Source of the DNA: Methanosarcinaceae archaeon
GTDB lineage: Archaea; Halobacteriota; Methanosarcinia; Methanosarcinales; Methanosarcinaceae
Reading direction: 5' to 3'
NCBI GenBank assembly: GCA_019429165.1
Contig: JAHYJJ010000001.1
Span: 1-45,781 of the forward strand
DNA length: 45,781 bases
Shown: positions 1 to 45,781 of the stretch, piece by piece
How the letters are laid out: every line of letters begins with the position of its first letter
Position numbering within the stretch: the first letter of the stretch is position 1
The notes under the pieces: model-generated
What the model was told of the DNA's origin: nothing
What the model saw: the letters and a program-made list of their open reading frames with translations, nothing else
Database searches by the model: none
Program-made: the position numbers and the translations under genes

Positions 1-261
1 CTGGGATTAATATCCCTGTTGTTGTGGTTACATTACTTGCACCATAAAACACGTCTGTGTCGCTCACATTATAGATTATAATTGTTCTACGACCAACTTG
101 TTCAATTGTCGGAATTAAATAAGCAATATTCAATGTTGTTAAGGTTACTGCTGTTGTAACCATTGTTGTCAAAGCATTTGTATTGGTTATAAGTGTATCT
201 TGTTTTGCTGCTGTAGCTTTCCCAGTAGTATCACAAACAGTTATCTTTCCGTCAATACTTG
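1..261. repeat. Direct repeat, copy 1 (partner 30501-30761)
   Basis: Base-by-base comparison: 1-127 is identical to 30501-30627. There are 10 substitutions over 128-261 (at 128, 131, 133, 169, 206, 209, 211, 215, 237, 251). Similarity is lost after 261. Confidence 0.95.
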
Positions 262-1000
262 AAAGTGTGGTTTCAGATGCCATATTAGATGTTCCATTTG
301 TTTCTTCTATACTAACTTTTAAATTCCCACCTGCAGTAGAGTCAATCGGTGTGAAATATCCGTCTGGTTTTTGTGCAGTCAAGACGGCTTTAACTAACTC
401 GGCGTCATCTTGTGGAGAAATTAAATCATTAATTCGGTGACTGCTGGGCTTAACATAATACGGTTTCAATATGGTCTGCAATCTGAAATATGTCTGTGCT
501 GTTCCGCCATTAGTATACACAATTCGATAATATCGCGCAGCTGGTTGAAACGAATAAACCTTTGCATCTCCTGCATTGATGGTATACACATCGCCGTCGT
601 CCCAGGTAATTCCATCTACTGAAAATTCAATTTTAAATCCGTCAGTAGCTGACGTATGGCTCGCGGTTACCATAACTTGAATAACACCGAAATTCTTGAT
701 GTCTTCTGCCTCTCCTGTGAATACACCACCAACCAATAACGGTGTATTGGTGCTATTAACTAACGATACATGTCCAGGACTGAATGTAACTAATCCTTTA
801 TGACCGTCACAAGAAATAATATCTGCTAGGTTACCTGCTGTATCTGTAATCTGTGTCTTTTGACTACCATTTGTTTGGTTTTCTTGTGTAGCTGGATTTA
901 AGACTGTGCCAGAATCGTTCACAACAGTCACTCTCTTAGAACCCGATGTGTCTATATGTTCAGATTTCGTGCATTCTTGACTATTCTTTGAAGTTACCAC
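1..1000 (-). CDS. Tail-fibre / receptor-binding-like protein of unit A (3' end cut by window start)
   Basis: My own translation gives an uninterrupted minus-strand frame over all 1000 nt (VVTSKNSQECTK...GFKIEFSVDGITWDDGDVYTINAGDAKVYSFQPAARYYRIVYTNGGTAQTYF...SIDGKITVCDTTGKATAAKQDTLITNTNAL...RRTIIIYNVSDTDVFYGASNVTTTTGILIP). It is absent from the ORF track because it runs off the window. GTG at 1000 is preceded by GAAGGTG, 2 nt after the portal stop. The last ~87 visible aa are almost identical to the C-terminus of the 30409-31230 product. Function is inferred from position and repeat-like fibre motifs only. Confidence 0.6.
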   Translation of the reverse strand, partial: MVTSKNSQECTKSEHIDTSGSKRVTVVNDSGTVLNPATQENQTNGSQKTQITDTAGNLADIISCDGHKGLVTFSPGHVSLVNSTNTPLLVGGVFTGEAEDIKNFGVIQVMVTASHTSATDGFKIEFSVDGITWDDGDVYTINAGDAKVYSFQPAARYYRIVYTNGGTAQTYFRLQTILKPYYVKPSSHRINDLISPQDDAELVKAVLTAQKPDGYFTPIDSTAGGNLKVSIEETNGTSNMASETTLSSIDGKITVCDTTGKATAAKQDTLITNTNALTTMVTTAVTLTTLNIAYLIPTIEQVGRRTIIIYNVSDTDVFYGASNVTTTTGILIP

Positions 1001-1002
1001 AA

Positions 1003-3183
1003 CTACACCTTCTTAGCAATGAATGTGTGTCTACTTTGATAATGAGACACTGGCGCAAGTGGATTGACCGTCCAGTCTGGAAAATATTTCTTGGACACCC
1101 TGGTCAATATACTCACATAATCATCCCAGGACACGCCAGACTTGGTTAATTGTTTGATTTCCTTGGATGCCTGGGTGGTTCGGTTATCATCTACACCGAT
1201 ATGATAATATTTGTAAGTCTCGCCAGTCTTGTCATATTGAACCTTACGTGATGCCACACTTATCTTGGTGGTCTCAGTCCTTGCAATGTTGCGCAACCTG
1301 GACTCAATCGCTGTGGTGTTCTCTTTCATGGCTTCAACTATGTTATTTATGCTGAAACCCTCTTTATTATCATACGCCAGGACAACTGCATTTTTTAACT
1401 TTTGGCTTAGTTCCTCGCTCATATTAGCAAACGCTTCCTGGTATACTGGTTCTCTCTTAAGGGCCTCAACCACGTTCTTATCAACATCAGTATATGTAAA
1501 TTCTCTACCGATATCCTTGCCCAGGTCTTGCATGGCTTTTCTATATATCGCCTTAAGTTTACTACTACTCTTGGACTTGATAACGCTATCAAAATCTTTA
1601 ACCGTCTCTCTAATCTTAGCATCCAACTCAGCAGTAGTTGGTCGTGTTTTAGAATCAAACTTGCTCAACAGTTTCTCAAGCTCATGTAACAACGCATTCT
1701 CTAGTTGTTTCTCTTGCTTTGCTTGAATAGGGTCGTTTTTTTTTATACTCTTACCCAGGCTCTTACCCATGTCAAAGAATGAATCTTGCGCAACGTTCTG
1801 GATTGTAACCTTACCAGCACCGAATGAAAACTCACCAGTCTCGTTCATGGCAACCTCAATCCCCAGCTCAGCCGTAGCCTTAGCAATCTGGATATCTTTC
1901 AACCGCAAATCCTTCTCGTACACTTTATCCTGGTCTCTGCTTGGATTTAATATGATTTCATAGTCTGAAACACCTAACTGCGCACACACCCAGGGTAATA
2001 TCTTCTCGTTATATATACTCTGCCCCATCTCAACCCCACGGTCGGTGACTTTAATCTGTAATCCCTCGTTGTTCAGACCACCACCCTGACTCGTATCATT
2101 CTGGAATATTGGCGACACATTAAATACTGACCCAATCTGGGTGCGTATTTCGTTCCGCACCTCAGAATATTGCATCTCTTGTAAATTGCGCATGAAATCT
2201 ACCCATTTAATAGGGTCTTTACCATCACCAGATTGATGAATAAGCGGATTAATAGCATGTGGATTCTTGCGCACTTTTTCAATGAATGCGTCCCAGAATG
2301 TCCAGAAACCCTGAGCATTACTTGTATTAACTGTCAATATACCTTTAGGTACTTTGTTTCCAGAATAATATTGTTTGATGTAATAATCCATGTTAATGAG
2401 AGTTATTGTTTTGTTATACAAAGAATACAGTGGACTGAAACCGTAGGTTTTTGTTGGATGATACTTGGATACGTGTAATATCTCACTTGTGTCATAATAT
2501 GAAAAACTACTCGTCTTACCACCCACTCGCACCTTGTAACATGCTCGCATGTTTTTTATTCCGTTTGTATTGTGAGTGTCCTGTGTAATCTCAGACCTAT
2601 TTTCTGGGTCAAAGAATACAGGTTGACCGTCTGAGTTATGCGCCAGACGGTTAGTGGAATCAAAAACCATCTCAATACTTAGCGGGTCTACCCTTAGGAA
2701 CTCCTGAACCTCCGCACCGATAATTTCGTTATATCCATTAACCAGGAAGTTCTTCCGTGCGAATAGATAAGCGTCATCCACAATATTCAAATCGTTCTCA
2801 ATTTCCATGAGCACCTCTTTAAGTGTCTGGCTGTTAGAGTTAGCCTTGCGCAATAAATCCTCAACCTTTTTAATCTGCGCGTCGTTCTCAAACGTGGTCG
2901 TGTTTTTGCAATTAAAGCCGTTCCTGAAGATTTCACTTTTAAGTGTGTTCAATACGTTTTGTAATATGTCAGAATACACACTAAGTTGATACAACTCAAC
3001 CACACCAACCCTAGTGTCAAAGATACCCCATGATTGTGTCTTGTCCAGGCTGAAGAAACTATTCTCATCCTGTGGTCGCAAATAATTCTGAATGACTTTA
3101 AGATCTTCAGCACCTTTTGTCAAACTTTTAAAATCTGATGACTTGACTATCTTAAAATTTTTAACCAAATTAAATAATCCCAT
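1003..3183 (-). CDS. Portal protein fused to a Mu F / SPP1 gp7-like minor head protein domain
   Basis: 726 aa. The N-terminal ~450 aa have portal-like segments (FSPLYSLYNKTITLINMDYYIKQYYSGNKVPKGILTV) that parallel the unit B portal. The C-terminal part has the MuF-type motif NIARTETTKISVASRKVQY and the tail HYQSRHTF. Lies two small ORFs downstream of TerL. Confidence 0.7.
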   Translation of the reverse strand: MGLFNLVKNFKIVKSSDFKSLTKGAEDLKVIQNYLRPQDENSFFSLDKTQSWGIFDTRVGVVELYQLSVYSDILQNVLNTLKSEIFRNGFNCKNTTTFENDAQIKKVEDLLRKANSNSQTLKEVLMEIENDLNIVDDAYLFARKNFLVNGYNEIIGAEVQEFLRVDPLSIEMVFDSTNRLAHNSDGQPVFFDPENRSEITQDTHNTNGIKNMRACYKVRVGGKTSSFSYYDTSEILHVSKYHPTKTYGFSPLYSLYNKTITLINMDYYIKQYYSGNKVPKGILTVNTSNAQGFWTFWDAFIEKVRKNPHAINPLIHQSGDGKDPIKWVDFMRNLQEMQYSEVRNEIRTQIGSVFNVSPIFQNDTSQGGGLNNEGLQIKVTDRGVEMGQSIYNEKILPWVCAQLGVSDYEIILNPSRDQDKVYEKDLRLKDIQIAKATAELGIEVAMNETGEFSFGAGKVTIQNVAQDSFFDMGKSLGKSIKKNDPIQAKQEKQLENALLHELEKLLSKFDSKTRPTTAELDAKIRETVKDFDSVIKSKSSSKLKAIYRKAMQDLGKDIGREFTYTDVDKNVVEALKREPVYQEAFANMSEELSQKLKNAVVLAYDNKEGFSINNIVEAMKENTTAIESRLRNIARTETTKISVASRKVQYDKTGETYKYYHIGVDDNRTTQASKEIKQLTKSGVSWDDYVSILTRVSKKYFPDWTVNPLAPVSHYQSRHTFIAKKV

Positions 3184-3206
3184 TATAAGATAAACCTCAT
3201 CTTGTT

Positions 3207-3221
3207 CTTATATATGTAACT
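3207..3221 (-). promoter_or_regulatory. Conserved late motif AGTTACATATATAAG (copy 1 of 3), 31 nt from TATATAAG to the portal ATG
   Basis: Plus-strand cttatatatgtaact is identical at 3207-3221, 24383-24397 and 27677-27691. Each copy sits at the same distance upstream of a minus-strand start codon. Confidence 0.45.
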
Positions 3222-3669
3222 ATTTTTTTAATTCCACAGCGCTCTTTAAACCCTTGAACTGTTCCACCCAGGCTATTATGTCTAATCGTTGCGCATCCAT
3301 GTCAAGTAACAAACCCTCGGAGGCCTTTAATACTTTCTCTCGGCTCATCACATTCATGAACTTAAGTGTGTCCTCAGACTCCATCTGCTCCTTGAATTTG
3401 ATATATTCAGGTGTTGATACAACATCTGCAATCTCAGACTTGATATCAGTAATCTCTTTCTCTTTTTTGGTGCGTTCGATGTCAAAATTGTCTAGCTCAG
3501 CCTGGAACAAGTTATTTATAACATCGTCAATCTCTGCAACCGATATGTTATGTTCCTCAACAATCTGGACAACATGCTTCCCCTTACCGTTAGTGAACTC
3601 GTCACGCTTAACAGCAATGTAATCGTCTTCTTCAACCCTGAAGTCTCTTGTGGTTTTTCTTTTTACCAT
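3220..3669 (-). CDS. Hypothetical acidic protein
   Basis: ORF-track frame 3220-3714. I prefer the ATG at 3669 (MVKRKTTRDF...), preceded by GAGG. No recognisable motif. Confidence 0.45.
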   Translation of the reverse strand: MVKRKTTRDFRVEEDDYIAVKRDEFTNGKGKHVVQIVEEHNISVAEIDDVINNLFQAELDNFDIERTKKEKEITDIKSEIADVVSTPEYIKFKEQMESEDTLKFMNVMSREKVLKASEGLLLDMDAQRLDIIAWVEQFKGLKSAVELKK

Positions 3670-3898
3670 TTTTAGTCGCCTCGTTAATCTTTTTATATAA
3701 CTTAATCGTATCAAACCAATAATCTATCTCGTGTGGTTTTAACCTGGTCTGTTTGGTGTATTTTTTACCATGTAACATGACCAGATATTTATATGTTCTC
3801 TCGGTGGATGATGTTTTCAATTCAACTATAGCTCGTTTACCGTCACTTATTAATAAAGTACCGGCTATTTTTAAAATCGTTCCTGTCACTTTATGCAT
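3632..3898 (-). CDS. Hypothetical basic protein
   Basis: 88-aa ORF between TerL and the portal, Lys-rich C-terminus. No recognisable motif. Confidence 0.4.
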   Translation of the reverse strand: MHKVTGTILKIAGTLLISDGKRAIVELKTSSTERTYKYLVMLHGKKYTKQTRLKPHEIDYWFDTIKLYKKINEATKNGKKKNHKRLQG

Positions 3899-3938
3899 AA
3901 CATATTATATGTTTCTAACCTTTTATATTTTATCAAGA

Positions 3939-5273
3939 CTAAAAATTGACATCCAGGCTTTGTCCCACGTGAAACTCTTCCTTGACACCAACCTCGAACA
4001 CCATGCGCATCATCAATGCATCTGAAAAGTCTGTACTTCTACCCAGGTTTTGTTTCATTATATCCTTGCCAATAATAGACAACTTGCCATCCTTGTCCGC
4101 ATCCTTTCTGGTTATCTGTTCCAGGTCTTGAATCAACTTCTCCTTGATTTCAATGTTATCCACACCAAAATATACTTTGTTCTCCTCAACCATCTGCGCC
4201 AGTTTGAAGTAACATTGAGATTTCAAATTATAATAGTTGTCTCCTGCAAGTGCTCGTGAACCATTCACAAACCCAGTACACCCAGGTAACTCGTCACAAA
4301 GCCCTCCACCGACTCCATCCTCATCAATCACGATATGACTACGTGGCACCGAATATGTCTCGGCTATCTCGTTTATGGTTTCTCGTATCTGTTTTATCAA
4401 ACTTATATCGTATATATACGCCCTGTCAACCCTCAGACCGGACCAGAGATATATCACACATTTGTCTGAACCCTTACGGGCTACATCACAGGTTATGTAC
4501 CGTTCACCATATTCAACAAAGGTGTTCGTGAACATGTTCAATATATCGTCATACTTGAACAATTTGTTCAAGTCATCGTCATATTCCCAGTTACCATATA
4601 GAAGTCGTTCTTTTGACAACTTATCTAACTTTTCAAGACTGTTTATATAGTGTTTAGACACGTTCGGGTTGTCACCGACCAAACTCTGAATAAACACACG
4701 ACCCGGTAGCAATGAACCCTCTTTATATGGTTTGTAAAATTCATTATACATCCAATTTTTAGACGGGTTTGAACAAATAAGTAACTTCGGGACCAGGCCG
4801 TTCTCGTCCAGTTTATATCTAATCCTGGACATGACAATATGTTTCGCTTTCTCAGAAATCTGTGACGCCTCGTCAATGAATGCGCCAGTATACTCTGTAC
4901 TACCCAGACTGTCAAAGTTAGGGTCGCTTGGGTAATGGAACAAATCTTTAAGCATAATCTCGCTACCATTCGCAAACGTTATGGTGGAACTGAGTGGATT
5001 AATATTAACTGTTCCCTGCCAACCCAGGCTATACACCAACTCAGTGAACGTTTTTAATGTTGACTCTTTAAGGTTCTTAAGTATGGCTCGACCCATGAGC
5101 CACCTAGTCCGGGGATATGTCTGGCACATATACAACAGCCACAGACAACCCAGAAAACTCTTACCTCCAGAAACACCGCCACCGAACACAATCTCGTTGG
5201 TTTCTGTGTCCATCAACACGCTCCAGGCTTTATTTTGTTTCTCTGTTAGTGTTATCTGCATCTGCTCCATCAT
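3939..5273 (-). CDS. terL: Terminase large subunit (unit A)
   Basis: Walker A GGVSGGKS, Walker B GAFIDEAS, nuclease-domain acidic motif VIDEDGVGGG. The ATG pair at 5273/5270 follows GGTGG; the track start at 5288 is TTG. Confidence 0.85.
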   Translation of the reverse strand: MMEQMQITLTEKQNKAWSVLMDTETNEIVFGGGVSGGKSFLGCLWLLYMCQTYPRTRWLMGRAILKNLKESTLKTFTELVYSLGWQGTVNINPLSSTITFANGSEIMLKDLFHYPSDPNFDSLGSTEYTGAFIDEASQISEKAKHIVMSRIRYKLDENGLVPKLLICSNPSKNWMYNEFYKPYKEGSLLPGRVFIQSLVGDNPNVSKHYINSLEKLDKLSKERLLYGNWEYDDDLNKLFKYDDILNMFTNTFVEYGERYITCDVARKGSDKCVIYLWSGLRVDRAYIYDISLIKQIRETINEIAETYSVPRSHIVIDEDGVGGGLCDELPGCTGFVNGSRALAGDNYYNLKSQCYFKLAQMVEENKVYFGVDNIEIKEKLIQDLEQITRKDADKDGKLSIIGKDIMKQNLGRSTDFSDALMMRMVFEVGVKEEFHVGQSLDVNF

Positions 5274-5775
5274 CCGCCACCATATCAACTATTTTAGTTG
5301 GTGTGTCCCTTATCAATATTAATTGTTTCTCCACACCAATTAAAACCTTTTCTGTTGCTTTCTCTTTTATATGAAAATTTTCCAAGAACGCAGTAAACCT
5401 GTCAAGCACCCTCAACATCAAGTCCACAGACTCCCTGCGCTCTTTAATCGATGAAGACTTCGCTAACATATACTGTGCTTCTCTGAACAATCTATCAAAC
5501 ACCACCTGAATTTTAATTCTGGTGGCATTTATGTCCTCAGGTGGCATGTCTTCATATATATCGGTTAGGTAGTTAGATATTGTCTGCCTGCGCACGTTAT
5601 ACTTCTCACCTAACGCTGTCTGAGTCAACCCAATTATTTGGCCAGACTCAACCAGCTTGGTTAATTCACCCATAATATAAAACTTATCAACCAGGGCTTT
5701 CCTACCCGGTGTTATATGTTTTTCAACGGGTTTACGTGGTTTTTTCTTTTTAATTTTTGCAGGCATATTAATCAT
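5230..5775 (-). CDS. terS: Terminase small subunit candidate with HTH
   Basis: Immediately upstream of TerL and overlapping it. Basic N-terminus (PAKIKKKKPRKP) and HTH-like GLTQTALGEKYNVRRQTISNYL. Start choice (5775 or 5766) is uncertain. Confidence 0.55.
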   Translation of the reverse strand: MINMPAKIKKKKPRKPVEKHITPGRKALVDKFYIMGELTKLVESGQIIGLTQTALGEKYNVRRQTISNYLTDIYEDMPPEDINATRIKIQVVFDRLFREAQYMLAKSSSIKERRESVDLMLRVLDRFTAFLENFHIKEKATEKVLIGVEKQLILIRDTPTKIVDMVADDGADADNTNRETK

Positions 5776-5926
5776 TCCCAAACAATATATTATTATGTAT
5801 AATGTTTTATATATTTGTCTTGATTCCAGACACACAAAACAACATTATCATTTTTATACATTTTTAAACGTTTTAAGACACTTTTATTTTTGTTATACCT
5901 TTATAGGTTTTTATAATAATATTGTT

Positions 5927-5953
5927 TGTATTGGTTTAAAATCAACCAATACA
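5927..5953. promoter_or_regulatory. 10-bp-arm dyad between the RHH gene and the TerS promoter region
   Basis: tgtattggtt-taaaatc-aaccaataca, read directly. No T-run follows on either strand, so not called a terminator. Confidence 0.35.
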
Positions 5954-5957
5954 TCGT

Positions 5958-6140
5958 TTATACATTTGGTCTTGTTTTCAAATATTCTTCTATCAAATCT
6001 TGTTTATACAGACAAAACCTAACGAACCCGCTAAAATCCCCATAACATTTTAATTTGTCGTCAATGATGTCTCTTTCTTTTCCGTATAGGCTCACTTGTT
6101 TTAGTTGAACCCTTTCGAACTTTCTTCGTAATCTAACCAT
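5958..6140 (-). CDS. Ribbon-helix-helix (CopG/Arc-like) DNA-binding protein candidate
   Basis: The internal ATG at 6140 is preceded by AAGGAGGTGA. The 60-aa product MVRLRRKFERVQLKQVSLYGKERDIIDDKLKCYGDFSGFVRFCLYKQ has a strand-helix-helix pattern. The upstream part of track ORF 5958-6242 lies inside a palindrome and is probably not coding. Confidence 0.5.
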   Translation of the reverse strand: MVRLRRKFERVQLKQVSLYGKERDIIDDKLKCYGDFSGFVRFCLYKQDLIEEYLKTRPNV

Positions 6141-6183
6141 ATTTTTCACCTCCTTCAACAAAACCGATAACAGTAGCGACTTT

Positions 6184-6284
6184 ATAAGATTATAGCAATT
6201 ATAGAGTGGTTTCCCACTTACTCTATATATAATACCTCTCATGTGAATAAGTGGGAAACCACTCTATATTTCACATAATCTTAT
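6184..6284. repeat. Large palindrome P1 (related to P2 at 16190-16300)
   Basis: Perfect 20-nt arms atagagtggtttcccactta (6201-6220) / taagtgggaaaccactctat (6248-6267). Outer perfect 10-nt arms ataagattat (6184-6193) / ataatcttat (6275-6284). AT-rich 27-nt centre. Confidence 0.9.
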
Positions 6285-6450
6285 AATTTTATTAGGCACC
6301 AAGTATATTATTATATAAATGTTACCCCACATATTAATCGAACCTCTATTTTTCGCAAACTTAAAAAACTCTCACCAATTAATAGTAACAATTTTTATCA
6401 TTTTTTTTTAAAATCCCACAGACCAAAAGAATAACCATAAAAATCGTTTT

Positions 6451-6610
6451 TATGGTTCTCAAAATATCTCCCAACCATATAACGCCGTTATATAACTTTT
6501 ATGGTTCTCAAAATATCTCCCAACCATATAACGCCGTTATATAACTTTTATGGTTCTCAAAATATCTCCCAACCATATAACGCCGTTATATAGCTTTTAT
6601 GGTTCTCAAA
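6451..6610. repeat. 49-bp tandem direct repeats, 3.3 copies (iteron-like)
   Basis: The unit tatggttctcaaaatatctcccaaccatataacgccgttatataacttt starts at 6451, 6500, 6549 and 6598 (partial), with one substitution in copy 3. Each unit holds two dyads (tatggtt..aaccata and tataacgCcgttata). An inverted copy aaccataaaaa-tcg-tttttatggtt precedes the array at 6434-6458. Confidence 0.95.
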
Positions 6611-6817
6611 CTTGTACCATTTATGCGCCCAGGAGTAATTATACCGTACCTTAATTTTTCGTAGCAACCTAGGTACAAATATAACAAATGGTAATATGGG
6701 TGTCAAGGACACCACACCAAGAACAATATCAGTAAGACTGGCTGTAGATGTTACTGTCAAACCTCGTTGTATATCACCTAATATCATTACAAAAAACACC
6801 CACAACATATAATACAT
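6557..6817 (-). CDS. Doubtful small membrane protein
   Basis: 86-aa ORF with two hydrophobic segments. Its 3' third runs into the 49-bp repeats and no clear SD is present. Confidence 0.3.
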   Translation of the reverse strand: MYYMLWVFFVMILGDIQRGLTVTSTASLTDIVLGVVSLTPILPFVIFVPRLLRKIKVRYNYSWAHKWYKFENHKSYITALYGWEIF

Positions 6818-6846
6818 TATATAATTATATAAACTTTGTGGTATAT

Positions 6847-7296
6847 TTACACCTTAATGACCCAGAACCCGTCTTGTATATCACACATAAACTGTTTGAA
6901 CAGTCCCATGAAATCATATAGTGTCATGCTTTTTTTAACAAAACCACGCCTAGCACCAATCCAGGAATCTATATCTATCAAGAACGCATGACTCTTTGAC
7001 TTAGACCCAAACCACCAAACCACGAACAAATATGACTTGTTGCGTGGGTAACGCCCAGACCACTGTAACAATTTAGTCTCCTGTGTTACCCTGTCCAGGA
7101 CAAACACTGGCACCTTTGTCTTCATCGTAATCTGTTTGCACTCAATCAACACATCAAACAACTCAGTCTGCGCCAGATAATCCGCGCTGGTGCTCGTGTG
7201 AGCAAACTGGTTGACTTGTATCTTGGTTATGTGAGATGTCGGCTTAGAACGCTTAAAAGACGCCAGAAAATACTTCTCAGTTACCTGAACAGTCAT
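6847..7296 (-). CDS. PD-(D/E)xK nuclease candidate, Holliday-junction-resolvase-like
   Basis: Motif pattern TEKYFL ... SADYLA-x8-IECKQ resembles the E / (P)D / ExK arrangement of Hjc-type resolvases. The ATG at 7296 is preferred over the track TTG at 7377. Motif-level call only. Confidence 0.4.
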   Translation of the reverse strand: MTVQVTEKYFLASFKRSKPTSHITKIQVNQFAHTSTSADYLAQTELFDVLIECKQITMKTKVPVFVLDRVTQETKLLQWSGRYPRNKSYLFVVWWFGSKSKSHAFLIDIDSWIGARRGFVKKSMTLYDFMGLFKQFMCDIQDGFWVIKV

Positions 7297-7333
7297 ATCA
7301 CCGCACCAATTCACATCCCCATCCGTTTCACCG

Positions 7334-7483
7334 TCAACCTGTATGCCACCGATCCAGGATGGTCTCCTCTTTTTCAATGGCGACTATCCTGCATCTGTGG
7401 CAGGTATTGATACCGTATGCAAACTGCTCAAAGACATCGAAGAATGCACCACAATCGGTGCATTTCTTCTGTATAGTTTTCAT
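7334..7483 (-). CDS. Small zinc-ribbon protein (49 aa)
   Basis: My own translation: MKTIQKKCTDCGAFFDVFEQFAYGINTCHRCRIVAIEKEETILDRWHTG, with CxxC...CxxC. Below the ORF-track size cut-off. Starts 1 nt after the preceding stop. Confidence 0.45.
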   Translation of the reverse strand: MKTIQKKCTDCGAFFDVFEQFAYGINTCHRCRIVAIEKEETILDRWHTG

Positions 7484-7486
7484 CTC

Positions 7487-7858
7487 CTAACACCCGAACA
7501 CTGTTAATGAGGCGCATCCTAGGATTGCGCCTTTTTCATCCCTGACTAGTTGGTCAGGGATTAAGAAATCGTTTCGGTCGGGGAACGCCTGCCCCACAGC
7601 CAAAGACACGATATACATCGTGCCTTCAACACTTTCGGGAATTTCAGCACTCCCGAAATGTTTGCTGTAAACAGGTATACCGTTTACAGTAAATATTTTT
7701 TTTCTGTCCTCAGACAGTCTTATACTACCCTCGGAAGGGTAGTTCACAACGACTTTATTTGTCGTTGTGTCTATAATCCCTACATTGTGGGGAGTTAAAT
7801 TTATTATTTTTACATTAAACGAATGCAATTGTCCATTCTTATTTATTGTATCTTTCAT
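7487..7858 (-). CDS. Conserved protein of unknown function; paralogue of 42126-42470
   Basis: About 75% aa identity over ~100 aa with the unit B copy (NLTPHNVGIID..YIVSLAVGQAFPDRNDFLIPDQLVRDEKG). SD AAGGTGA lies upstream of the ATG. Confidence 0.7.
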   Translation of the reverse strand: MKDTINKNGQLHSFNVKIINLTPHNVGIIDTTTNKVVVNYPSEGSIRLSEDRKKIFTVNGIPVYSKHFGSAEIPESVEGTMYIVSLAVGQAFPDRNDFLIPDQLVRDEKGAILGCASLTVFGC

Positions 7859-7869
7859 ATTTTATCACC

Positions 7870-7992
7870 TTAACATTTATTATTTGACATTTCATCAATG
7901 TCAAAGAATATTTCATTATTTTTTCTACAGGCGTAAAAGCCTGTAGTGATTAGCCAAAAATGTTTACATTTTTGACATTTTTCATTTTCCAT
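7870..7992 (-). CDS. Small Cys-containing protein (40 aa)
   Basis: My own translation: MENEKCQKCKHFWLITTGFYACRKNNEIFFDIDEMSNNKC. SD AAGGTGA lies 9 nt upstream. Confidence 0.4.
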   Translation of the reverse strand: MENEKCQKCKHFWLITTGFYACRKNNEIFFDIDEMSNNKC

Positions 7993-8013
7993 TTTTTTTT
8001 CACCTTTTTTTTT

Positions 8014-8062
8014 GGGTGTTCTCACACCCTCAAATATATATTGTATTATATATTTATAAAGG
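8014..8062 (-). promoter_or_regulatory. Conserved replication-module motif, copy a: hairpin plus AT-rich box
   Basis: Hairpin gggtgt-tctc-acaccc (8014-8029) next to caaatatatattgtattatatatttataaagg. The same box recurs at 11205-11236 and 13943-13972. Overlaps the PolB stop and precedes the next transcription unit. Confidence 0.4.
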
Positions 8063-10363
8063 TTTCGGTATTTCGTCCCATTTTGTAACCTTGAGCACCT
8101 TATTGAGCGGAGTTATGATACGACCCCAATAATAAGCCTTGTCATAATCAGACCCCAACTCGTACTCTGCAACCGATATCGCCTCTATTCGTGGCTTGGT
8201 GGACTTGACAATATATTGTATATTGTCACCGACAAAGAACTCGTGACCCTGCGCAATCAAACGCTTGACCAGGACAATATGCGCCGGAATAGGCGCATAT
8301 CTTACCTCCCCGTCCTTGTTTATTTTGGGCGCGCCAGTCTTGCTGTCTATCATGGCTCGACCATACTCTCCTATAGGCTTGACAAAATTTTTGGTCATAA
8401 CTAAATGTCCTGAGTCTAACGTATTTGTCTTGATTTGCTCGGCAATTAACCGAACACCCCCTAGGAAAACGTCATAGTCAAACCGGTCATATAATATGTC
8501 CTCAATCATACCACGTTGCATGGTTGATGCCAGTGGATTAGTGTCCTTCCGAATACATTCCAGACCAGTTATACTCACCTTGAAATCACCAGTAGGAACA
8601 CCTGCACCGTCGACCAACTCCTCAATCGCTGCATAATTCTTCTTCATGATAGATATCATGCGATGGAACGTCTTCTCCCATTCAAACACTATCATGTGTT
8701 CTCGGATACCCATCTCCTGAGCCCAGATATCAAACTGAACCTTGAGAGCATCCTCAAGAACCTTGTGGTCTGAGCCCTTAAACATGATACTATCTGTGTC
8801 TCCCTGCACCACAACATATCCCATACCCTCAGCAAAGTGTCGTGACCGATTTATTATCTCCCTCGCAAACTGCGTCACAGCAGATGCAACATCAAAGTTA
8901 TACCACCGAAAATTGACAAACGCCAAAGCACCATACAAGGAGTTAGCAATGGTTTTAATTGCTTTCTCGTACAGTTGCATCTCTCGGAACCTATCTGGGT
9001 CGGATTTAATATACTGAAACTTATCATATTTAACCTTGTCACGCTCCAAGATTAACCCACGTGCCACATCGGACACTACACCCTGAATATTATTTGAGAA
9101 ATACTTCTCCCCAGATTCAACCATCTCCCCAGACCTGTACAGACTATTTGCTGGGATTACCACACACCCAGGTTCACGCCGGGATAACAATGTCGTACTA
9201 CAGATGTTACACATTGCAATCGTACTCGGATAAAATGACTTGAAATCCAGTACAAACACATTATCATGAACCCCAGGATTATCACAAAATACCTCGGCAC
9301 CCAATATCTTCTCCTTACGTCTCTCGGCAGATTCGTCAATGGTAGGTTTGCTGGGTGATATGACACCTCGCTCCCGACACTTATTTAACACCATGTAATC
9401 ACAGACGTCTGAATTGTTCATGGTATCCTGAATCAAACAATGAGCAATCTGTGCAGCTTTTTTATGTAGCCCAAACATATTTAGTTTCTGTTCCAACTGG
9501 AACATCAACTCAACGTCCTGTTCATTGTATTTCTGAAGTAATGTATCCCCGCTGAATGACTCCACCCAGGCTCGGAATATATTCCCATTCCCTGCAGTTA
9601 TACCGCCCAGTTTTCCCATATTAAGTATTTCTCGGCACACGTTATCCAGCGAATAACTCGGCAACCCCAGGACGTTCTTTTTAATTATCTCCATGTAATC
9701 CATTTTATTAATGTAATCCAGGAACAACACCGATATGTTATGTAACTCACAACGTTGGCGGATGTAGGCATCATCAAACTTCTTTCCATTCCAGGCGGAA
9801 CAAATGTCGTACTGCTCAATTACCTTTTTGTGTAACAGTAACAGGTCACACTCACCAGAATATATATCGTCCAGGTTATTATTTTTCAAATACAAAACAT
9901 TCCCGTCACAGTCCTTGTATGCTATACACAATATAGGCTCTCTTGCAATGATAACCCCACGGTCGTCCGATTCAAACAAGCCATCGTCCTTGGTCTCTAT
10001 GTCATACATGACCCATTTCAAACCCTGCGACTCCAGGTCTAACCCAGGATTGCAGGTCAGGTATCTCTTGACCGCATTCACGTCACCCTCGTATACTGTG
10101 ATACCCGCATTCTCAAGACTCCACCGCAACAAACCACGGTCTGTATTGTTGTTCAGAAATAACCCAGTGTACCCAGGAAACACTTGACTGTCCGACACAT
10201 TAGAAATCCATTGATATGACTTCTCAGGTATCAAACCCACATCAGACTGGTGGATGAATATATAATTGTAAAATGGAACGCTCTCAAAATGTGTACCTTT
10301 ATCATCTCGAACCTTAACCCAAATAAAAGTCTCTTCCTCCTTAGCGCTGACTATAGTCCTCAT
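8054..10363 (-). CDS. polB: Family B DNA polymerase
   Basis: Exo I YDIETKDD, Exo II WNGKKFDDAY, Exo III YNEQDVELM, motif A LDFKSFYPS, motif B KTIANSLYGAL, motif C VVQGDTDSI, KKNYA. The ATG at 10363 overlaps the upstream TGA (ATGA). Confidence 0.9.
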   Translation of the reverse strand: MRTIVSAKEEETFIWVKVRDDKGTHFESVPFYNYIFIHQSDVGLIPEKSYQWISNVSDSQVFPGYTGLFLNNNTDRGLLRWSLENAGITVYEGDVNAVKRYLTCNPGLDLESQGLKWVMYDIETKDDGLFESDDRGVIIAREPILCIAYKDCDGNVLYLKNNNLDDIYSGECDLLLLHKKVIEQYDICSAWNGKKFDDAYIRQRCELHNISVLFLDYINKMDYMEIIKKNVLGLPSYSLDNVCREILNMGKLGGITAGNGNIFRAWVESFSGDTLLQKYNEQDVELMFQLEQKLNMFGLHKKAAQIAHCLIQDTMNNSDVCDYMVLNKCRERGVISPSKPTIDESAERRKEKILGAEVFCDNPGVHDNVFVLDFKSFYPSTIAMCNICSTTLLSRREPGCVVIPANSLYRSGEMVESGEKYFSNNIQGVVSDVARGLILERDKVKYDKFQYIKSDPDRFREMQLYEKAIKTIANSLYGALAFVNFRWYNFDVASAVTQFAREIINRSRHFAEGMGYVVVQGDTDSIMFKGSDHKVLEDALKVQFDIWAQEMGIREHMIVFEWEKTFHRMISIMKKNYAAIEELVDGAGVPTGDFKVSITGLECIRKDTNPLASTMQRGMIEDILYDRFDYDVFLGGVRLIAEQIKTNTLDSGHLVMTKNFVKPIGEYGRAMIDSKTGAPKINKDGEVRYAPIPAHIVLVKRLIAQGHEFFVGDNIQYIVKSTKPRIEAISVAEYELGSDYDKAYYWGRIITPLNKVLKVTKWDEIPKPL

Positions 10364-10662
10364 ATATCCCACCCTTGTATCAAGTACACACCAGACCCAC
10401 CCAGACGTATCGTGTCCTCTTCAATGGTTTTTATATACTTTTTCAATTCATCGCAATATTTTTCAGAAGTGGTGAAATCACACCGACAATATATTGCGAC
10501 ACTTGTTACGTGGTCGTGTTTTTTAATGCGACACCTGGGTGCGTCGCATAGTTTACCATCGTGAGATGGTATAAATGGGTGTGGTATATCAAGCATGTCA
10601 ACCGCATAGAAATTGTTGTGCTCGCTCTTACCCAGATGTCTAACTGACTGTTCCTGGCGCAT
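10360..10662 (-). CDS. Hypothetical Cys/His-rich protein
   Basis: ATG at 10662, 6 nt after AGGTG. Translationally coupled to PolB. No recognisable family. Confidence 0.5.
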   Translation of the reverse strand: MRQEQSVRHLGKSEHNNFYAVDMLDIPHPFIPSHDGKLCDAPRCRIKKHDHVTSVAIYCRCDFTTSEKYCDELKKYIKTIEEDTIRLGGSGVYLIQGWDI

Positions 10663-10671
10663 ATACAACAC

Positions 10672-11169
10672 CTAAAAACCAACAATTTCATAGGACAATA
10701 ACTGTCCGATAATCTCGTCATATTTGTTTTGGTCGTCTGGATTGATATTGTCAATGACTTTTATTGGTACATTATAATTGTCTCGTGCGGTCATGATATC
10801 AAATATATATGACACTGCATCAGACAGTTTCAACCGAATGTAACCATTGAGAATAAATATACGCTCAAATATTGGCACATCCACAGAACAACCAGTCCGC
10901 TCCAGGGTGTATATATCGTTAGTGTCGCCACCGTGTATCATTTTTCTCATTATATTTTTGTATTTGGTCTCTGGATTTTGTTTGTCCTCAACCTTGATAT
11001 CGTAGCCAGTACCACGGTTCTCAATCATAATCCGCGTAACCCACTCCCCCAGGGTTCCGACCGCACCATCGGGTGTCGCTCTGAACTCTCGAAGTTCAAC
11101 CGGCATCTCATCTTCACCGGTTTTTATTCTATACAGTGTATATTTATTTTCGTTTTCCATTTTTTTCAT
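10672..11169 (-). CDS. Hypothetical protein
   Basis: 165-aa ORF, first gene after regulatory motif copy b. No recognisable motif. Confidence 0.55.
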   Translation of the reverse strand: MKKMENENKYTLYRIKTGEDEMPVELREFRATPDGAVGTLGEWVTRIMIENRGTGYDIKVEDKQNPETKYKNIMRKMIHGGDTNDIYTLERTGCSVDVPIFERIFILNGYIRLKLSDAVSYIFDIMTARDNYNVPIKVIDNINPDDQNKYDEIIGQLLSYEIVGF

Positions 11170-11184
11170 CTCTTTTTTTTTTTT

Positions 11185-11236
11185 TACATACCTAAAAGGT
11201 ATGTAAATATATAATGTATTATATAATATATAAAGG
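11185..11236 (-). promoter_or_regulatory. Conserved replication-module motif, copy b
   Basis: Perfect dyad tacatacct-aaa-aggtatgta (11185-11205) followed by aaatatataatgtattatataatatataaagg. A T13 run lies at 11173-11185. Confidence 0.4.
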
Positions 11237-11260
11237 TTGTGGTTTAAACAACATCAGACA

Positions 11261-13321
11261 TCAGACATCATATCCCTGACTCATCAGTGCCACTTTTCGT
11301 GCCTTGGTGTGCTCACGCAGAACCTTATGAGTGTCCTCAAAATCGTAATAGAACGCCCCCACTTTACCGGGTATCTTACGTAAGACCCTGCCCAGGCACT
11401 GAACCGTCTTTATACTCCCCAAATTAGCGCTGTAATTGACCAGGACGTCAAGGTTAGGTATATTAACACCCTTCTGGATGACACCACTCGTTGAAATTAA
11501 TATGTTACCTGTTGAACTTTTAATCGTGTTTAATATATCTTCTCTATCTTTCTTTTTGGTTGTGCCGGTAATCACATAAGCATTGTCTATCATACCACTA
11601 ATGATATCAACATGCTCCAATCTATCAACCATTATTAATATATTATCTTTCTTATGTTTAATTGTTATCCCACGCAACAATTCCATCCTGGAATCAGACT
11701 GTAGCACCTGCTCATATACCTCATGGTAATCACCATTCACAATGAACTGTATATTATACTTCAGAAACTTAATTTCAGGACGCACCAAATACCCGGCATT
11801 AATCAAGTCAATCGCTCGTATCTTGAAATGTGGAACTCCAAATGACTTATATAACTCCAGGCTATCGTTACCGTCTGAGTACGCCGTGCCAGTTAGACCT
11901 ATCCTATACTCAGCACCTATCATACCCATTAGTTTCTGGTAACTCTTAGACCTGGCTGAATGCGCCTCGTCCACTATTACCACGTTACACTCGGATACTT
12001 TATTCAACCCAACCTTATCTTTAATCTTACACAATGTCTGGATGGATGCAATCGTGATGTCGTTCCAATCTTGCTTGCCCTCGGTCACAGTGCCCAGGTT
12101 ATCCAGGCCCAACTTTTTAAATTCGTTATAGGTCTGGGCAAGTAATATGTTCCTATCCACCACAAACAACGTTTTAAAACCCAGGCGTCTTATAATCTCT
12201 GCAGCAATTACAGTCTTCCCAGCACCAGTGCAAATTTCGGTGAAACTAATCTGGTCACCTATAATGTGGTTGATTGCATCCTCTTGATATGGTCGTGACT
12301 CAACACCAACCAAACATCGTGGTGTCTTTATCTGGTTTCTGGGCAACACCCTATTATCTGTCTCAGAAATTATCAACCTCAAACCTTTATGCTCCGCAAA
12401 CTGGTTCAGATACATGACCAACTCAGACTTAAGACCCAGGCTTGTTGTCTGGTTATGATACATCCGAATAATACCATCAAAACCCTTGACACCCCTGGTA
12501 TTTAGGTTTTTCATAACAAAATATTTGTTGTCTATCTCATAACTAAGTTGCTCTTCAACAATATCATTGAACTCATCTGGCATCTTAGTTTCAATCCGAA
12601 CCAGGTCATGGTCGTAGGACATATCAACCATCAAGAATTTATCATCGGTTATATTATCAACATAACATTTATTCTTATAACCACAAAAGAAACAACTTTT
12701 TAAGTTAGTTTTGTAAGACTCGGTCGTGGTTTTGGTGTTTTGATACGCAACCGTATCAAATATATGTTTTTCATACTCAACCAGGTCGGTCTCGCTGAAC
12801 ACAAAATCAATCACTTTCTGCGCCTTGGTATACACAACCATGGCCTTAGGTGGGATATAACCACAATGTTTCCAAACACCCCAACAATACCAGAGCAACT
12901 GTTCTCTGTACTGTTTCAACCCTTGGGTGTTAAACGTTGAAGTTTTCCAATCTAATATGCTTCCGTCTTCGAGGATTCCGTCTATGAGCATCTTAAATTT
13001 TAGTTTACCTTGTTGGAACAAGATAAGTTTTTCCTGTGACTTGAATTTGTAACCCAGGCTTCTTGCATAGTCCACCTGCACCCTGGCGGAATCAAGACTC
13101 ATGTCAGTATCATACATTTTATATTGCGCCCAGAGAGTATCCACAGACTCGCCAGTCTCAATGCACTTATGTACAATGTTTCCAAAATTCCCCCACTTAG
13201 ACTCAACAGAACCGCAGGGGTGTTTTAAAACCTTACCGTAGAAAAATCTACGCTCGCAAGATTTAAAGTCGTTGAATGAGCTAAAAGATAGGTTACCCAC
13301 CCAGGATAGTTTTGTTGACAT
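11261..13321 (-). CDS. Cas4/RecB-like PD-(D/E)xK nuclease fused to an SF2 (DEAD/DEAH-type) helicase
   Basis: N-terminal part: Cys in SCERRFFY, IDGILEDGSILDWKTS, QLLWYCW (QxxxY) and CFFCGYKNKC (CxxCx5C), which is the Cas4-type Fe-S nuclease pattern. C-terminal part: TGAGKT (Walker A), VVIVDEAHS (motif II), LGRVLR (motif VI-like). Confidence 0.8.
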   Translation of the reverse strand: MSTKLSWVGNLSFSSFNDFKSCERRFFYGKVLKHPCGSVESKWGNFGNIVHKCIETGESVDTLWAQYKMYDTDMSLDSARVQVDYARSLGYKFKSQEKLILFQQGKLKFKMLIDGILEDGSILDWKTSTFNTQGLKQYREQLLWYCWGVWKHCGYIPPKAMVVYTKAQKVIDFVFSETDLVEYEKHIFDTVAYQNTKTTTESYKTNLKSCFFCGYKNKCYVDNITDDKFLMVDMSYDHDLVRIETKMPDEFNDIVEEQLSYEIDNKYFVMKNLNTRGVKGFDGIIRMYHNQTTSLGLKSELVMYLNQFAEHKGLRLIISETDNRVLPRNQIKTPRCLVGVESRPYQEDAINHIIGDQISFTEICTGAGKTVIAAEIIRRLGFKTLFVVDRNILLAQTYNEFKKLGLDNLGTVTEGKQDWNDITIASIQTLCKIKDKVGLNKVSECNVVIVDEAHSARSKSYQKLMGMIGAEYRIGLTGTAYSDGNDSLELYKSFGVPHFKIRAIDLINAGYLVRPEIKFLKYNIQFIVNGDYHEVYEQVLQSDSRMELLRGITIKHKKDNILIMVDRLEHVDIISGMIDNAYVITGTTKKKDREDILNTIKSSTGNILISTSGVIQKGVNIPNLDVLVNYSANLGSIKTVQCLGRVLRKIPGKVGAFYYDFEDTHKVLREHTKARKVALMSQGYDV

Positions 13322-13352
13322 ATCAAATCACATAAAAAAAAAGGTTGTGGTC

Positions 13353-13907
13353 TTACAGACCTGCAACCGAATTATCGTCACCCACAATCTTAATTTTAAG
13401 ACTTGGAACTTCTAACACCCAGTTATGCCCAGCCGTGTCAGCACCACCTGCAACACGTTTGAATTTTACTGTCTGGTTTGCAAGTGTGAAATTGTTGTCC
13501 CTGCAATACCTAACCAGAGCATTCATCTTATAGACCAACTCCCAGTTTGATATCCTTATTCTGGACATTACCTGTTCAGACTCACCTTCGACCAGGTATT
13601 CACCAATTTCTTCCTTATTTTTATTCGTCAACCCTGAATAAAAACTCTTACCGTTGGTCTTATTAACAAAAGTCTTTCCCTCTTGTGTGTAATACCCACC
13701 AACACCAATCTTAAGTTCTGGTGTGCTCTCGCCAATGTCTGCCTTTTTAGGTAGATTAATCCAGTTTACGGTCTCCATTGTGGACTCGTCTATGACTTGT
13801 CTGCCAGACGTTACTGGTGCTTCTTGAACAGGTTCAACCCTGTCTTCAACTTTCTCGGTGTTCTTTGCGAACACGTTTATCTTTTTGTCGTTTATTTCGT
13901 TTCCCAT
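13353..13907 (-). CDS. Hypothetical protein
   Basis: 184-aa ORF, SD GAGGT 8 nt upstream. No recognisable motif. Confidence 0.55.
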   Translation of the reverse strand: MGNEINDKKINVFAKNTEKVEDRVEPVQEAPVTSGRQVIDESTMETVNWINLPKKADIGESTPELKIGVGGYYTQEGKTFVNKTNGKSFYSGLTNKNKEEIGEYLVEGESEQVMSRIRISNWELVYKMNALVRYCRDNNFTLANQTVKFKRVAGGADTAGHNWVLEVPSLKIKIVGDDNSVAGL

Positions 13908-13923
13908 TTTTACAACCTCTTGT

Positions 13924-13972
13924 TACATACCTAAAAGGTATATAAATATATATTGTATTATATTTTTATAAG
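13924..13972 (-). promoter_or_regulatory. Conserved replication-module motif, copy c
   Basis: acatacct-aaa-aggtatat (one mismatch) followed by aaatatatattgtattatatttttataagc. Lies between the primase stop and the next start. Confidence 0.4.
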
Positions 13973-13983
13973 CTTATGCTTTC

Positions 13984-16092
13984 CTAACATAATACTTCTC
14001 TATCACTCGTTTCTTGTTTCTCGCCCTTGTATTTTATACCCTCAATGTATATACCAACCACAAAAACACCGTTTATCTTTTTTGTTGTGGTTTTCTTACT
14101 CAGCCCCTCTTGTTCCAGGACATCTATAAACTCTCGCTTGGACACCTTGCGCATTTTATTGTCCCTTAAAAACTTCTGATATTGGGTGTAAAAGTCAATA
14201 TACCCAACAAAACCGTTGACATCACTATCACAAAACCTGTCAATATATGCAGGTAGTGGATTTGATGCTTCAATGTATTTGTTCTTTGATTCTTCAATAC
14301 TCTTGTCCTCATTAGTAAATATACCAGTACCAATCAACCTTGGTAATATCTTGGTAATCTTAACCGCCAGGTTATTATATTCATGCGCTGGTATGGTTGC
14401 AAGAACATCTTTTTTTGATTTAAATTGGTTTGGGAAATCAATAATCTTCCAGCGCCTGTAATACCCATCCGATGTATCCCCAGAACTTGGTAATGAATTT
14501 GTAGCAATCAATATCTTTGCGTAATTTACCCCACTAATTGGTGTTTTATTCTTACTCTCAAAAGTAACATCATCTTGACCGCACAATCGTTTAAGCAGTC
14601 CAGTGTTTTTTATACTGTTGAAATTGGTCTCGCCCATTTTACAAACTAACTTTTTATATAACTTAGCGCACTCAAACCTGTTAGTGATAAGCGCCTCCAG
14701 GTCTGTGTCGGTTGTGTTGTGTTCACCCACAAAATGCTTAACTAACTGCAAGTATTTACTTTTTCCATTACTTCCAGACCCTATGAAACAAAAAATGTTG
14801 TGTATTGGGTAGTCCAGGACACAACAATATGCTATAATTTCATATAAGATGTCAACATAATCCTCACCCACCCAGTCCGTGAATAGTTTATCCATGACAG
14901 GCGTATCTGTGGACACACCCATACTATGTGGTATTGGATTAGTCATGAAATATGTGTGAGTTGCATCAAATATCCGCTCGGTCTCAAAGTCAAACACCTT
15001 ATCACCAAACTGTACCCAGGATTTATTAGGGTCTTTTGGTTTATTTTCTCTCCCCACCCACCGGAACGCCTCTAAGTAGTTACCTCTATGGTGCGACTTA
15101 ACCGCCTCACCGTCAAATTTTAGCGTCTCGTCTATAATACGCATCACCTCAACGTTATCAACCTGGATATATTTATATGAATTTTTATCCCAGAACCAAA
15201 AGTTCTGACCCATATCATAATAAAATGGTTGCGACTCGTAGAACTTCCTGACATTATACACATAATTTTTAATGTCAAGTGAATTGTTGGTGTTATATAA
15301 CACCTCAGAGATACCAGCGATCTCAAGTAATTTTTTCTTGGCCACCAAAAATGTGACCTTTTCATGTTCCATAATGAAATCAAACACCGTTCCACCCTTA
15401 CCACAATGAAAACAATGCCAGAGTCCTTTCTGGTCATCCCAGGAAAAGCACGACTTGGACTCACTATCGTGACCCAGCATGCACATGGTCGGTTGGCGCT
15501 TGATATCGTACCCAAATTTAGTCATTAAATCCGATAACTTGACCGCAGATTTAATCTCGTCATTTATATTATCCGTGTCCATGACGTGTTTGTATACCTT
15601 ATCTTCTGGGATAATGTCTCTCAGAATATATTTTATGTGTTCAATAGTAATATAAGAAATATCAACATCTTTCTCAACCTTATATTTGATACCAGATGGA
15701 TGCGTAGAGTTAGCACCGACCACTTGTCGTCCTGCACCCAGGATGTCCAGGATACTTGACCCCGTGCTTTTGTCGGCAATCTTCATATCCTCGTTATGGT
15801 CTGTTTGATAGTATAGGTGTATCTTCCCAGAACCAGTCCGAACCGTGAACGTCTCAGGAAACTTTTTGTAATATTTATTTATAATATCCTGCGAGTCAAA
15901 GTCAATCACAACATAACCCTCCTTGACAACAATCCCATAATTACCCCCCCAGGTGGTAATCTCCTCGTTGTCAAATGGTCTCAGAATAGTGTTCCAACTT
16001 TTCTCAGCTGGAATCTTAGTCCTTGGATTCAGTTTTATATAACTGAAATCATACTTTTTTAATTTGTCTGGAATTTCTACCATATTTTCCAT
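13984..16092 (-). CDS. Primase-polymerase (AEP) / zinc finger / SF3 (D5-P4-like) helicase
   Basis: AEP motifs VVIDFDS and GSGKIHLYY. Zn finger CMLGHDSESKSCFSWDDQKGLWHCFHCGKGG. Walker A GSGSNGKSK. Confidence 0.85.
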   Translation of the reverse strand: MENMVEIPDKLKKYDFSYIKLNPRTKIPAEKSWNTILRPFDNEEITTWGGNYGIVVKEGYVVIDFDSQDIINKYYKKFPETFTVRTGSGKIHLYYQTDHNEDMKIADKSTGSSILDILGAGRQVVGANSTHPSGIKYKVEKDVDISYITIEHIKYILRDIIPEDKVYKHVMDTDNINDEIKSAVKLSDLMTKFGYDIKRQPTMCMLGHDSESKSCFSWDDQKGLWHCFHCGKGGTVFDFIMEHEKVTFLVAKKKLLEIAGISEVLYNTNNSLDIKNYVYNVRKFYESQPFYYDMGQNFWFWDKNSYKYIQVDNVEVMRIIDETLKFDGEAVKSHHRGNYLEAFRWVGRENKPKDPNKSWVQFGDKVFDFETERIFDATHTYFMTNPIPHSMGVSTDTPVMDKLFTDWVGEDYVDILYEIIAYCCVLDYPIHNIFCFIGSGSNGKSKYLQLVKHFVGEHNTTDTDLEALITNRFECAKLYKKLVCKMGETNFNSIKNTGLLKRLCGQDDVTFESKNKTPISGVNYAKILIATNSLPSSGDTSDGYYRRWKIIDFPNQFKSKKDVLATIPAHEYNNLAVKITKILPRLIGTGIFTNEDKSIEESKNKYIEASNPLPAYIDRFCDSDVNGFVGYIDFYTQYQKFLRDNKMRKVSKREFIDVLEQEGLSKKTTTKKINGVFVVGIYIEGIKYKGEKQETSDREVLC

Positions 16093-16189
16093 CTCTTTTT
16101 TATATAAGATTTATAACAGTATTAATATAAGACACTCAAATTATATAAGTGTTGTGTTATTATATAATATAAATTAATATTAATCTTAT

Positions 16190-16300
16190 AATTATAAGAT
16201 TATATGATTTATACAGTGGTTTCTCACTTATTATATATATAATATATTCTCATATATAATAAGTGAGAAACCACTGTATAAATCATATAATCTTATAATT
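16190..16300. repeat. Giant perfect palindrome P2 (49-nt arms, 13-nt centre)
   Basis: 16190-16238 is the exact reverse complement of 16252-16300. The core acagtggtttctcactta resembles the P1 core agagtggtttcccactta. A nested 22-nt perfect palindrome taatcttataattataagatta lies at 16181-16202. Confidence 0.95.
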
Positions 16301-16335
16301 TTAAAGAAACAATAATAAAAAAAAAGAATTAGTTG

Positions 16336-16638
16336 TTATAATTTTTTTAAATCAGTTTTAATTTCAATCAATAAAGTTTGAATATTGGTGAGTTGCGTCT
16401 CGATTTTGGCTCGTCCAATGTCAGTCTCTGCTTGGCGCTTATTCAAATCTTCAATCTTGTTCATAAAGTCCGTGTGCGCCTCGCTCATTTTTGTGTATCG
16501 ATGCTCTAAAGATTTTTGTGAGTTCTCAATCTCTGCCTTCCAAGTAGTTAAAGCATAGGTCTGAGCCATAATAAAAAATATAACAGTAATCAGGGCAGCA
16601 ACACTAATGGTTATATTATTCTTTTCTATACCATCCAT
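16336..16638 (-). CDS. Membrane-anchored coiled-coil protein
   Basis: One N-terminal hydrophobic helix (ITISVAALITVIFFIMAQTYAL), then a heptad-like charged region. Confidence 0.5.
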   Translation of the reverse strand: MDGIEKNNITISVAALITVIFFIMAQTYALTTWKAEIENSQKSLEHRYTKMSEAHTDFMNKIEDLNKRQAETDIGRAKIETQLTNIQTLLIEIKTDLKKL

Positions 16639-16641
16639 CGC

Positions 16642-16845
16642 CTACAACTCTCTCTGCTTCAAATAATATTCAAAAATAGCAATACCAGATTCTATTATTG
16701 AACCAGCCACAACACTTGCAACGCCTAGGTCTGTTACATAAAACATCAACATAGTTGCTACCATAGTGATTATGGTTTTCTTGCGCCCTTTTATCCAAGT
16801 TAGAATATTCCAACCCGTTAAAGACATTTTTGGTTTTTCACTCAT
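16642..16845 (-). CDS. Small two-TM protein, holin-like by size and topology only
   Basis: 67 aa, two hydrophobic segments, charged C-terminus. Confidence 0.4.
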   Translation of the reverse strand: MSEKPKMSLTGWNILTWIKGRKKTIITMVATMLMFYVTDLGVASVVAGSIIESGIAIFEYYLKQREL

Positions 16846-16847
16846 AA

Positions 16848-17066
16848 TTAATTCACCTTTGTGCTTAAATAACCTATTCCTACACTAAGAATTATCAACC
16901 CAACACCAACCCACTCATGACCGAAAGTGTCGTTGATACCCCAGAGATACAGATGTTCCCCAAGTAAGAATGAGCCTGCGACTAAAAGTGCAGTTGCACC
17001 GACTCTAAGTCCGTAAGCGCCCTTAATCTTGCGCAATATGTAACCCTTAACATCTTGCAATCTCAT
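16848..17066 (-). CDS. Small two-TM protein
   Basis: ATG at 17066 lies 1 nt after the upstream TGA. Two hydrophobic segments. Confidence 0.4.
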   Translation of the reverse strand: MRLQDVKGYILRKIKGAYGLRVGATALLVAGSFLLGEHLYLWGINDTFGHEWVGVGLIILSVGIGYLSTKVN

Positions 17067-17067
17067 A

Positions 17068-17280
17068 TCAATTCGCCTTCTTTTTTTTATCAATGTTGGT
17101 CTGAGTTATCAGGCCATAAGACAAAAGAACATCTTCAATTTCTGTATTGGTTGTGTCTTTTAGCTCTTCATCTGTATATCCAGGGCATCTGACAGACAAA
17201 ACTTTCTCAATATCAATTCTGTCAAAATTAGTTACACCGAACTTAATTGTATTTGCTTTTTGTAATTTGTCTTTCTTCAT
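17068..17280 (-). CDS. Hypothetical protein
   Basis: 70-aa ORF in the operon. No motif. Confidence 0.45.
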   Translation of the reverse strand: MKKDKLQKANTIKFGVTNFDRIDIEKVLSVRCPGYTDEELKDTTNTEIEDVLLSYGLITQTNIDKKKKAN

Positions 17281-17291
17281 ATTATAACACC

Positions 17292-18308
17292 TTATAATTC
17301 CTTAACCCAGAACCCCTTTATTGTTGGTGAAAAAGCGTCAAATGTCGCTCCAGATGGGATTAAACTCACTATTAATTTTGTCGGTTCGCTTGTAAATGGT
17401 GTAAATTGACTTACGCTTGGAGCATTTCCACAATCTAACCACCCACTATCTTCTGTCGCATTAGTCAATTTATATTTAATAACACTATTAGTTTTGAAAT
17501 TATTAATAAATGGAACACCAATAACAGAACTACAAGTCCCTGATAGTTTTCCCGTTGGAATATTATGAGTTATTATCTTAGAAGCCCCAACATTACCATA
17601 TTTAAGTTCATATACATAATGAATGTGCCACATGGTTGTGGTAACACCATTTGTATACATAACAATTCTTATACCTTCAACAGTATCATCAACAGTGAAA
17701 TAAAATTCCTTTATGTTATGTCTTCCATAATTATCATAAGCATTAACTGTTTTAATTGTTGTCCAAGTTGATGATTTATATGTCTGAATATAATATGTCC
17801 CATAAGCATCCCCAGATGTCCACACACGAGCCTTAACAAATCCCACACCAATATATTTGCTTGCAAATGTCTTCCCCAAAGATGACTGATAAGGTTGTAC
17901 ATAAGGACCAGCATGTTCGGCATATGTTGCTAAATCATCGTCAAAAGCGTTCTCTGGGGTTGTATATGTGTTTGGGTTGTGTGTTGTGTCTCCCGTAATA
18001 GAAATAAAACCTGAACAATAAGAATCTGTTATAAAAGGTGCAGTTGTATTAGCAGTATCTACACTATTTTCTCGACCATTTGCGTTAATGTAAGCGTCTC
18101 CCCAACCATCAATATTTCCTGCACTCCAGACACCTACTCGGTCTATAAGACTCCGAATCGTGTTAAGACCATTAATTGCAAGACTTGATATTGTAAGACT
18201 TGCACCTGCACTAAAAGTATCGTTCAAGTCTGTTGGTTTAACCCTCGCAGTCGGTGTGCTCCAATCGGTCCCACCTAATGAAGTATTCTTTATACTCATA
18301 TTAATCAT
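17292..18308 (-). CDS. Tail fibre / receptor-binding protein candidate
   Basis: N-terminus NTSLGGTDWSTPTARVKPTDLNDTF is typical of phage fibre N-termini. The C-terminal half has a jelly-roll/discoidin-like pattern (YYIQTYKSSTWTTIKTV...VEGIRIVMYTNG). It is the last large gene of the tail module. Confidence 0.5.
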   Translation of the reverse strand: MINMSIKNTSLGGTDWSTPTARVKPTDLNDTFSAGASLTISSLAINGLNTIRSLIDRVGVWSAGNIDGWGDAYINANGRENSVDTANTTAPFITDSYCSGFISITGDTTHNPNTYTTPENAFDDDLATYAEHAGPYVQPYQSSLGKTFASKYIGVGFVKARVWTSGDAYGTYYIQTYKSSTWTTIKTVNAYDNYGRHNIKEFYFTVDDTVEGIRIVMYTNGVTTTMWHIHYVYELKYGNVGASKIITHNIPTGKLSGTCSSVIGVPFINNFKTNSVIKYKLTNATEDSGWLDCGNAPSVSQFTPFTSEPTKLIVSLIPSGATFDAFSPTIKGFWVKEL

Positions 18309-18368
18309 CTCTTTATTTCATTATATATATATATGTGTGAAATTACCCACCAATCTTTTATCCACCAC

Positions 18369-18379
18369 AAAAAAAAAAA
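18369..18379 (-). terminator. Oligo-T tract (T11 on the transcript) directly after a stop codon
   Basis: A11 on the plus strand, 1 nt from the TAG of 18381-18755. No preceding hairpin was seen, so function is uncertain. Confidence 0.3.
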
Positions 18380-18380
18380 C

Positions 18381-18755
18381 CTAAACATTTGTTACAGTTA
18401 TGGTTGTTCGAAGCCCGATAGATAACTCTTTTGACACATCTTTTGCGACTGCTGTTGACAATAATATTCTGTTGAACATATTTCCTGCACTTACTGCGTC
18501 AAACAATCCAACCTCTGCAATCGTTGAGCCGTTCCCCTCAGTCAGACCCAATGTTGATGAGAAGTCATAAGTTCCCGAACCTATGTTTTTTATTGCAACC
18601 TCGTCAAATATCTTTCGGATGATTGAAGTTTCAAGGTCAGTATCTGATATAACAGGCGTTGTAGTTCCTGTTCCGAAACCTATATGTGTCCCAGTATCAA
18701 ACTCACCCAGGCTTGCCATCTTAATCGCTGTCAATATCGCACTTGTTACTACCAT
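18381..18755 (-). CDS. Small tail/baseplate-associated protein
   Basis: 124-aa ORF inside the tail module. Position only. Confidence 0.4.
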   Translation of the reverse strand: MVVTSAILTAIKMASLGEFDTGTHIGFGTGTTTPVISDTDLETSIIRKIFDEVAIKNIGSGTYDFSSTLGLTEGNGSTIAEVGLFDAVSAGNMFNRILLSTAVAKDVSKELSIGLRTTITVTNV

Positions 18756-18767
18756 ATATAATCAACC

Positions 18768-20162
18768 CTATACCAAATAATCTGTTGTAAGCCCCGCTGG
18801 AATTGCACCATCATCGTAAGCAAGAGCGAAATCTTCATCTGCTCCTGTGTCTGAAATTAAATCTCCGTCAGTCGCAAGTGTGGTCTCAGATGCGAATAAT
18901 ATAGTTCCGTTATTTGTAACAGTTTGAAATTTTACAAAATCTATATTAACATTAACATTAACAGTAGTGTTCAGAAAATCATATACAGTTATGTATTCGG
19001 CGTTAGAGTTGGTATCTTCAAGTTGTTTAATTCGGTCTATGGTTTCCTTCTGCCAATCGAACAAATCCTCATCAGTCTCGCCAATATCAAGTATAAGTTT
19101 CTTAGGTAACTCCAGAATAACCTCTTGTATCTTATATAACCCAGTCTTATTGTTCTTCTCGTCAGTTACATATATCATATCATCTACATTATACAACCCA
19201 ATCTCAGAACTGTTTTTAATCCATTTCGCACTCTGAGAACCATCCTCAAACCGTGTCTTATATTCAATAGCCAACTTACGAGCTTCAAGCTTGGATTCTA
19301 TATATTTCTTCTCGAGCATTACAGTCTTCCCAGACCCTAACTCAACCCTAACCTGTGATTTGTATGTATATGACACGACTGGGTCGGTCTTGCTCGCGTT
19401 AAACGTGATACTTTTGTCTTGAATATTAACCGTATAATCCCCAGATATGTTTTCTGTTGTTTGTGTTAGTCCTGTAATCTCAACATTTTCGGGCGTGTAT
19501 GCTGTATGAAAATATGTTCCAGTTCCAGTCAATGTTTCGGTGGTTCTCTGGTCTATGACTGCACCCAATACTATAACCCTCTCAGACTTAAGCGCAATGT
19601 CGGTGTTCCAACCACCATCTAATTGGTCTTGTCCATACACTAAACTTCTTGTGCATGTCGTTCCTGCACTTAAACCCATATTGAAATTCTTAGACAGGTC
19701 TACAGTATATGTCCCACCGAATAACTCAAGTATCTGTGTCACAGCGTCAATCAACCAGGCATCTTTAAATACTATTTTTGATATGGTTATCCCAGTAACA
19801 ATGGTGCTCACATAAGTAAGACCTGTATATGTTGTGATAATGTTTTCAATGATCGCCTCTGGAGATACACCCTCGTATACATCGCTGAACCGTTCTTGAC
19901 CCAGTTCAACACTATAATCACCAACCTCAATTGTCTGAACTCCAGTATTATCAGTTATCTTCTGAATATACCCACCGAAGATTTGAACATTATCAAGGTC
20001 GTAATATAAAACCTCGTCGTTAAGCCCAGGTGTTGTGGTTTGTAAAACAGTAAATTTAAGCACGTTAGGTTTTCTTGAATCCTTCTTCTGAATCTTGGCA
20101 CCCCAACTAAGTGACTGGTCTACGTCTAATGTCCCACCCAGTCTATATTTAAGTGTAACCAT
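18768..20162 (-). CDS. Tail tip / baseplate hub-like protein
   Basis: 464 aa, second gene downstream of the tape measure, the usual position of the tail tip protein. Position only. Confidence 0.45.
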   Translation of the reverse strand: MVTLKYRLGGTLDVDQSLSWGAKIQKKDSRKPNVLKFTVLQTTTPGLNDEVLYYDLDNVQIFGGYIQKITDNTGVQTIEVGDYSVELGQERFSDVYEGVSPEAIIENIITTYTGLTYVSTIVTGITISKIVFKDAWLIDAVTQILELFGGTYTVDLSKNFNMGLSAGTTCTRSLVYGQDQLDGGWNTDIALKSERVIVLGAVIDQRTTETLTGTGTYFHTAYTPENVEITGLTQTTENISGDYTVNIQDKSITFNASKTDPVVSYTYKSQVRVELGSGKTVMLEKKYIESKLEARKLAIEYKTRFEDGSQSAKWIKNSSEIGLYNVDDMIYVTDEKNNKTGLYKIQEVILELPKKLILDIGETDEDLFDWQKETIDRIKQLEDTNSNAEYITVYDFLNTTVNVNVNIDFVKFQTVTNNGTILFASETTLATDGDLISDTGADEDFALAYDDGAIPAGLTTDYLV

Positions 20163-20608
20163 TACTGTGAACCTCCGCCGACTGAGAATGATATGTCGCC
20201 ACCTAGTGAGTTAGGTTTGTCTGCATTGAAATCTAGTCTGAACCCATCAAGTAACCCAACAATGTTAGATATGTTTGCAGCGCTCGAAGTTATACTTACC
20301 GTATATAAATCTTCAAGACCATCGGTTATTAGTGTGTTCAGTAGATATGTAACCTTTTCTTGAACAGTTTTGACTGTGCTTGTATGTGTACCATTTGAAG
20401 CATCACCGACCGTGAGTCGCAACATGAAAGGTATGCTTAAATTTTTTTCTCTTCCCAGGTTAATCACTATTGCTTTCTCCGCTGGTTGGTCTGGTAGGCT
20501 TTGTTTCAGTATTTTGGATGTCATGTTATATGTTGTGGTCTTACATTCCGCCTCTTGAAGTCTGAACACTTTACTGTTTTTGTTAGTTATTTCAATACTG
20601 TACACCAT
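20162..20608 (-). CDS. Distal tail protein candidate
   Basis: 148 aa, start and stop coupled to the tape measure and tip genes. Position only. Confidence 0.4.
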   Translation of the reverse strand: MVYSIEITNKNSKVFRLQEAECKTTTYNMTSKILKQSLPDQPAEKAIVINLGREKNLSIPFMLRLTVGDASNGTHTSTVKTVQEKVTYLLNTLITDGLEDLYTVSITSSAANISNIVGLLDGFRLDFNADKPNSLGGDISFSVGGGSQ

Positions 20609-21735
20609 CAGAACCCACCGCCCATGTTAACTTCTCGTAAAATAACCTTACCAATGTCTCTTGCGACATCATCTGTAATCAATCCACCGTTTATGGTCAC
20701 GGTAATATTTGCAGGCCCACCTGAACCACCACCCAGTGCTCCGGGGTTTTTAGTTGCGATGATATAATCAGCTGGATTAGTTCGTATAATATCACCATTT
20801 GGTGTGATTATGGCATCATTTACTTTGGAACTTCCACCACCACCACCGAAGCCAATTAAAGACTTAATCTTGTCACTTATCCAATTTCCTATATTTGAAA
20901 GAACAGACATTGAAGATATAAAAATTGATTTAAATGTGTCATATATCCAAGTGCCCAAACTCTTAAGACCTTCCCAAGAAGTTTCTAAGATACTAGTTAT
21001 ACTATCATATATCCAAGTGCCCAAACTCTTAAGACCTTCCCAAGATTTTGTGAGCATATCAAGGAAACCATTCCATATTGCTCCTAGGAAATTAACAACA
21101 TCTACAAGAACTGCTCCTAAACGATTAGTGAAATTTACCCATTTTTCAATTAAAAAAATTATAAATTTGTTTAAAGATTCAGAAAACCACACAACAAATT
21201 TCATAAATTCTTGTGATAAATATGCAAGAACCAAACCTAAGACTGCTACCAATCCAATTATTGTAGCAGTTCCAGCCCCTGCAAGTAAAGTCGGAAAAGC
21301 CAAAAACACACCAATAATCAATAAAATAGCTAGTGCAAGTCCAGAAATCAAAGATACAAAGACACCGAAAGGACTAACATCAATTTTCCCAGTCTCATCT
21401 CTACCGGCAGTTCCCTTAACTGATTCACTTCCACCCAACATTTTGTTTAAAAATTTGTATAATAATAATCCAACCTTAATAAACAAAATTAAGAAAGGTT
21501 TCAAAATAGGAAAAAGAGCCATAATAAGTAGGGAAGCAATAGCAGATAGTGGGTCAAATAACATCTTAACGCTTGACAAAAGAGAACCCAGGAGTGACCC
21601 TATAAGTCCGCCAGAGAATGCACCACCGCCAGACTTAACTTTATCGTCCTTACCCTTAGAGCCTCGGCTGAATGCTTTTCCAGCCTTAAGCGCCTCGCCA
21701 CTATCAAGGCCTATCTTCCAAATCATCTCAGCCAT
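20608..21735 (-). CDS. Tape measure protein (short, 375 aa)
   Basis: Several hydrophobic helices, Gly-rich tracts (GFGGGGGSS, GALGGGSGG), internal duplicated WEGLKSLGTWIYD. Lies downstream of the chaperone pair. Confidence 0.65.
   Translation of the reverse strand: MAEMIWKIGLDSGEALKAGKAFSRGSKGKDDKVKSGGGAFSGGLIGSLLGSLLSSVKMLFDPLSAIASLLIMALFPILKPFLILFIKVGLLLYKFLNKMLGGSESVKGTAGRDETGKIDVSPFGVFVSLISGLALAILLIIGVFLAFPTLLAGAGTATIIGLVAVLGLVLAYLSQEFMKFVVWFSESLNKFIIFLIEKWVNFTNRLGAVLVDVVNFLGAIWNGFLDMLTKSWEGLKSLGTWIYDSITSILETSWEGLKSLGTWIYDTFKSIFISSMSVLSNIGNWISDKIKSLIGFGGGGGSSKVNDAIITPNGDIIRTNPADYIIATKNPGALGGGSGGPANITVTINGGLITDDVARDIGKVILREVNMGGGF
20939..21045. repeat. Tandem duplication inside the tape measure gene (41 nt exact, 66-bp period)
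   Basis: tcatatatccaagtgcccaaactcttaagaccttcccaaga occurs at 20939-20979 and 21005-21045. Confidence 0.9.
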
Positions 21736-21754
21736 ATTGTTGTACCTTTATATT

Positions 21755-21976
21755 TTATTTCGAGCCCAGCATCCTACCCAGCGCCTTAAATCGTTCTTCC
21801 TCTTCAATCGCTCTTCGTCGCATACCATAATATTCTATACCGTTTACAATGTCAACGTCCACATCATCCAGGCCGATATTAAACCCCAATAATAACAGAT
21901 TGGAATATTTCATCACTTGTTGTGCCTGTGGAGTAATCTTAGTTATTGTCTTGGGAGTCTTGAGTATTGCTCGCAA
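21755..21976 (-). CDS. T-like extension of the tail assembly chaperone (reached by -1 frameshift)
   Basis: It lies in the -1 frame relative to 21985-22293, and that frame is open from the slip site onward. It has no good independent ATG/SD at the track start (TTG). Confidence 0.45.
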   Translation of the reverse strand: MRAILKTPKTITKITPQAQQVMKYSNLLLLGFNIGLDDVDVDIVNGIEYYGMRRRAIEEEERFKALGRMLGSK

Positions 21977-21984
21977 CTCCCTGT

Positions 21985-22293
21985 TCAGTTTGGGTCTCCA
22001 GCTCCACCCAGGCTACCCATGACATCCTTTTCAAAATACTTTTTATATATTCTTGTTGCGTCAGCACCCTCAAGTTTGTCAAGATCTATCCCCTTGACAG
22101 TCTCCAGGCACGTTTCAATCATACCCAGGACGTCAATGTCCCCTCGGATGGATACGCTCCCATCCTTACCGAAACTTAAATCATTAATCGGGATGTGTTT
22201 CTTAGCAACCTGGTTGGCTCTCCTGAACCCCAGCCTGGACACTTCAACATCAACAGTCGTTCCGTCTATGTATTTAACTATCTCTTTCACCAT
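21985..22293 (-). CDS. Tail assembly chaperone (G-like)
   Basis: 102 aa, between the major tail protein and the tape measure. Ends at the slippery heptamer. Confidence 0.5.
   Translation of the reverse strand: MVKEIVKYIDGTTVDVEVSRLGFRRANQVAKKHIPINDLSFGKDGSVSIRGDIDVLGMIETCLETVKGIDLDKLEGADATRIYKKYFEKDVMGSLGGAGDPN
21988..21994 (-). other. Candidate programmed -1 ribosomal frameshift site C_CCA_AAC
   Basis: Minus-strand gaC CCA AAC tga: an X_XXY_YYZ heptamer immediately before the stop of the 102-aa ORF. The -1 frame reads on into 21755-21976. Sits between the tube and tape measure genes. Confidence 0.55.
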
Positions 22294-23198
22294 TATAAAT
22301 CACCAACCACAGTAACATCCAGAGCCTCATAATCGTAGGATATTGCCTTTTTTGTGGTATCCATAGTCATATCCATAGACCTTGCGAAACTTCTAGTATT
22401 TGCAAGTGTGAATATATGTGAGTTGTCTGTTCCCCTAGACATAGTAACTGTTATCGCTTCATCAGCTCTATCTTCCGTATATCCAAACTCTTGAGTGTCG
22501 TTCACTTCAACCTCGTATGAACCATTTATATCAAGTCTGTGCCGTAATACAGTTGTGATAAGTCTGCGACTTCCAGCACCAACTGCTTCAATACCTCTAC
22601 CCTCATTATCGGTCACGTTCCAGTTACCAGACAAATTGAAACTGTTTAGTACAGATGGAACTTCACCAATCGTAATTGATGTGTCAAGCCAGGACATAGG
22701 AGTGCCCGTGTTTGTAGTCACACTTAACGTTTCTGTTACTTTTGACATTTTTTTTGCAATACAATTAAGTGTCATACTGATACTTTCATCCTTAGATGCG
22801 CTTATATCAAAATCTTTAACAACCAGACCGTTTAAAAGCCCAATCTTAGTCCCTTGATAGAAGAATTTTAGGGATAATGATTGTATTGTTGGGTCACTTG
22901 TGACCGTATAATCCACGGCATCATCCCTTGCTCCAAGTGCTAGTTTAAGTAAGACAGGTAAACTTGCCTTACTTACTTTAGTCTCAATCGTGACATTAGC
23001 CCAATATAAACCGTCCTCAAACATTGCATTTAAATGCCCAGCGTTTAAACTGGTTAACTTTTCTGTATTGTCTTCTTCCTTAACAGTTATTTTTTGAATG
23101 TGACCTAAGTCAACAGCTGTAAAAGGAGTTGGACTTGTTCCATAAGCAGTCTCTATTGCCCCAATATATTTATTACCTACATTACTAATACATACCAT
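22293..23198 (-). CDS. Major tail (tube) protein candidate
   Basis: 301 aa, directly upstream of the chaperone pair. Position only. Confidence 0.45.
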   Translation of the reverse strand: MVCISNVGNKYIGAIETAYGTSPTPFTAVDLGHIQKITVKEEDNTEKLTSLNAGHLNAMFEDGLYWANVTIETKVSKASLPVLLKLALGARDDAVDYTVTSDPTIQSLSLKFFYQGTKIGLLNGLVVKDFDISASKDESISMTLNCIAKKMSKVTETLSVTTNTGTPMSWLDTSITIGEVPSVLNSFNLSGNWNVTDNEGRGIEAVGAGSRRLITTVLRHRLDINGSYEVEVNDTQEFGYTEDRADEAITVTMSRGTDNSHIFTLANTRSFARSMDMTMDTTKKAISYDYEALDVTVVGDL

Positions 23199-23218
23199 AC
23201 AATCACCCTATATTATTA

Positions 23219-23731
23219 TTATGCTGTCATGCTCCGACAGTAATCTATCAACCTTACTTTTATAACATATCTAAAAATACCCCGGAAACCATTTGATAAA
23301 TCTGTTATTTCTATGTTTGGGTCTATCACATCAAAGTTAGCGTCTGGATTGACAATCTTGGTCGCCAGGACACGTCTAACCTCAACCAACACCTTGCGAG
23401 CGTGTGTGTCTACAATCTTGGTGGCCTGGGTGGTATTGCTCGGTTTGACCCGAATATCAATCTTGACAATTTCTGTAATCTGAGAGTTTGAATTTTGTCC
23501 GATACCCACAGACCCCTGGGTCGTGAGCTCGGAATATACGTAAATATAATCCTGACCAGGCGCTGGTTCTTTATCGGTCGGTTTGGTGTATATCTTAGCA
23601 ATGGTTGGTGTTATAGAATCAGCGTTTGTTTTAGTATAATTAGAACTAAGTAATGTTACAATGTTATCCAGGACATTTATATCTGTTACCATACTTATCA
23701 ATCTCGCAAAACCAATCAAGGTCTTAAACAT
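23219..23731 (-). CDS. Tail terminator / head-tail joining candidate
   Basis: 170-aa ORF between the connector and tube genes. Position only. Confidence 0.35.
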   Translation of the reverse strand: MFKTLIGFARLISMVTDINVLDNIVTLLSSNYTKTNADSITPTIAKIYTKPTDKEPAPGQDYIYVYSELTTQGSVGIGQNSNSQITEIVKIDIRVKPSNTTQATKIVDTHARKVLVEVRRVLATKIVNPDANFDVIDPNIEITDLSNGFRGIFRYVIKVRLIDYCRSMTA

Positions 23732-23745
23732 ACATACAAATGCGA

Positions 23746-24360
23746 CTATTGAAATTCTGTATTATTATCTAATATATTTTTAATTTCATCTTTCCATAAA
23801 TTCTTTGTAGAATCCCAGTTAGGTTTGGACTCACCAACTTGCGTAAATAGTACCGTGCTGAACTCTGGGCTGTTAAGTATTTTGAGTGCAACCATCATAG
23901 TGGCACAATCTTCAACACCACCAGATACCGTAGTCTCACCGAACACATAAGTCACTCTGACACCGTGTGGGTATAATCGCCGTACACCATTTAAAAATAT
24001 AACACCGTTCTGTTTGTCCACCCAATAATCATATGCTCGACCCTCAACTTTATCAACCACCCAGTCAACCCACACACCATCCTGCCAAATTTCAATATTG
24101 GTTATGCTCTGGACACTTCGGTGGACTAGGTCAATCCGAATACCTGCACCAGACCGAAAAACTGATGTAGGTCTTGAATATTCCTTGGTTACGGTCTTGG
24201 CTTTCCAGGAATGGCTTGTAGTGCTATCAATCCTATCCTCAGCCCTATTTATGAGCCCCTCTATTACGGTTGCCGTAGGTGTACTGTTGGTATCAAAGTA
24301 ACCATCTGGAAACCCCAGCATGTTCGCTACTTTGTTGGTTGTTGTATAAGTTACTACCAT
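23746..24360 (-). CDS. Head-tail connector candidate
   Basis: 204 aa. N-terminus (YTTTNKVANMLGFPDGYFD...EGLINRAEDRID) resembles gp6-like head-tail connector N-termini. Preceded by late motif copy 2. Confidence 0.4.
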   Translation of the reverse strand: MVVTYTTTNKVANMLGFPDGYFDTNSTPTATVIEGLINRAEDRIDSTTSHSWKAKTVTKEYSRPTSVFRSGAGIRIDLVHRSVQSITNIEIWQDGVWVDWVVDKVEGRAYDYWVDKQNGVIFLNGVRRLYPHGVRVTYVFGETTVSGGVEDCATMMVALKILNSPEFSTVLFTQVGESKPNWDSTKNLWKDEIKNILDNNTEFQ

Positions 24361-24382
24361 AAATAAGAATACACCTTTTGTT

Positions 24383-24397
24383 CTTATATATGTAACT
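24383..24397 (-). promoter_or_regulatory. Conserved late motif, copy 2; 30 nt from TATATAAG to the ATG at 24360
   Basis: Exact cttatatatgtaact. AAAGGTG lies between the motif and the ATG. Confidence 0.45.
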
Positions 24398-24450
24398 GAA
24401 AATTAGAAATAGGTGATGCGCAGAAAACCACACACCACAATTAAAATATA

Positions 24451-24717
24451 TTAATAACCCATTGCTACAAACACACCAGACTTATCTGCTGTCGTTACAA
24501 TAGTTATTGCTCCACCTGCGACTGGGAATGTTTCATTTATAACTGGTTCATTTAGGTCAACTGCTGAACCAGTACCCTGCAATATACAACCTGTGCAGTT
24601 TGTCAGACCAGTTAAGATGTCTCCACCTGTTCCACCTGCGGAACTAGTGTAAGTTCCTGTTACTATCTTTTTATCTCCGAAATATGTTTGTCCTGTTATT
24701 GTATATGTAAATGCCAT
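24451..24717 (-). CDS. Small Gly/Thr-rich protein (possible capsid accessory)
   Basis: 88 aa. Composition and size resemble 34048-34296 and 34339-34584, which follow the unit B MCP. Confidence 0.45.
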   Translation of the reverse strand: MAFTYTITGQTYFGDKKIVTGTYTSSAGGTGGDILTGLTNCTGCILQGTGSAVDLNEPVINETFPVAGGAITIVTTADKSGVFVAMGY

Positions 24718-24719
24718 AA

Positions 24720-24926
24720 TTAATTCACCTCAATGAAACCTAATTCTTTTTTAAGAAATTCAACTGCTCCGTCCATTTCCTTATCCATACTGAAATAATA
24801 TCCAGATTTAGGAACTGTGACCGCTTCAACACCGTTGATGTAATACACAACTTCATCTGCCGTCTGTTTAGGATTTTTAAGTAACCTAAACTTCTTATCT
24901 TTTATCTTATCTATAATATTACTCAT
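24720..24926 (-). CDS. Hypothetical protein
   Basis: 68 aa. ATG overlaps the upstream stop (ATGA). GGTGAT lies 3 nt upstream. Confidence 0.45.
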   Translation of the reverse strand: MSNIIDKIKDKKFRLLKNPKQTADEVVYYINGVEAVTVPKSGYYFSMDKEMDGAVEFLKKELGFIEVN

Positions 24927-25138
24927 AATATCACCATTTTTTTTTTTTTTTTGGGTGAATCACCATATTTTAAAAATAATTTTTCAACTACATCATTTCT
25001 ATATGGTAAATGTTTTTTATTTTGTATAGAGTTTATTAAAATATCTCTTGTTGGAAATTGGCTTATTATATCTTTGCTTGTTTTTTTAGATATACCCTTT
25101 GTAGTTTCTAATTCTGTAACAAAATCCATATTAAACAC
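24923..25138 (-). CDS. Small HhH-like protein ending in a poly-Lys tract
   Basis: LETTKGISKKTSKDIISQF resembles a helix-hairpin-helix. The C-terminal KKKKK is encoded by an A16 run. Confidence 0.45.
   Translation of the reverse strand: MFNMDFVTELETTKGISKKTSKDIISQFPTRDILINSIQNKKHLPYRNDVVEKLFLKYGDSPKKKKKMVIL
24937..24952. repeat. 16-nt homopolymer (T16 on plus, A16 in the mRNA) inside coding sequence
   Basis: Counted directly. Lies 10 nt upstream of the next ORF start. Confidence 0.95.
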
Positions 25139-25140
25139 CC

Positions 25141-25179
25141 AATAAAAAAAAGAAAATAAAAAGACCTTATAAAAGGTCT
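25141..25179 (-). terminator. Hairpin plus T-rich tract after the unit A major capsid gene
   Basis: Minus strand: agacctt-ttat-aaggtct (7-bp stem with the MCP stop codon in the loop), followed by ttttattttcttttttttatt. Confidence 0.55.
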
Positions 25180-26258
25180 CTTATCTTTCCCTGAGCATTG
25201 AACCTGTTACAGACAAGCTCGCCAGCCATGTAGTACATACCCTCTTTACCTAACTTACCAGCCTCAAAGAAGTTGGAAGTTTCAAAGTATTGTACTGGTT
25301 GTTTAACGCCTATATGTATATATTCTGTGTTTAGGAAGTAAATTCGGCTCTTTGTGTCTTTTGTAACATCTTTATCTCGTATGACAGGAATGCCATCAAA
25401 GGATGCAACTCGTAGACCAACATCGTTCCCTGCCGCTGTCTGAATACCACCATCGCCAACTGATATGTTAACTCGTTCGTTTACATATCGTGTCTGAGTG
25501 TTAACCAGAGCATCTAGGTCTCGTGCAGTGTCAAACCCTGTTATGATAACATTTGGTCTTGCGCCTGAGTTTTCTTCAATAGAATCTATTGCAGTCCTAA
25601 CCAATGCTTCTGTTATAGCTCGGTCTACACCACTTGCATGTGAAACGTAAGCGTCGTAAGCTGTGGATGCACTTCGGTCAAAACCATATATGTCAGCATC
25701 TCCTGCTGTCAATAAAGCTGATTCCTCAGATTGCCCAGAACATACTCGGTCTATGGACTCAATGTTATTTCCTGCGACTGTATCTGCATCACCGTGCAAC
25801 ATTTTGTTTATATGGTTTGCGAACTCTTTCGCCATATATTGTTTTACATGGTCGAAACCGATAGTGTCGTCGTTACCATCATCTAAAAGCTGTTGTCGGT
25901 TTGACATATCAAAAGTCTTACTAACTTCTTTCAATGATATTGCTGCAAGCGCCCAGGTTGGTTTAACTGTTTCTGGAAGTGCTGCATTTTCTGCCACGCC
26001 ACCAGTTCCCAGTGTGCTAGACCTTGCTGTGATAACTCTGAACCCTGTGTTTGCAAGTGGTTTCTTAGGTAGAACGCCCCAAGTTCGTGCCTCGTTATTA
26101 AGTAATTCCCAGACCGCTTCACCGTATACACGGTTATATACACCAGTAGTTGAACTTATCACAGGTGCGTCTGCTTTCATTACAGCCTGTGCGATGTCAC
26201 TATCTATGCTGCCATAATATGCTTCTTTCATATCTTCTATTGTGTTGAATTTAACCAT
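25167..26258 (-). CDS. Major capsid protein, HK97 fold (unit A)
   Basis: 363 aa, directly after the protease-scaffold gene (TAA-ATG abutting). Its length, its position and the C-terminal segment SRIYFLNTEYIHIGVKQPVQYFE are typical of HK97-like MCPs. Confidence 0.8.
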   Translation of the reverse strand: MVKFNTIEDMKEAYYGSIDSDIAQAVMKADAPVISSTTGVYNRVYGEAVWELLNNEARTWGVLPKKPLANTGFRVITARSSTLGTGGVAENAALPETVKPTWALAAISLKEVSKTFDMSNRQQLLDDGNDDTIGFDHVKQYMAKEFANHINKMLHGDADTVAGNNIESIDRVCSGQSEESALLTAGDADIYGFDRSASTAYDAYVSHASGVDRAITEALVRTAIDSIEENSGARPNVIITGFDTARDLDALVNTQTRYVNERVNISVGDGGIQTAAGNDVGLRVASFDGIPVIRDKDVTKDTKSRIYFLNTEYIHIGVKQPVQYFETSNFFEAGKLGKEGMYYMAGELVCNRFNAQGKIRDLL

Positions 26259-27233
26259 TTAAATCGCCCTCATTTGACTTCCTAAACTTGCAAAATCTAT
26301 CTTGCCAGACTTAGCCATGTCTTGTAAACTCTTTCTAACATCTGTAATCTTGTTAGTCTTTTTAATCTCAGCCGGTCTTGATGTCATTATTGTTTTTGTG
26401 ACCATTGACTTTTTAAGGTCTGAAATTTCTTTTTTCATAACATCCATTTCAGTTGCTAGTTTTGTGACATCATCATCTGGTTTGTCTTCCTCAGTTGCAT
26501 CGTCTGCCTTTTCTTCTTCCTCAGCGGATGTTTCCACATCTTCGGCTTCTGGGTCTTCGGCTTTCTCTGTCTCAACCACATCCTCGACTGGTGTGTCACC
26601 CTCTGGAGCCCCAGACAACTTTCCCTCAAGCATTGTAATCTTATCAATGATTGAAGTAATCATGTTCTCTAGAGCGGATATTTTAGATTCAACATCTACA
26701 ATTGGTTTGTCTTCCATCATAGGTGTTTCGTCCGCCTTAACTACATTCTTTTTTGCCATAACATTAACCTCGGTAAAGGTTGCTTCTTGATTACCTGTGT
26801 GGTCTACCAGACTGAACTCGTAACCTATCAGGTCTCTCAAATAAGTACCTTCTTTTGTTTTTTCTCTGTTAAATGATTTACCACCTATTGATAAACCCTC
26901 AAATTCTCCTTTCTTGATACCTTCCCAGACCGTGTCATCTTCCGTATAATGTTTGTATATTATACCTGTAATGAGTACCCCTTTTCTACCGTTCTTTTCT
27001 GATCGTTGCCAGTTTAAACCTTTGCCGACATTACGATTTGTGTGCATGAACTGTATAGGCGCTCCTCTATCCATCCAGATATCCATTATTTTATATATTT
27101 CTTCGGCTGGTATAATCTCGTCAGCTCTGTCCAATACCTCAACCGACCCCCAACATTCAAATTTACGCATTTCGTTATCGTTGATTTGGTTGAAACCAAA
27201 GGACTTTAAAAGTATTTTTTCGTCTGCTACCAT
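26259..27233 (-). CDS. Prohead protease fused to an acidic coiled-coil scaffold region (unit A)
   Basis: N-terminal HK97-protease-like segment (ECWGSVEVLDRADEIIPAEEI...QFMHTNRNVGKG). C-terminal Glu/Asp-rich coiled coil. The ATG at 27233 lies 1 nt after the upstream TGA. Confidence 0.7.
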   Translation of the reverse strand: MVADEKILLKSFGFNQINDNEMRKFECWGSVEVLDRADEIIPAEEIYKIMDIWMDRGAPIQFMHTNRNVGKGLNWQRSEKNGRKGVLITGIIYKHYTEDDTVWEGIKKGEFEGLSIGGKSFNREKTKEGTYLRDLIGYEFSLVDHTGNQEATFTEVNVMAKKNVVKADETPMMEDKPIVDVESKISALENMITSIIDKITMLEGKLSGAPEGDTPVEDVVETEKAEDPEAEDVETSAEEEEKADDATEEDKPDDDVTKLATEMDVMKKEISDLKKSMVTKTIMTSRPAEIKKTNKITDVRKSLQDMAKSGKIDFASLGSQMRAI

Positions 27234-27234
27234 A

Positions 27235-27654
27235 TCAAATCGCCATAATTTTATTTCTAACCATTTCAACTGCAGGACTTAAAAAAGGTCGTGGTTCTTG
27301 CCCGTTCTTTTTAATGTTCTTTACAATGAAATAAGCTACAGTATTTATGTTTTTTTCTCCTTTTACAAAACCTTTTCTTCTTAGCCAAGCTTTTATGGTT
27401 TCAATAGGAACGTCATCGCCCGGCAACCTCCCAAATTCAATAGTGTCGGCATAAGGCACGGGGTAAACTATGGATTTTTCAAGAAATCCTCTGTTGATGT
27501 TACCGCTCTTAAGCAGAGTCCCCTCGTCAACTATACGTTTACTAATTATAATTTCCTGAGAATTAGCAAATATTTCATCCACAATCTCGTCTAGTTTTTT
27601 ATCTATGAAAGTTAACATTTCTTTATCATTGATGTTAATAGAAAAATCTACCAT
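27235..27654 (-). CDS. HK97 gp10-like protein
   Basis: Pattern SQEIIISKRIVDEGTLLKSGN...VPYADTIEFG...PRPFLSPA matches the conserved outline of the gp10 family. Preceded by late motif copy 3. Confidence 0.5.
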   Translation of the reverse strand: MVDFSININDKEMLTFIDKKLDEIVDEIFANSQEIIISKRIVDEGTLLKSGNINRGFLEKSIVYPVPYADTIEFGRLPGDDVPIETIKAWLRRKGFVKGEKNINTVAYFIVKNIKKNGQEPRPFLSPAVEMVRNKIMAI

Positions 27655-27676
27655 ACACTAACCAGTGATGTCTGGA

Positions 27677-27691
27677 CTTATATATGTAACT
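27677..27691 (-). promoter_or_regulatory. Conserved late motif, copy 3; 30 nt from TATATAAG to the ATG at 27654
   Basis: Exact cttatatatgtaact. As in copy 1, the upstream gene's TAG stop is embedded in the motif. Confidence 0.45.
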
Positions 27692-28016
27692 ATTTGAAAT
27701 ATATGGCAATGTCTTGAATCTTCTCGCCGTCACCCATACCGGAAACCACAATAAACAATGACCCCATAACGTAATAATTGTCTATATGCGTCTGCTCCTG
27801 TGACACAGAAACGATGTTCTTGGGATAAAACCGTGTGACCACACCAGTTAAGTAATCGTCACATAAAACCTCGCCGTCCATAGATGTGATGGTTATCTTG
27901 ACATTAGGCAATGCAACCCCAGAAAACACCACAACCTTGACAACCTCGCCATTAATGTTGTCTAGGTCTCCCTCTATATTCTCGCTAATCTCTCCAGTTG
28001 TATATACATTTGTCAT
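27690..28016 (-). CDS. Hypothetical protein
   Basis: 108-aa ORF. No motif. Confidence 0.5.
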   Translation of the reverse strand: MTNVYTTGEISENIEGDLDNINGEVVKVVVFSGVALPNVKITITSMDGEVLCDDYLTGVVTRFYPKNIVSVSQEQTHIDNYYVMGSLFIVVSGMGDGEKIQDIAIYFK

Positions 28017-28022
28017 ATAATA

Positions 28023-29876
28023 TCACCTATTTATATTTACTCTCTTGCTCATACTTGCATCTTTAACTTTTTGAAGTGTTATTGTCCAGTCTACTCTATC
28101 TTCAATATTCATCGTAGTCTTATATGTTTTATATCCAGACTTCTTAATCTCCAAAGTAAAAGGATTGTAATCTACATATGTCGAATATCCATTTGAAACT
28201 AAGGTTATCGGTGTTAAATCTGCAAATTGAATATATGGGATTATTATGTATCTACTAGCAGGGGCAACGTGTGTAACCGCTACTTCAAAATGAGGAGCAA
28301 CATATATTTCGGTTGCATTGTTGCCCTTATAAATATTTCTTCGTTGTCCAATTCCTTGATTTGCAGTTATAAATACCTCCTTATTGTGCCATTGACTTGT
28401 AGACCAATTTTTGCTCAAGTCTTTTACCTTATCCAAATAACCGTTAGTTACGGTTCCATATTCTTCGGTGGGATAACCATCTTCAGTTGTATCTTGTTGG
28501 AAAACTATTGTATCATTTTTATTTTTTACAGTCACAGTAGCTCCCTCAATCCCGTTATTTTTTTCATCTATTACTTTTAACAATAACGAAAACCATAATT
28601 TTACGTGGATGTCGGTAGCGTTTGGTACGGTCCAATAAGCCCGTCTCTCTTTCAATATATTTTTATTGTAAATACAATCAATGTGATTTTCTACCCAACC
28701 ATTAACCGTTATCGCATACGGATTACTCATATAATTGCTACATTTTGAATAATTGTTGTTGTGGAAATAATTATTGAAATTGTCAGGATACACAGCAGAC
28801 ATCCCCCTGACAGCTAGCGCCCCAAAAAATGTACAACCCGCAATGATTGCACCACCCGATTCTGTGTGTGCAAATGCGATTTTACAACCAATTACAGCAT
28901 TCTGTGGTGCTGTAAACCACGTATTTCTGAAATTGTCAAAAAAGACGTCATATATTTTTTGCCCGTTTAACTGTCCTATACCACCGCCCCAATGCCCGTG
29001 AAATATTGACGAGCCGGTCATATGCACGTGTTTTATTTGCGTATTAAAAAGATTACTGTTTCCCCCGATAATTAAAGTCTTTGGTAATGAAGAATTATAA
29101 ACATTGAAAATATATATACTCCCCGCATACACTTTGTCACCCATATATTGTAATCCGGATAATGTTACAGCTGATGACGAACTGTGTATATCATTGTTTT
29201 TTAAAAATTGTATTGTTTCGTTTTGTGTGCTGAAATAATTGTTGGCATTAAAAGTCAATCCACAACCAACACTGTAACATCTTTCATTTTTTGATATTAC
29301 GCCCCAACCACCTGTCACACTTGCGTTATATATATCATCCATTGTGCAAGGTGCATCTACCGTGAAACCATCAACAACAATATTATTTACATTTGCATAT
29401 AATATACCGGTTTGTTTTCCACCTTCGGTTAATGTTGTCATTGATACAATTCTACACCTAACGAACCATTCGTACCATCTTGTAGTGCTATTTGGGTTAA
29501 AAAAATTCTCCCAATCCTCTGGCATATCCCAGCGGATAGTATTAACACCGATAGTAGTAAATCCGTTTGTATTATCTACCACACCTGTTAATGCGTGCCA
29601 GGTTGGATTATAATACCCAGTTCCTCGTTTGGCATATTCCCAAACAAGAACAACACCAGTACCAATTAAAGCAGTCCCAACATTGAAATTAAGACCAGAA
29701 TATTTCCCGCTAATATTAGATAGGGATATGACTAAACAGTCGCCAACTTGTGCAGTATCAGGAAAGAAATCAATATTCAGGTAACCTAAATTTAAACTAT
29801 AACTATCTACACTCAAATCATAAAAAAAGCTTGCTGTTATTCTGTTCGCGTATTCGTATGTTATTGTCCCTACCAT
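28023..29876 (-). CDS. Large structural protein, spike-like, with a carboxypeptidase-regulatory-like C-terminal region
   Basis: 617 aa. Central Asn/Gly-rich repetitive region compatible with a beta-helix. C-terminal LLLKVIDEKNNGIEGATVTVKNKNDTIVFQQDTTEDGY and FTLEIKKSGYKTYKTTMNIEDRVDWTITL resemble CarboxypepD_reg-type domains. Confidence 0.45.
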   Translation of the reverse strand: MVGTITYEYANRITASFFYDLSVDSYSLNLGYLNIDFFPDTAQVGDCLVISLSNISGKYSGLNFNVGTALIGTGVVLVWEYAKRGTGYYNPTWHALTGVVDNTNGFTTIGVNTIRWDMPEDWENFFNPNSTTRWYEWFVRCRIVSMTTLTEGGKQTGILYANVNNIVVDGFTVDAPCTMDDIYNASVTGGWGVISKNERCYSVGCGLTFNANNYFSTQNETIQFLKNNDIHSSSSAVTLSGLQYMGDKVYAGSIYIFNVYNSSLPKTLIIGGNSNLFNTQIKHVHMTGSSIFHGHWGGGIGQLNGQKIYDVFFDNFRNTWFTAPQNAVIGCKIAFAHTESGGAIIAGCTFFGALAVRGMSAVYPDNFNNYFHNNNYSKCSNYMSNPYAITVNGWVENHIDCIYNKNILKERRAYWTVPNATDIHVKLWFSLLLKVIDEKNNGIEGATVTVKNKNDTIVFQQDTTEDGYPTEEYGTVTNGYLDKVKDLSKNWSTSQWHNKEVFITANQGIGQRRNIYKGNNATEIYVAPHFEVAVTHVAPASRYIIIPYIQFADLTPITLVSNGYSTYVDYNPFTLEIKKSGYKTYKTTMNIEDRVDWTITLQKVKDASMSKRVNINR

Positions 29877-30118
29877 AATAACTCACCTAGCAAAAAAATT
29901 ATTTCGTCTTTTTGTTGTTTTAATTGTATCTGCCTACCTATTTTTGAATCATTTAAAACCATTATTTCATCTGGTTCTTGATTCACAACAGCCAACTGAT
30001 TATTTAATTCTGTTAGTTGTTCATTAAGTTCATCAATAGACACAACATTAATTGGGTCTGGGTTCGCACTTTTTGCATATACTCCACCGTTATCATCACT
30101 AATCTTTATCCAAACCAT
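29870..30118 (-). CDS. Hypothetical acidic protein
   Basis: 82-aa ORF overlapping the start of the 617-aa gene by 7 nt. Confidence 0.45.
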   Translation of the reverse strand: MVWIKISDDNGGVYAKSANPDPINVVSIDELNEQLTELNNQLAVVNQEPDEIMVLNDSKIGRQIQLKQQKDEIIFLLGELLW

Positions 30119-30124
30119 ATGGCA

Positions 30125-30283
30125 TCAATCTACATACTTATAACATTTTCCGTTGTACAAAAACATATCATAATCATCTACATATACAGGATTTTCTGTT
30201 TTCTTAATCATAAAATTTATATCTGTAGAAGTTAGATATGACTCGCTTCTATAATAATTCTTAAATTCTGTTAATACACTCAT
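30125..30283 (-). CDS. Small hypothetical protein (52 aa)
   Basis: My own translation: MSVLTEFKNYYRSESYLTSTDINFMIKKTENPVYVDDYDMFLYNGKCYKYVD. Below the track cut-off. Confidence 0.3.
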   Translation of the reverse strand: MSVLTEFKNYYRSESYLTSTDINFMIKKTENPVYVDDYDMFLYNGKCYKYVD

Positions 30284-30287
30284 AACA

Positions 30288-30407
30288 TCACTTCAACTTT
30301 TTAATTAAACTATCCTTCATTTTGATGTCTATAATATCATAAGACCACAAAATATTAACTGCTTTAATAACATTGTAATCCTTTTGTATTTTGTCTGTAA
30401 TCTTCAC
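30288..30407 (-). CDS. Small hypothetical protein (39 aa, GTG start)
   Basis: My own translation: VKITDKIQKDYNVIKAVNILWSYDIIDIKMKDSLIKKLK. Starts 1 nt after the fibre stop. Confidence 0.25.
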   Translation of the reverse strand: MKITDKIQKDYNVIKAVNILWSYDIIDIKMKDSLIKKLK

Positions 30408-30408
30408 G

Positions 30409-31230
30409 TTACTTCATCTCCAACGCATTTATAATTTTTCCAGACGTTCCACACACCGCATATAAACCACTCTCGCAATCTATGGCATCTTTACCACCCG
30501 CTGGGATTAATATCCCTGTTGTTGTGGTTACATTACTTGCACCATAAAACACGTCTGTGTCGCTCACATTATAGATTATAATTGTTCTACGACCAACTTG
30601 TTCAATTGTCGGAATTAAATAAGCAATGTTTAGTGTTGTTAAGGTTACTGCTGTTGTAACCATTGTTGCCAAAGCATTTGTATTGGTTATAAGTGTATCT
30701 TGTTTCGCAGATGTTGCTTTCCCAGTAGTATCACAAGCAGTTATCTTTCCATCAATACTTGTAGTATCACCAGCAATTGTTGATAATGATGTGTTAGATG
30801 TGTCTTGTTTTTCTTCTGTTGATGCATTAGTTGGTAAATCAACTTTAAACTTATTACTTAGATAATTAAATGTTCTTTGGAATATATCTTCGTGTCTAGA
30901 ACTAATTGTAAAATCATCTGTTATGGGTTCAACAGTTAAATCTTGTGCTGAATAACCAGTAGTAGTATTAACAGTAACAGTAGCGTTCTTATATTTCTTA
31001 ACACTATCTCCAAGTATATAAGCTTCAATTAATATTGGGTCTCCGTTCCGATAACCTTTATAATTTGCTAAATCTATTACATATTCACCGTTAGTGTCCG
31101 TAGATGTAGAACGAGTTTCATTTAAACGTTTATTTGTAACACGGATTGTTGCAGATGCAAGTACAAAAGTACCATCTACATCGTAAATTGTTCCAGAAAT
31201 TGTGTATGGTGTAGCGACCAATATAGTCAC
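30409..31230 (-). CDS. Fibre-like protein of unit B (carboxypeptidase-regulatory-like N-domain, shared C-domain)
   Basis: N-terminus ISGTIYDVDGTFVLASATIRVTNKRLNETRSTSTDTNGEYVIDL is a CarboxypepD_reg-like pattern. The C-terminal ~115 aa are shared with the product of 1-1000. Confidence 0.6.
   Translation of the reverse strand: MTILVATPYTISGTIYDVDGTFVLASATIRVTNKRLNETRSTSTDTNGEYVIDLANYKGYRNGDPILIEAYILGDSVKKYKNATVTVNTTTGYSAQDLTVEPITDDFTISSRHEDIFQRTFNYLSNKFKVDLPTNASTEEKQDTSNTSLSTIAGDTTSIDGKITACDTTGKATSAKQDTLITNTNALATMVTTAVTLTTLNIAYLIPTIEQVGRRTIIIYNVSDTDVFYGASNVTTTTGILIPAGGKDAIDCESGLYAVCGTSGKIINALEMK
30501..30761. repeat. Direct repeat, copy 2 (partner 1-261)
   Basis: See copy 1. Confidence 0.95.
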
Positions 31231-31231
31231 C

Positions 31232-31765
31232 TCATACGTCTGCTTGGATTAATGCTCGCATTGTATTTGCAGAAGGCACAATACATAAACCTTGAACCTT
31301 TATAGGAATTACAAAATTAAAAGGTACTGAACTTGAAGCAACAACCCTAATATCCATAATCTCTAAATCATTAGTTCTATCATAAAATTTCATGTATCCT
31401 ACAGCAGCAGCTGCATTTGTTACAATACCAGATAAGAGTTTCGTATCAAAATAAGCATGACTTGGACCAAACATTAAATATAAATTTTTAGTTTCTGAAC
31501 CACCAACAGTATCAGAAGCACTTGTTGTTGTACGATAATCTATTGACTCGTTACCAAAATAAGCCGATATAAATATTACATCACCAGAATTATAACCAGA
31601 TGATAGGTTAGCTAAATCTAATGAATATTCGCCAGAGGAATTTGTTGTTACGGTTACAGTCTCAGTAGTTCTTTGATTATATGCGATAACAGTAGCTGAA
31701 GCTTTTACTGTACTAGTATCAATTTCATATACTACTCCAGATATAGGGTATGGACTTGCTGGCAT
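31232..31765 (-). CDS. Carboxypeptidase-regulatory-like domain protein
   Basis: ISGVVYEIDTSTVKASATVIAYNQRTTETVTVTTNSSGEYSLDL parallels the N-terminus of 30409-31230. Confidence 0.5.
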   Translation of the reverse strand: MPASPYPISGVVYEIDTSTVKASATVIAYNQRTTETVTVTTNSSGEYSLDLANLSSGYNSGDVIFISAYFGNESIDYRTTTSASDTVGGSETKNLYLMFGPSHAYFDTKLLSGIVTNAAAAVGYMKFYDRTNDLEIMDIRVVASSSVPFNFVIPIKVQGLCIVPSANTMRALIQADV

Positions 31766-31769
31766 AAAA

Positions 31770-32480
31770 TCACTTTAATTGGTATTCTTTGCTAATTACA
31801 TATTTATCATTAACATATACTGGAATAATCTCACCATAACCGTGTGTAATAGGAGACCTATGTACTCTATATATGGAATGTAAATAATCACGACCATAAT
31901 GTCTATGACTTTTTACACTAAATTTAAGTTTACCGTCTTTATCTTTATAAATACTAAGACCGATACCAGTTCCTACTAATAGACCTAATACCATTTCTAT
32001 GATACTATCTAATATTCCTTTATCTGGTAATTCTGTATCTTCACAGATTACTTTTTCTTCACATACTATTGGTTTAGGACAAGTTGTATCTTTACATTCT
32101 GTAACTGGACAGTTTTGTGTTGGACATTCACCAGTCATATCTACCTTAGTTATAGGTATTAGACCACCATTAAATGTTATTTTAGTTGTAACTTCGCCAA
32201 CTATAATTTCAAATCTATCGCCTTCAACAGCTTTTAATACTGTGTTAGACCAATCAATTAGATATTCACCGTTACCATTAGTTGTTCCAATGACTCGTTC
32301 ATTAGTTCTTACGTTAGTAATAACTACATTTAAATTTGATACTGGAACACTGTAAGCTGAGACTTTTACAACGATAGGCATTGGATTAAATACTGCTAAA
32401 GCTGGTGCTGTAAATAATGAAAATATCATTATTAATGTTATAAATTTAAGACCTAGCGATACCCATTGTTGTCGTTCCAT
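31770..32480 (-). CDS. Type I membrane protein: signal peptide, carboxypeptidase-regulatory-like domain, Cys-rich linker, TM anchor
   Basis: LKFITLIMIFSLFTAPALA (signal-like). NLNVVITNVRTNERVIGTTNGNGEYLID. Cys-rich segment CPTQNCPVTECKDTTCPKPIVCEEKVICE. TM helix IIEMVLGLLVGTGIGLSIY. Basic tail. Confidence 0.55.
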   Translation of the reverse strand: MERQQWVSLGLKFITLIMIFSLFTAPALAVFNPMPIVVKVSAYSVPVSNLNVVITNVRTNERVIGTTNGNGEYLIDWSNTVLKAVEGDRFEIIVGEVTTKITFNGGLIPITKVDMTGECPTQNCPVTECKDTTCPKPIVCEEKVICEDTELPDKGILDSIIEMVLGLLVGTGIGLSIYKDKDGKLKFSVKSHRHYGRDYLHSIYRVHRSPITHGYGEIIPVYVNDKYVISKEYQLK

Positions 32481-33621
32481 TTACGTTCACCCATACTCCA
32501 TATCCTTTTGGTACTTCTTTTGCACTATTAATTGATAACGCACAAGGGTGTGATATATATCTACTACCACTTGAAGCACTCATATCAACAAAAGTTGCAT
32601 AACTCATTGTTACTGTTGCATTATCTAAAGTCATACCACATATCTGTCCTAGAGTATTTGTAGTTGAATTTTGTAATGCTATCTGATTCCAACCAGATAT
32701 AATTGTTATATTTTTAGTAGGTACATCTGGAATCCAATTTCGTAATAGACTTGCAGTTGCATTTGAATATACATAAACAGCATCACCGTCTGTGACTGCT
32801 GTTGCATTATTAGTAATTGCACCTTCTATATATGTTGTATATGTATGTAATGCATTTGAATATATTGATGTTGAGGTTATTGTACCACTTAAATCAGCTA
32901 CACCTTTTAAAGTAGTAGTTTTATCTGCTAATATTAAATTCCAACCATCATAAATTATAGTTTTAGTCCAGTTAGTTGAATTTACCTCAACAGCTGTGTT
33001 TCCTAGTGAGTCATTTGTACCAACAACGATTTTGAATGTACCAGTCGTGTCAATATCAGCACCAGTTAAGTCAATGGAACATAGTTTACTTACTACAGAA
33101 CCACCCACAGTTGATACTAAAGTTGTAGTATCATCAAATATTTTAGCCCAACAAGCACTTACTATATTAGTTTCAGTAATTGTTGAGTTTACTCTTGCAG
33201 ACATTCCCGTAGCAGTTGAGTAATTATAAATAGTTAAAGCACCTATACTTGGCACAGTTGTATCTACGATTACAGTATGATATGTTGCTTGTGTACATGA
33301 ATGTTCTATATCACAAACCACACCAGTCCAGTTATAATAACCATCGGCTAGTACACCTGTATTAATTGTGAAAGCAACACCACTTGTTACATCGGTAGTA
33401 TTAGTAGTATTTATGCCCCATGTTCCAGAGAAATTACCCCAGATAGAAGCGTTAAGTAATGTTGTATTAGATACACCAGTAAAAGTCATTGCTGGTGTAG
33501 TATTAGTAGTATAATAAGGGTCGTCTGTTGGAGATGAAATAGTCATAGAACTAATAGTTCCTAATGCTACGGAACTGAATAATATGAATACCAAAAACAG
33601 TGCTATATATTTTTTTAACAT
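32446..33621 (-). CDS. Secreted Thr/Asn-rich protein with a very high density of N-x-S/T sequons
   Basis: Signal peptide MLKKYIALFLVFILFSSVALG. More than a dozen N-x-S/T sequons, including NTT, NAS, NFS, NWT, NYS, NST, NDS, NAT, NIT and NGT. Confidence 0.55.
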   Translation of the reverse strand: MLKKYIALFLVFILFSSVALGTISSMTISSPTDDPYYTTNTTPAMTFTGVSNTTLLNASIWGNFSGTWGINTTNTTDVTSGVAFTINTGVLADGYYNWTGVVCDIEHSCTQATYHTVIVDTTVPSIGALTIYNYSTATGMSARVNSTITETNIVSACWAKIFDDTTTLVSTVGGSVVSKLCSIDLTGADIDTTGTFKIVVGTNDSLGNTAVEVNSTNWTKTIIYDGWNLILADKTTTLKGVADLSGTITSTSIYSNALHTYTTYIEGAITNNATAVTDGDAVYVYSNATASLLRNWIPDVPTKNITIISGWNQIALQNSTTNTLGQICGMTLDNATVTMSYATFVDMSASSGSRYISHPCALSINSAKEVPKGYGVWVNVNGTTTMGIARS

Positions 33622-33652
33622 GTGACCAACCTATTATTTGTTAATACCCTTT

Positions 33653-34033
33653 TTATAAGTTCTTTAATTGTTTTAGTATATTGTCAGCTCGTTTATGTCC
33701 AATACCACTAATAGCAACTAAATCCTCTTTGTTTGCTTTAATTTTCATGTTAACGATTGTTTCATATTTAGTTGCTAAAATTCCGTCTAGTTCACTATCT
33801 ATGCCTTTTAAAACTGTAAAGTCCGATGTTATTTGTTCTGTAACTGGTAATTTGTATTTAGAAGAACTAACTAAACCATGATTTTCACCACGCCAAGCAT
33901 CTTTATCATCTATTTCAACGTCATTTCCAGATTCAACGTGAATCCATCTAAGTGAAGGCCTATTATATTTACCAACAGTTATAGGAATACCTACAGATAT
34001 CATTTTTTTAGTCGGGTTTACAAGTTTCATCAA
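33653..34033 (-). CDS. Helix-hairpin-helix protein
   Basis: C-terminal LVAISGIGHKRADNILKQL is a canonical HhH (GIG) motif. Confidence 0.5.
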   Translation of the reverse strand: MMKLVNPTKKMISVGIPITVGKYNRPSLRWIHVESGNDVEIDDKDAWRGENHGLVSSSKYKLPVTEQITSDFTVLKGIDSELDGILATKYETIVNMKIKANKEDLVAISGIGHKRADNILKQLKNL

Positions 34034-34047
34034 ATCGCCTTTATCAT

Positions 34048-34296
34048 TTAAATACTACCAAATATGATACATTCTATATCATCATTGTTAGTTCCAGTTA
34101 CTGTTATTGTTGTTCCACTTATTGTGTATGTTGCACCATTAATACCTCTAGCAACAATTATTGCAGAAAAAATTTCACTAAGACCATGTTCTACTGTTGT
34201 GATTGTTGAAGTTGTACCAGTTAGTTTAGCTTTTAATACAACCATTCCTAATACACCAGTTACTTCTTTTTTAACTATATTGTCAATTACTGCCAT
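34048..34296 (-). CDS. Small Gly/Thr-rich protein (possible capsid accessory)
   Basis: 82 aa, downstream of the MCP. Resembles 24451-24717 in size and composition. Confidence 0.45.
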   Translation of the reverse strand: MAVIDNIVKKEVTGVLGMVVLKAKLTGTTSTITTVEHGLSEIFSAIIVARGINGATYTISGTTITVTGTNNDDIECIIFGSI

Positions 34297-34338
34297 TTAG
34301 ATTACCTCATAAAATTGGTATTAGGGAATTAACCCTAT

Positions 34339-34584
34339 TTACCATTTACCAAATACTATAGCCATACCAGCACCAGTACCAACTGAAAAAGTTATCGTTT
34401 CAGCAGACTGAGATGCTGGGTCGTTTATACCAGCAGAAGTTTTTGAGATTATCATGTCAATCTCATTAAACTCGCCAGTTGCATCTAGAGTATCTCCAGC
34501 ATAAGCTTTAGTGTAACGGTATACCCACGCATACTCACTACCTAATTCCAATCTTTTTTTAGTTATACTTGTTACAGAAGTCAT
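34339..34584 (-). CDS. Small protein (possible capsid accessory)
   Basis: 81 aa, directly downstream of the MCP. Confidence 0.45.
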   Translation of the reverse strand: MTSVTSITKKRLELGSEYAWVYRYTKAYAGDTLDATGEFNEIDMIISKTSAGINDPASQSAETITFSVGTGAGMAIVFGKW

Positions 34585-34601
34585 TTAATATCACCTATAA
34601 T

Positions 34602-35696
34602 TTAAGCACACCCATATATCCTATAACAACGTGTTTCATCTACGATAATCATAGTAAGATATGATTTTATCATAAATTTATAGGAATCAGATGTTTTTGC
34701 TAATTCTTCAAATACAGCGTCTTGTAAAACTCTCATTTGAATGTTTGCACCACCCATACCAGAACTTGTATCTAGTATAAGCATTTCTCTACCAGAACCA
34801 GATGTTGGCATGAATAAATCTGGCATTATTGGTACACCCTCATAAAGAATGTTCTCAATACCAAAGTTTACTGTAGCTGTAGGTGCTGGGTATCTTAAGA
34901 CATCAAAGATAAGACCTTTAACATCAGATAGCGTTTTGTAATCAGTTACACAAATTGTTGGTCTTCCATAAGCTTCACGAATAGTTCTGAAAGCATCAGT
35001 TATATTCTGTAGACTTATTTTTGCACCAGATTTGTTTGTTGTGTTAGTTGTAATACCATTAATCAAACCAGTAAAACCTCGTACATCAGTTACACTACCA
35101 TCATAATCATCAACAGTTGGATTACCATTAATAATCAAATTCTCTTCAAGTTCTTTCAAAGCTTGATACTCAGAAGGAATCATTAAATTAAGTGCGTCTT
35201 TCCATTGCTGTGCAGATGCAACTTGCATTGGACCAGATACTTCACCAACTGCATAGATGTAACTCATCTTTTGTGCAGAACGTGCATATGTAGCCGTACT
35301 TGAATTTAAACCACCCATTTCACCATTAACAACTGCTGTTGCTGGTGCAGTCATAGTAATGTAATCAGCGAATAATCCTTTATTAGTCATTCTAGGAATT
35401 ATACCCGATGCTAAAGGAGTATCTCGTTTAGTCAAGTCATAAAGAACTGGGTCAACTATTGTTGGTAACAATACTGGTATACTACCACTTGTACCAGAAT
35501 ATGTTGTTCCAGTAGCCATCAAAGGACTTGATGTAGTAAGAGCAGATTTTATTTCTAGTCTCTTATCAATTTGTAAACTTTTAACTTCTGTTATTGGTGT
35601 GTGAAGATATACTGTCTTATCTGGTGTGTCACCAAATGAAGATGTATATGATACTTCTCCGTTAACGGAATTTATAGAATCTATACCTGTATTCAT
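34602..35696 (-). CDS. Major capsid protein, HK97 fold (unit B)
   Basis: ~364 aa, directly after the protease-scaffold gene. Typical MCP segments (IYAVGEVSGPMQVASAQQW, LEENLIINGNP, FTGLINGI). The ATG at 35696 is preferred over the track GTG at 35705. Confidence 0.8.
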   Translation of the reverse strand: MNTGIDSINSVNGEVSYTSSFGDTPDKTVYLHTPITEVKSLQIDKRLEIKSALTTSSPLMATGTTYSGTSGSIPVLLPTIVDPVLYDLTKRDTPLASGIIPRMTNKGLFADYITMTAPATAVVNGEMGGLNSSTATYARSAQKMSYIYAVGEVSGPMQVASAQQWKDALNLMIPSEYQALKELEENLIINGNPTVDDYDGSVTDVRGFTGLINGITTNTTNKSGAKISLQNITDAFRTIREAYGRPTICVTDYKTLSDVKGLIFDVLRYPAPTATVNFGIENILYEGVPIMPDLFMPTSGSGREMLILDTSSGMGGANIQMRVLQDAVFEELAKTSDSYKFMIKSYLTMIIVDETRCYRIYGCA

Positions 35697-35706
35697 AATA
35701 ATCACT

Positions 35707-36606
35707 CTATTTCATTTTTGCTTCAACTATCATATCAACAAAACTTTTTGGTTCAGATTTAACTTCAAGTTGTGGTGAAGCATCTACCAATGGTTTCTGT
35801 TTATCAACAGCTGATACTGCTTCTGCTATCATAGATTTAATTTCGTCTTTTGAAATTTTATCTTCTTTAACAGTAGTTTCAATCTTTGATTTTATCTCTG
35901 AAAGTTCTTTATCTTTAGAAGCTAGTTCTAATTTAAGAGTTTCAAGTTGTGATTTGATTTCGTCTAGATCAGAATCAGTCATAACTTCTGGAGTTTCAAC
36001 TGTAGGTTCTGGTGTGACGATACCATCATCTACAACACCGTTTTCGTCTTCGTTGGACATATCATCTACCTCAATTTTAGATTTCACAAAGAAATCTGTG
36101 ATTTTACAAGCTTCACATGCGGGTTTGCCAGTTAAAGCAACACCACCTAGTTGTATCTTGTTTAGTACTCTTATATTTTTACCATTTATGTTAGTGTTTA
36201 TGTATTCTTTAGGTTTAAATTCCATTGAAAATGCATCAATGAAACCATCTTGGATTGAACCCCAAAGATTTTTAAATTCAGTATGGTGTTTGTTTAATTG
36301 TACTCGTATAAATAAGTTTTTGGATTTTATCTCAGCACTAATGATTTTTGCTTTAGGAACTATTGTGTTATCGCCTTTGAAATATTGTTCGTGTTCTTCA
36401 TTACCTTTCAATGCACCGGAAAAGTTAGAATCTACATTCCTACCATTAATTTGCTGTGCCATATCTTGTATACATTCTTCAGTAACCATATCATTTACTG
36501 AATCTAGATAATTAGCAACTTCTAAAATACCTTCAACATAATGATTCCCATTATCGGATTTAAATTCAAATGTATTTGGATATACTTTGATTTTTTTGAA
36601 GTCCAT
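35707..36606 (-). CDS. Prohead protease fused to a coiled-coil scaffold region (unit B)
   Basis: N-terminal protease-like half, then an acidic heptad region (DLDEIKSQLETLKLELASKDKELSEIKSKIE). Lies between portal and MCP. Confidence 0.65.
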   Translation of the reverse strand: MDFKKIKVYPNTFEFKSDNGNHYVEGILEVANYLDSVNDMVTEECIQDMAQQINGRNVDSNFSGALKGNEEHEQYFKGDNTIVPKAKIISAEIKSKNLFIRVQLNKHHTEFKNLWGSIQDGFIDAFSMEFKPKEYINTNINGKNIRVLNKIQLGGVALTGKPACEACKITDFFVKSKIEVDDMSNEDENGVVDDGIVTPEPTVETPEVMTDSDLDEIKSQLETLKLELASKDKELSEIKSKIETTVKEDKISKDEIKSMIAEAVSAVDKQKPLVDASPQLEVKSEPKSFVDMIVEAKMK

Positions 36607-36652
36607 AGATTTATCACTTTTTATCTTACTATTATTAAAATTGAATTACTTA

Positions 36653-38200
36653 TTAAAAGTTATTCATATTTTTTGTTCGTTGTTTAACATATTCTTGAAA
36701 TGGACCGTCTGATTTGACTTGAACATTCTTATCTTGTTTAACTTTATCTTGTGCGAGTTTATCTGTACTTTCAGTTAGCATTTGATGATTATTAAGTTGA
36801 TTTTGACGATTTGTACTATTACCTTGCATTATAATTTTTTCTTTATGTTCTTCAACGTCAGTATCAATCAAACCCATTTCATGTAATAATTTATCTTTAG
36901 TAAGCCGTAAATCATATCGTGCAAGAATATCTTGGTTTTTAGTTAAAGTGTCAGCTCTCATCATAGCGATTTGAGTTTCTCGCACTTCATCTTGTTTATA
37001 CGTTCTATTAAATCGTAATGTGACTTTATACTCATCTAGTAACTGAGAATTTATCATATCCTCATAAATATTTTGAATATGTCCTACCTTCCTATAATAA
37101 CCTTCGGTTGATGTATTACTTCCAGTCACACCAGTACCGACCAATAAATCACTTAGACGTGAACTAGGAATACTCCAGACCATAACCATTAATTGAGTTA
37201 GATATCTAGCAAGTTCTCTGAACTCCATATCGTGGTCCATTTTATTTAGTTCTTTGACTTCAACTTTTCCAGTTAAAACTAGATTTTTATACTTATGAGT
37301 GATGTTAGCATATTGTTGAATAGCTTTCTTCATTTCCTTGTAATCGTTATCGGATGAGTTTGCATCTTCCATTATGAACATATAATTTGGTACGCCACCT
37401 TTCCTAAAATAATATCTGGTATAATCACGGATATCATCTAAAACGTCCATAATAGTTAAAAGAGATTGTGTTGGGGAATATCCATAGACTTTACCGTTAA
37501 TACGCATTAATCTAAAGTGAACTATCTGTTCTGGAGTGAACATAACACTCTCAGCACTATTCATTGGTCTCTGGATATAATGTTGTACGTCTCCATATTT
37601 ATTAGCAGTAATCTTTATTGTTGATGATGGAATATCAATAAACTGTCGTGTGGAAAATAGGTCTTCCTCAGTTGATTTTATAACTAGTTCGGTTAAATCC
37701 GAAATGGATTTCTGTTCATAACCATTATGACGTTTCTTAATAACCCTTGTTAGACTTTTACGGAAATCTGATTTTGTAAATGAATCTTTCCAAATATAAC
37801 CGTCCCCAGTTAAAAGTGTATCTATTAAAACTGAATGTAAGATTTCTTTAGCATGGTTATCACTTAGGAATTTCTCAGCACGTTGTACGTTATTACGACC
37901 ACCTTCAAGTCTCCAACCGTCACTTATAATGTCGTCAACGATTGCAGTTAAGATTGCTTGTAATTCTGGTGATGCCTTGAAATATGCCCAAAGAGTATCG
38001 TAATCAACTTCGGGGCCTCTACCGTATGGTGTAGCTATGACTGGTGACGGATTTTCGTTTGATAACGGAAAAGAATTAGAAACGGATTTTATTTCTGTTG
38101 TATTGCTTATTAACACGTTATCATTAAATGATTTCAAACTATTAGTAAATGAATCATATACTTTTCTCAAATAAGGATTATTATTGCTATTCATAACCAT
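36653..38200 (-). CDS. Portal protein (unit B)
   Basis: 515 aa. The segment GYSPTQSLLTIMDVLDDIRDYTRYYFRKGGVPNYMFIM parallels the unit A portal. Sits in the canonical position. Confidence 0.75.
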   Translation of the reverse strand: MVMNSNNNPYLRKVYDSFTNSLKSFNDNVLISNTTEIKSVSNSFPLSNENPSPVIATPYGRGPEVDYDTLWAYFKASPELQAILTAIVDDIISDGWRLEGGRNNVQRAEKFLSDNHAKEILHSVLIDTLLTGDGYIWKDSFTKSDFRKSLTRVIKKRHNGYEQKSISDLTELVIKSTEEDLFSTRQFIDIPSSTIKITANKYGDVQHYIQRPMNSAESVMFTPEQIVHFRLMRINGKVYGYSPTQSLLTIMDVLDDIRDYTRYYFRKGGVPNYMFIMEDANSSDNDYKEMKKAIQQYANITHKYKNLVLTGKVEVKELNKMDHDMEFRELARYLTQLMVMVWSIPSSRLSDLLVGTGVTGSNTSTEGYYRKVGHIQNIYEDMINSQLLDEYKVTLRFNRTYKQDEVRETQIAMMRADTLTKNQDILARYDLRLTKDKLLHEMGLIDTDVEEHKEKIIMQGNSTNRQNQLNNHQMLTESTDKLAQDKVKQDKNVQVKSDGPFQEYVKQRTKNMNNF

Positions 38201-38234
38201 ACGCCTATTATTATATCATTTTGCTTATTATAAG

Positions 38235-38549
38235 TTATTGAAAATGTATGAAACCACATCTTTCACATTTCAATCGTTTACGGTCTTTTAAATCGTTACG
38301 CTTTAGATTTTTTATTCTTACGACACCACACGAATCACATTGAATTTTTCCAGAGACTAACGTTACGTCCTTTTTACCGTTATCCCAACCCCAACTACGT
38401 TTCATTAAACCATTACAGGGTATGTAGTTTTTACAAGCATTACAATTTAATAACGCATCTTCAACGGTTAAAATCTTAGTATGCTTAAAAATACATAACT
38501 TTTCACCGTTTGCCCGATTAATACAATTTTTACAACCTATAAGTACCAC
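38235..38549 (-). CDS. Multi-CxxC zinc-ribbon protein
   Basis: Four CxxC pairs (CKNC, CNAC, CDSC, CERC). GTG start right after an in-frame stop; start uncertain. No clear HNH motif. Confidence 0.45.
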   Translation of the reverse strand: MVLIGCKNCINRANGEKLCIFKHTKILTVEDALLNCNACKNYIPCNGLMKRSWGWDNGKKDVTLVSGKIQCDSCGVVRIKNLKRNDLKDRKRLKCERCGFIHFQ

Positions 38550-38554
38550 CTAAA

Positions 38555-38629
38555 TAACGTGATGTGGGTTTGAACCACAGAACTTCGGATTATGAGTCCG
38601 ATGAAATAACCAAGCTATTCTATCATGTT
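38555..38629 (-). tRNA. tRNA-Met (anticodon CAT; could equally be a CAT-type tRNA-Ile2)
   Basis: Folded by hand. Acceptor AACATGA/TCACGTT (one A-C mismatch). Anticodon stem TCGGA/TCCGA with loop CTCATAA. T arm TGTGG-TTCAAAC-CCACA. The D stem is weak (3 of 4 pairs). No encoded CCA. Not initiator-like. Confidence 0.7.
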
Positions 38630-40105
38630 TTAACACACATCAAAACTATATGAACTCTTTTTTGAATATGACGCCTCTAAAGCCATACCAAGACTCATTA
38701 CACAATCATCTTTATTACCGACACCCTCATAAGTCTCTTTCAATACCCTACCCATTAAATCCTTACGAACAACTTTTGAGAAACTGCGGAGTTCATTTAT
38801 CAATATCTCGTTATCCAATAAAATTAAAGTTCCAGTACTTAACGCAGACTGGATATTAGCTATTAATAGTTCTTTATTTGCTTGGGTTGTAATAAATCCT
38901 TTCATTACACTTTTTGTCTCTTGCATTTCCGTTAACGTTCTAACTAGACCTTTACTGAGTCCGTTCTCTTCAATTACAATCTGACGGAAGTTAAATATCT
39001 TATGAAGCTTAACAATACGTTCAATCTGTCTTTCAGTCTTCATTCCTTGATATCGTTCCAGTTTGACTATATATTGTGTTCCTTCAGGATTTACACCAAT
39101 TATCGTGTATACTGAGAAATCTGCTTTAGATTGGTCTGCAAGTGCGATATCACCACCCATATAATAAATCCAACCATCTCTAGGTTTATTTTGTATCTCA
39201 ACGTGACGATTCTCTAACAAGTTCTCAGTAAAGATACTAGAACCACCAGCCAGCGGATTACACATATATTCCCTATCAAAACGTAAGCCACCCATTAATG
39301 CACGAGTAGCTTTCAAGTTATCTAGAGACCCAAATTGTGGGTGGTCTTTCCATAACGGTGCTATCCATTTACCGTTTTTATCCGTTATAGCCGCTTGCCA
39401 TCGTCCACCGACCGGAGTAAGTCGTGCTTTTTTTAGGACTTCTTTAATTTCCTTTGAAGGGTATTGTAAATCGTTAAGTAAGTCATCTGTAGTCATCGGT
39501 GTACCTACAAGGACTATCTGACCTCTACCCATGTCACTCGCCGGGAAAATAACGTTCCAGAATAAATCTTTTACTTGGTCTTGCGTATATTTCTCGTCTC
39601 TAAGAATATCATCACAAATTGTGAAATTAGGACGTACACCACGACTTGTAGGTTTTAATGGTTTTACGAATGCCATATTACCAGTCACGGTTTCTAACTG
39701 TCTCGTGTTCCATTTCATATCCGTTCCCTCTGGACGGAGGTTTTTAAAAAAGGGGTTATTCATTATGATGTCGTGGACTTGTTTTAAGTTACTCTCAGTC
39801 TGTTCACGACTTGCACTAAACATTGCTATCTTACATTTCTTCTCACGCCAGAGTCGCCAGAGAACGTAACCAACTGAAACGTTTGTGGTTTTACCGAAAC
39901 CACGAGGTAAGATTAAATAAACGATTTGACCAGAGAAAAGGTAATTAGTCATGTCAACGTGGAATGGTGCGAACTTAATATCAAAAACGCCTTCAATGAA
40001 AACTTGAAGACTAAAATATGCTTTCTGACGAAATAATGCCTCATCAATCGGTGTTGCAAAGTTCATCATTTTTTCCCAACACCATGTATCGTAACTGAGT
40101 ATCAT
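38630..40105 (-). CDS. terL: Terminase large subunit (unit B)
   Basis: Walker A LPRGFGKTT, Walker B FTICDDILRDE, nuclease-domain motifs GGDIALADQSKADFSV and IEENG. Confidence 0.85.
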   Translation of the reverse strand: MILSYDTWCWEKMMNFATPIDEALFRQKAYFSLQVFIEGVFDIKFAPFHVDMTNYLFSGQIVYLILPRGFGKTTNVSVGYVLWRLWREKKCKIAMFSASREQTESNLKQVHDIIMNNPFFKNLRPEGTDMKWNTRQLETVTGNMAFVKPLKPTSRGVRPNFTICDDILRDEKYTQDQVKDLFWNVIFPASDMGRGQIVLVGTPMTTDDLLNDLQYPSKEIKEVLKKARLTPVGGRWQAAITDKNGKWIAPLWKDHPQFGSLDNLKATRALMGGLRFDREYMCNPLAGGSSIFTENLLENRHVEIQNKPRDGWIYYMGGDIALADQSKADFSVYTIIGVNPEGTQYIVKLERYQGMKTERQIERIVKLHKIFNFRQIVIEENGLSKGLVRTLTEMQETKSVMKGFITTQANKELLIANIQSALSTGTLILLDNEILINELRSFSKVVRKDLMGRVLKETYEGVGNKDDCVMSLGMALEASYSKKSSYSFDVC

Positions 40106-40685
40106 TTATCGTTATCTTCTTTTCATGAACTAAATCCTCTAGGAATTTCTGTGAAGCAACATTGAACTCGCTAGTCATCATAATAGAACGCATGTCATAA
40201 GTGATACTGACAGCACTTTTTAACATATCAAGCTTTTCCATAGCAGTTCGTAACTGACTATGGAACTCTCGTATAGAAATCATTAATTCTCGTGAATATG
40301 TGTCGGGGTCGGCATAGTACCGTTCAATTAACTTTCGGTTGATGCCGTGCAACCATTCAAACTCTTCGGCAACACGATTACTGGAATCTAGGATAGTTTG
40401 GACTTGTTCTTGTTGCTGGGTTGTAGTCTTTGAGATTTTATGGATATTCTTTTTCCATGTACCTAAAGTGACAAGGGTTGGGATTTTCTCAAAACCATCT
40501 TTTCGCAAAGCGTTACGGATGTACGCAGCTTTATGACCTTCAGCGATATATTTTAAAGAACGCATTTTAATGTCGTTAGAATAAGGTTCAAAAACCGTTG
40601 CATACTTGGAATCTTTAAGACGGACTTTATCTGATTTTTCTTGTCGGATTCTGGCAGCTTCAGTATTATCAGAAACTTCTACCAT
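40044..40685 (-). CDS. terS: Terminase small subunit candidate (by position)
   Basis: 213 aa, first gene of the minus-strand operon, overlaps TerL. No SD. TTTATAAA begins 30 nt upstream of the ATG. Confidence 0.4.
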   Translation of the reverse strand: MVEVSDNTEAARIRQEKSDKVRLKDSKYATVFEPYSNDIKMRSLKYIAEGHKAAYIRNALRKDGFEKIPTLVTLGTWKKNIHKISKTTTQQQEQVQTILDSSNRVAEEFEWLHGINRKLIERYYADPDTYSRELMISIREFHSQLRTAMEKLDMLKSAVSITYDMRSIMMTSEFNVASQKFLEDLVHEKKITINDTQLRYMVLGKNDELCNTD

Positions 40686-40767
40686 AAATGGATTTATGTT
40701 TTCTTACTTTATAAATCTTTTGATGTTACAAGGTAGGGCTAACATATTCCCGACGTTAGGAAAACGA

Positions 40768-40905
40768 TTATAAGAACGTTTTATAATTCTCGCCACAACG
40801 AAGACAACCACAAGAACCAGTACAAGTCGGTCCAACACAGTCTTCGTTCAAGTGACAAGTACAATTACTAGTCGCTATTACTTTCTCGGGAATGTCGTCT
40901 GGCAT
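40768..40905 (-). CDS. Small Cys-rich protein (45 aa)
   Basis: My own translation: MPDDIPEKVIATSNCTCHLNEDCVGPTCTGSCGCLRCGENYKTFL (8 Cys). AAGGTGA lies 6 nt upstream of the ATG. Confidence 0.4.
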   Translation of the reverse strand: MPDDIPEKVIATSNCTCHLNEDCVGPTCTGSCGCLRCGENYKTFL

Positions 40906-42125
40906 AATGTGTCACCTTGTTTCCTATCTACAAGTTGGTACTTTAACTCAAACAACAACAAACTCAAACAAAAGAGGAAGATTATAGTAAAGAGGAGTTC
41001 TAGTATCATACAAGTCGCCTGTGATTAGGACCTTGGAGTGATGTGTTCACACCCCTACAGTCTTACGAACAACCCTCAAAGACCAGAGGTATCGTCAAAA
41101 AGATATTACATTTTTCAATTATTAAAAGTTTCGGTGTTATTTAGATATCGTTGCATATACTTTTAAATAGATGAAAATGTATTAAATTAAGTGGTAGGAT
41201 ACGCTTTAATACCTTTTTCTTATCCTACCAACCCCCTATTTATACACAGTTGTCACTTTTAAAACGGACAACTTAGGTCGGAAAATTGCCGATAACGAAA
41301 ATGCATAAAAACCTCGGGGAAATTAAAGTACAAAAAAATCTGAAAAAAAACGAAACGATATCGGGGGGGTGTCATCAATATTCAGTAAAAATGGCGAGAA
41401 AATTATTTGGATACCTATTATACCCCCTACCCTTAAAGTTAGGCACTATACCCCCCCCTTGTTACTACTATATAATGACATATGCATATCTCACTATATT
41501 AATATATAAGTATAAAACTATAAAACTAGTACAATAGTGAAACAAGACCGATAACTATATAAAGCAGCCTGAACAATATATATTATAAACCAATAGGGGT
41601 TTATGAGGGGGTTAGAGTCATACAGTACTAGCTAAGGCTATGATGTACTTTATTATGGCTCCGCTCGTGGTAGGCAGTTGACGTAAACAGCGTCAGCTCA
41701 CAACATCGTATAGCACGGTGAACTTTAGGGATTGACTATTTTGACAAACATATGTATATAAATGGAACGCGGAAGCCTACTCCGTATCGTTACTGTCAAG
41801 TATGTTATGATGTCATAGGTCGGCTCGTCATTATCCTTAGATACAAGTATTTAAGGGGGTTTTGGGGGGGGTTAATACCCCCCTTTATATTTAGATAGCT
41901 CAGAGTGGTATACTGCTCTGAGTCTACATATAACACGTTTTTTATTAAGGGTTTAATATCCCCTCTATAAAGCGTGTGATTTTGAAAAGTAATTTTATAA
42001 GATTTATAATTACTTTGAAAGGTCTTGTATGTATTATCAAGGCGTATTTGTTTTATAATACCCTTGTGAAATTAGATAAATATAAATTCTAGTCTTTAAT
42101 AGACTAGTTAAAGGAGGAGATAAAA
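40906..42125. promoter_or_regulatory. Long non-coding divergent control region of unit B
   Basis: No credible ORF. Dyads at 41192-41230 (10-bp arms) and 41248-41273 (7-bp arms). G7 at 41364-41370, C8 at 41451-41458, G8-TTAATA-C6 at 41864-41883. Hairpin ctcagag-N10-ctctgag at about 41899-41922. Confidence 0.5.
42089..42107. promoter_or_regulatory. Perfect dyad ctagtct-ttaat-agactag abutting the SD of the first early gene
   Basis: Read directly. It ends 5 nt before AAGGAGGAG of 42126-42470. Confidence 0.45.
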
Positions 42126-42470
42126 ATGAATAATAAAAATCTAAAAATTAGAAATATGACCCCTCACGATGTGGGGGTTATAGATAAAACGACTAATAAA
42201 GTCGTTATAAACTACCTTTCAGAAGGTAGCATAAGGCTAACTGAAGAGAGAGAGTTTTTATATACTGTAAACGGCGTATCTGTTTATAGCAAAACTTTCG
42301 GGAGTGCTGAAATTCCCGAAAAAGTTAAAGATACGATGTATATCGTGTCTTTGGCGGTCGGGCAGGCCTATCCTGAGCGTACAGATTTCTTAATTCCGGA
42401 CCAATTGGTTCGGGATGAAAAAGGGGTAGTCTTAGGATGCACCTCTTTTACGGTTTTTAGTAATTACTGA
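42126..42470 (+). CDS. Conserved protein of unknown function; paralogue of 7487-7858
   Basis: Strong SD AAAGGAGGAG. About 75% aa identity with the unit A copy. Confidence 0.7.
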   Translation: MNNKNLKIRNMTPHDVGVIDKTTNKVVINYLSEGSIRLTEEREFLYTVNGVSVYSKTFGSAEIPEKVKDTMYIVSLAVGQAYPERTDFLIPDQLVRDEKGVVLGCTSFTVFSNY

Positions 42471-42486
42471 AATAGAGGTGTTTAAA

Positions 42487-42660
42487 ATGGAAAGTATTTT
42501 AAAAAAAATTATCAAAATTGGAAGGTCAAAAGGGATAATTATCCCTTTTCATCTATTCAATTCTTATAAAAATATAAAGCCCTCTGATTATGTAACGGTC
42601 ACATATATCGGCACAACGGGCGATATTGTTATATCTCGGCTTGAGATAGAACAAAATTAA
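42487..42660 (+). CDS. AbrB/SpoVT-like DNA-binding protein candidate
   Basis: KIIKIGRSKGIIIPFHLF...PSDYVTVTYIGTTGDIVISRLE fits the looped-hinge-helix pattern (G-S-xG-hhIP...Gd-V). The ATG at 42487 follows AGAGGTG. Confidence 0.5.
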   Translation: MESILKKIIKIGRSKGIIIPFHLFNSYKNIKPSDYVTVTYIGTTGDIVISRLEIEQN

Positions 42661-42667
42661 GAAAAAA

Positions 42668-42913
42668 ATGGGAAAAAAACTTTATTTAATTAAGAAAGAT
42701 GGAAGAAAAATAACAATAATTCCGTCCGGATGGATTGATTCGGATGGTGATTATTGTCAGGATATCCGAAGAAATCCGACCACAAAACGGTTTGAATATT
42801 TTAGTTATTTTACAGGTTTTGAGAAATATGCTGAATATCTGAATCTGGTATATGGTAAAACCGTAAAAGAGGTCATAGAAGACCTGGAAGAAAGATGTGG
42901 TTATATAGAGTAA
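42668..42913 (+). CDS. Hypothetical protein
   Basis: 81-aa ORF in the operon. No motif. Confidence 0.5.
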   Translation: MGKKLYLIKKDGRKITIIPSGWIDSDGDYCQDIRRNPTTKRFEYFSYFTGFEKYAEYLNLVYGKTVKEVIEDLEERCGYIE

Positions 42914-42957
42914 GAACATAACTTTGAAAGTTGATTATATAATAAAAGGTAAGAGAA

Positions 42958-43395
42958 ATGAAAACGATTATTAAAAAGACTGAAACAATAAATATGAAAA
43001 TATCACGGTGTCCTATTGGACTAGAGATATACATAAAAAGTCCTGTTATAGAGGACTTTTTTAAAGGTTTGGCTCAGGGTGTGGTATCCACATCAACCGA
43101 AAGTAATTGGTTACCCCATAAGGGCTATACCCCTCAGGGCAATATAGAACATATTGCCAATACCCATTTTGATAATTGGGGGGGTTCTTTAGTTCAGAAG
43201 GGATATTATAATTTGTCTATGCTCCGGACTGTTGGCTTGAGTAAAGGACAAACCTTTAGATTCAAGGGAGTGTTTTCTAAAAACATGATAGAAAACATTG
43301 CAACAGAATTTAAAACCGTCTTAATTACGCTCATAAAAAATTATGTTAAACCTATGGAAGTAACCATTAAGGTTTATAGTAATGAAATAATTTAA
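42958..43395 (+). CDS. Hypothetical protein immediately upstream of the amidoligase
   Basis: 145-aa ORF. No motif. Confidence 0.5.
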   Translation: MKTIIKKTETINMKISRCPIGLEIYIKSPVIEDFFKGLAQGVVSTSTESNWLPHKGYTPQGNIEHIANTHFDNWGGSLVQKGYYNLSMLRTVGLSKGQTFRFKGVFSKNMIENIATEFKTVLITLIKNYVKPMEVTIKVYSNEII

Positions 43396-43404
43396 GGTGT
43401 TTAA

Positions 43405-44058
43405 ATGGGATATAAATATATAAATAAAATAGGTATAGAAATAGAGGGAGGTTGGATACACTCCTTTATTTTAAAATATCTAAAAGGAGATGGTTCCGTA
43501 CATATCAATAATATGAGATGTTATGATGACGACGATGATGAGGATGAGGATTATAATGAACCCTATGGGTATTCCGGCGAAGTTTGTAGTGAACCTATAA
43601 ATATTCAGGAGGGTATTGAATATATAAATAACTATTATCCCGATGAGTTTAATGAAACTTGTGGGATTCATTTCCATATATCATTTAAAAACAATAAATA
43701 CGCCTCTATATTAACAGATAAACGGTTTTATGAGATGTTTATTAAAGACTTTACTGTTTGGGGATTAAAACAGAAAATAGATTCTAGTTCTTTATTCTGG
43801 ACCCGTTTAAACGGGAAAAATCAATTCTGTAAAAATATATTTAATCCGGACGGTCAGATATTACAAAACGATAGTAGATATACACAAATAAACTTTTGCT
43901 CATTAAAAAAACATAACACAGTTGAATTTAGAGTATTTCCGGTATTTGATAAAAAGCATCAAACTGTAAGTGCTTTAAAAAAATTAGTATCTATAATTAA
44001 TAAATTTATCGATAAATGTAACAAAGAGTATTCTGAAAAAATAACAATTAACATATAA
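43405..44058 (+). CDS. Amidoligase (glutamine-synthetase-like COOH-NH2 ligase, Amidoligase_2-type)
   Basis: Ordered motifs IGIEIEGGW, GDGSVHI, GEVCSEPI, CGIHFHISF, SRYTQINF and NTVEFRVFP match the conserved signature of this family as I remember it. Confidence 0.7.
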   Translation: MGYKYINKIGIEIEGGWIHSFILKYLKGDGSVHINNMRCYDDDDDEDEDYNEPYGYSGEVCSEPINIQEGIEYINNYYPDEFNETCGIHFHISFKNNKYASILTDKRFYEMFIKDFTVWGLKQKIDSSSLFWTRLNGKNQFCKNIFNPDGQILQNDSRYTQINFCSLKKHNTVEFRVFPVFDKKHQTVSALKKLVSIINKFIDKCNKEYSEKITINI

Positions 44059-44074
44059 GGGGGAGTGGATAATT

Positions 44075-44827
44075 ATGTGTATAGTATTAGTATGTAAAAC
44101 AGAAAAACCTACAATGGAAATTCTCAAAAATTGTGAAGAATCAAATGGCGATGGTGCCGGGATATCATGGCGAGAAGGAAATAAAATAAAATGGTCTAAA
44201 GGACATAATGCAGAAGAGATTTATACATTAAGTCAGTCTGTTGAATTGCCTTTTATAGTTCATTTTAGATTCGCCACAGTCGGAGGTTCTATAAAGGAAC
44301 TATGTCACCCTTTTAGTGTAACAAAAGATGTTAAAACAACATTAAAAGGTAGTGCAAAAGAGGTTATAATGCATAACGGTCATTGGTCCAATTGGTCTGA
44401 AGCTTTAAAAAACAATATGATATGTTCTAGTGCTAGAATACCTACGGGGGTATGGTCGGATACACGAGCTATTGCATATTTTACAAATAGATGCGGTTCA
44501 GGATTTTTACAGATGTTAGATGAAAAGGTTGTATTGTTTAATATGAAACATATAACTATATTTGGTTCTGGTTGGACTGAAGAAGATAATGGTATTATTT
44601 ATTCAAATACAGAGTATAAAGGTCGTTATAAAAGTGTATATCGTGAAGAAAAATGGACTAATAGACACTATAGAAACGGATATTATAAAAAAAATGGACA
44701 TTCTTATGGTCAGGATTATGAAGATAATACGCTAGAAGATGAAGAAAAGGAATTTGAAACAGATAGATTGGATAAAGATGAAAAATGTAAAAATGCTACA
44801 ATCTGTATGGCGGAATATATGGATTAA
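44075..44827 (+). CDS. Class-II (Ntn) glutamine amidotransferase-like protein
   Basis: The Met-Cys N-terminus (MCIVLV) supplies the Ntn nucleophile. Further motifs: GDGAGISW, HFRFATVG, HPF, MHNGHWSNW. Confidence 0.65.
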   Translation: MCIVLVCKTEKPTMEILKNCEESNGDGAGISWREGNKIKWSKGHNAEEIYTLSQSVELPFIVHFRFATVGGSIKELCHPFSVTKDVKTTLKGSAKEVIMHNGHWSNWSEALKNNMICSSARIPTGVWSDTRAIAYFTNRCGSGFLQMLDEKVVLFNMKHITIFGSGWTEEDNGIIYSNTEYKGRYKSVYREEKWTNRHYRNGYYKKNGHSYGQDYEDNTLEDEEKEFETDRLDKDEKCKNATICMAEYMD

Positions 44828-44839
44828 GGGGGTGTTATT

Positions 44840-45313
44840 ATGGATAAATTATTAGAAAATAAAGATGTAACTAAAACTATAAATGATTATGACTTATTAT
44901 TTGTATATGGAACTTTACGAAAATCCGGTAGTTTACATAAACTGTATTTAACCGATGCAATTTATAGTACTACAATAAAATTAAGTGGTGTTAAATTGTA
45001 TGAGTCTCAACTCCTACCTGTTGCCGTTTTGACTAAAAAGGATAAACATAAGATTAAAGGGGAGTTATATTATGTTCTTAAAACGGATATGCTCTCTATA
45101 GACAGATTAGAAAGTAGTTATAGAAAAGTTAAATTAACCGTTGCGATTAGCGGGTATAGTGAAAAACAAGAAGTTATAATGTATGTTAAAAAAACAACAG
45201 AAATTATAAATTTACAACCTTATCGTATTAAATCTGGCGATTGGATATTACATCAAAAGATTTTTGAAGATAAAGTTAATAAAATGTGTGAAGAAGAACG
45301 GTTTTGTATGTAA
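44840..45313 (+). CDS. Gamma-glutamylcyclotransferase (AIG2/GGCT-like) protein
   Basis: LLFVYGTLRKSGSLH (the YGTLR-x-G motif), GELYYV, LDRLESSYRKV. Confidence 0.65.
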   Translation: MDKLLENKDVTKTINDYDLLFVYGTLRKSGSLHKLYLTDAIYSTTIKLSGVKLYESQLLPVAVLTKKDKHKIKGELYYVLKTDMLSIDRLESSYRKVKLTVAISGYSEKQEVIMYVKKTTEIINLQPYRIKSGDWILHQKIFEDKVNKMCEEERFCM

Positions 45314-45369
45314 GACCAAAATCTATTTATACTCACAAAACAAATAACAATATAAGGGGGGTTATTAAA

Positions 45370-45552
45370 ATGAAATATAAAAATATAGAACGATTAATAA
45401 AATGGCATTACAAATACACAGAGATTTGTAAGCATAGTGCAACAGACTTTGTAAATAGATGTTTGCAAGGAAAATCTGAAATTAAAAAGCTAGAAACTAA
45501 CATAGTTTATGTGTGTCCGCCTTGTAAGGAAATGGTTGAATTGGTGGATTAA
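45370..45552 (+). CDS. Hypothetical protein
   Basis: The ATG at 45370 follows AAGGGGGG. 60 aa. The track start at 45304 overlaps the previous gene. Confidence 0.4.
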   Translation: MKYKNIERLIKWHYKYTEICKHSATDFVNRCLQGKSEIKKLETNIVYVCPPCKEMVELVD

Positions 45553-45781
45553 ATGGGGTTAGATATGTATTTAAAGGCTTCTAAGTTTTTTATTAATAAT
45601 GATAATGAACTCAAAGATAAACTTAAAAAGTTAATCAAGATTAATTTGGAGCCAATTAAAATAACCTTTAATGTTATGTGTTGGCGTAAATCAAATGCTA
45701 TTCATAAATGGTTTGTTAATAATGTTCAGTCCGGTGTTGATGATTGTAAAGATTATAATGTAACCATAGACGATTTGAAGG
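45553..45781 (+). CDS. Hypothetical protein (3' end outside the window)
   Basis: Open to the window end: MGLDMYLKASKFF...CWRKSNAIHKWFVNNVQSGVDDCKDYNV. GGTGG lies 5 nt upstream. Confidence 0.5.
   Translation, partial: MGLDMYLKASKFFINNDNELKDKLKKLIKINLEPIKITFNVMCWRKSNAIHKWFVNNVQSGVDDCKDYNVTIDDLK

Follow-up and report, generated by a model that had tools for sequence, protein, structure and literature searches.

The window analysed here, a 45,781-nucleotide stretch of DNA, has the layout of one virus genome carried inside another. The results indicate that this contig is probably a 'tail plus cycle' (lollipop) walk in a k = 127 de Bruijn graph and not one molecule, and that the virus-inside-virus layout is probably not that of a real molecule. 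The public record (NCBI nr, JGI/IMG) resembles one 45.8-kb viral genome and is most likely a complete 30.5-kb genome (virus A, 128-30500) plus 15 kb of another virus (virus B, 30628-45781). Treating the record as a single genome would distort analyses of genome size, gene content, taxonomy and host links.

Self-comparison of the window showed that positions 1-127 and 30501-30627 are 100% identical, and that positions 128-261 match 30628-30761 with 92.5% identity. Three amino-acid changes result from the 10 substitutions in these diverged 134 nt (sites 128, 131, 133, 169, 206, 209, 211, 215, 237 and 251), the remainder being synonymous. Beyond 262, the identity of the two copies drops to random level. 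The copies are in direct orientation, and each forms the in-frame 3' part of a minus-strand gene, the N-terminal parts of the two genes being unrelated. The re-comparison bears out the preliminary description of this DNA, which had reported the repeat, its continuation to 261/30761 with 10 substitutions and its position within two genes of unrelated N-termini. The parts of the repeat are:

1..127, minus strand: exact 127-mer, copy 1 (node V), identical to 30501-30627, at the contig start, encoding the end of the truncated fibre-like gene A (...TTTGILIP)
128..261, minus strand: diverged part, A-type version, with 10 substitutions relative to 30628-30761
30501..30627, minus strand: exact 127-mer, copy 2 (node V), identical to 1-127, inside the contig
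30628..30761, minus strand: diverged part, B-type version, evidence of a truly A-like C-terminal module in gene B

A 127-nt exact match within 45.8 kb cannot have arisen by chance. With the neighbouring sequence diverged by 7.5%, an exact run of 127 nt has a probability of about 0.925^127, roughly 5e-5 by our own arithmetic, indicating that the switch from diverged to identical sequence at 30627/30628 is real. Copy 2 is complete, and copy 1, of which 261 nt are present, stops where the contig stops. The 127-nt figure is thus imposed by this end, and the exact shared stretch is at least 127 nt. The earlier statement that the exact part measures 127 nt from base 1 holds for the identity itself; the length has to be read as a lower bound and base 1 as the end of a contig.

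The proteins of the window are recorded on a 45781-nt (NCBI) and a 45810-nt (JGI/IMG) version of the same contig, and the window is the entire contig. The 29-nt surplus of the JGI/IMG twin lies wholly at the right end, with the left end unchanged. The right-end ORF of the twin is longer by 7 residues ('EIGRAHV', then a stop), and this extension is encoded by the last base of the window plus AGATCGGAAGAGCACACGTCTGAACTCCA, which is 29 nt of Illumina adapter. With nothing but adapter added on the right, base 1 marks a true end of the contig, and the repeat is flush with it. The idea that the 29-nt difference reflects trimming of a terminal repeat from a 45.8-kb circle was rejected because the 29 nt are adapter. 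The adapter tip lies within an ORF whose family is mostly 117-133 aa long, which suggests patchy k-mer coverage of B.

Judging from the JGI/IMG twin, the contig was presumably built by the JGI metaSPAdes workflow, which uses k = 33, 55, 77, 99 and 127 on 2x150-nt reads from 300-bp fragments. The exact run equals the final k of this workflow, and 127 nt would therefore be a graph-node overlap. Artificial 127-bp overlaps at contig ends are documented for SPAdes. Protein cluster look-ups returned only the NCBI and JGI copies of one contig, and no independent assembly of A alone or of B alone was found in IMG/VR, the JGI metagenome scans or the cluster look-ups. Exact matches to six window proteins are absent from the record, and a nucleotide search of GenBank phages gave no match for either window half. 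The shared C-terminal module had no match in the JGI metagenome scan and a single 21-residue partial match in the IMG/VR scan; the latter gave no match for the DNA polymerase or the 617-aa protein of A. A reference-genome scan with the major capsid protein (MCP) of A likewise gave no match.

By its gene order and homologues, unit A is a complete tailed-virus genome with a self-closing map of 30,500 bp. Joining position 1 to position 30500 yields a single uninterrupted ORF, ending in ...CGTSGKIINALEMK before the stop, and the joined ORF is collinear over its full length, to the last residue, with P0005, P0012 and P0033. In contig L017, which is 71-85% identical to A at the amino-acid level, the order is TerL, an 81-aa and a 157-aa product, portal-MuF, a full-length fibre-like gene, the 108-aa and 139-aa head genes, protease and MCP. 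In L002, L004, L007, L009 and L010, 0.1-1.5 kb separates the portal from the 108/139-aa head genes downstream of it, so that synteny across the join is seen in six independent contigs. The synteny and the full-length homologues of the joined gene show that A is complete and closed, as the preliminary description had proposed from the join of 1 to 30500. The features of A are:

2..1000, minus strand: fibre-like (adhesin-like) gene A, its 3' end lost at the contig end and completed in frame by 30500-30409; the called protein P0001 has 333 aa
1003..3183, minus strand: portal-MuF fusion (PF04860 and PF04233), 71% identical to the portal of L017
3939..5288, minus strand: large terminase (TerL; PF04466 and PF03237)
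8054..16092, minus strand: replication module, with family matches to three replication proteins
8054-10372, minus strand: family B DNA polymerase (family match)
11261-13321, minus strand: PD-(D/E)XK nuclease and helicase (family match)
13984-16092, minus strand: Prim-Pol/DnaG-Zn/DUF5906 primase-helicase (family match)
20608..27269, minus strand: structural core (family matches)
20608-21735, minus strand: tape measure (family match)
22293-23198, minus strand: tail tube (family match)
25167-26258, minus strand: MCP (family match)
26259-27269, minus strand: XkdF-type protease/scaffold (family match)
27235..28016, minus strand: 139-aa and 108-aa head-module genes, by synteny, as these genes immediately follow the portal or the fibre-like gene in L002, L004, L007, L009, L010 and L017
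28023..30408, minus strand: variable 2.4-kb cargo, flanked by the stop codon of the fibre-like gene and by the 108-aa gene, with a 617-aa protein (28023-29876), an 82-aa ORF (29870-30118) and two small ORFs

Within the gene order first proposed for A, family matches support TerL, portal-MuF, the XkdF-type protease, MCP, tail tube, tape measure, primase-helicase, nuclease-helicase and PolB; the labels 'TerS', 'spike', 'gp10-like', 'RBP' and 'tip' found no family match. The 2.4-kb cargo is not present in L017. Its GC3 of 0.29 lies within the range of the A structural genes (0.22-0.32) and outside that of the B tail genes (0.13-0.19). L001, the closest relative of A, encodes at this locus a collinear 549-aa protein distantly homologous to the 617-aa one, and other homologues of the latter occur in varied gene contexts. 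In view of codon usage and of the L001 homologue, assignment of 28023-30408 to B was discarded as the main reading and is kept as a minor rival.

Unit B is, by its gene content, an incomplete virus unrelated to A. It encodes a separate set of TerL, portal, protease and MCP, and its GC3 is 0.21 vs. 0.40 for A. The two units are unrelated except for two short shared segments; the second gene common to both is 72% identical at the amino-acid level. The contig holds 15.2 kb of B, and one relative of B is found on a 45-kb contig. In the B relative L029, the homologue of the 177-aa protein is followed by an 89-aa ORF and then by a 249-aa ORF, both without a counterpart in the window. Read by eye, these are membrane-protein-like and head-tail-connector-like, respectively; the 249-aa ORF has no Pfam match. 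Because the relatives run on into further genes, the connector-like gene included, that are missing from the contig, B is taken as incomplete. Its features are:

31232..40685, minus strand: head/packaging module, as in the B-like relatives L014, L029, L031, L032 and L042
40044-40685, minus strand: candidate small terminase, in the head/packaging module
38630-40105, minus strand: TerL (family match)
38555-38629, minus strand: tRNA-Met, in the head/packaging module
36653-38200, minus strand: portal (family match)
35707-36606, minus strand: XkdF-type protease (family match)
34602-35705, minus strand: MCP (family match)
within 31232..40685 past the MCP, minus strand: small proteins, then 391-, 236- and 177-aa proteins, by module order
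41286..45781, plus strand: divergent genes, with matches that are clear for GGACT and weak for amidoligase-like and GATase-like products; the final ORF, from 45553 onwards, is ended by the contig end and in the JGI twin continues into adapter

The two genomes meet in the fibre-like gene of B, the relevant parts of which are:

30762..31230, minus strand: B-native N-terminal part of fibre-like gene B, with a CarboxypepD_reg-like domain (weak PF13620 match below the curated cutoff) and a GC3 of 0.135, paralogous to 31232-31765 and 31770-32480
30409..30500, minus strand: end of the shared C-terminal module (30 codons and the stop), attached to gene B in the contig and also completing gene A across the join; GC3 0.45, A-like

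The fusion boundary is sharp in both genes (261/262 and 30761/30762). Within gene B, the GC3 of the shared part is 0.40 vs. 0.135 for the N-terminal part. The shared part carries an A-lineage-specific insert of ~30 aa that is missing from other members of the family, and the C-terminal module is native to the A-type proteins P0005, P0012 and P0033. These relatives and the base composition point to an A-type donor of the module. Judged from these sequence features, gene B is a natural chimera of a B-native N-terminus and an A-type C-terminus, the product of a real and recent module exchange. C-terminal module exchange is well known from the mosaicism of phage fibre and receptor-binding genes, e.g. 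T-even gp37/gp38 and the lambdoid side tail fibres. As in those cases, the boundary is sharp (30761/30762), the N-terminus is lineage-specific, the C-terminal module shares 92-100% identity with its counterpart in an otherwise unrelated virus, and the donor is betrayed by base composition. In contrast to them, both genes here belong to head-morphogenesis modules, where they follow the portal (A) or the MCP (B), and neither matches a tail-fibre family in PHROG or Pfam. The name 'fibre-like' from the preliminary description is to be read with this correction. The proteins may decorate the capsid or act as adhesins; an AlphaFold model of fibre-like protein B, built on a 5-sequence alignment, was unusable (mean pLDDT of 34).

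The layout of the contig can be accounted for by the following path. The sample would have contained two unrelated tailed viruses, A with its 30,500-bp closed map and the larger B; in both, a fibre-like (adhesin-like) gene belongs to the head module. In gene B, the final ~117 codons are an A-type module on a B-native N-terminus, and the stretch of at least 127 nt identical to A from 30627 leftwards reflects recent recombination between the lineages. This identical stretch would join the A and B genomes in a single graph node (V). On the minus strand, the path would run through B (45781 to 30628), pass V, take the A cycle as its only way on (30500 to 128), return to V (127 to 1) and stop there, the loop being closed. 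Stopping on closing the loop at V would explain why the contig starts with exactly one node length of the repeat. The true continuation of B, expected from its relative to be a small membrane-protein-like gene and a connector-like gene, would not have been attached to the graph at V, probably through thin coverage of B, and the join of B to A would have no physical counterpart. Among the three readings put forward earlier, none of which was then preferred, the passage of an assembly path through a shared 127-mer has gained the most support (a whole contig starting at the repeat, a JGI/IMG contig, k = 127 and known SPAdes overlaps) and appears rather probable.

This path resembles the overlap of circular contigs from SPAdes/metaSPAdes in its exact one-node (127 nt) repeat at a contig end, in the closure of the sequence between the copies as a complete genome, and in the assembler and k values documented for the JGI workflow. 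It differs in that the second copy is internal and is followed by 15.2 kb of a second virus (tail plus cycle). Genome-quality tools flag viral contigs that hold more than one genome's worth of sequence. As in such contigs, the present one exceeds its complete genome and part of it is repeated; here, however, the extra sequence is another virus and not a second copy.

Some observations weigh against an assembly artefact. The branch leading on into the continuation of B must be missing from the graph, as metaSPAdes would otherwise be expected to follow that branch or to stop at the repeat, and not to turn into A. Given that B is contiguous over 15 kb, a coverage gap exactly at the branch had no particularly high prior likelihood. 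A recombination crossover, too, would produce the abrupt step from 7.5% divergence to identity at 30627/30628.

The strongest competitor is a physical cointegrate, in which A DNA, circular or concatemeric, would have recombined with B through one homologous crossover within the C-terminal module common to both. The 30.5-kb A genome would then be inserted in the fibre-like gene of the unrelated B in a common host, which may be archaeal. The product in co-infected cells would read B-left, repeat, whole A, repeat, B-right, the assembler having stopped at the second copy. We regard such a real intracellular form as unlikely. The layout is as a Campbell-type crossover predicts, with direct repeats of a homologous segment around a complete unit permuted at that segment and both repeat copies in frame. 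Recombination between A and B within the segment is evident from the step from 92.5% to 100% identity at 30627/30628, and the viruses share the second gene mentioned above. The B-A join was made by the assembler, and read pairs would drive such a join if the exact repeat were shorter than the ~300-bp insert. Unlike a known Campbell-type cointegrate, however, the present case offers one junction plus 127 nt of the second repeat copy. The second junction (A to B) is absent, whereas an assembler that resolved the first pass through the repeat should have resolved the second. The molecule would carry two complete head and packaging modules and, if B is ~45 kb like its relative, would measure ~75 kb. 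It would thus probably exceed the capacity of either capsid, being too large to package and at best a rare intracellular form. The 127-nt length and the start at the contig end are fully explained by the assembler, and the genes that follow the fibre-like locus in L029 are missing from the window. If true, the cointegrate would be inter-virus recombination caught in the act, a rarer catch than module exchange.

Less probable still, and in our view improbable, is a mosaic hybrid, i.e. a B-like virus with a long A stretch (the shared module and the 2.4-kb cargo, or more). The branch would then be hidden further left, the assembler having taken A, and the shared exact region would be kilobases long. 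Read pairs would fail to resolve a repeat that exceeds the 300-bp insert. The GC content of 28000-30500 (0.33-0.35) is nearer to B than to the A average, and the 617-aa protein has a weak CarboxypepD_reg-like match, as have the 177-aa and 273-aa proteins of B. However, the GC3 of the 617-aa gene falls in the A structural and not the B tail range given above, its distant collinear homologue occupies the same locus in the closest A relative, and no gene of this kind follows the 181-aa protein of the B-like L029. The hybrid would in any case be a variant of the assembly-path reading, with no distinct molecule.

A single real 45.8-kb circular composite, with 45781 joined to 1 and the circle cut at the repeat by the assembler, is very improbable. 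A two-copy repeat in a circle would give a figure-of-eight graph in which a walk could begin at the repeat; however, the right end bears no copy of the repeat node, and the JGI version enters Illumina adapter there. By hand translation, fibre A would then end in ...GILIPAFKSSMVTL and a stop and not in the conserved ending of the family, the right-end ORF would have 92 aa vs. 117-133 aa in most of its family, and two complete sets of terminase, portal, protease and MCP would lie in one molecule. Tandem proviruses side by side in a host chromosome, suggested earlier as related ones and favoured by the head-to-tail arrangement of two virus-like units on one strand, can hardly be credited: the units are unrelated bar the two short segments and B is incomplete, the scanned ORFs hold no integrase, recombinase, att-like flank or host gene (Pfam, PHROG), the units meet by in-frame fusion within a structural gene, and A would be split between its fibre-like gene and its head genes.

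The feature that stands as real is a recent swap, between the two unrelated viruses, of the C-terminal module in a head-associated fibre-like protein, which is routine viral mosaicism. This exchange points to a shared host of A and B. In a genome scan with the TerL of A, matches of ~50% identity were found in Bacteroidota prophages and likewise in Gracilibacteria and Nanoarchaeota MAGs.

Direct comparison within the window confirmed the repeat of the preliminary description: bases 1-127 are identical to 30501-30627, 128-261 differ from 30628-30761 by 10 substitutions (92.5% identity), and identity is at random level from 262 onward. The two copies form the 3' parts of two minus-strand fibre-like ORFs, gene A (2-1000, completed by 30500-30409) and gene B (30409-31230), the N-terminal parts of which are unrelated. 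As had been proposed, joining base 1 to 30500 yields an unbroken ORF with the C-terminal end ...CGTSGKIINALEMK*, and the joined gene A is collinear with its A-type homologues P0005, P0012 and P0033 up to the last residue. The gene order across the join is also seen in independent contigs. A contig from ENA (L017, 71-85% amino acid identity to A) reads TerL, the 81 and 157 genes, portal-MuF, a full-length fibre-like gene (319 aa), the 108 and 139 genes, protease and MCP, and the IMG/VR contigs L002, L004, L007, L009 and L010 have the portal upstream of the 108/139-aa genes at a distance of 0.1-1.5 kb. Judged from sequence, unit A (128-30500) is a complete genome closing on itself, with the following genes:

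1003-3183, portal-MuF fusion
3939-5288, TerL
8054-10372, family B polymerase
11261-13321, nuclease-helicase
13984-16092, Prim-Pol/DnaG/DUF5906 primase-helicase
20608-21735, tape measure
22293-23198, tail tube
25167-26258, HK97-type MCP
26259-27269, XkdF-type protease/scaffold

The gap between the portal and the 108-aa gene ranges from nothing to ~4.4 kb in the relatives of A, and in the window it holds the fibre-like gene and a variable 2.4-kb segment (28023-30408) with small ORFs and a 617-aa protein. This segment is assigned to A because the GC3 of the 617-aa gene (0.29) resembles that of the A structural genes and L001, the closest relative of A, encodes a distant, collinear homologue of the protein at this locus.

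Unit B (30628-45781) is a separate, partial virus. It carries its own TerL, portal, XkdF-type protease and MCP, has a GC3 of 0.21 versus 0.40 in A, and also contains a divergent set of plus-strand genes and a tRNA gene directly downstream of the large terminase gene:

38555-38629, minus strand, tRNA-Met (CAT)

The B-like contigs L029, L031, L032 and L042 keep the order MCP, small proteins, 391-like, 236-like and 177-like, with MCP identities to B of 51-55% where the MCP is largely present; a more distant relative lies on a 45-kb contig. Past the 177-like gene, L029 has two further ORFs, of 89 and 249 aa, which on visual inspection look like a membrane protein and a head-tail connector; the 249-aa ORF has no Pfam match. 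B genes of these two types were not found in the window, where the contig enters A at their expected position.

The window proteins are recorded on a 45781-nt contig in NCBI nr, so the window is the whole contig, and on a 45810-nt twin in JGI/IMG. The right end cuts the following ORF:

45553-45781, plus strand, right-end ORF of a family usually 117-133 aa long, ending in adapter in the JGI twin

The ORF product has 76 aa here and 83 aa in the JGI copy, the additional residues being EIGRAHV before a stop. Base 45781 followed by the 29-nt Illumina TruSeq adapter AGATCGGAAGAGCACACGTCTGAACTCCA reproduces the 83-aa protein exactly. The contig thus terminates in a library artefact inside an ORF, and since the adapter accounts for all 29 nt at the right end, base 1 is the true contig end on the left. 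The contig is a JGI-held Illumina assembly. The JGI Metagenome Workflow runs metaSPAdes with k = 33, 55, 77, 99 and 127 on 2x150-nt reads from ~300-bp fragments, and SPAdes is known to produce artificial end overlaps of 127 bp on contigs. The figure of 127 thus corresponds to one graph node. The exact part of the repeat had been described as 127 nt. The identity over this length stands, but the figure is a lower bound set by the contig end, which cuts off the shared exact stretch, so that the stretch common to both genes is known only as at least 127 nt.

An assembly path circling one genome and leaving through a shared 127-mer, as raised in the preliminary description, is now the favoured reading, given k = 127 and a repeat at the true contig end. 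The contig is probably an assembler's path on a lollipop graph, and the nested-virus layout is probably not one molecule. In this graph, the node formed by the exact 127-mer would have two incoming edges and the cycle as its sole outgoing edge. The minus-strand path would run from tail B (45781 to 30628) through the node, around cycle A (30500 to 128) and back to the node, where it would stop. The real continuation of B would have been lost from the graph, possibly through patchy k-mer coverage of B, which the adapter tip suggests. Needing no further assumptions for this, such a path would end the contig after exactly one node length of repeat, leave A complete and present exactly once, and break B off mid structural operon; with the adapter tip, the contig stopped at its right end for a technical reason too. 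A weakness is that B is contiguous over 15 kb, so a gap exactly at the branch was not likely beforehand. The working is the same as in the k-length overlap of a circular contig in SPAdes, here with an added tail of foreign sequence, and the underlying biology is of an ordinary kind, co-occurring viruses having exchanged modules of their fibre-like genes.

In gene B, GC3 is 0.135 over the N-terminal 156 codons, which are paralogous to the two adjoining B genes. The shared part has a GC3 of 0.40 and is part of a C-terminal module that otherwise occurs only in A-type proteins. A ~30-residue insert in the shared part is present only in this A and this B. About six of the 10 substitutions in 128-261 are synonymous, and the next 42 codons have none; by our own arithmetic, the chance of a 127-nt exact run at 7.5% divergence is ~5e-5. 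The composition, the A-type module and the improbable exact run argue that the shared segment reflects real recombination and that B truly holds an A-derived stretch identical for at least 127 nt. At k = 127, a stretch of this length suffices by itself to merge A and B in the graph. A physical cointegrate or recombination intermediate of A and B would agree with this evident recombination and predicts the identical layout. However, it requires a second junction, which the contig lacks, would hold two full head and packaging sets and, if B is ~45 kb, would be too large for packaging; we regard it as unlikely. A longer shared region, with kilobases of A taken up by B, would be one form of the artefact reading and is quite improbable. 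A 45.8-kb circle is barely credible, as the right end is adapter and closure truncates both end ORFs. Tandem related proviruses, also proposed previously, are contradicted and the least credible, as integrase, att sites and host genes were not found in the scanned ORFs of the window and the border is an in-frame fusion within a gene. The nested-virus arrangement most likely does not exist as a real feature; its practical use is to warn that the public record is probably chimeric, combining one viral genome that is complete with another that is partial.

All-against-all BLASTP showed a second gene pair common to A and B (79% nucleotide and 72% amino acid identity; PHROG 30542, unknown function):

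7487-7858, minus strand, copy in A
42126-42470, plus strand, copy in B

The pair dates from before the exchange of the fibre module and suggests a gene pool or host in common. In the window (2-1000 plus 30409-30500, and 30409-33621) as in L017 and L029, the fibre-like genes belong to head-morphogenesis modules and follow the portal in genomes of the A type and the MCP in those of the B type. About 970 homologues exist for the central domain of protein A, and F5/8 type C-like domains are annotated in some of them; the fibre-like proteins may be capsid decoration or adhesin proteins, not tail fibres. The closest annotated relatives of the A and B MCPs (25167-26258 and 34602-35705) are archaeal tailed viruses at 26-36% identity (HVTV-1/HCTV-1, 35-36%; HHTV-2, 26%; a Methanofastidiosa virus, 28%). 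TerL of A is ~50% identical to terminases of Bacteroidota prophages and a Nanoarchaeota MAG.

Three adjacent plus-strand genes of B (43405-45313) could jointly make up a small cassette for peptide modification or for a metabolite. One match, to GGACT (gamma-glutamyl cyclotransferase), is clear; two others in Pfam, amidoligase-like and glutamine-amidotransferase-like, are weak and below curated cutoffs. In A, two related long palindromes 10,010 nt apart (6182-6291 and 16186-16304) flank the replication module. The stem of one is perfect over 49 bp (DNA fold -46.5 kcal/mol, z -17), and that of the other measures ~38 bp (z -9.8). Possible roles are termination at the module boundaries, recombination or regulation. 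Adjoining the first palindrome, in a region of few convincing ORFs, 6448-6610 contains 3.3 copies of a 49-nt unit at 99% identity, which may be an iteron array or the replication origin of unit A. Inside the A tape-measure gene, a 41-nt exact direct repeat with 66-nt spacing (20939-21045) gives an in-frame 22-residue duplication.

Follow-up and report, generated by a model that had tools for sequence, protein, structure and literature searches.

A compact amidoligase cassette of the phiEco32/LUZ24 type with a small conserved partner protein

What do three small genes for a glutamine-synthetase (GS)-like amidoligase, an Ntn amidotransferase and a gamma-glutamyl cyclotransferase accomplish together, and is the trio itself the conserved unit? 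The amidoligase/amidotransferase/cyclotransferase cassette has since 2009 been among the most often annotated phage gene sets without an assigned function; Iyer, Abhiman, Burroughs and Aravind reportedly predicted it by comparative genomics in that year. The first-pass annotation of the DNA analysed here (45,781 nucleotides in full, hereafter the window) had stated that comparative genomics links such genes in phages and knew of no biochemical function for them. The literature accords with this, consisting of annotations and speculation, and our search of it found no biochemistry of the cassette despite repeated annotation in phage genome papers. The same annotation had read the trio as an early-expressed make-and-trim modification system with a candidate substrate or partner encoded just upstream. 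Its description of the genes, its families and active sites and the upstream partnership hold up, whereas the trio as a unit does not.

Gene order and context of the operon

Translation of the open reading frames placed the ligase, amidotransferase and cyclotransferase genes at exactly the coordinates first given for them (Table 1), with intergenic gaps of 16 nt (ligase–amidotransferase) and 12 nt (amidotransferase–cyclotransferase). Each start is led by a purine-rich Shine–Dalgarno (SD) sequence: AAGGTG for the ligase, AAGGGGGAG for the amidotransferase and AAGGGGGTG for the cyclotransferase. The three are thus consecutive, SD-led and closely packed, as originally described, and the gene for a 145-aa protein, p145, ends 9 nt before the ligase gene. 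The same gene order recurs in a relative locus (L001, 58% identical) and in dozens of viral contigs, indicating that the trio is more than a chance arrangement. An exact-pattern scan of metagenome contigs yielded no extension of L001, blastn of the region against GenBank phages gave no match, and the 617-aa protein located at the GC shift, used as query for a collection scan, gave none either. The window stops 470 nt past the cyclotransferase gene (position 45781), and further cassette genes may lie beyond.

Table 1. Features of the operon in the window
Feature	Coordinates	Strand	Length	Basis or context
Promoter-like site TTGAAA-17-TATAAT	41982..42010	+		Upstream of + strand operon; 11/12 consensus matches
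Crn4-family ring nuclease homolog, operon's first gene	42126..42470	+	114 aa	Operon context, outside amide module
p145, small conserved partner without annotated family	42958..43395	+	145 aa	Synteny, homolog clusters
Amidoligase_2 / glutamine-synthetase-like carboxylate-amine ligase	43405..44058	+	217 aa	Profile matches, conserved residues
Stand-alone class-II (Ntn, Cys2) glutamine amidotransferase domain	44075..44827	+	250 aa	Conserved residues, MC start
GGACT/AIG2-type gamma-glutamyl(amine) cyclotransferase	44840..45313	+	157 aa	PF06094 profile match

The product of the operon's first gene matches PADLOC profile PDLC01138 over its full length (E = 2e-27) and Crn4a and Crn4b in the PDB (E = 9e-7 to 1e-5), and its T12, H14 and R96 align with the Crn4 catalytic residues T13, H15 and R112 (PMC12830947). 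This putative Crn4-like ring nuclease, likely an anti-CRISPR, would fit a counter-defence setting. Gene position, divergence of the operon from the terminase module and the promoter-like site (the region's best such match, and a consensus match alone) suggest that the operon is expressed early, to which the ring nuclease at its head also points.

Families and active sites of the three enzymes

The ligase is a minimal catalytic domain of ~200 aa with an acidic insert at residues 41-52. Alone, it falls marginally below the Pfam cut-off for Amidoligase_2 (E = 2.6e-4; 21.4 bits, cut-off 22), while PF12224 is carried by its relative P0002 (58% identity), by 12 of 21 aligned relatives (best E = 2.3e-29) and by 120 of 120 database relatives among those listed; an iterated HMM seeded with the window ligase collected 84 ORFs in 79 loci. 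All ligase motifs quoted in the first-pass annotation are present. Across 47 sequences, eight residues are invariant (G10, E12, E14, E59, G87, H89, E174 and R176) and four conserved in at least 90% (D29, S31, C86 and N163), and the family keeps its metal, ATP and acyl-phosphate motifs (GxExE strand, DGS, E, CGxHxH, N and ExR). The AF2 model is of moderate confidence (pLDDT 69, pTM 0.73), and Foldseek against the PDB gave no significant match (best E = 0.45, TM up to 0.43), the top hits at that level being YbdK, GshF, glutamine synthetases and plant GCL. A PDB sequence search returned spurious matches only (kelch-like designer repeats matching 'DGxxHxN'). By its profile matches and conserved residues, the product is an Amidoligase_2-family ligase, as had been proposed, and is predicted to form amides in an ATP-dependent manner.

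The amidotransferase consists of a ~190-aa domain and a charged, variable, low-complexity C-terminal tail, with no synthase domain covalently attached. Its GATase_6 match lies under the cut-off (E = 1.5e-4; 22.2 bits, cut-off 27); the relative P0018 passes at 27.8 bits, other relatives fall marginally below, and NCBIfam gives a weak colinear purF match. The class-II assignment and its Cys2 nucleophile are upheld by a Met-Cys start in 89 of 90 homologous ORFs and by the glutamine-pocket residues: N24, G27, G29, H63-F64-R65 and N101-G102 are invariant in a 28-sequence alignment, in which S128-D129 is conserved in at least 90%. R65, N101-G102 and D129 we equate with Arg73, Asn101-Gly102 and Asp127 of PurF, an equation made other than by structural superposition. 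The public gene call (237 aa, start M14) omits Cys2; no SD sequence precedes M14, and a strong one stands before the Met-Cys start instead. Searches with the protein returned spurious matches only in the PDB and a single tblastn match among GenBank phages, and genome contigs searched with its alignment gave none.

The cyclotransferase matches PF06094 (GGACT) over 118 of 120 profile positions (E = 2.9e-16; 60.5 bits, cut-off 22.8), phrog_2520 (E = 3.5e-10) and Bacillus subtilis YkqA (PDB 2qik, E = 8.8e-6; YGTLRK and GE-Y aligned). Residues Y23-G24-T25-L26-R27-K28 and G74-E75 align with motifs in YkqA and PH0828 (1v30), E75 presumably filling the catalytic role of the glutamate in GGACT enzymes; with the profile match, the YGTL motif and E75 in place, the family first assigned is secure. 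An exact-sequence look-up found no record of the window protein. In phage C75C1 (OQ984151), a single protein carries GAT-II at its N terminus and GGACT at its C terminus (residues 167-285, E = 2.7e-21). GGACT is the only fusion partner found for the amidotransferase, and the window order of amidotransferase then cyclotransferase, 12 nt apart, mirrors this fusion.

The unit conserved across viral loci

We surveyed the neighbourhoods of ~90 related viral loci gathered through amidotransferase homologs (90 ORFs). In 85 of the 90, the gene immediately before the amidotransferase, in the same orientation, is that of the ligase; the gap between the two is within 120 nt in 78 of these 85, and the genes overlap in 8. 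A cyclotransferase is present in 8 of the ~90 loci. The conserved unit is (p145)-ligase-amidotransferase, with the cyclotransferase an optional add-on, and not the trio from which the first-pass annotation had set out. Most loci lack a cyclotransferase, the pair often being flanked by replication genes alone. Two viral contigs of large size, one of 121 kb and the other of 150 kb, carry tandem p145-ligase-amidotransferase triads; there are three in L084 and two in L005. These triads argue for a self-contained module, and their paralogy suggests that specificity is modular.

The p145 family comprises 222 representative clusters at E ≤ 1e-3. Its AF2 model is confident (pLDDT 92.8), with no fold relatives in the PDB or BFVD, no matching family profile in Pfam, PHROG, NCBIfam or PADLOC and no tblastn match among GenBank phages; PADLOC and NCBIfam runs on p145 and the three enzymes together returned nothing informative, with no NCBIfam equivalogs. 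All contigs reached by way of p145 homologs (four of four look-ups) have the homolog directly upstream of the ligase, and the stop and start codons of the two genes often overlap. The amidotransferase-based survey likewise places p145 directly upstream of the ligase in most p145-positive loci; it is absent from about half of those surveyed. Viral contigs scanned with p145 itself gave one locus only, the sequences of this family having diverged too far for a pattern scan to find them. Across 95 sequences, S28, N85 and G97 alone are nearly invariant, the C-termini vary, and there is no invariant Lys, Glu or C-terminal residue. No p145 fusion occurs among 319 retrieved proteins, and the evidence for a fused p145-like domain in the L020/L042 ligase (probability 49.5%, E = 1.7e-4) is only suggestive. 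This conserved, translationally coupled synteny bears out the earlier proposal of the 145-aa protein as a partner and strongly supports p145 as a predicted partner of the ligase-amidotransferase module. A relationship to phiEco32 gp85, which has the same gene position, was rejected (hhalign probability 0.09%).

These observations narrow the conserved core of the cassette to the ligase-amidotransferase pair, add p145 as a partner family not annotated before and reveal a natural amidotransferase::cyclotransferase fusion. What results is a minimal gene set, three or four in number, whose products are small, look soluble and could be reconstituted directly.

Predicted chemistry and alternative readings

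In the window locus, the amidoligase cassette of the phiEco32/LUZ24 type takes a compact form. phiEco32 and UFV-P2 likewise encode Amidoligase_2, GAT-II and, further on, GGACT in that order on one strand among non-structural genes, with a small unannotated ORF (phi32_85 and ORF22, respectively) right upstream of Amidoligase_2, although phi32_85 and p145 share their gene position and no detectable relationship. The phiEco32/LUZ24/PaP3-type cassette is represented in Pfam by PF14395 and PF12224. Unlike phiEco32, the window, whose sequence ends 470 nt past the cyclotransferase, has neither the COOH-NH2 ligase type 2 (PF14395) nor the ATP-grasp ligase: across its 45.8 kb, an HMM built from six PF14395-type neighbours reached E = 0.12 at best, and the best ATP-grasp score was E = 1.1. 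Its ligase has 217 aa as against 366-385 aa in the canonical cassette, and its amidotransferase a ~190-aa domain plus tail as against 486-676 aa. The window proteins are strongly diverged from those of GenBank phages, with tblastn finding one phage only.

From the gene structure, families, catalytic residues and linkages described above, together with the C75C1 fusion, we infer a chemistry, a complex, an expression timing and a target for the module. Our best guess, to which we assign a probability of about 0.4, is that p145, the GS-like ligase, the Cys-Ntn amidotransferase and the GGACT enzyme form a compact four-gene cassette, co-transcribed and translationally coupled, that would carry out gamma-glutamyl amide make-and-trim chemistry. 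At the expense of ATP, the ligase would first activate a carboxylate as its acyl-phosphate; judging from GS, GCL, PuuA and GmaS, this would be the gamma-carboxylate of free glutamate. It would then couple the activated group to a substrate amine, yielding a gamma-glutamyl amide. p145, which has no catalytic signature, may bind the ligase as a scaffold, specificity or acceptor-presenting subunit. Later, the gamma-glutamyl group would be removed: the amidotransferase, with its complete glutamine/gamma-glutamyl pocket, could act through a Cys2 thioester, and the cyclotransferase could release 5-oxoproline and the free amine. Gamma-glutamyl might then serve transiently as a handle, as a protecting group or to carry amines, paralleling EgtA/EgtC, BtrJ/BtrG and GmaS/MgsA. 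In the ergothioneine pathway, a gamma-glutamyl amide is made by the GS-fold ligase EgtA, and gamma-glutamyl is taken off by EgtC, a Cys-Ntn GAT-II protein that stands alone; in butirosin synthesis, the GGCT-fold enzyme BtrG removes a gamma-glutamyl protecting group as 5-oxoproline. The likeness of these systems to the window (GS-fold ligase, GAT-II, GGCT-type removal of gamma-glutamyl) is drawn at the level of fold and role rather than of sequence membership; BtrJ is an ATP-grasp enzyme whereas the window ligase is GS-like, and the tailoring enzymes that act in between in those pathways are missing from the window locus.

Substrates of GAT-II and GGACT enzymes alike must carry a gamma-glutamyl moiety whose alpha-amino group is free, and the GS-like ligase is the only possible maker of such a compound in the window, which supports make-and-trim chemistry on a shared substrate. 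The family assignments, conserved residues, linkage of the ligase-amidotransferase pair and p145, tandem triads and C75C1 fusion also count for it. Counting against it are the many loci without a cyclotransferase, their flanks often replication genes only; the futile cycle that a ligase and a hydrolase would run on the same bond unless a step intervened, none being encoded nearby; the moderate ligase model (pLDDT 69) with its non-significant GS-fold matches; and the lack in p145 of an invariant residue marking a modification site.

A close rival, possible though more doubtful than make-and-trim chemistry, is a three-subunit glutamine-dependent amidotransferase. Here the Cys-Ntn domain would hydrolyse glutamine and pass ammonia to the GS-like subunit, which would activate a carboxylate of the actual substrate with ATP and convert it to a carboxamide, while p145 served as a small structural or specificity subunit and the cyclotransferase stayed peripheral, by the logic of GatCAB, MurT/GatD and AsnB. 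GatCAB and MurT/GatD also encode ATP-dependent carboxylate-activating and glutaminase subunits together, and the p145 gene directly upstream recalls GatC, the small third subunit; all subunit folds differ, however, and for the window a complex is predicted from the genes. Such amidation suits the near-universal, tightly coupled ligase-amidotransferase pair, widespread without a cyclotransferase, at least as well as make-and-trim chemistry. It would also employ the complete glutamine-binding set (Cys2, R65, N101-G102 and D129), and to our knowledge every characterised class-II glutaminase domain pairs with a synthase. Yet it leaves no role for a cyclotransferase that is adjacent in the window and L001 and fused in C75C1, no ligase-amidotransferase fusion occurs among the 319 retrieved proteins, and EgtC-type stand-alone GAT-II proteins retain the same residues and act as gamma-glutamyl hydrolases.

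Rather unlikely, in our estimate, is that p145, ligase and amidotransferase by themselves make up a new type of three-subunit enzyme. In it p145, a small subunit without a known fold relative, would steer the minimal GS-like ligase and the Cys-Ntn protein, acting as glutaminase or gamma-glutamyl transferase, onto a macromolecule within early counter-defence; the target could be a nucleic acid or a protein of either host or phage. Contigs with two or three paralogous triads would then encode several target specificities. A counter-defence or macromolecule-modifying role would bring ATP-dependent amide ligation or amidation into the phage takeover repertoire as new chemistry.

Protein tagging, or a carrier-protein pathway, seems improbable. 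The ligase would modify a side chain of p145 or of a host protein with glutamate, or else with a different amine or carboxylate, and the amidotransferase and cyclotransferase would be erasers or processing enzymes, in parallel with Pup/PafA/Dop and LysW/LysX. PafA and Dop are GS-like, giving precedent for a GS-fold protein ligase, and the Pup system likewise combines such a ligase with a small protein partner and an amidohydrolase reaction; p145 is small and non-enzymatic, and a ligase of its own is always encoded beside it and has been duplicated along with it; and epsilon-(gamma-glutamyl)-lysine is the classical GGACT substrate. Unlike Pup, however, p145 is folded, 2-3 times larger and devoid of a conserved C-terminal Gln/Glu, and Dop is a GS-like hydrolase whereas the window hydrolase is Cys-Ntn GAT-II. 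The absence of an invariant Lys, Glu or C-terminal residue among the 95 p145 sequences, with their varying C-termini, and of p145 itself from about half of loci also speaks against tagging, and GAT-II and GGACT pockets require a glutamyl group with free alpha-amino and alpha-carboxylate, restricting them to small molecules or side-chain gamma-glutamyl adducts.

Remodelling of cell-wall peptides is very unlikely. The idea of a 'peptidoglycan modification cassette' is said to go back to Iyer and Hardies; gamma-glutamyl or iso-glutamine linkages of peptidoglycan precursors would be built or altered, blocking superinfection or recycling host material. Stem peptides do contain a gamma-D-glutamyl bond and are amidated by ligase-glutaminase pairs such as MurT/GatD, and phage genome papers repeat this interpretation of the cassette (PMC5498523, PMC11945000). 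The idea nevertheless needs the full three-ligase cassette, of which the 45.8-kb window has one ligase, with no COOH-NH2_lig and no ATP-grasp; the proteins have no signal peptides, no Mur-like genes lie nearby, and a literature search found no experimental support.

Least credible of all are auxiliary metabolic genes that would boost host nitrogen or glutathione-type metabolism, even though the GS-like ligase, Ntn hydrolase, GGCT and, elsewhere, ATP-grasp enzyme parallel the Meister gamma-glutamyl cycle. The same gene set in Phage-ZRK32 was read as gamma-glutamyl-cycle metabolism, but from growth correlations only (PMC10945688), and the window proteins are far from housekeeping enzymes (with no NCBIfam equivalog matches), tied to the phage-specific partner p145 and encoded in an operon whose first gene likely specifies an anti-CRISPR ring nuclease.

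Family assignments and active sites of the three enzymes

The coordinates that the first-pass annotation had given for the three genes were borne out on ORF checking, and its observation of a GS-like amidoligase, an Ntn class-II amidotransferase and a gamma-glutamylcyclotransferase in succession is confirmed. A purine-rich Shine–Dalgarno (SD) sequence precedes all three starts, with intergenic gaps of 16 nt (ligase/amidotransferase) and 12 nt (amidotransferase/cyclotransferase). The cyclotransferase assignment is unambiguous: the protein matches PF06094 (GGACT) at E 2.9e-16, covering 118 of the profile's 120 positions, also matches phrog_2520, and resembles YkqA (2qik) and PH0828 (1v30), to which its YGTLRK loop and GE-Y glutamate align. 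By itself the window ligase scores 21.4 bits against Amidoligase_2, just under the Pfam cut-off of 22; despite this sub-threshold score, family-level evidence settles the assignment, because a 58%-identical relative bears PF12224, 12 of 21 aligned relatives match that profile (best E 2.3e-29), and across 47 sequences G10, E12, E14, E59, G87, H89, E174 and R176 are invariant and D29, S31, C86 and N163 nearly so. A PDB fold search with the moderate AF2 model of the ligase (pLDDT 69) returned no significant match, the top entries being YbdK, GshF, glutamine synthetases and plant GCL. A run of acidic residues, DDDDDEDEDYNE (ligase residues 41-52, window 43525-43560), sits between the DGS motif and the GE motif and is predicted with low confidence; similar inserts occur in the ligases of three other loci (L001, L005 and L020) and are absent from most relatives.

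The amidotransferase alone scores 22.2 bits against GATase_6, below the cut-off of 27. A Met-Cys start, the proposed nucleophile, is present in 89 of 90 homologous ORFs, N24, G27, G29, H63-F64-R65 and N101-G102 are invariant, and D129 is conserved in at least 90%; we take these residues to be the Cys1/Arg73/Asn101-Gly102/Asp127 set of PurF-type class-II glutaminase domains. A public gene call (P0004, 237 aa) begins at Met14 and thereby drops the catalytic Cys2 (window 44075-44113). The upstream start is supported both by these homologs and by the SD, which precedes Met-Cys and has no counterpart ahead of Met14.

An obligate ligase–amidotransferase pair and its p145 partner

Scanning IMG/VR with an amidotransferase alignment yielded 80 loci, whose ORFs we searched with HMMs iterated from the window proteins. 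Of 90 amidotransferase ORFs, 85 have a co-oriented ligase gene upstream (gap within 120 nt in 78 cases; overlap in 8), and two of the five exceptions are uninformative because they fall at contig starts; the linkage is obligate. Only 8 loci, in contrast, have a cyclotransferase gene within ±8 kb, and the cyclotransferase is accessory rather than core. The first-pass interpretation is partly supported: it stands for the families, the active-site residues and the upstream partner, but the trio is not the conserved unit.

That partner, p145 (the 145-aa protein encoded directly upstream of the ligase), has homologs in 14 of the amidotransferase-found loci, mostly directly 5' of the ligase. Reverse look-up from p145 homologs of falling similarity (P0051, P0055, P0100 and P0150) gave the order p145–ligase–amidotransferase in 4 of 4 contigs, and p145 stop and ligase start codons often overlap. 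The p145–ligase linkage is obligate in one clade, and p145 is a genuine partner of the pair. Three tandem triads occupy 8007-15517 of a 121-kb viral contig (L084), while in a 150-kb viral contig (L005, 1155-8816 and 14316-15833) two tandem triads are accompanied by three additional ligase genes that stand alone. Loci with p145 have a short ligase (212-300 aa); a larger group without it has ligases tied to Verrucomicrobia by database names, with a conserved C-terminal extension of ~80 aa, and places the pair between DNA ligase and AAA+ proteins.

Exhaustive phmmer searches placed p145 homologs in 222 representative clusters (E ≤ 1e-3), nearly all stand-alone proteins of 140-190 aa. No match was found in Pfam, PHROG, NCBIfam or PADLOC, or by tblastn in GenBank phages, and Foldseek with a confident AF2 model (pLDDT 92.8, pTM 0.82) retrieved nothing from the PDB (best E 1.2) or BFVD (best E 0.87). 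The ligases of L020, L042 and L082 bear an N-terminal extension of ~190 aa whose alignment to the p145 profile is weak but colinear (hhalign probability 49.5%, E 1.7e-4, 108 columns), and these proteins may represent p145–ligase fusions.

In some p145-containing loci two further ligases flank the triad, a phiEco32-type COOH-NH2 ligase (PF14395, E 1.9e-16) and an R2K-clade ATP-grasp ligase (R2K_3, E 1e-4, under the Pfam cut-off), and this arrangement is the classical phage amidoligase cassette. The transcribed order in phiEco32 is COOH-NH2_lig (gp86), a 204-aa ORF (gp85), Amidoligase_2 (gp84), a 676-aa GAT-II (gp83), ATP-grasp (gp80) and GGACT (gp77), and that in LUZ24-like phage UFV-P2 is the same (PMC3890496). 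Gp85 holds the position of p145; no homology between the two was detectable. Because the COOH-NH2 ligase and the ATP-grasp are both absent from the entire 45.8-kb window, the window carries a reduced cassette of four co-oriented, tightly coupled genes in the order p145, ligase, amidotransferase and cyclotransferase, with catalytic residues intact in the three enzymes; gene order is identical in L001, the locus of the 58%-identical relative. Among GenBank phages, tblastn with the amidotransferase detected a relative only in C75C1 (L083, OQ984151, 6001-6897), a single 298-aa protein with N-terminal GAT-II and C-terminal GGACT (residues 167-285, E 2.7e-21), which is a Rosetta-stone link between the trio's second and third genes. 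Its record names it merely 'gamma-glutamyl cyclotransferase'.

Candidate chemistry

Comparative genomics had already brought systems of this kind to light, the phage linkage having reportedly been described by Iyer et al. in 2009, and the trio in itself is no surprise to a specialist. That study is cited in PMC4431377 and elsewhere, and Lee et al. report that amidoligase and amidotransferase genes neighbour genes for thymidine hypermodification, assigning them no function (PMC8989533). In line with the first-pass annotation, we found no biochemical characterisation of the cassette in the literature. The present analysis adds the reduced architecture, p145 as a partner family, triads present in several copies and the amidotransferase–cyclotransferase fusion; such a minimal, well-defined module makes a 15-year-old question directly testable.

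GAT-II and GGACT domains share a substrate requirement, a gamma-glutamyl group bearing a free alpha-amino group, and the GS-family members that have been characterised activate glutamate at its gamma-carboxylate. On these grounds, and since the window's sole ligase is GS-like, we favour, at a probability of roughly 0.4, a make-and-trim or carrier logic built on a gamma-glutamyl amide, with parallels in EgtA/EgtC, BtrJ/BtrG and GmaS/MgsA, in which p145 would serve as a non-catalytic partner of the ligase; beyond gene layout, catalytic residues, linkages and the fusion, all of this chemistry we infer. The main rival, somewhat less probable in our view, is a glutamine-dependent amidotransferase, GatCAB- or MurT/GatD-like, which would better account for a ligase–amidotransferase pair so often found alone but accounts for neither an adjacent nor a fused cyclotransferase. 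Tagging of p145 or another protein is less likely than either: an alignment of 95 p145 sequences has zero invariant columns (only S28, N85 and G97 are near-invariant) and variable C-termini, which speaks against a tag of the Pup or LysW type, whose reactive residue is fixed. Also less likely are modification of a cell-wall precursor, although genome papers use the name 'peptidoglycan modification cassette' (PMC5498523, PMC11945000), and a metabolic role, although the genes have been read as auxiliary metabolic genes for nitrogen or glutathione (PMC10945688).

Operon and contig context

The trio lies within a plus-strand operon that starts at 42126, 3' of a 1.4-kb intergenic region that holds a promoter-like sequence, and is divergent from the minus-strand terminase/portal/capsid module. 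The product of its first gene hits the PADLOC entry Unk_01, described as 'sometimes fused to CARF', at E 2e-27 and PDB structures of Crn4a/Crn4b (9sma/9qs9/9r7b; E about 1e-6 to 1e-5), and its T12-x-H14 and R96 match catalytic T13/H15/R112 of Crn4, a recently described CRISPR ring nuclease that only 11 phage genomes are reported to encode (PMC12830947). It is likely a phage anti-type-III-CRISPR enzyme, possibly anti-CBASS, which makes an anti-defence role of the operon plausible; this context bears nothing direct on the role of the amide module.

Features of the window
Feature	Position	Strand	Remarks
Portal, set 1	1003-3183	-	
Large terminase, set 1	3939-5288	-	
Crn4-family paralog	7487-7858	-	123 aa
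Major head protein, set 1	25167-26258	-	
Major head protein, set 2	34602-35705	-	
Protease, set 2	35707-36606	-	
Portal, set 2	36653-38200	-	
tRNA-Met (CAT)	38555-38629	-	ARAGORN and Rfam; low-GC module, between portal/104-aa ORF and large terminase
Large terminase, set 2	38630-40105	-	
Promoter-like TTGAAA-17-TATAAT	41982-42010		upstream region of plus-strand operon; consensus match
Crn4 homolog	42126-42470	+	114 aa; first gene of operon
p145	42958-43395	+	145 aa
Ligase	43405-44058	+	217 aa
Amidotransferase	44075-44827	+	250 aa
Cyclotransferase	44840-45313	+	157 aa
Mechanical TTG ORF	45304-45552		82 aa; overlaps cyclotransferase gene end

The two packaging/head gene sets, both within 1-40685 on the minus strand, are non-homologous, and GC content shifts near 28 kb from ~0.39 (1-28 kb) to ~0.33 (28-45.8 kb), so the contig may be a chimeric assembly or consist of two phages arranged in tandem. 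The genes for DNA polymerase, helicase and primase (8054-16092) fall on the higher-GC side of this shift, and the amide module lies wholly on the low-GC side alongside the second terminase. The operon continues past the window end and the window contains no terminal repeat, so the window represents less than a complete genome. The real start of the ORF overlapping the cyclotransferase gene is probably an ATG at 45370 with a strong SD, AAGGGGGG, giving a product of ~60 aa; a homolog of this product is likewise located after the cyclotransferase in L001.
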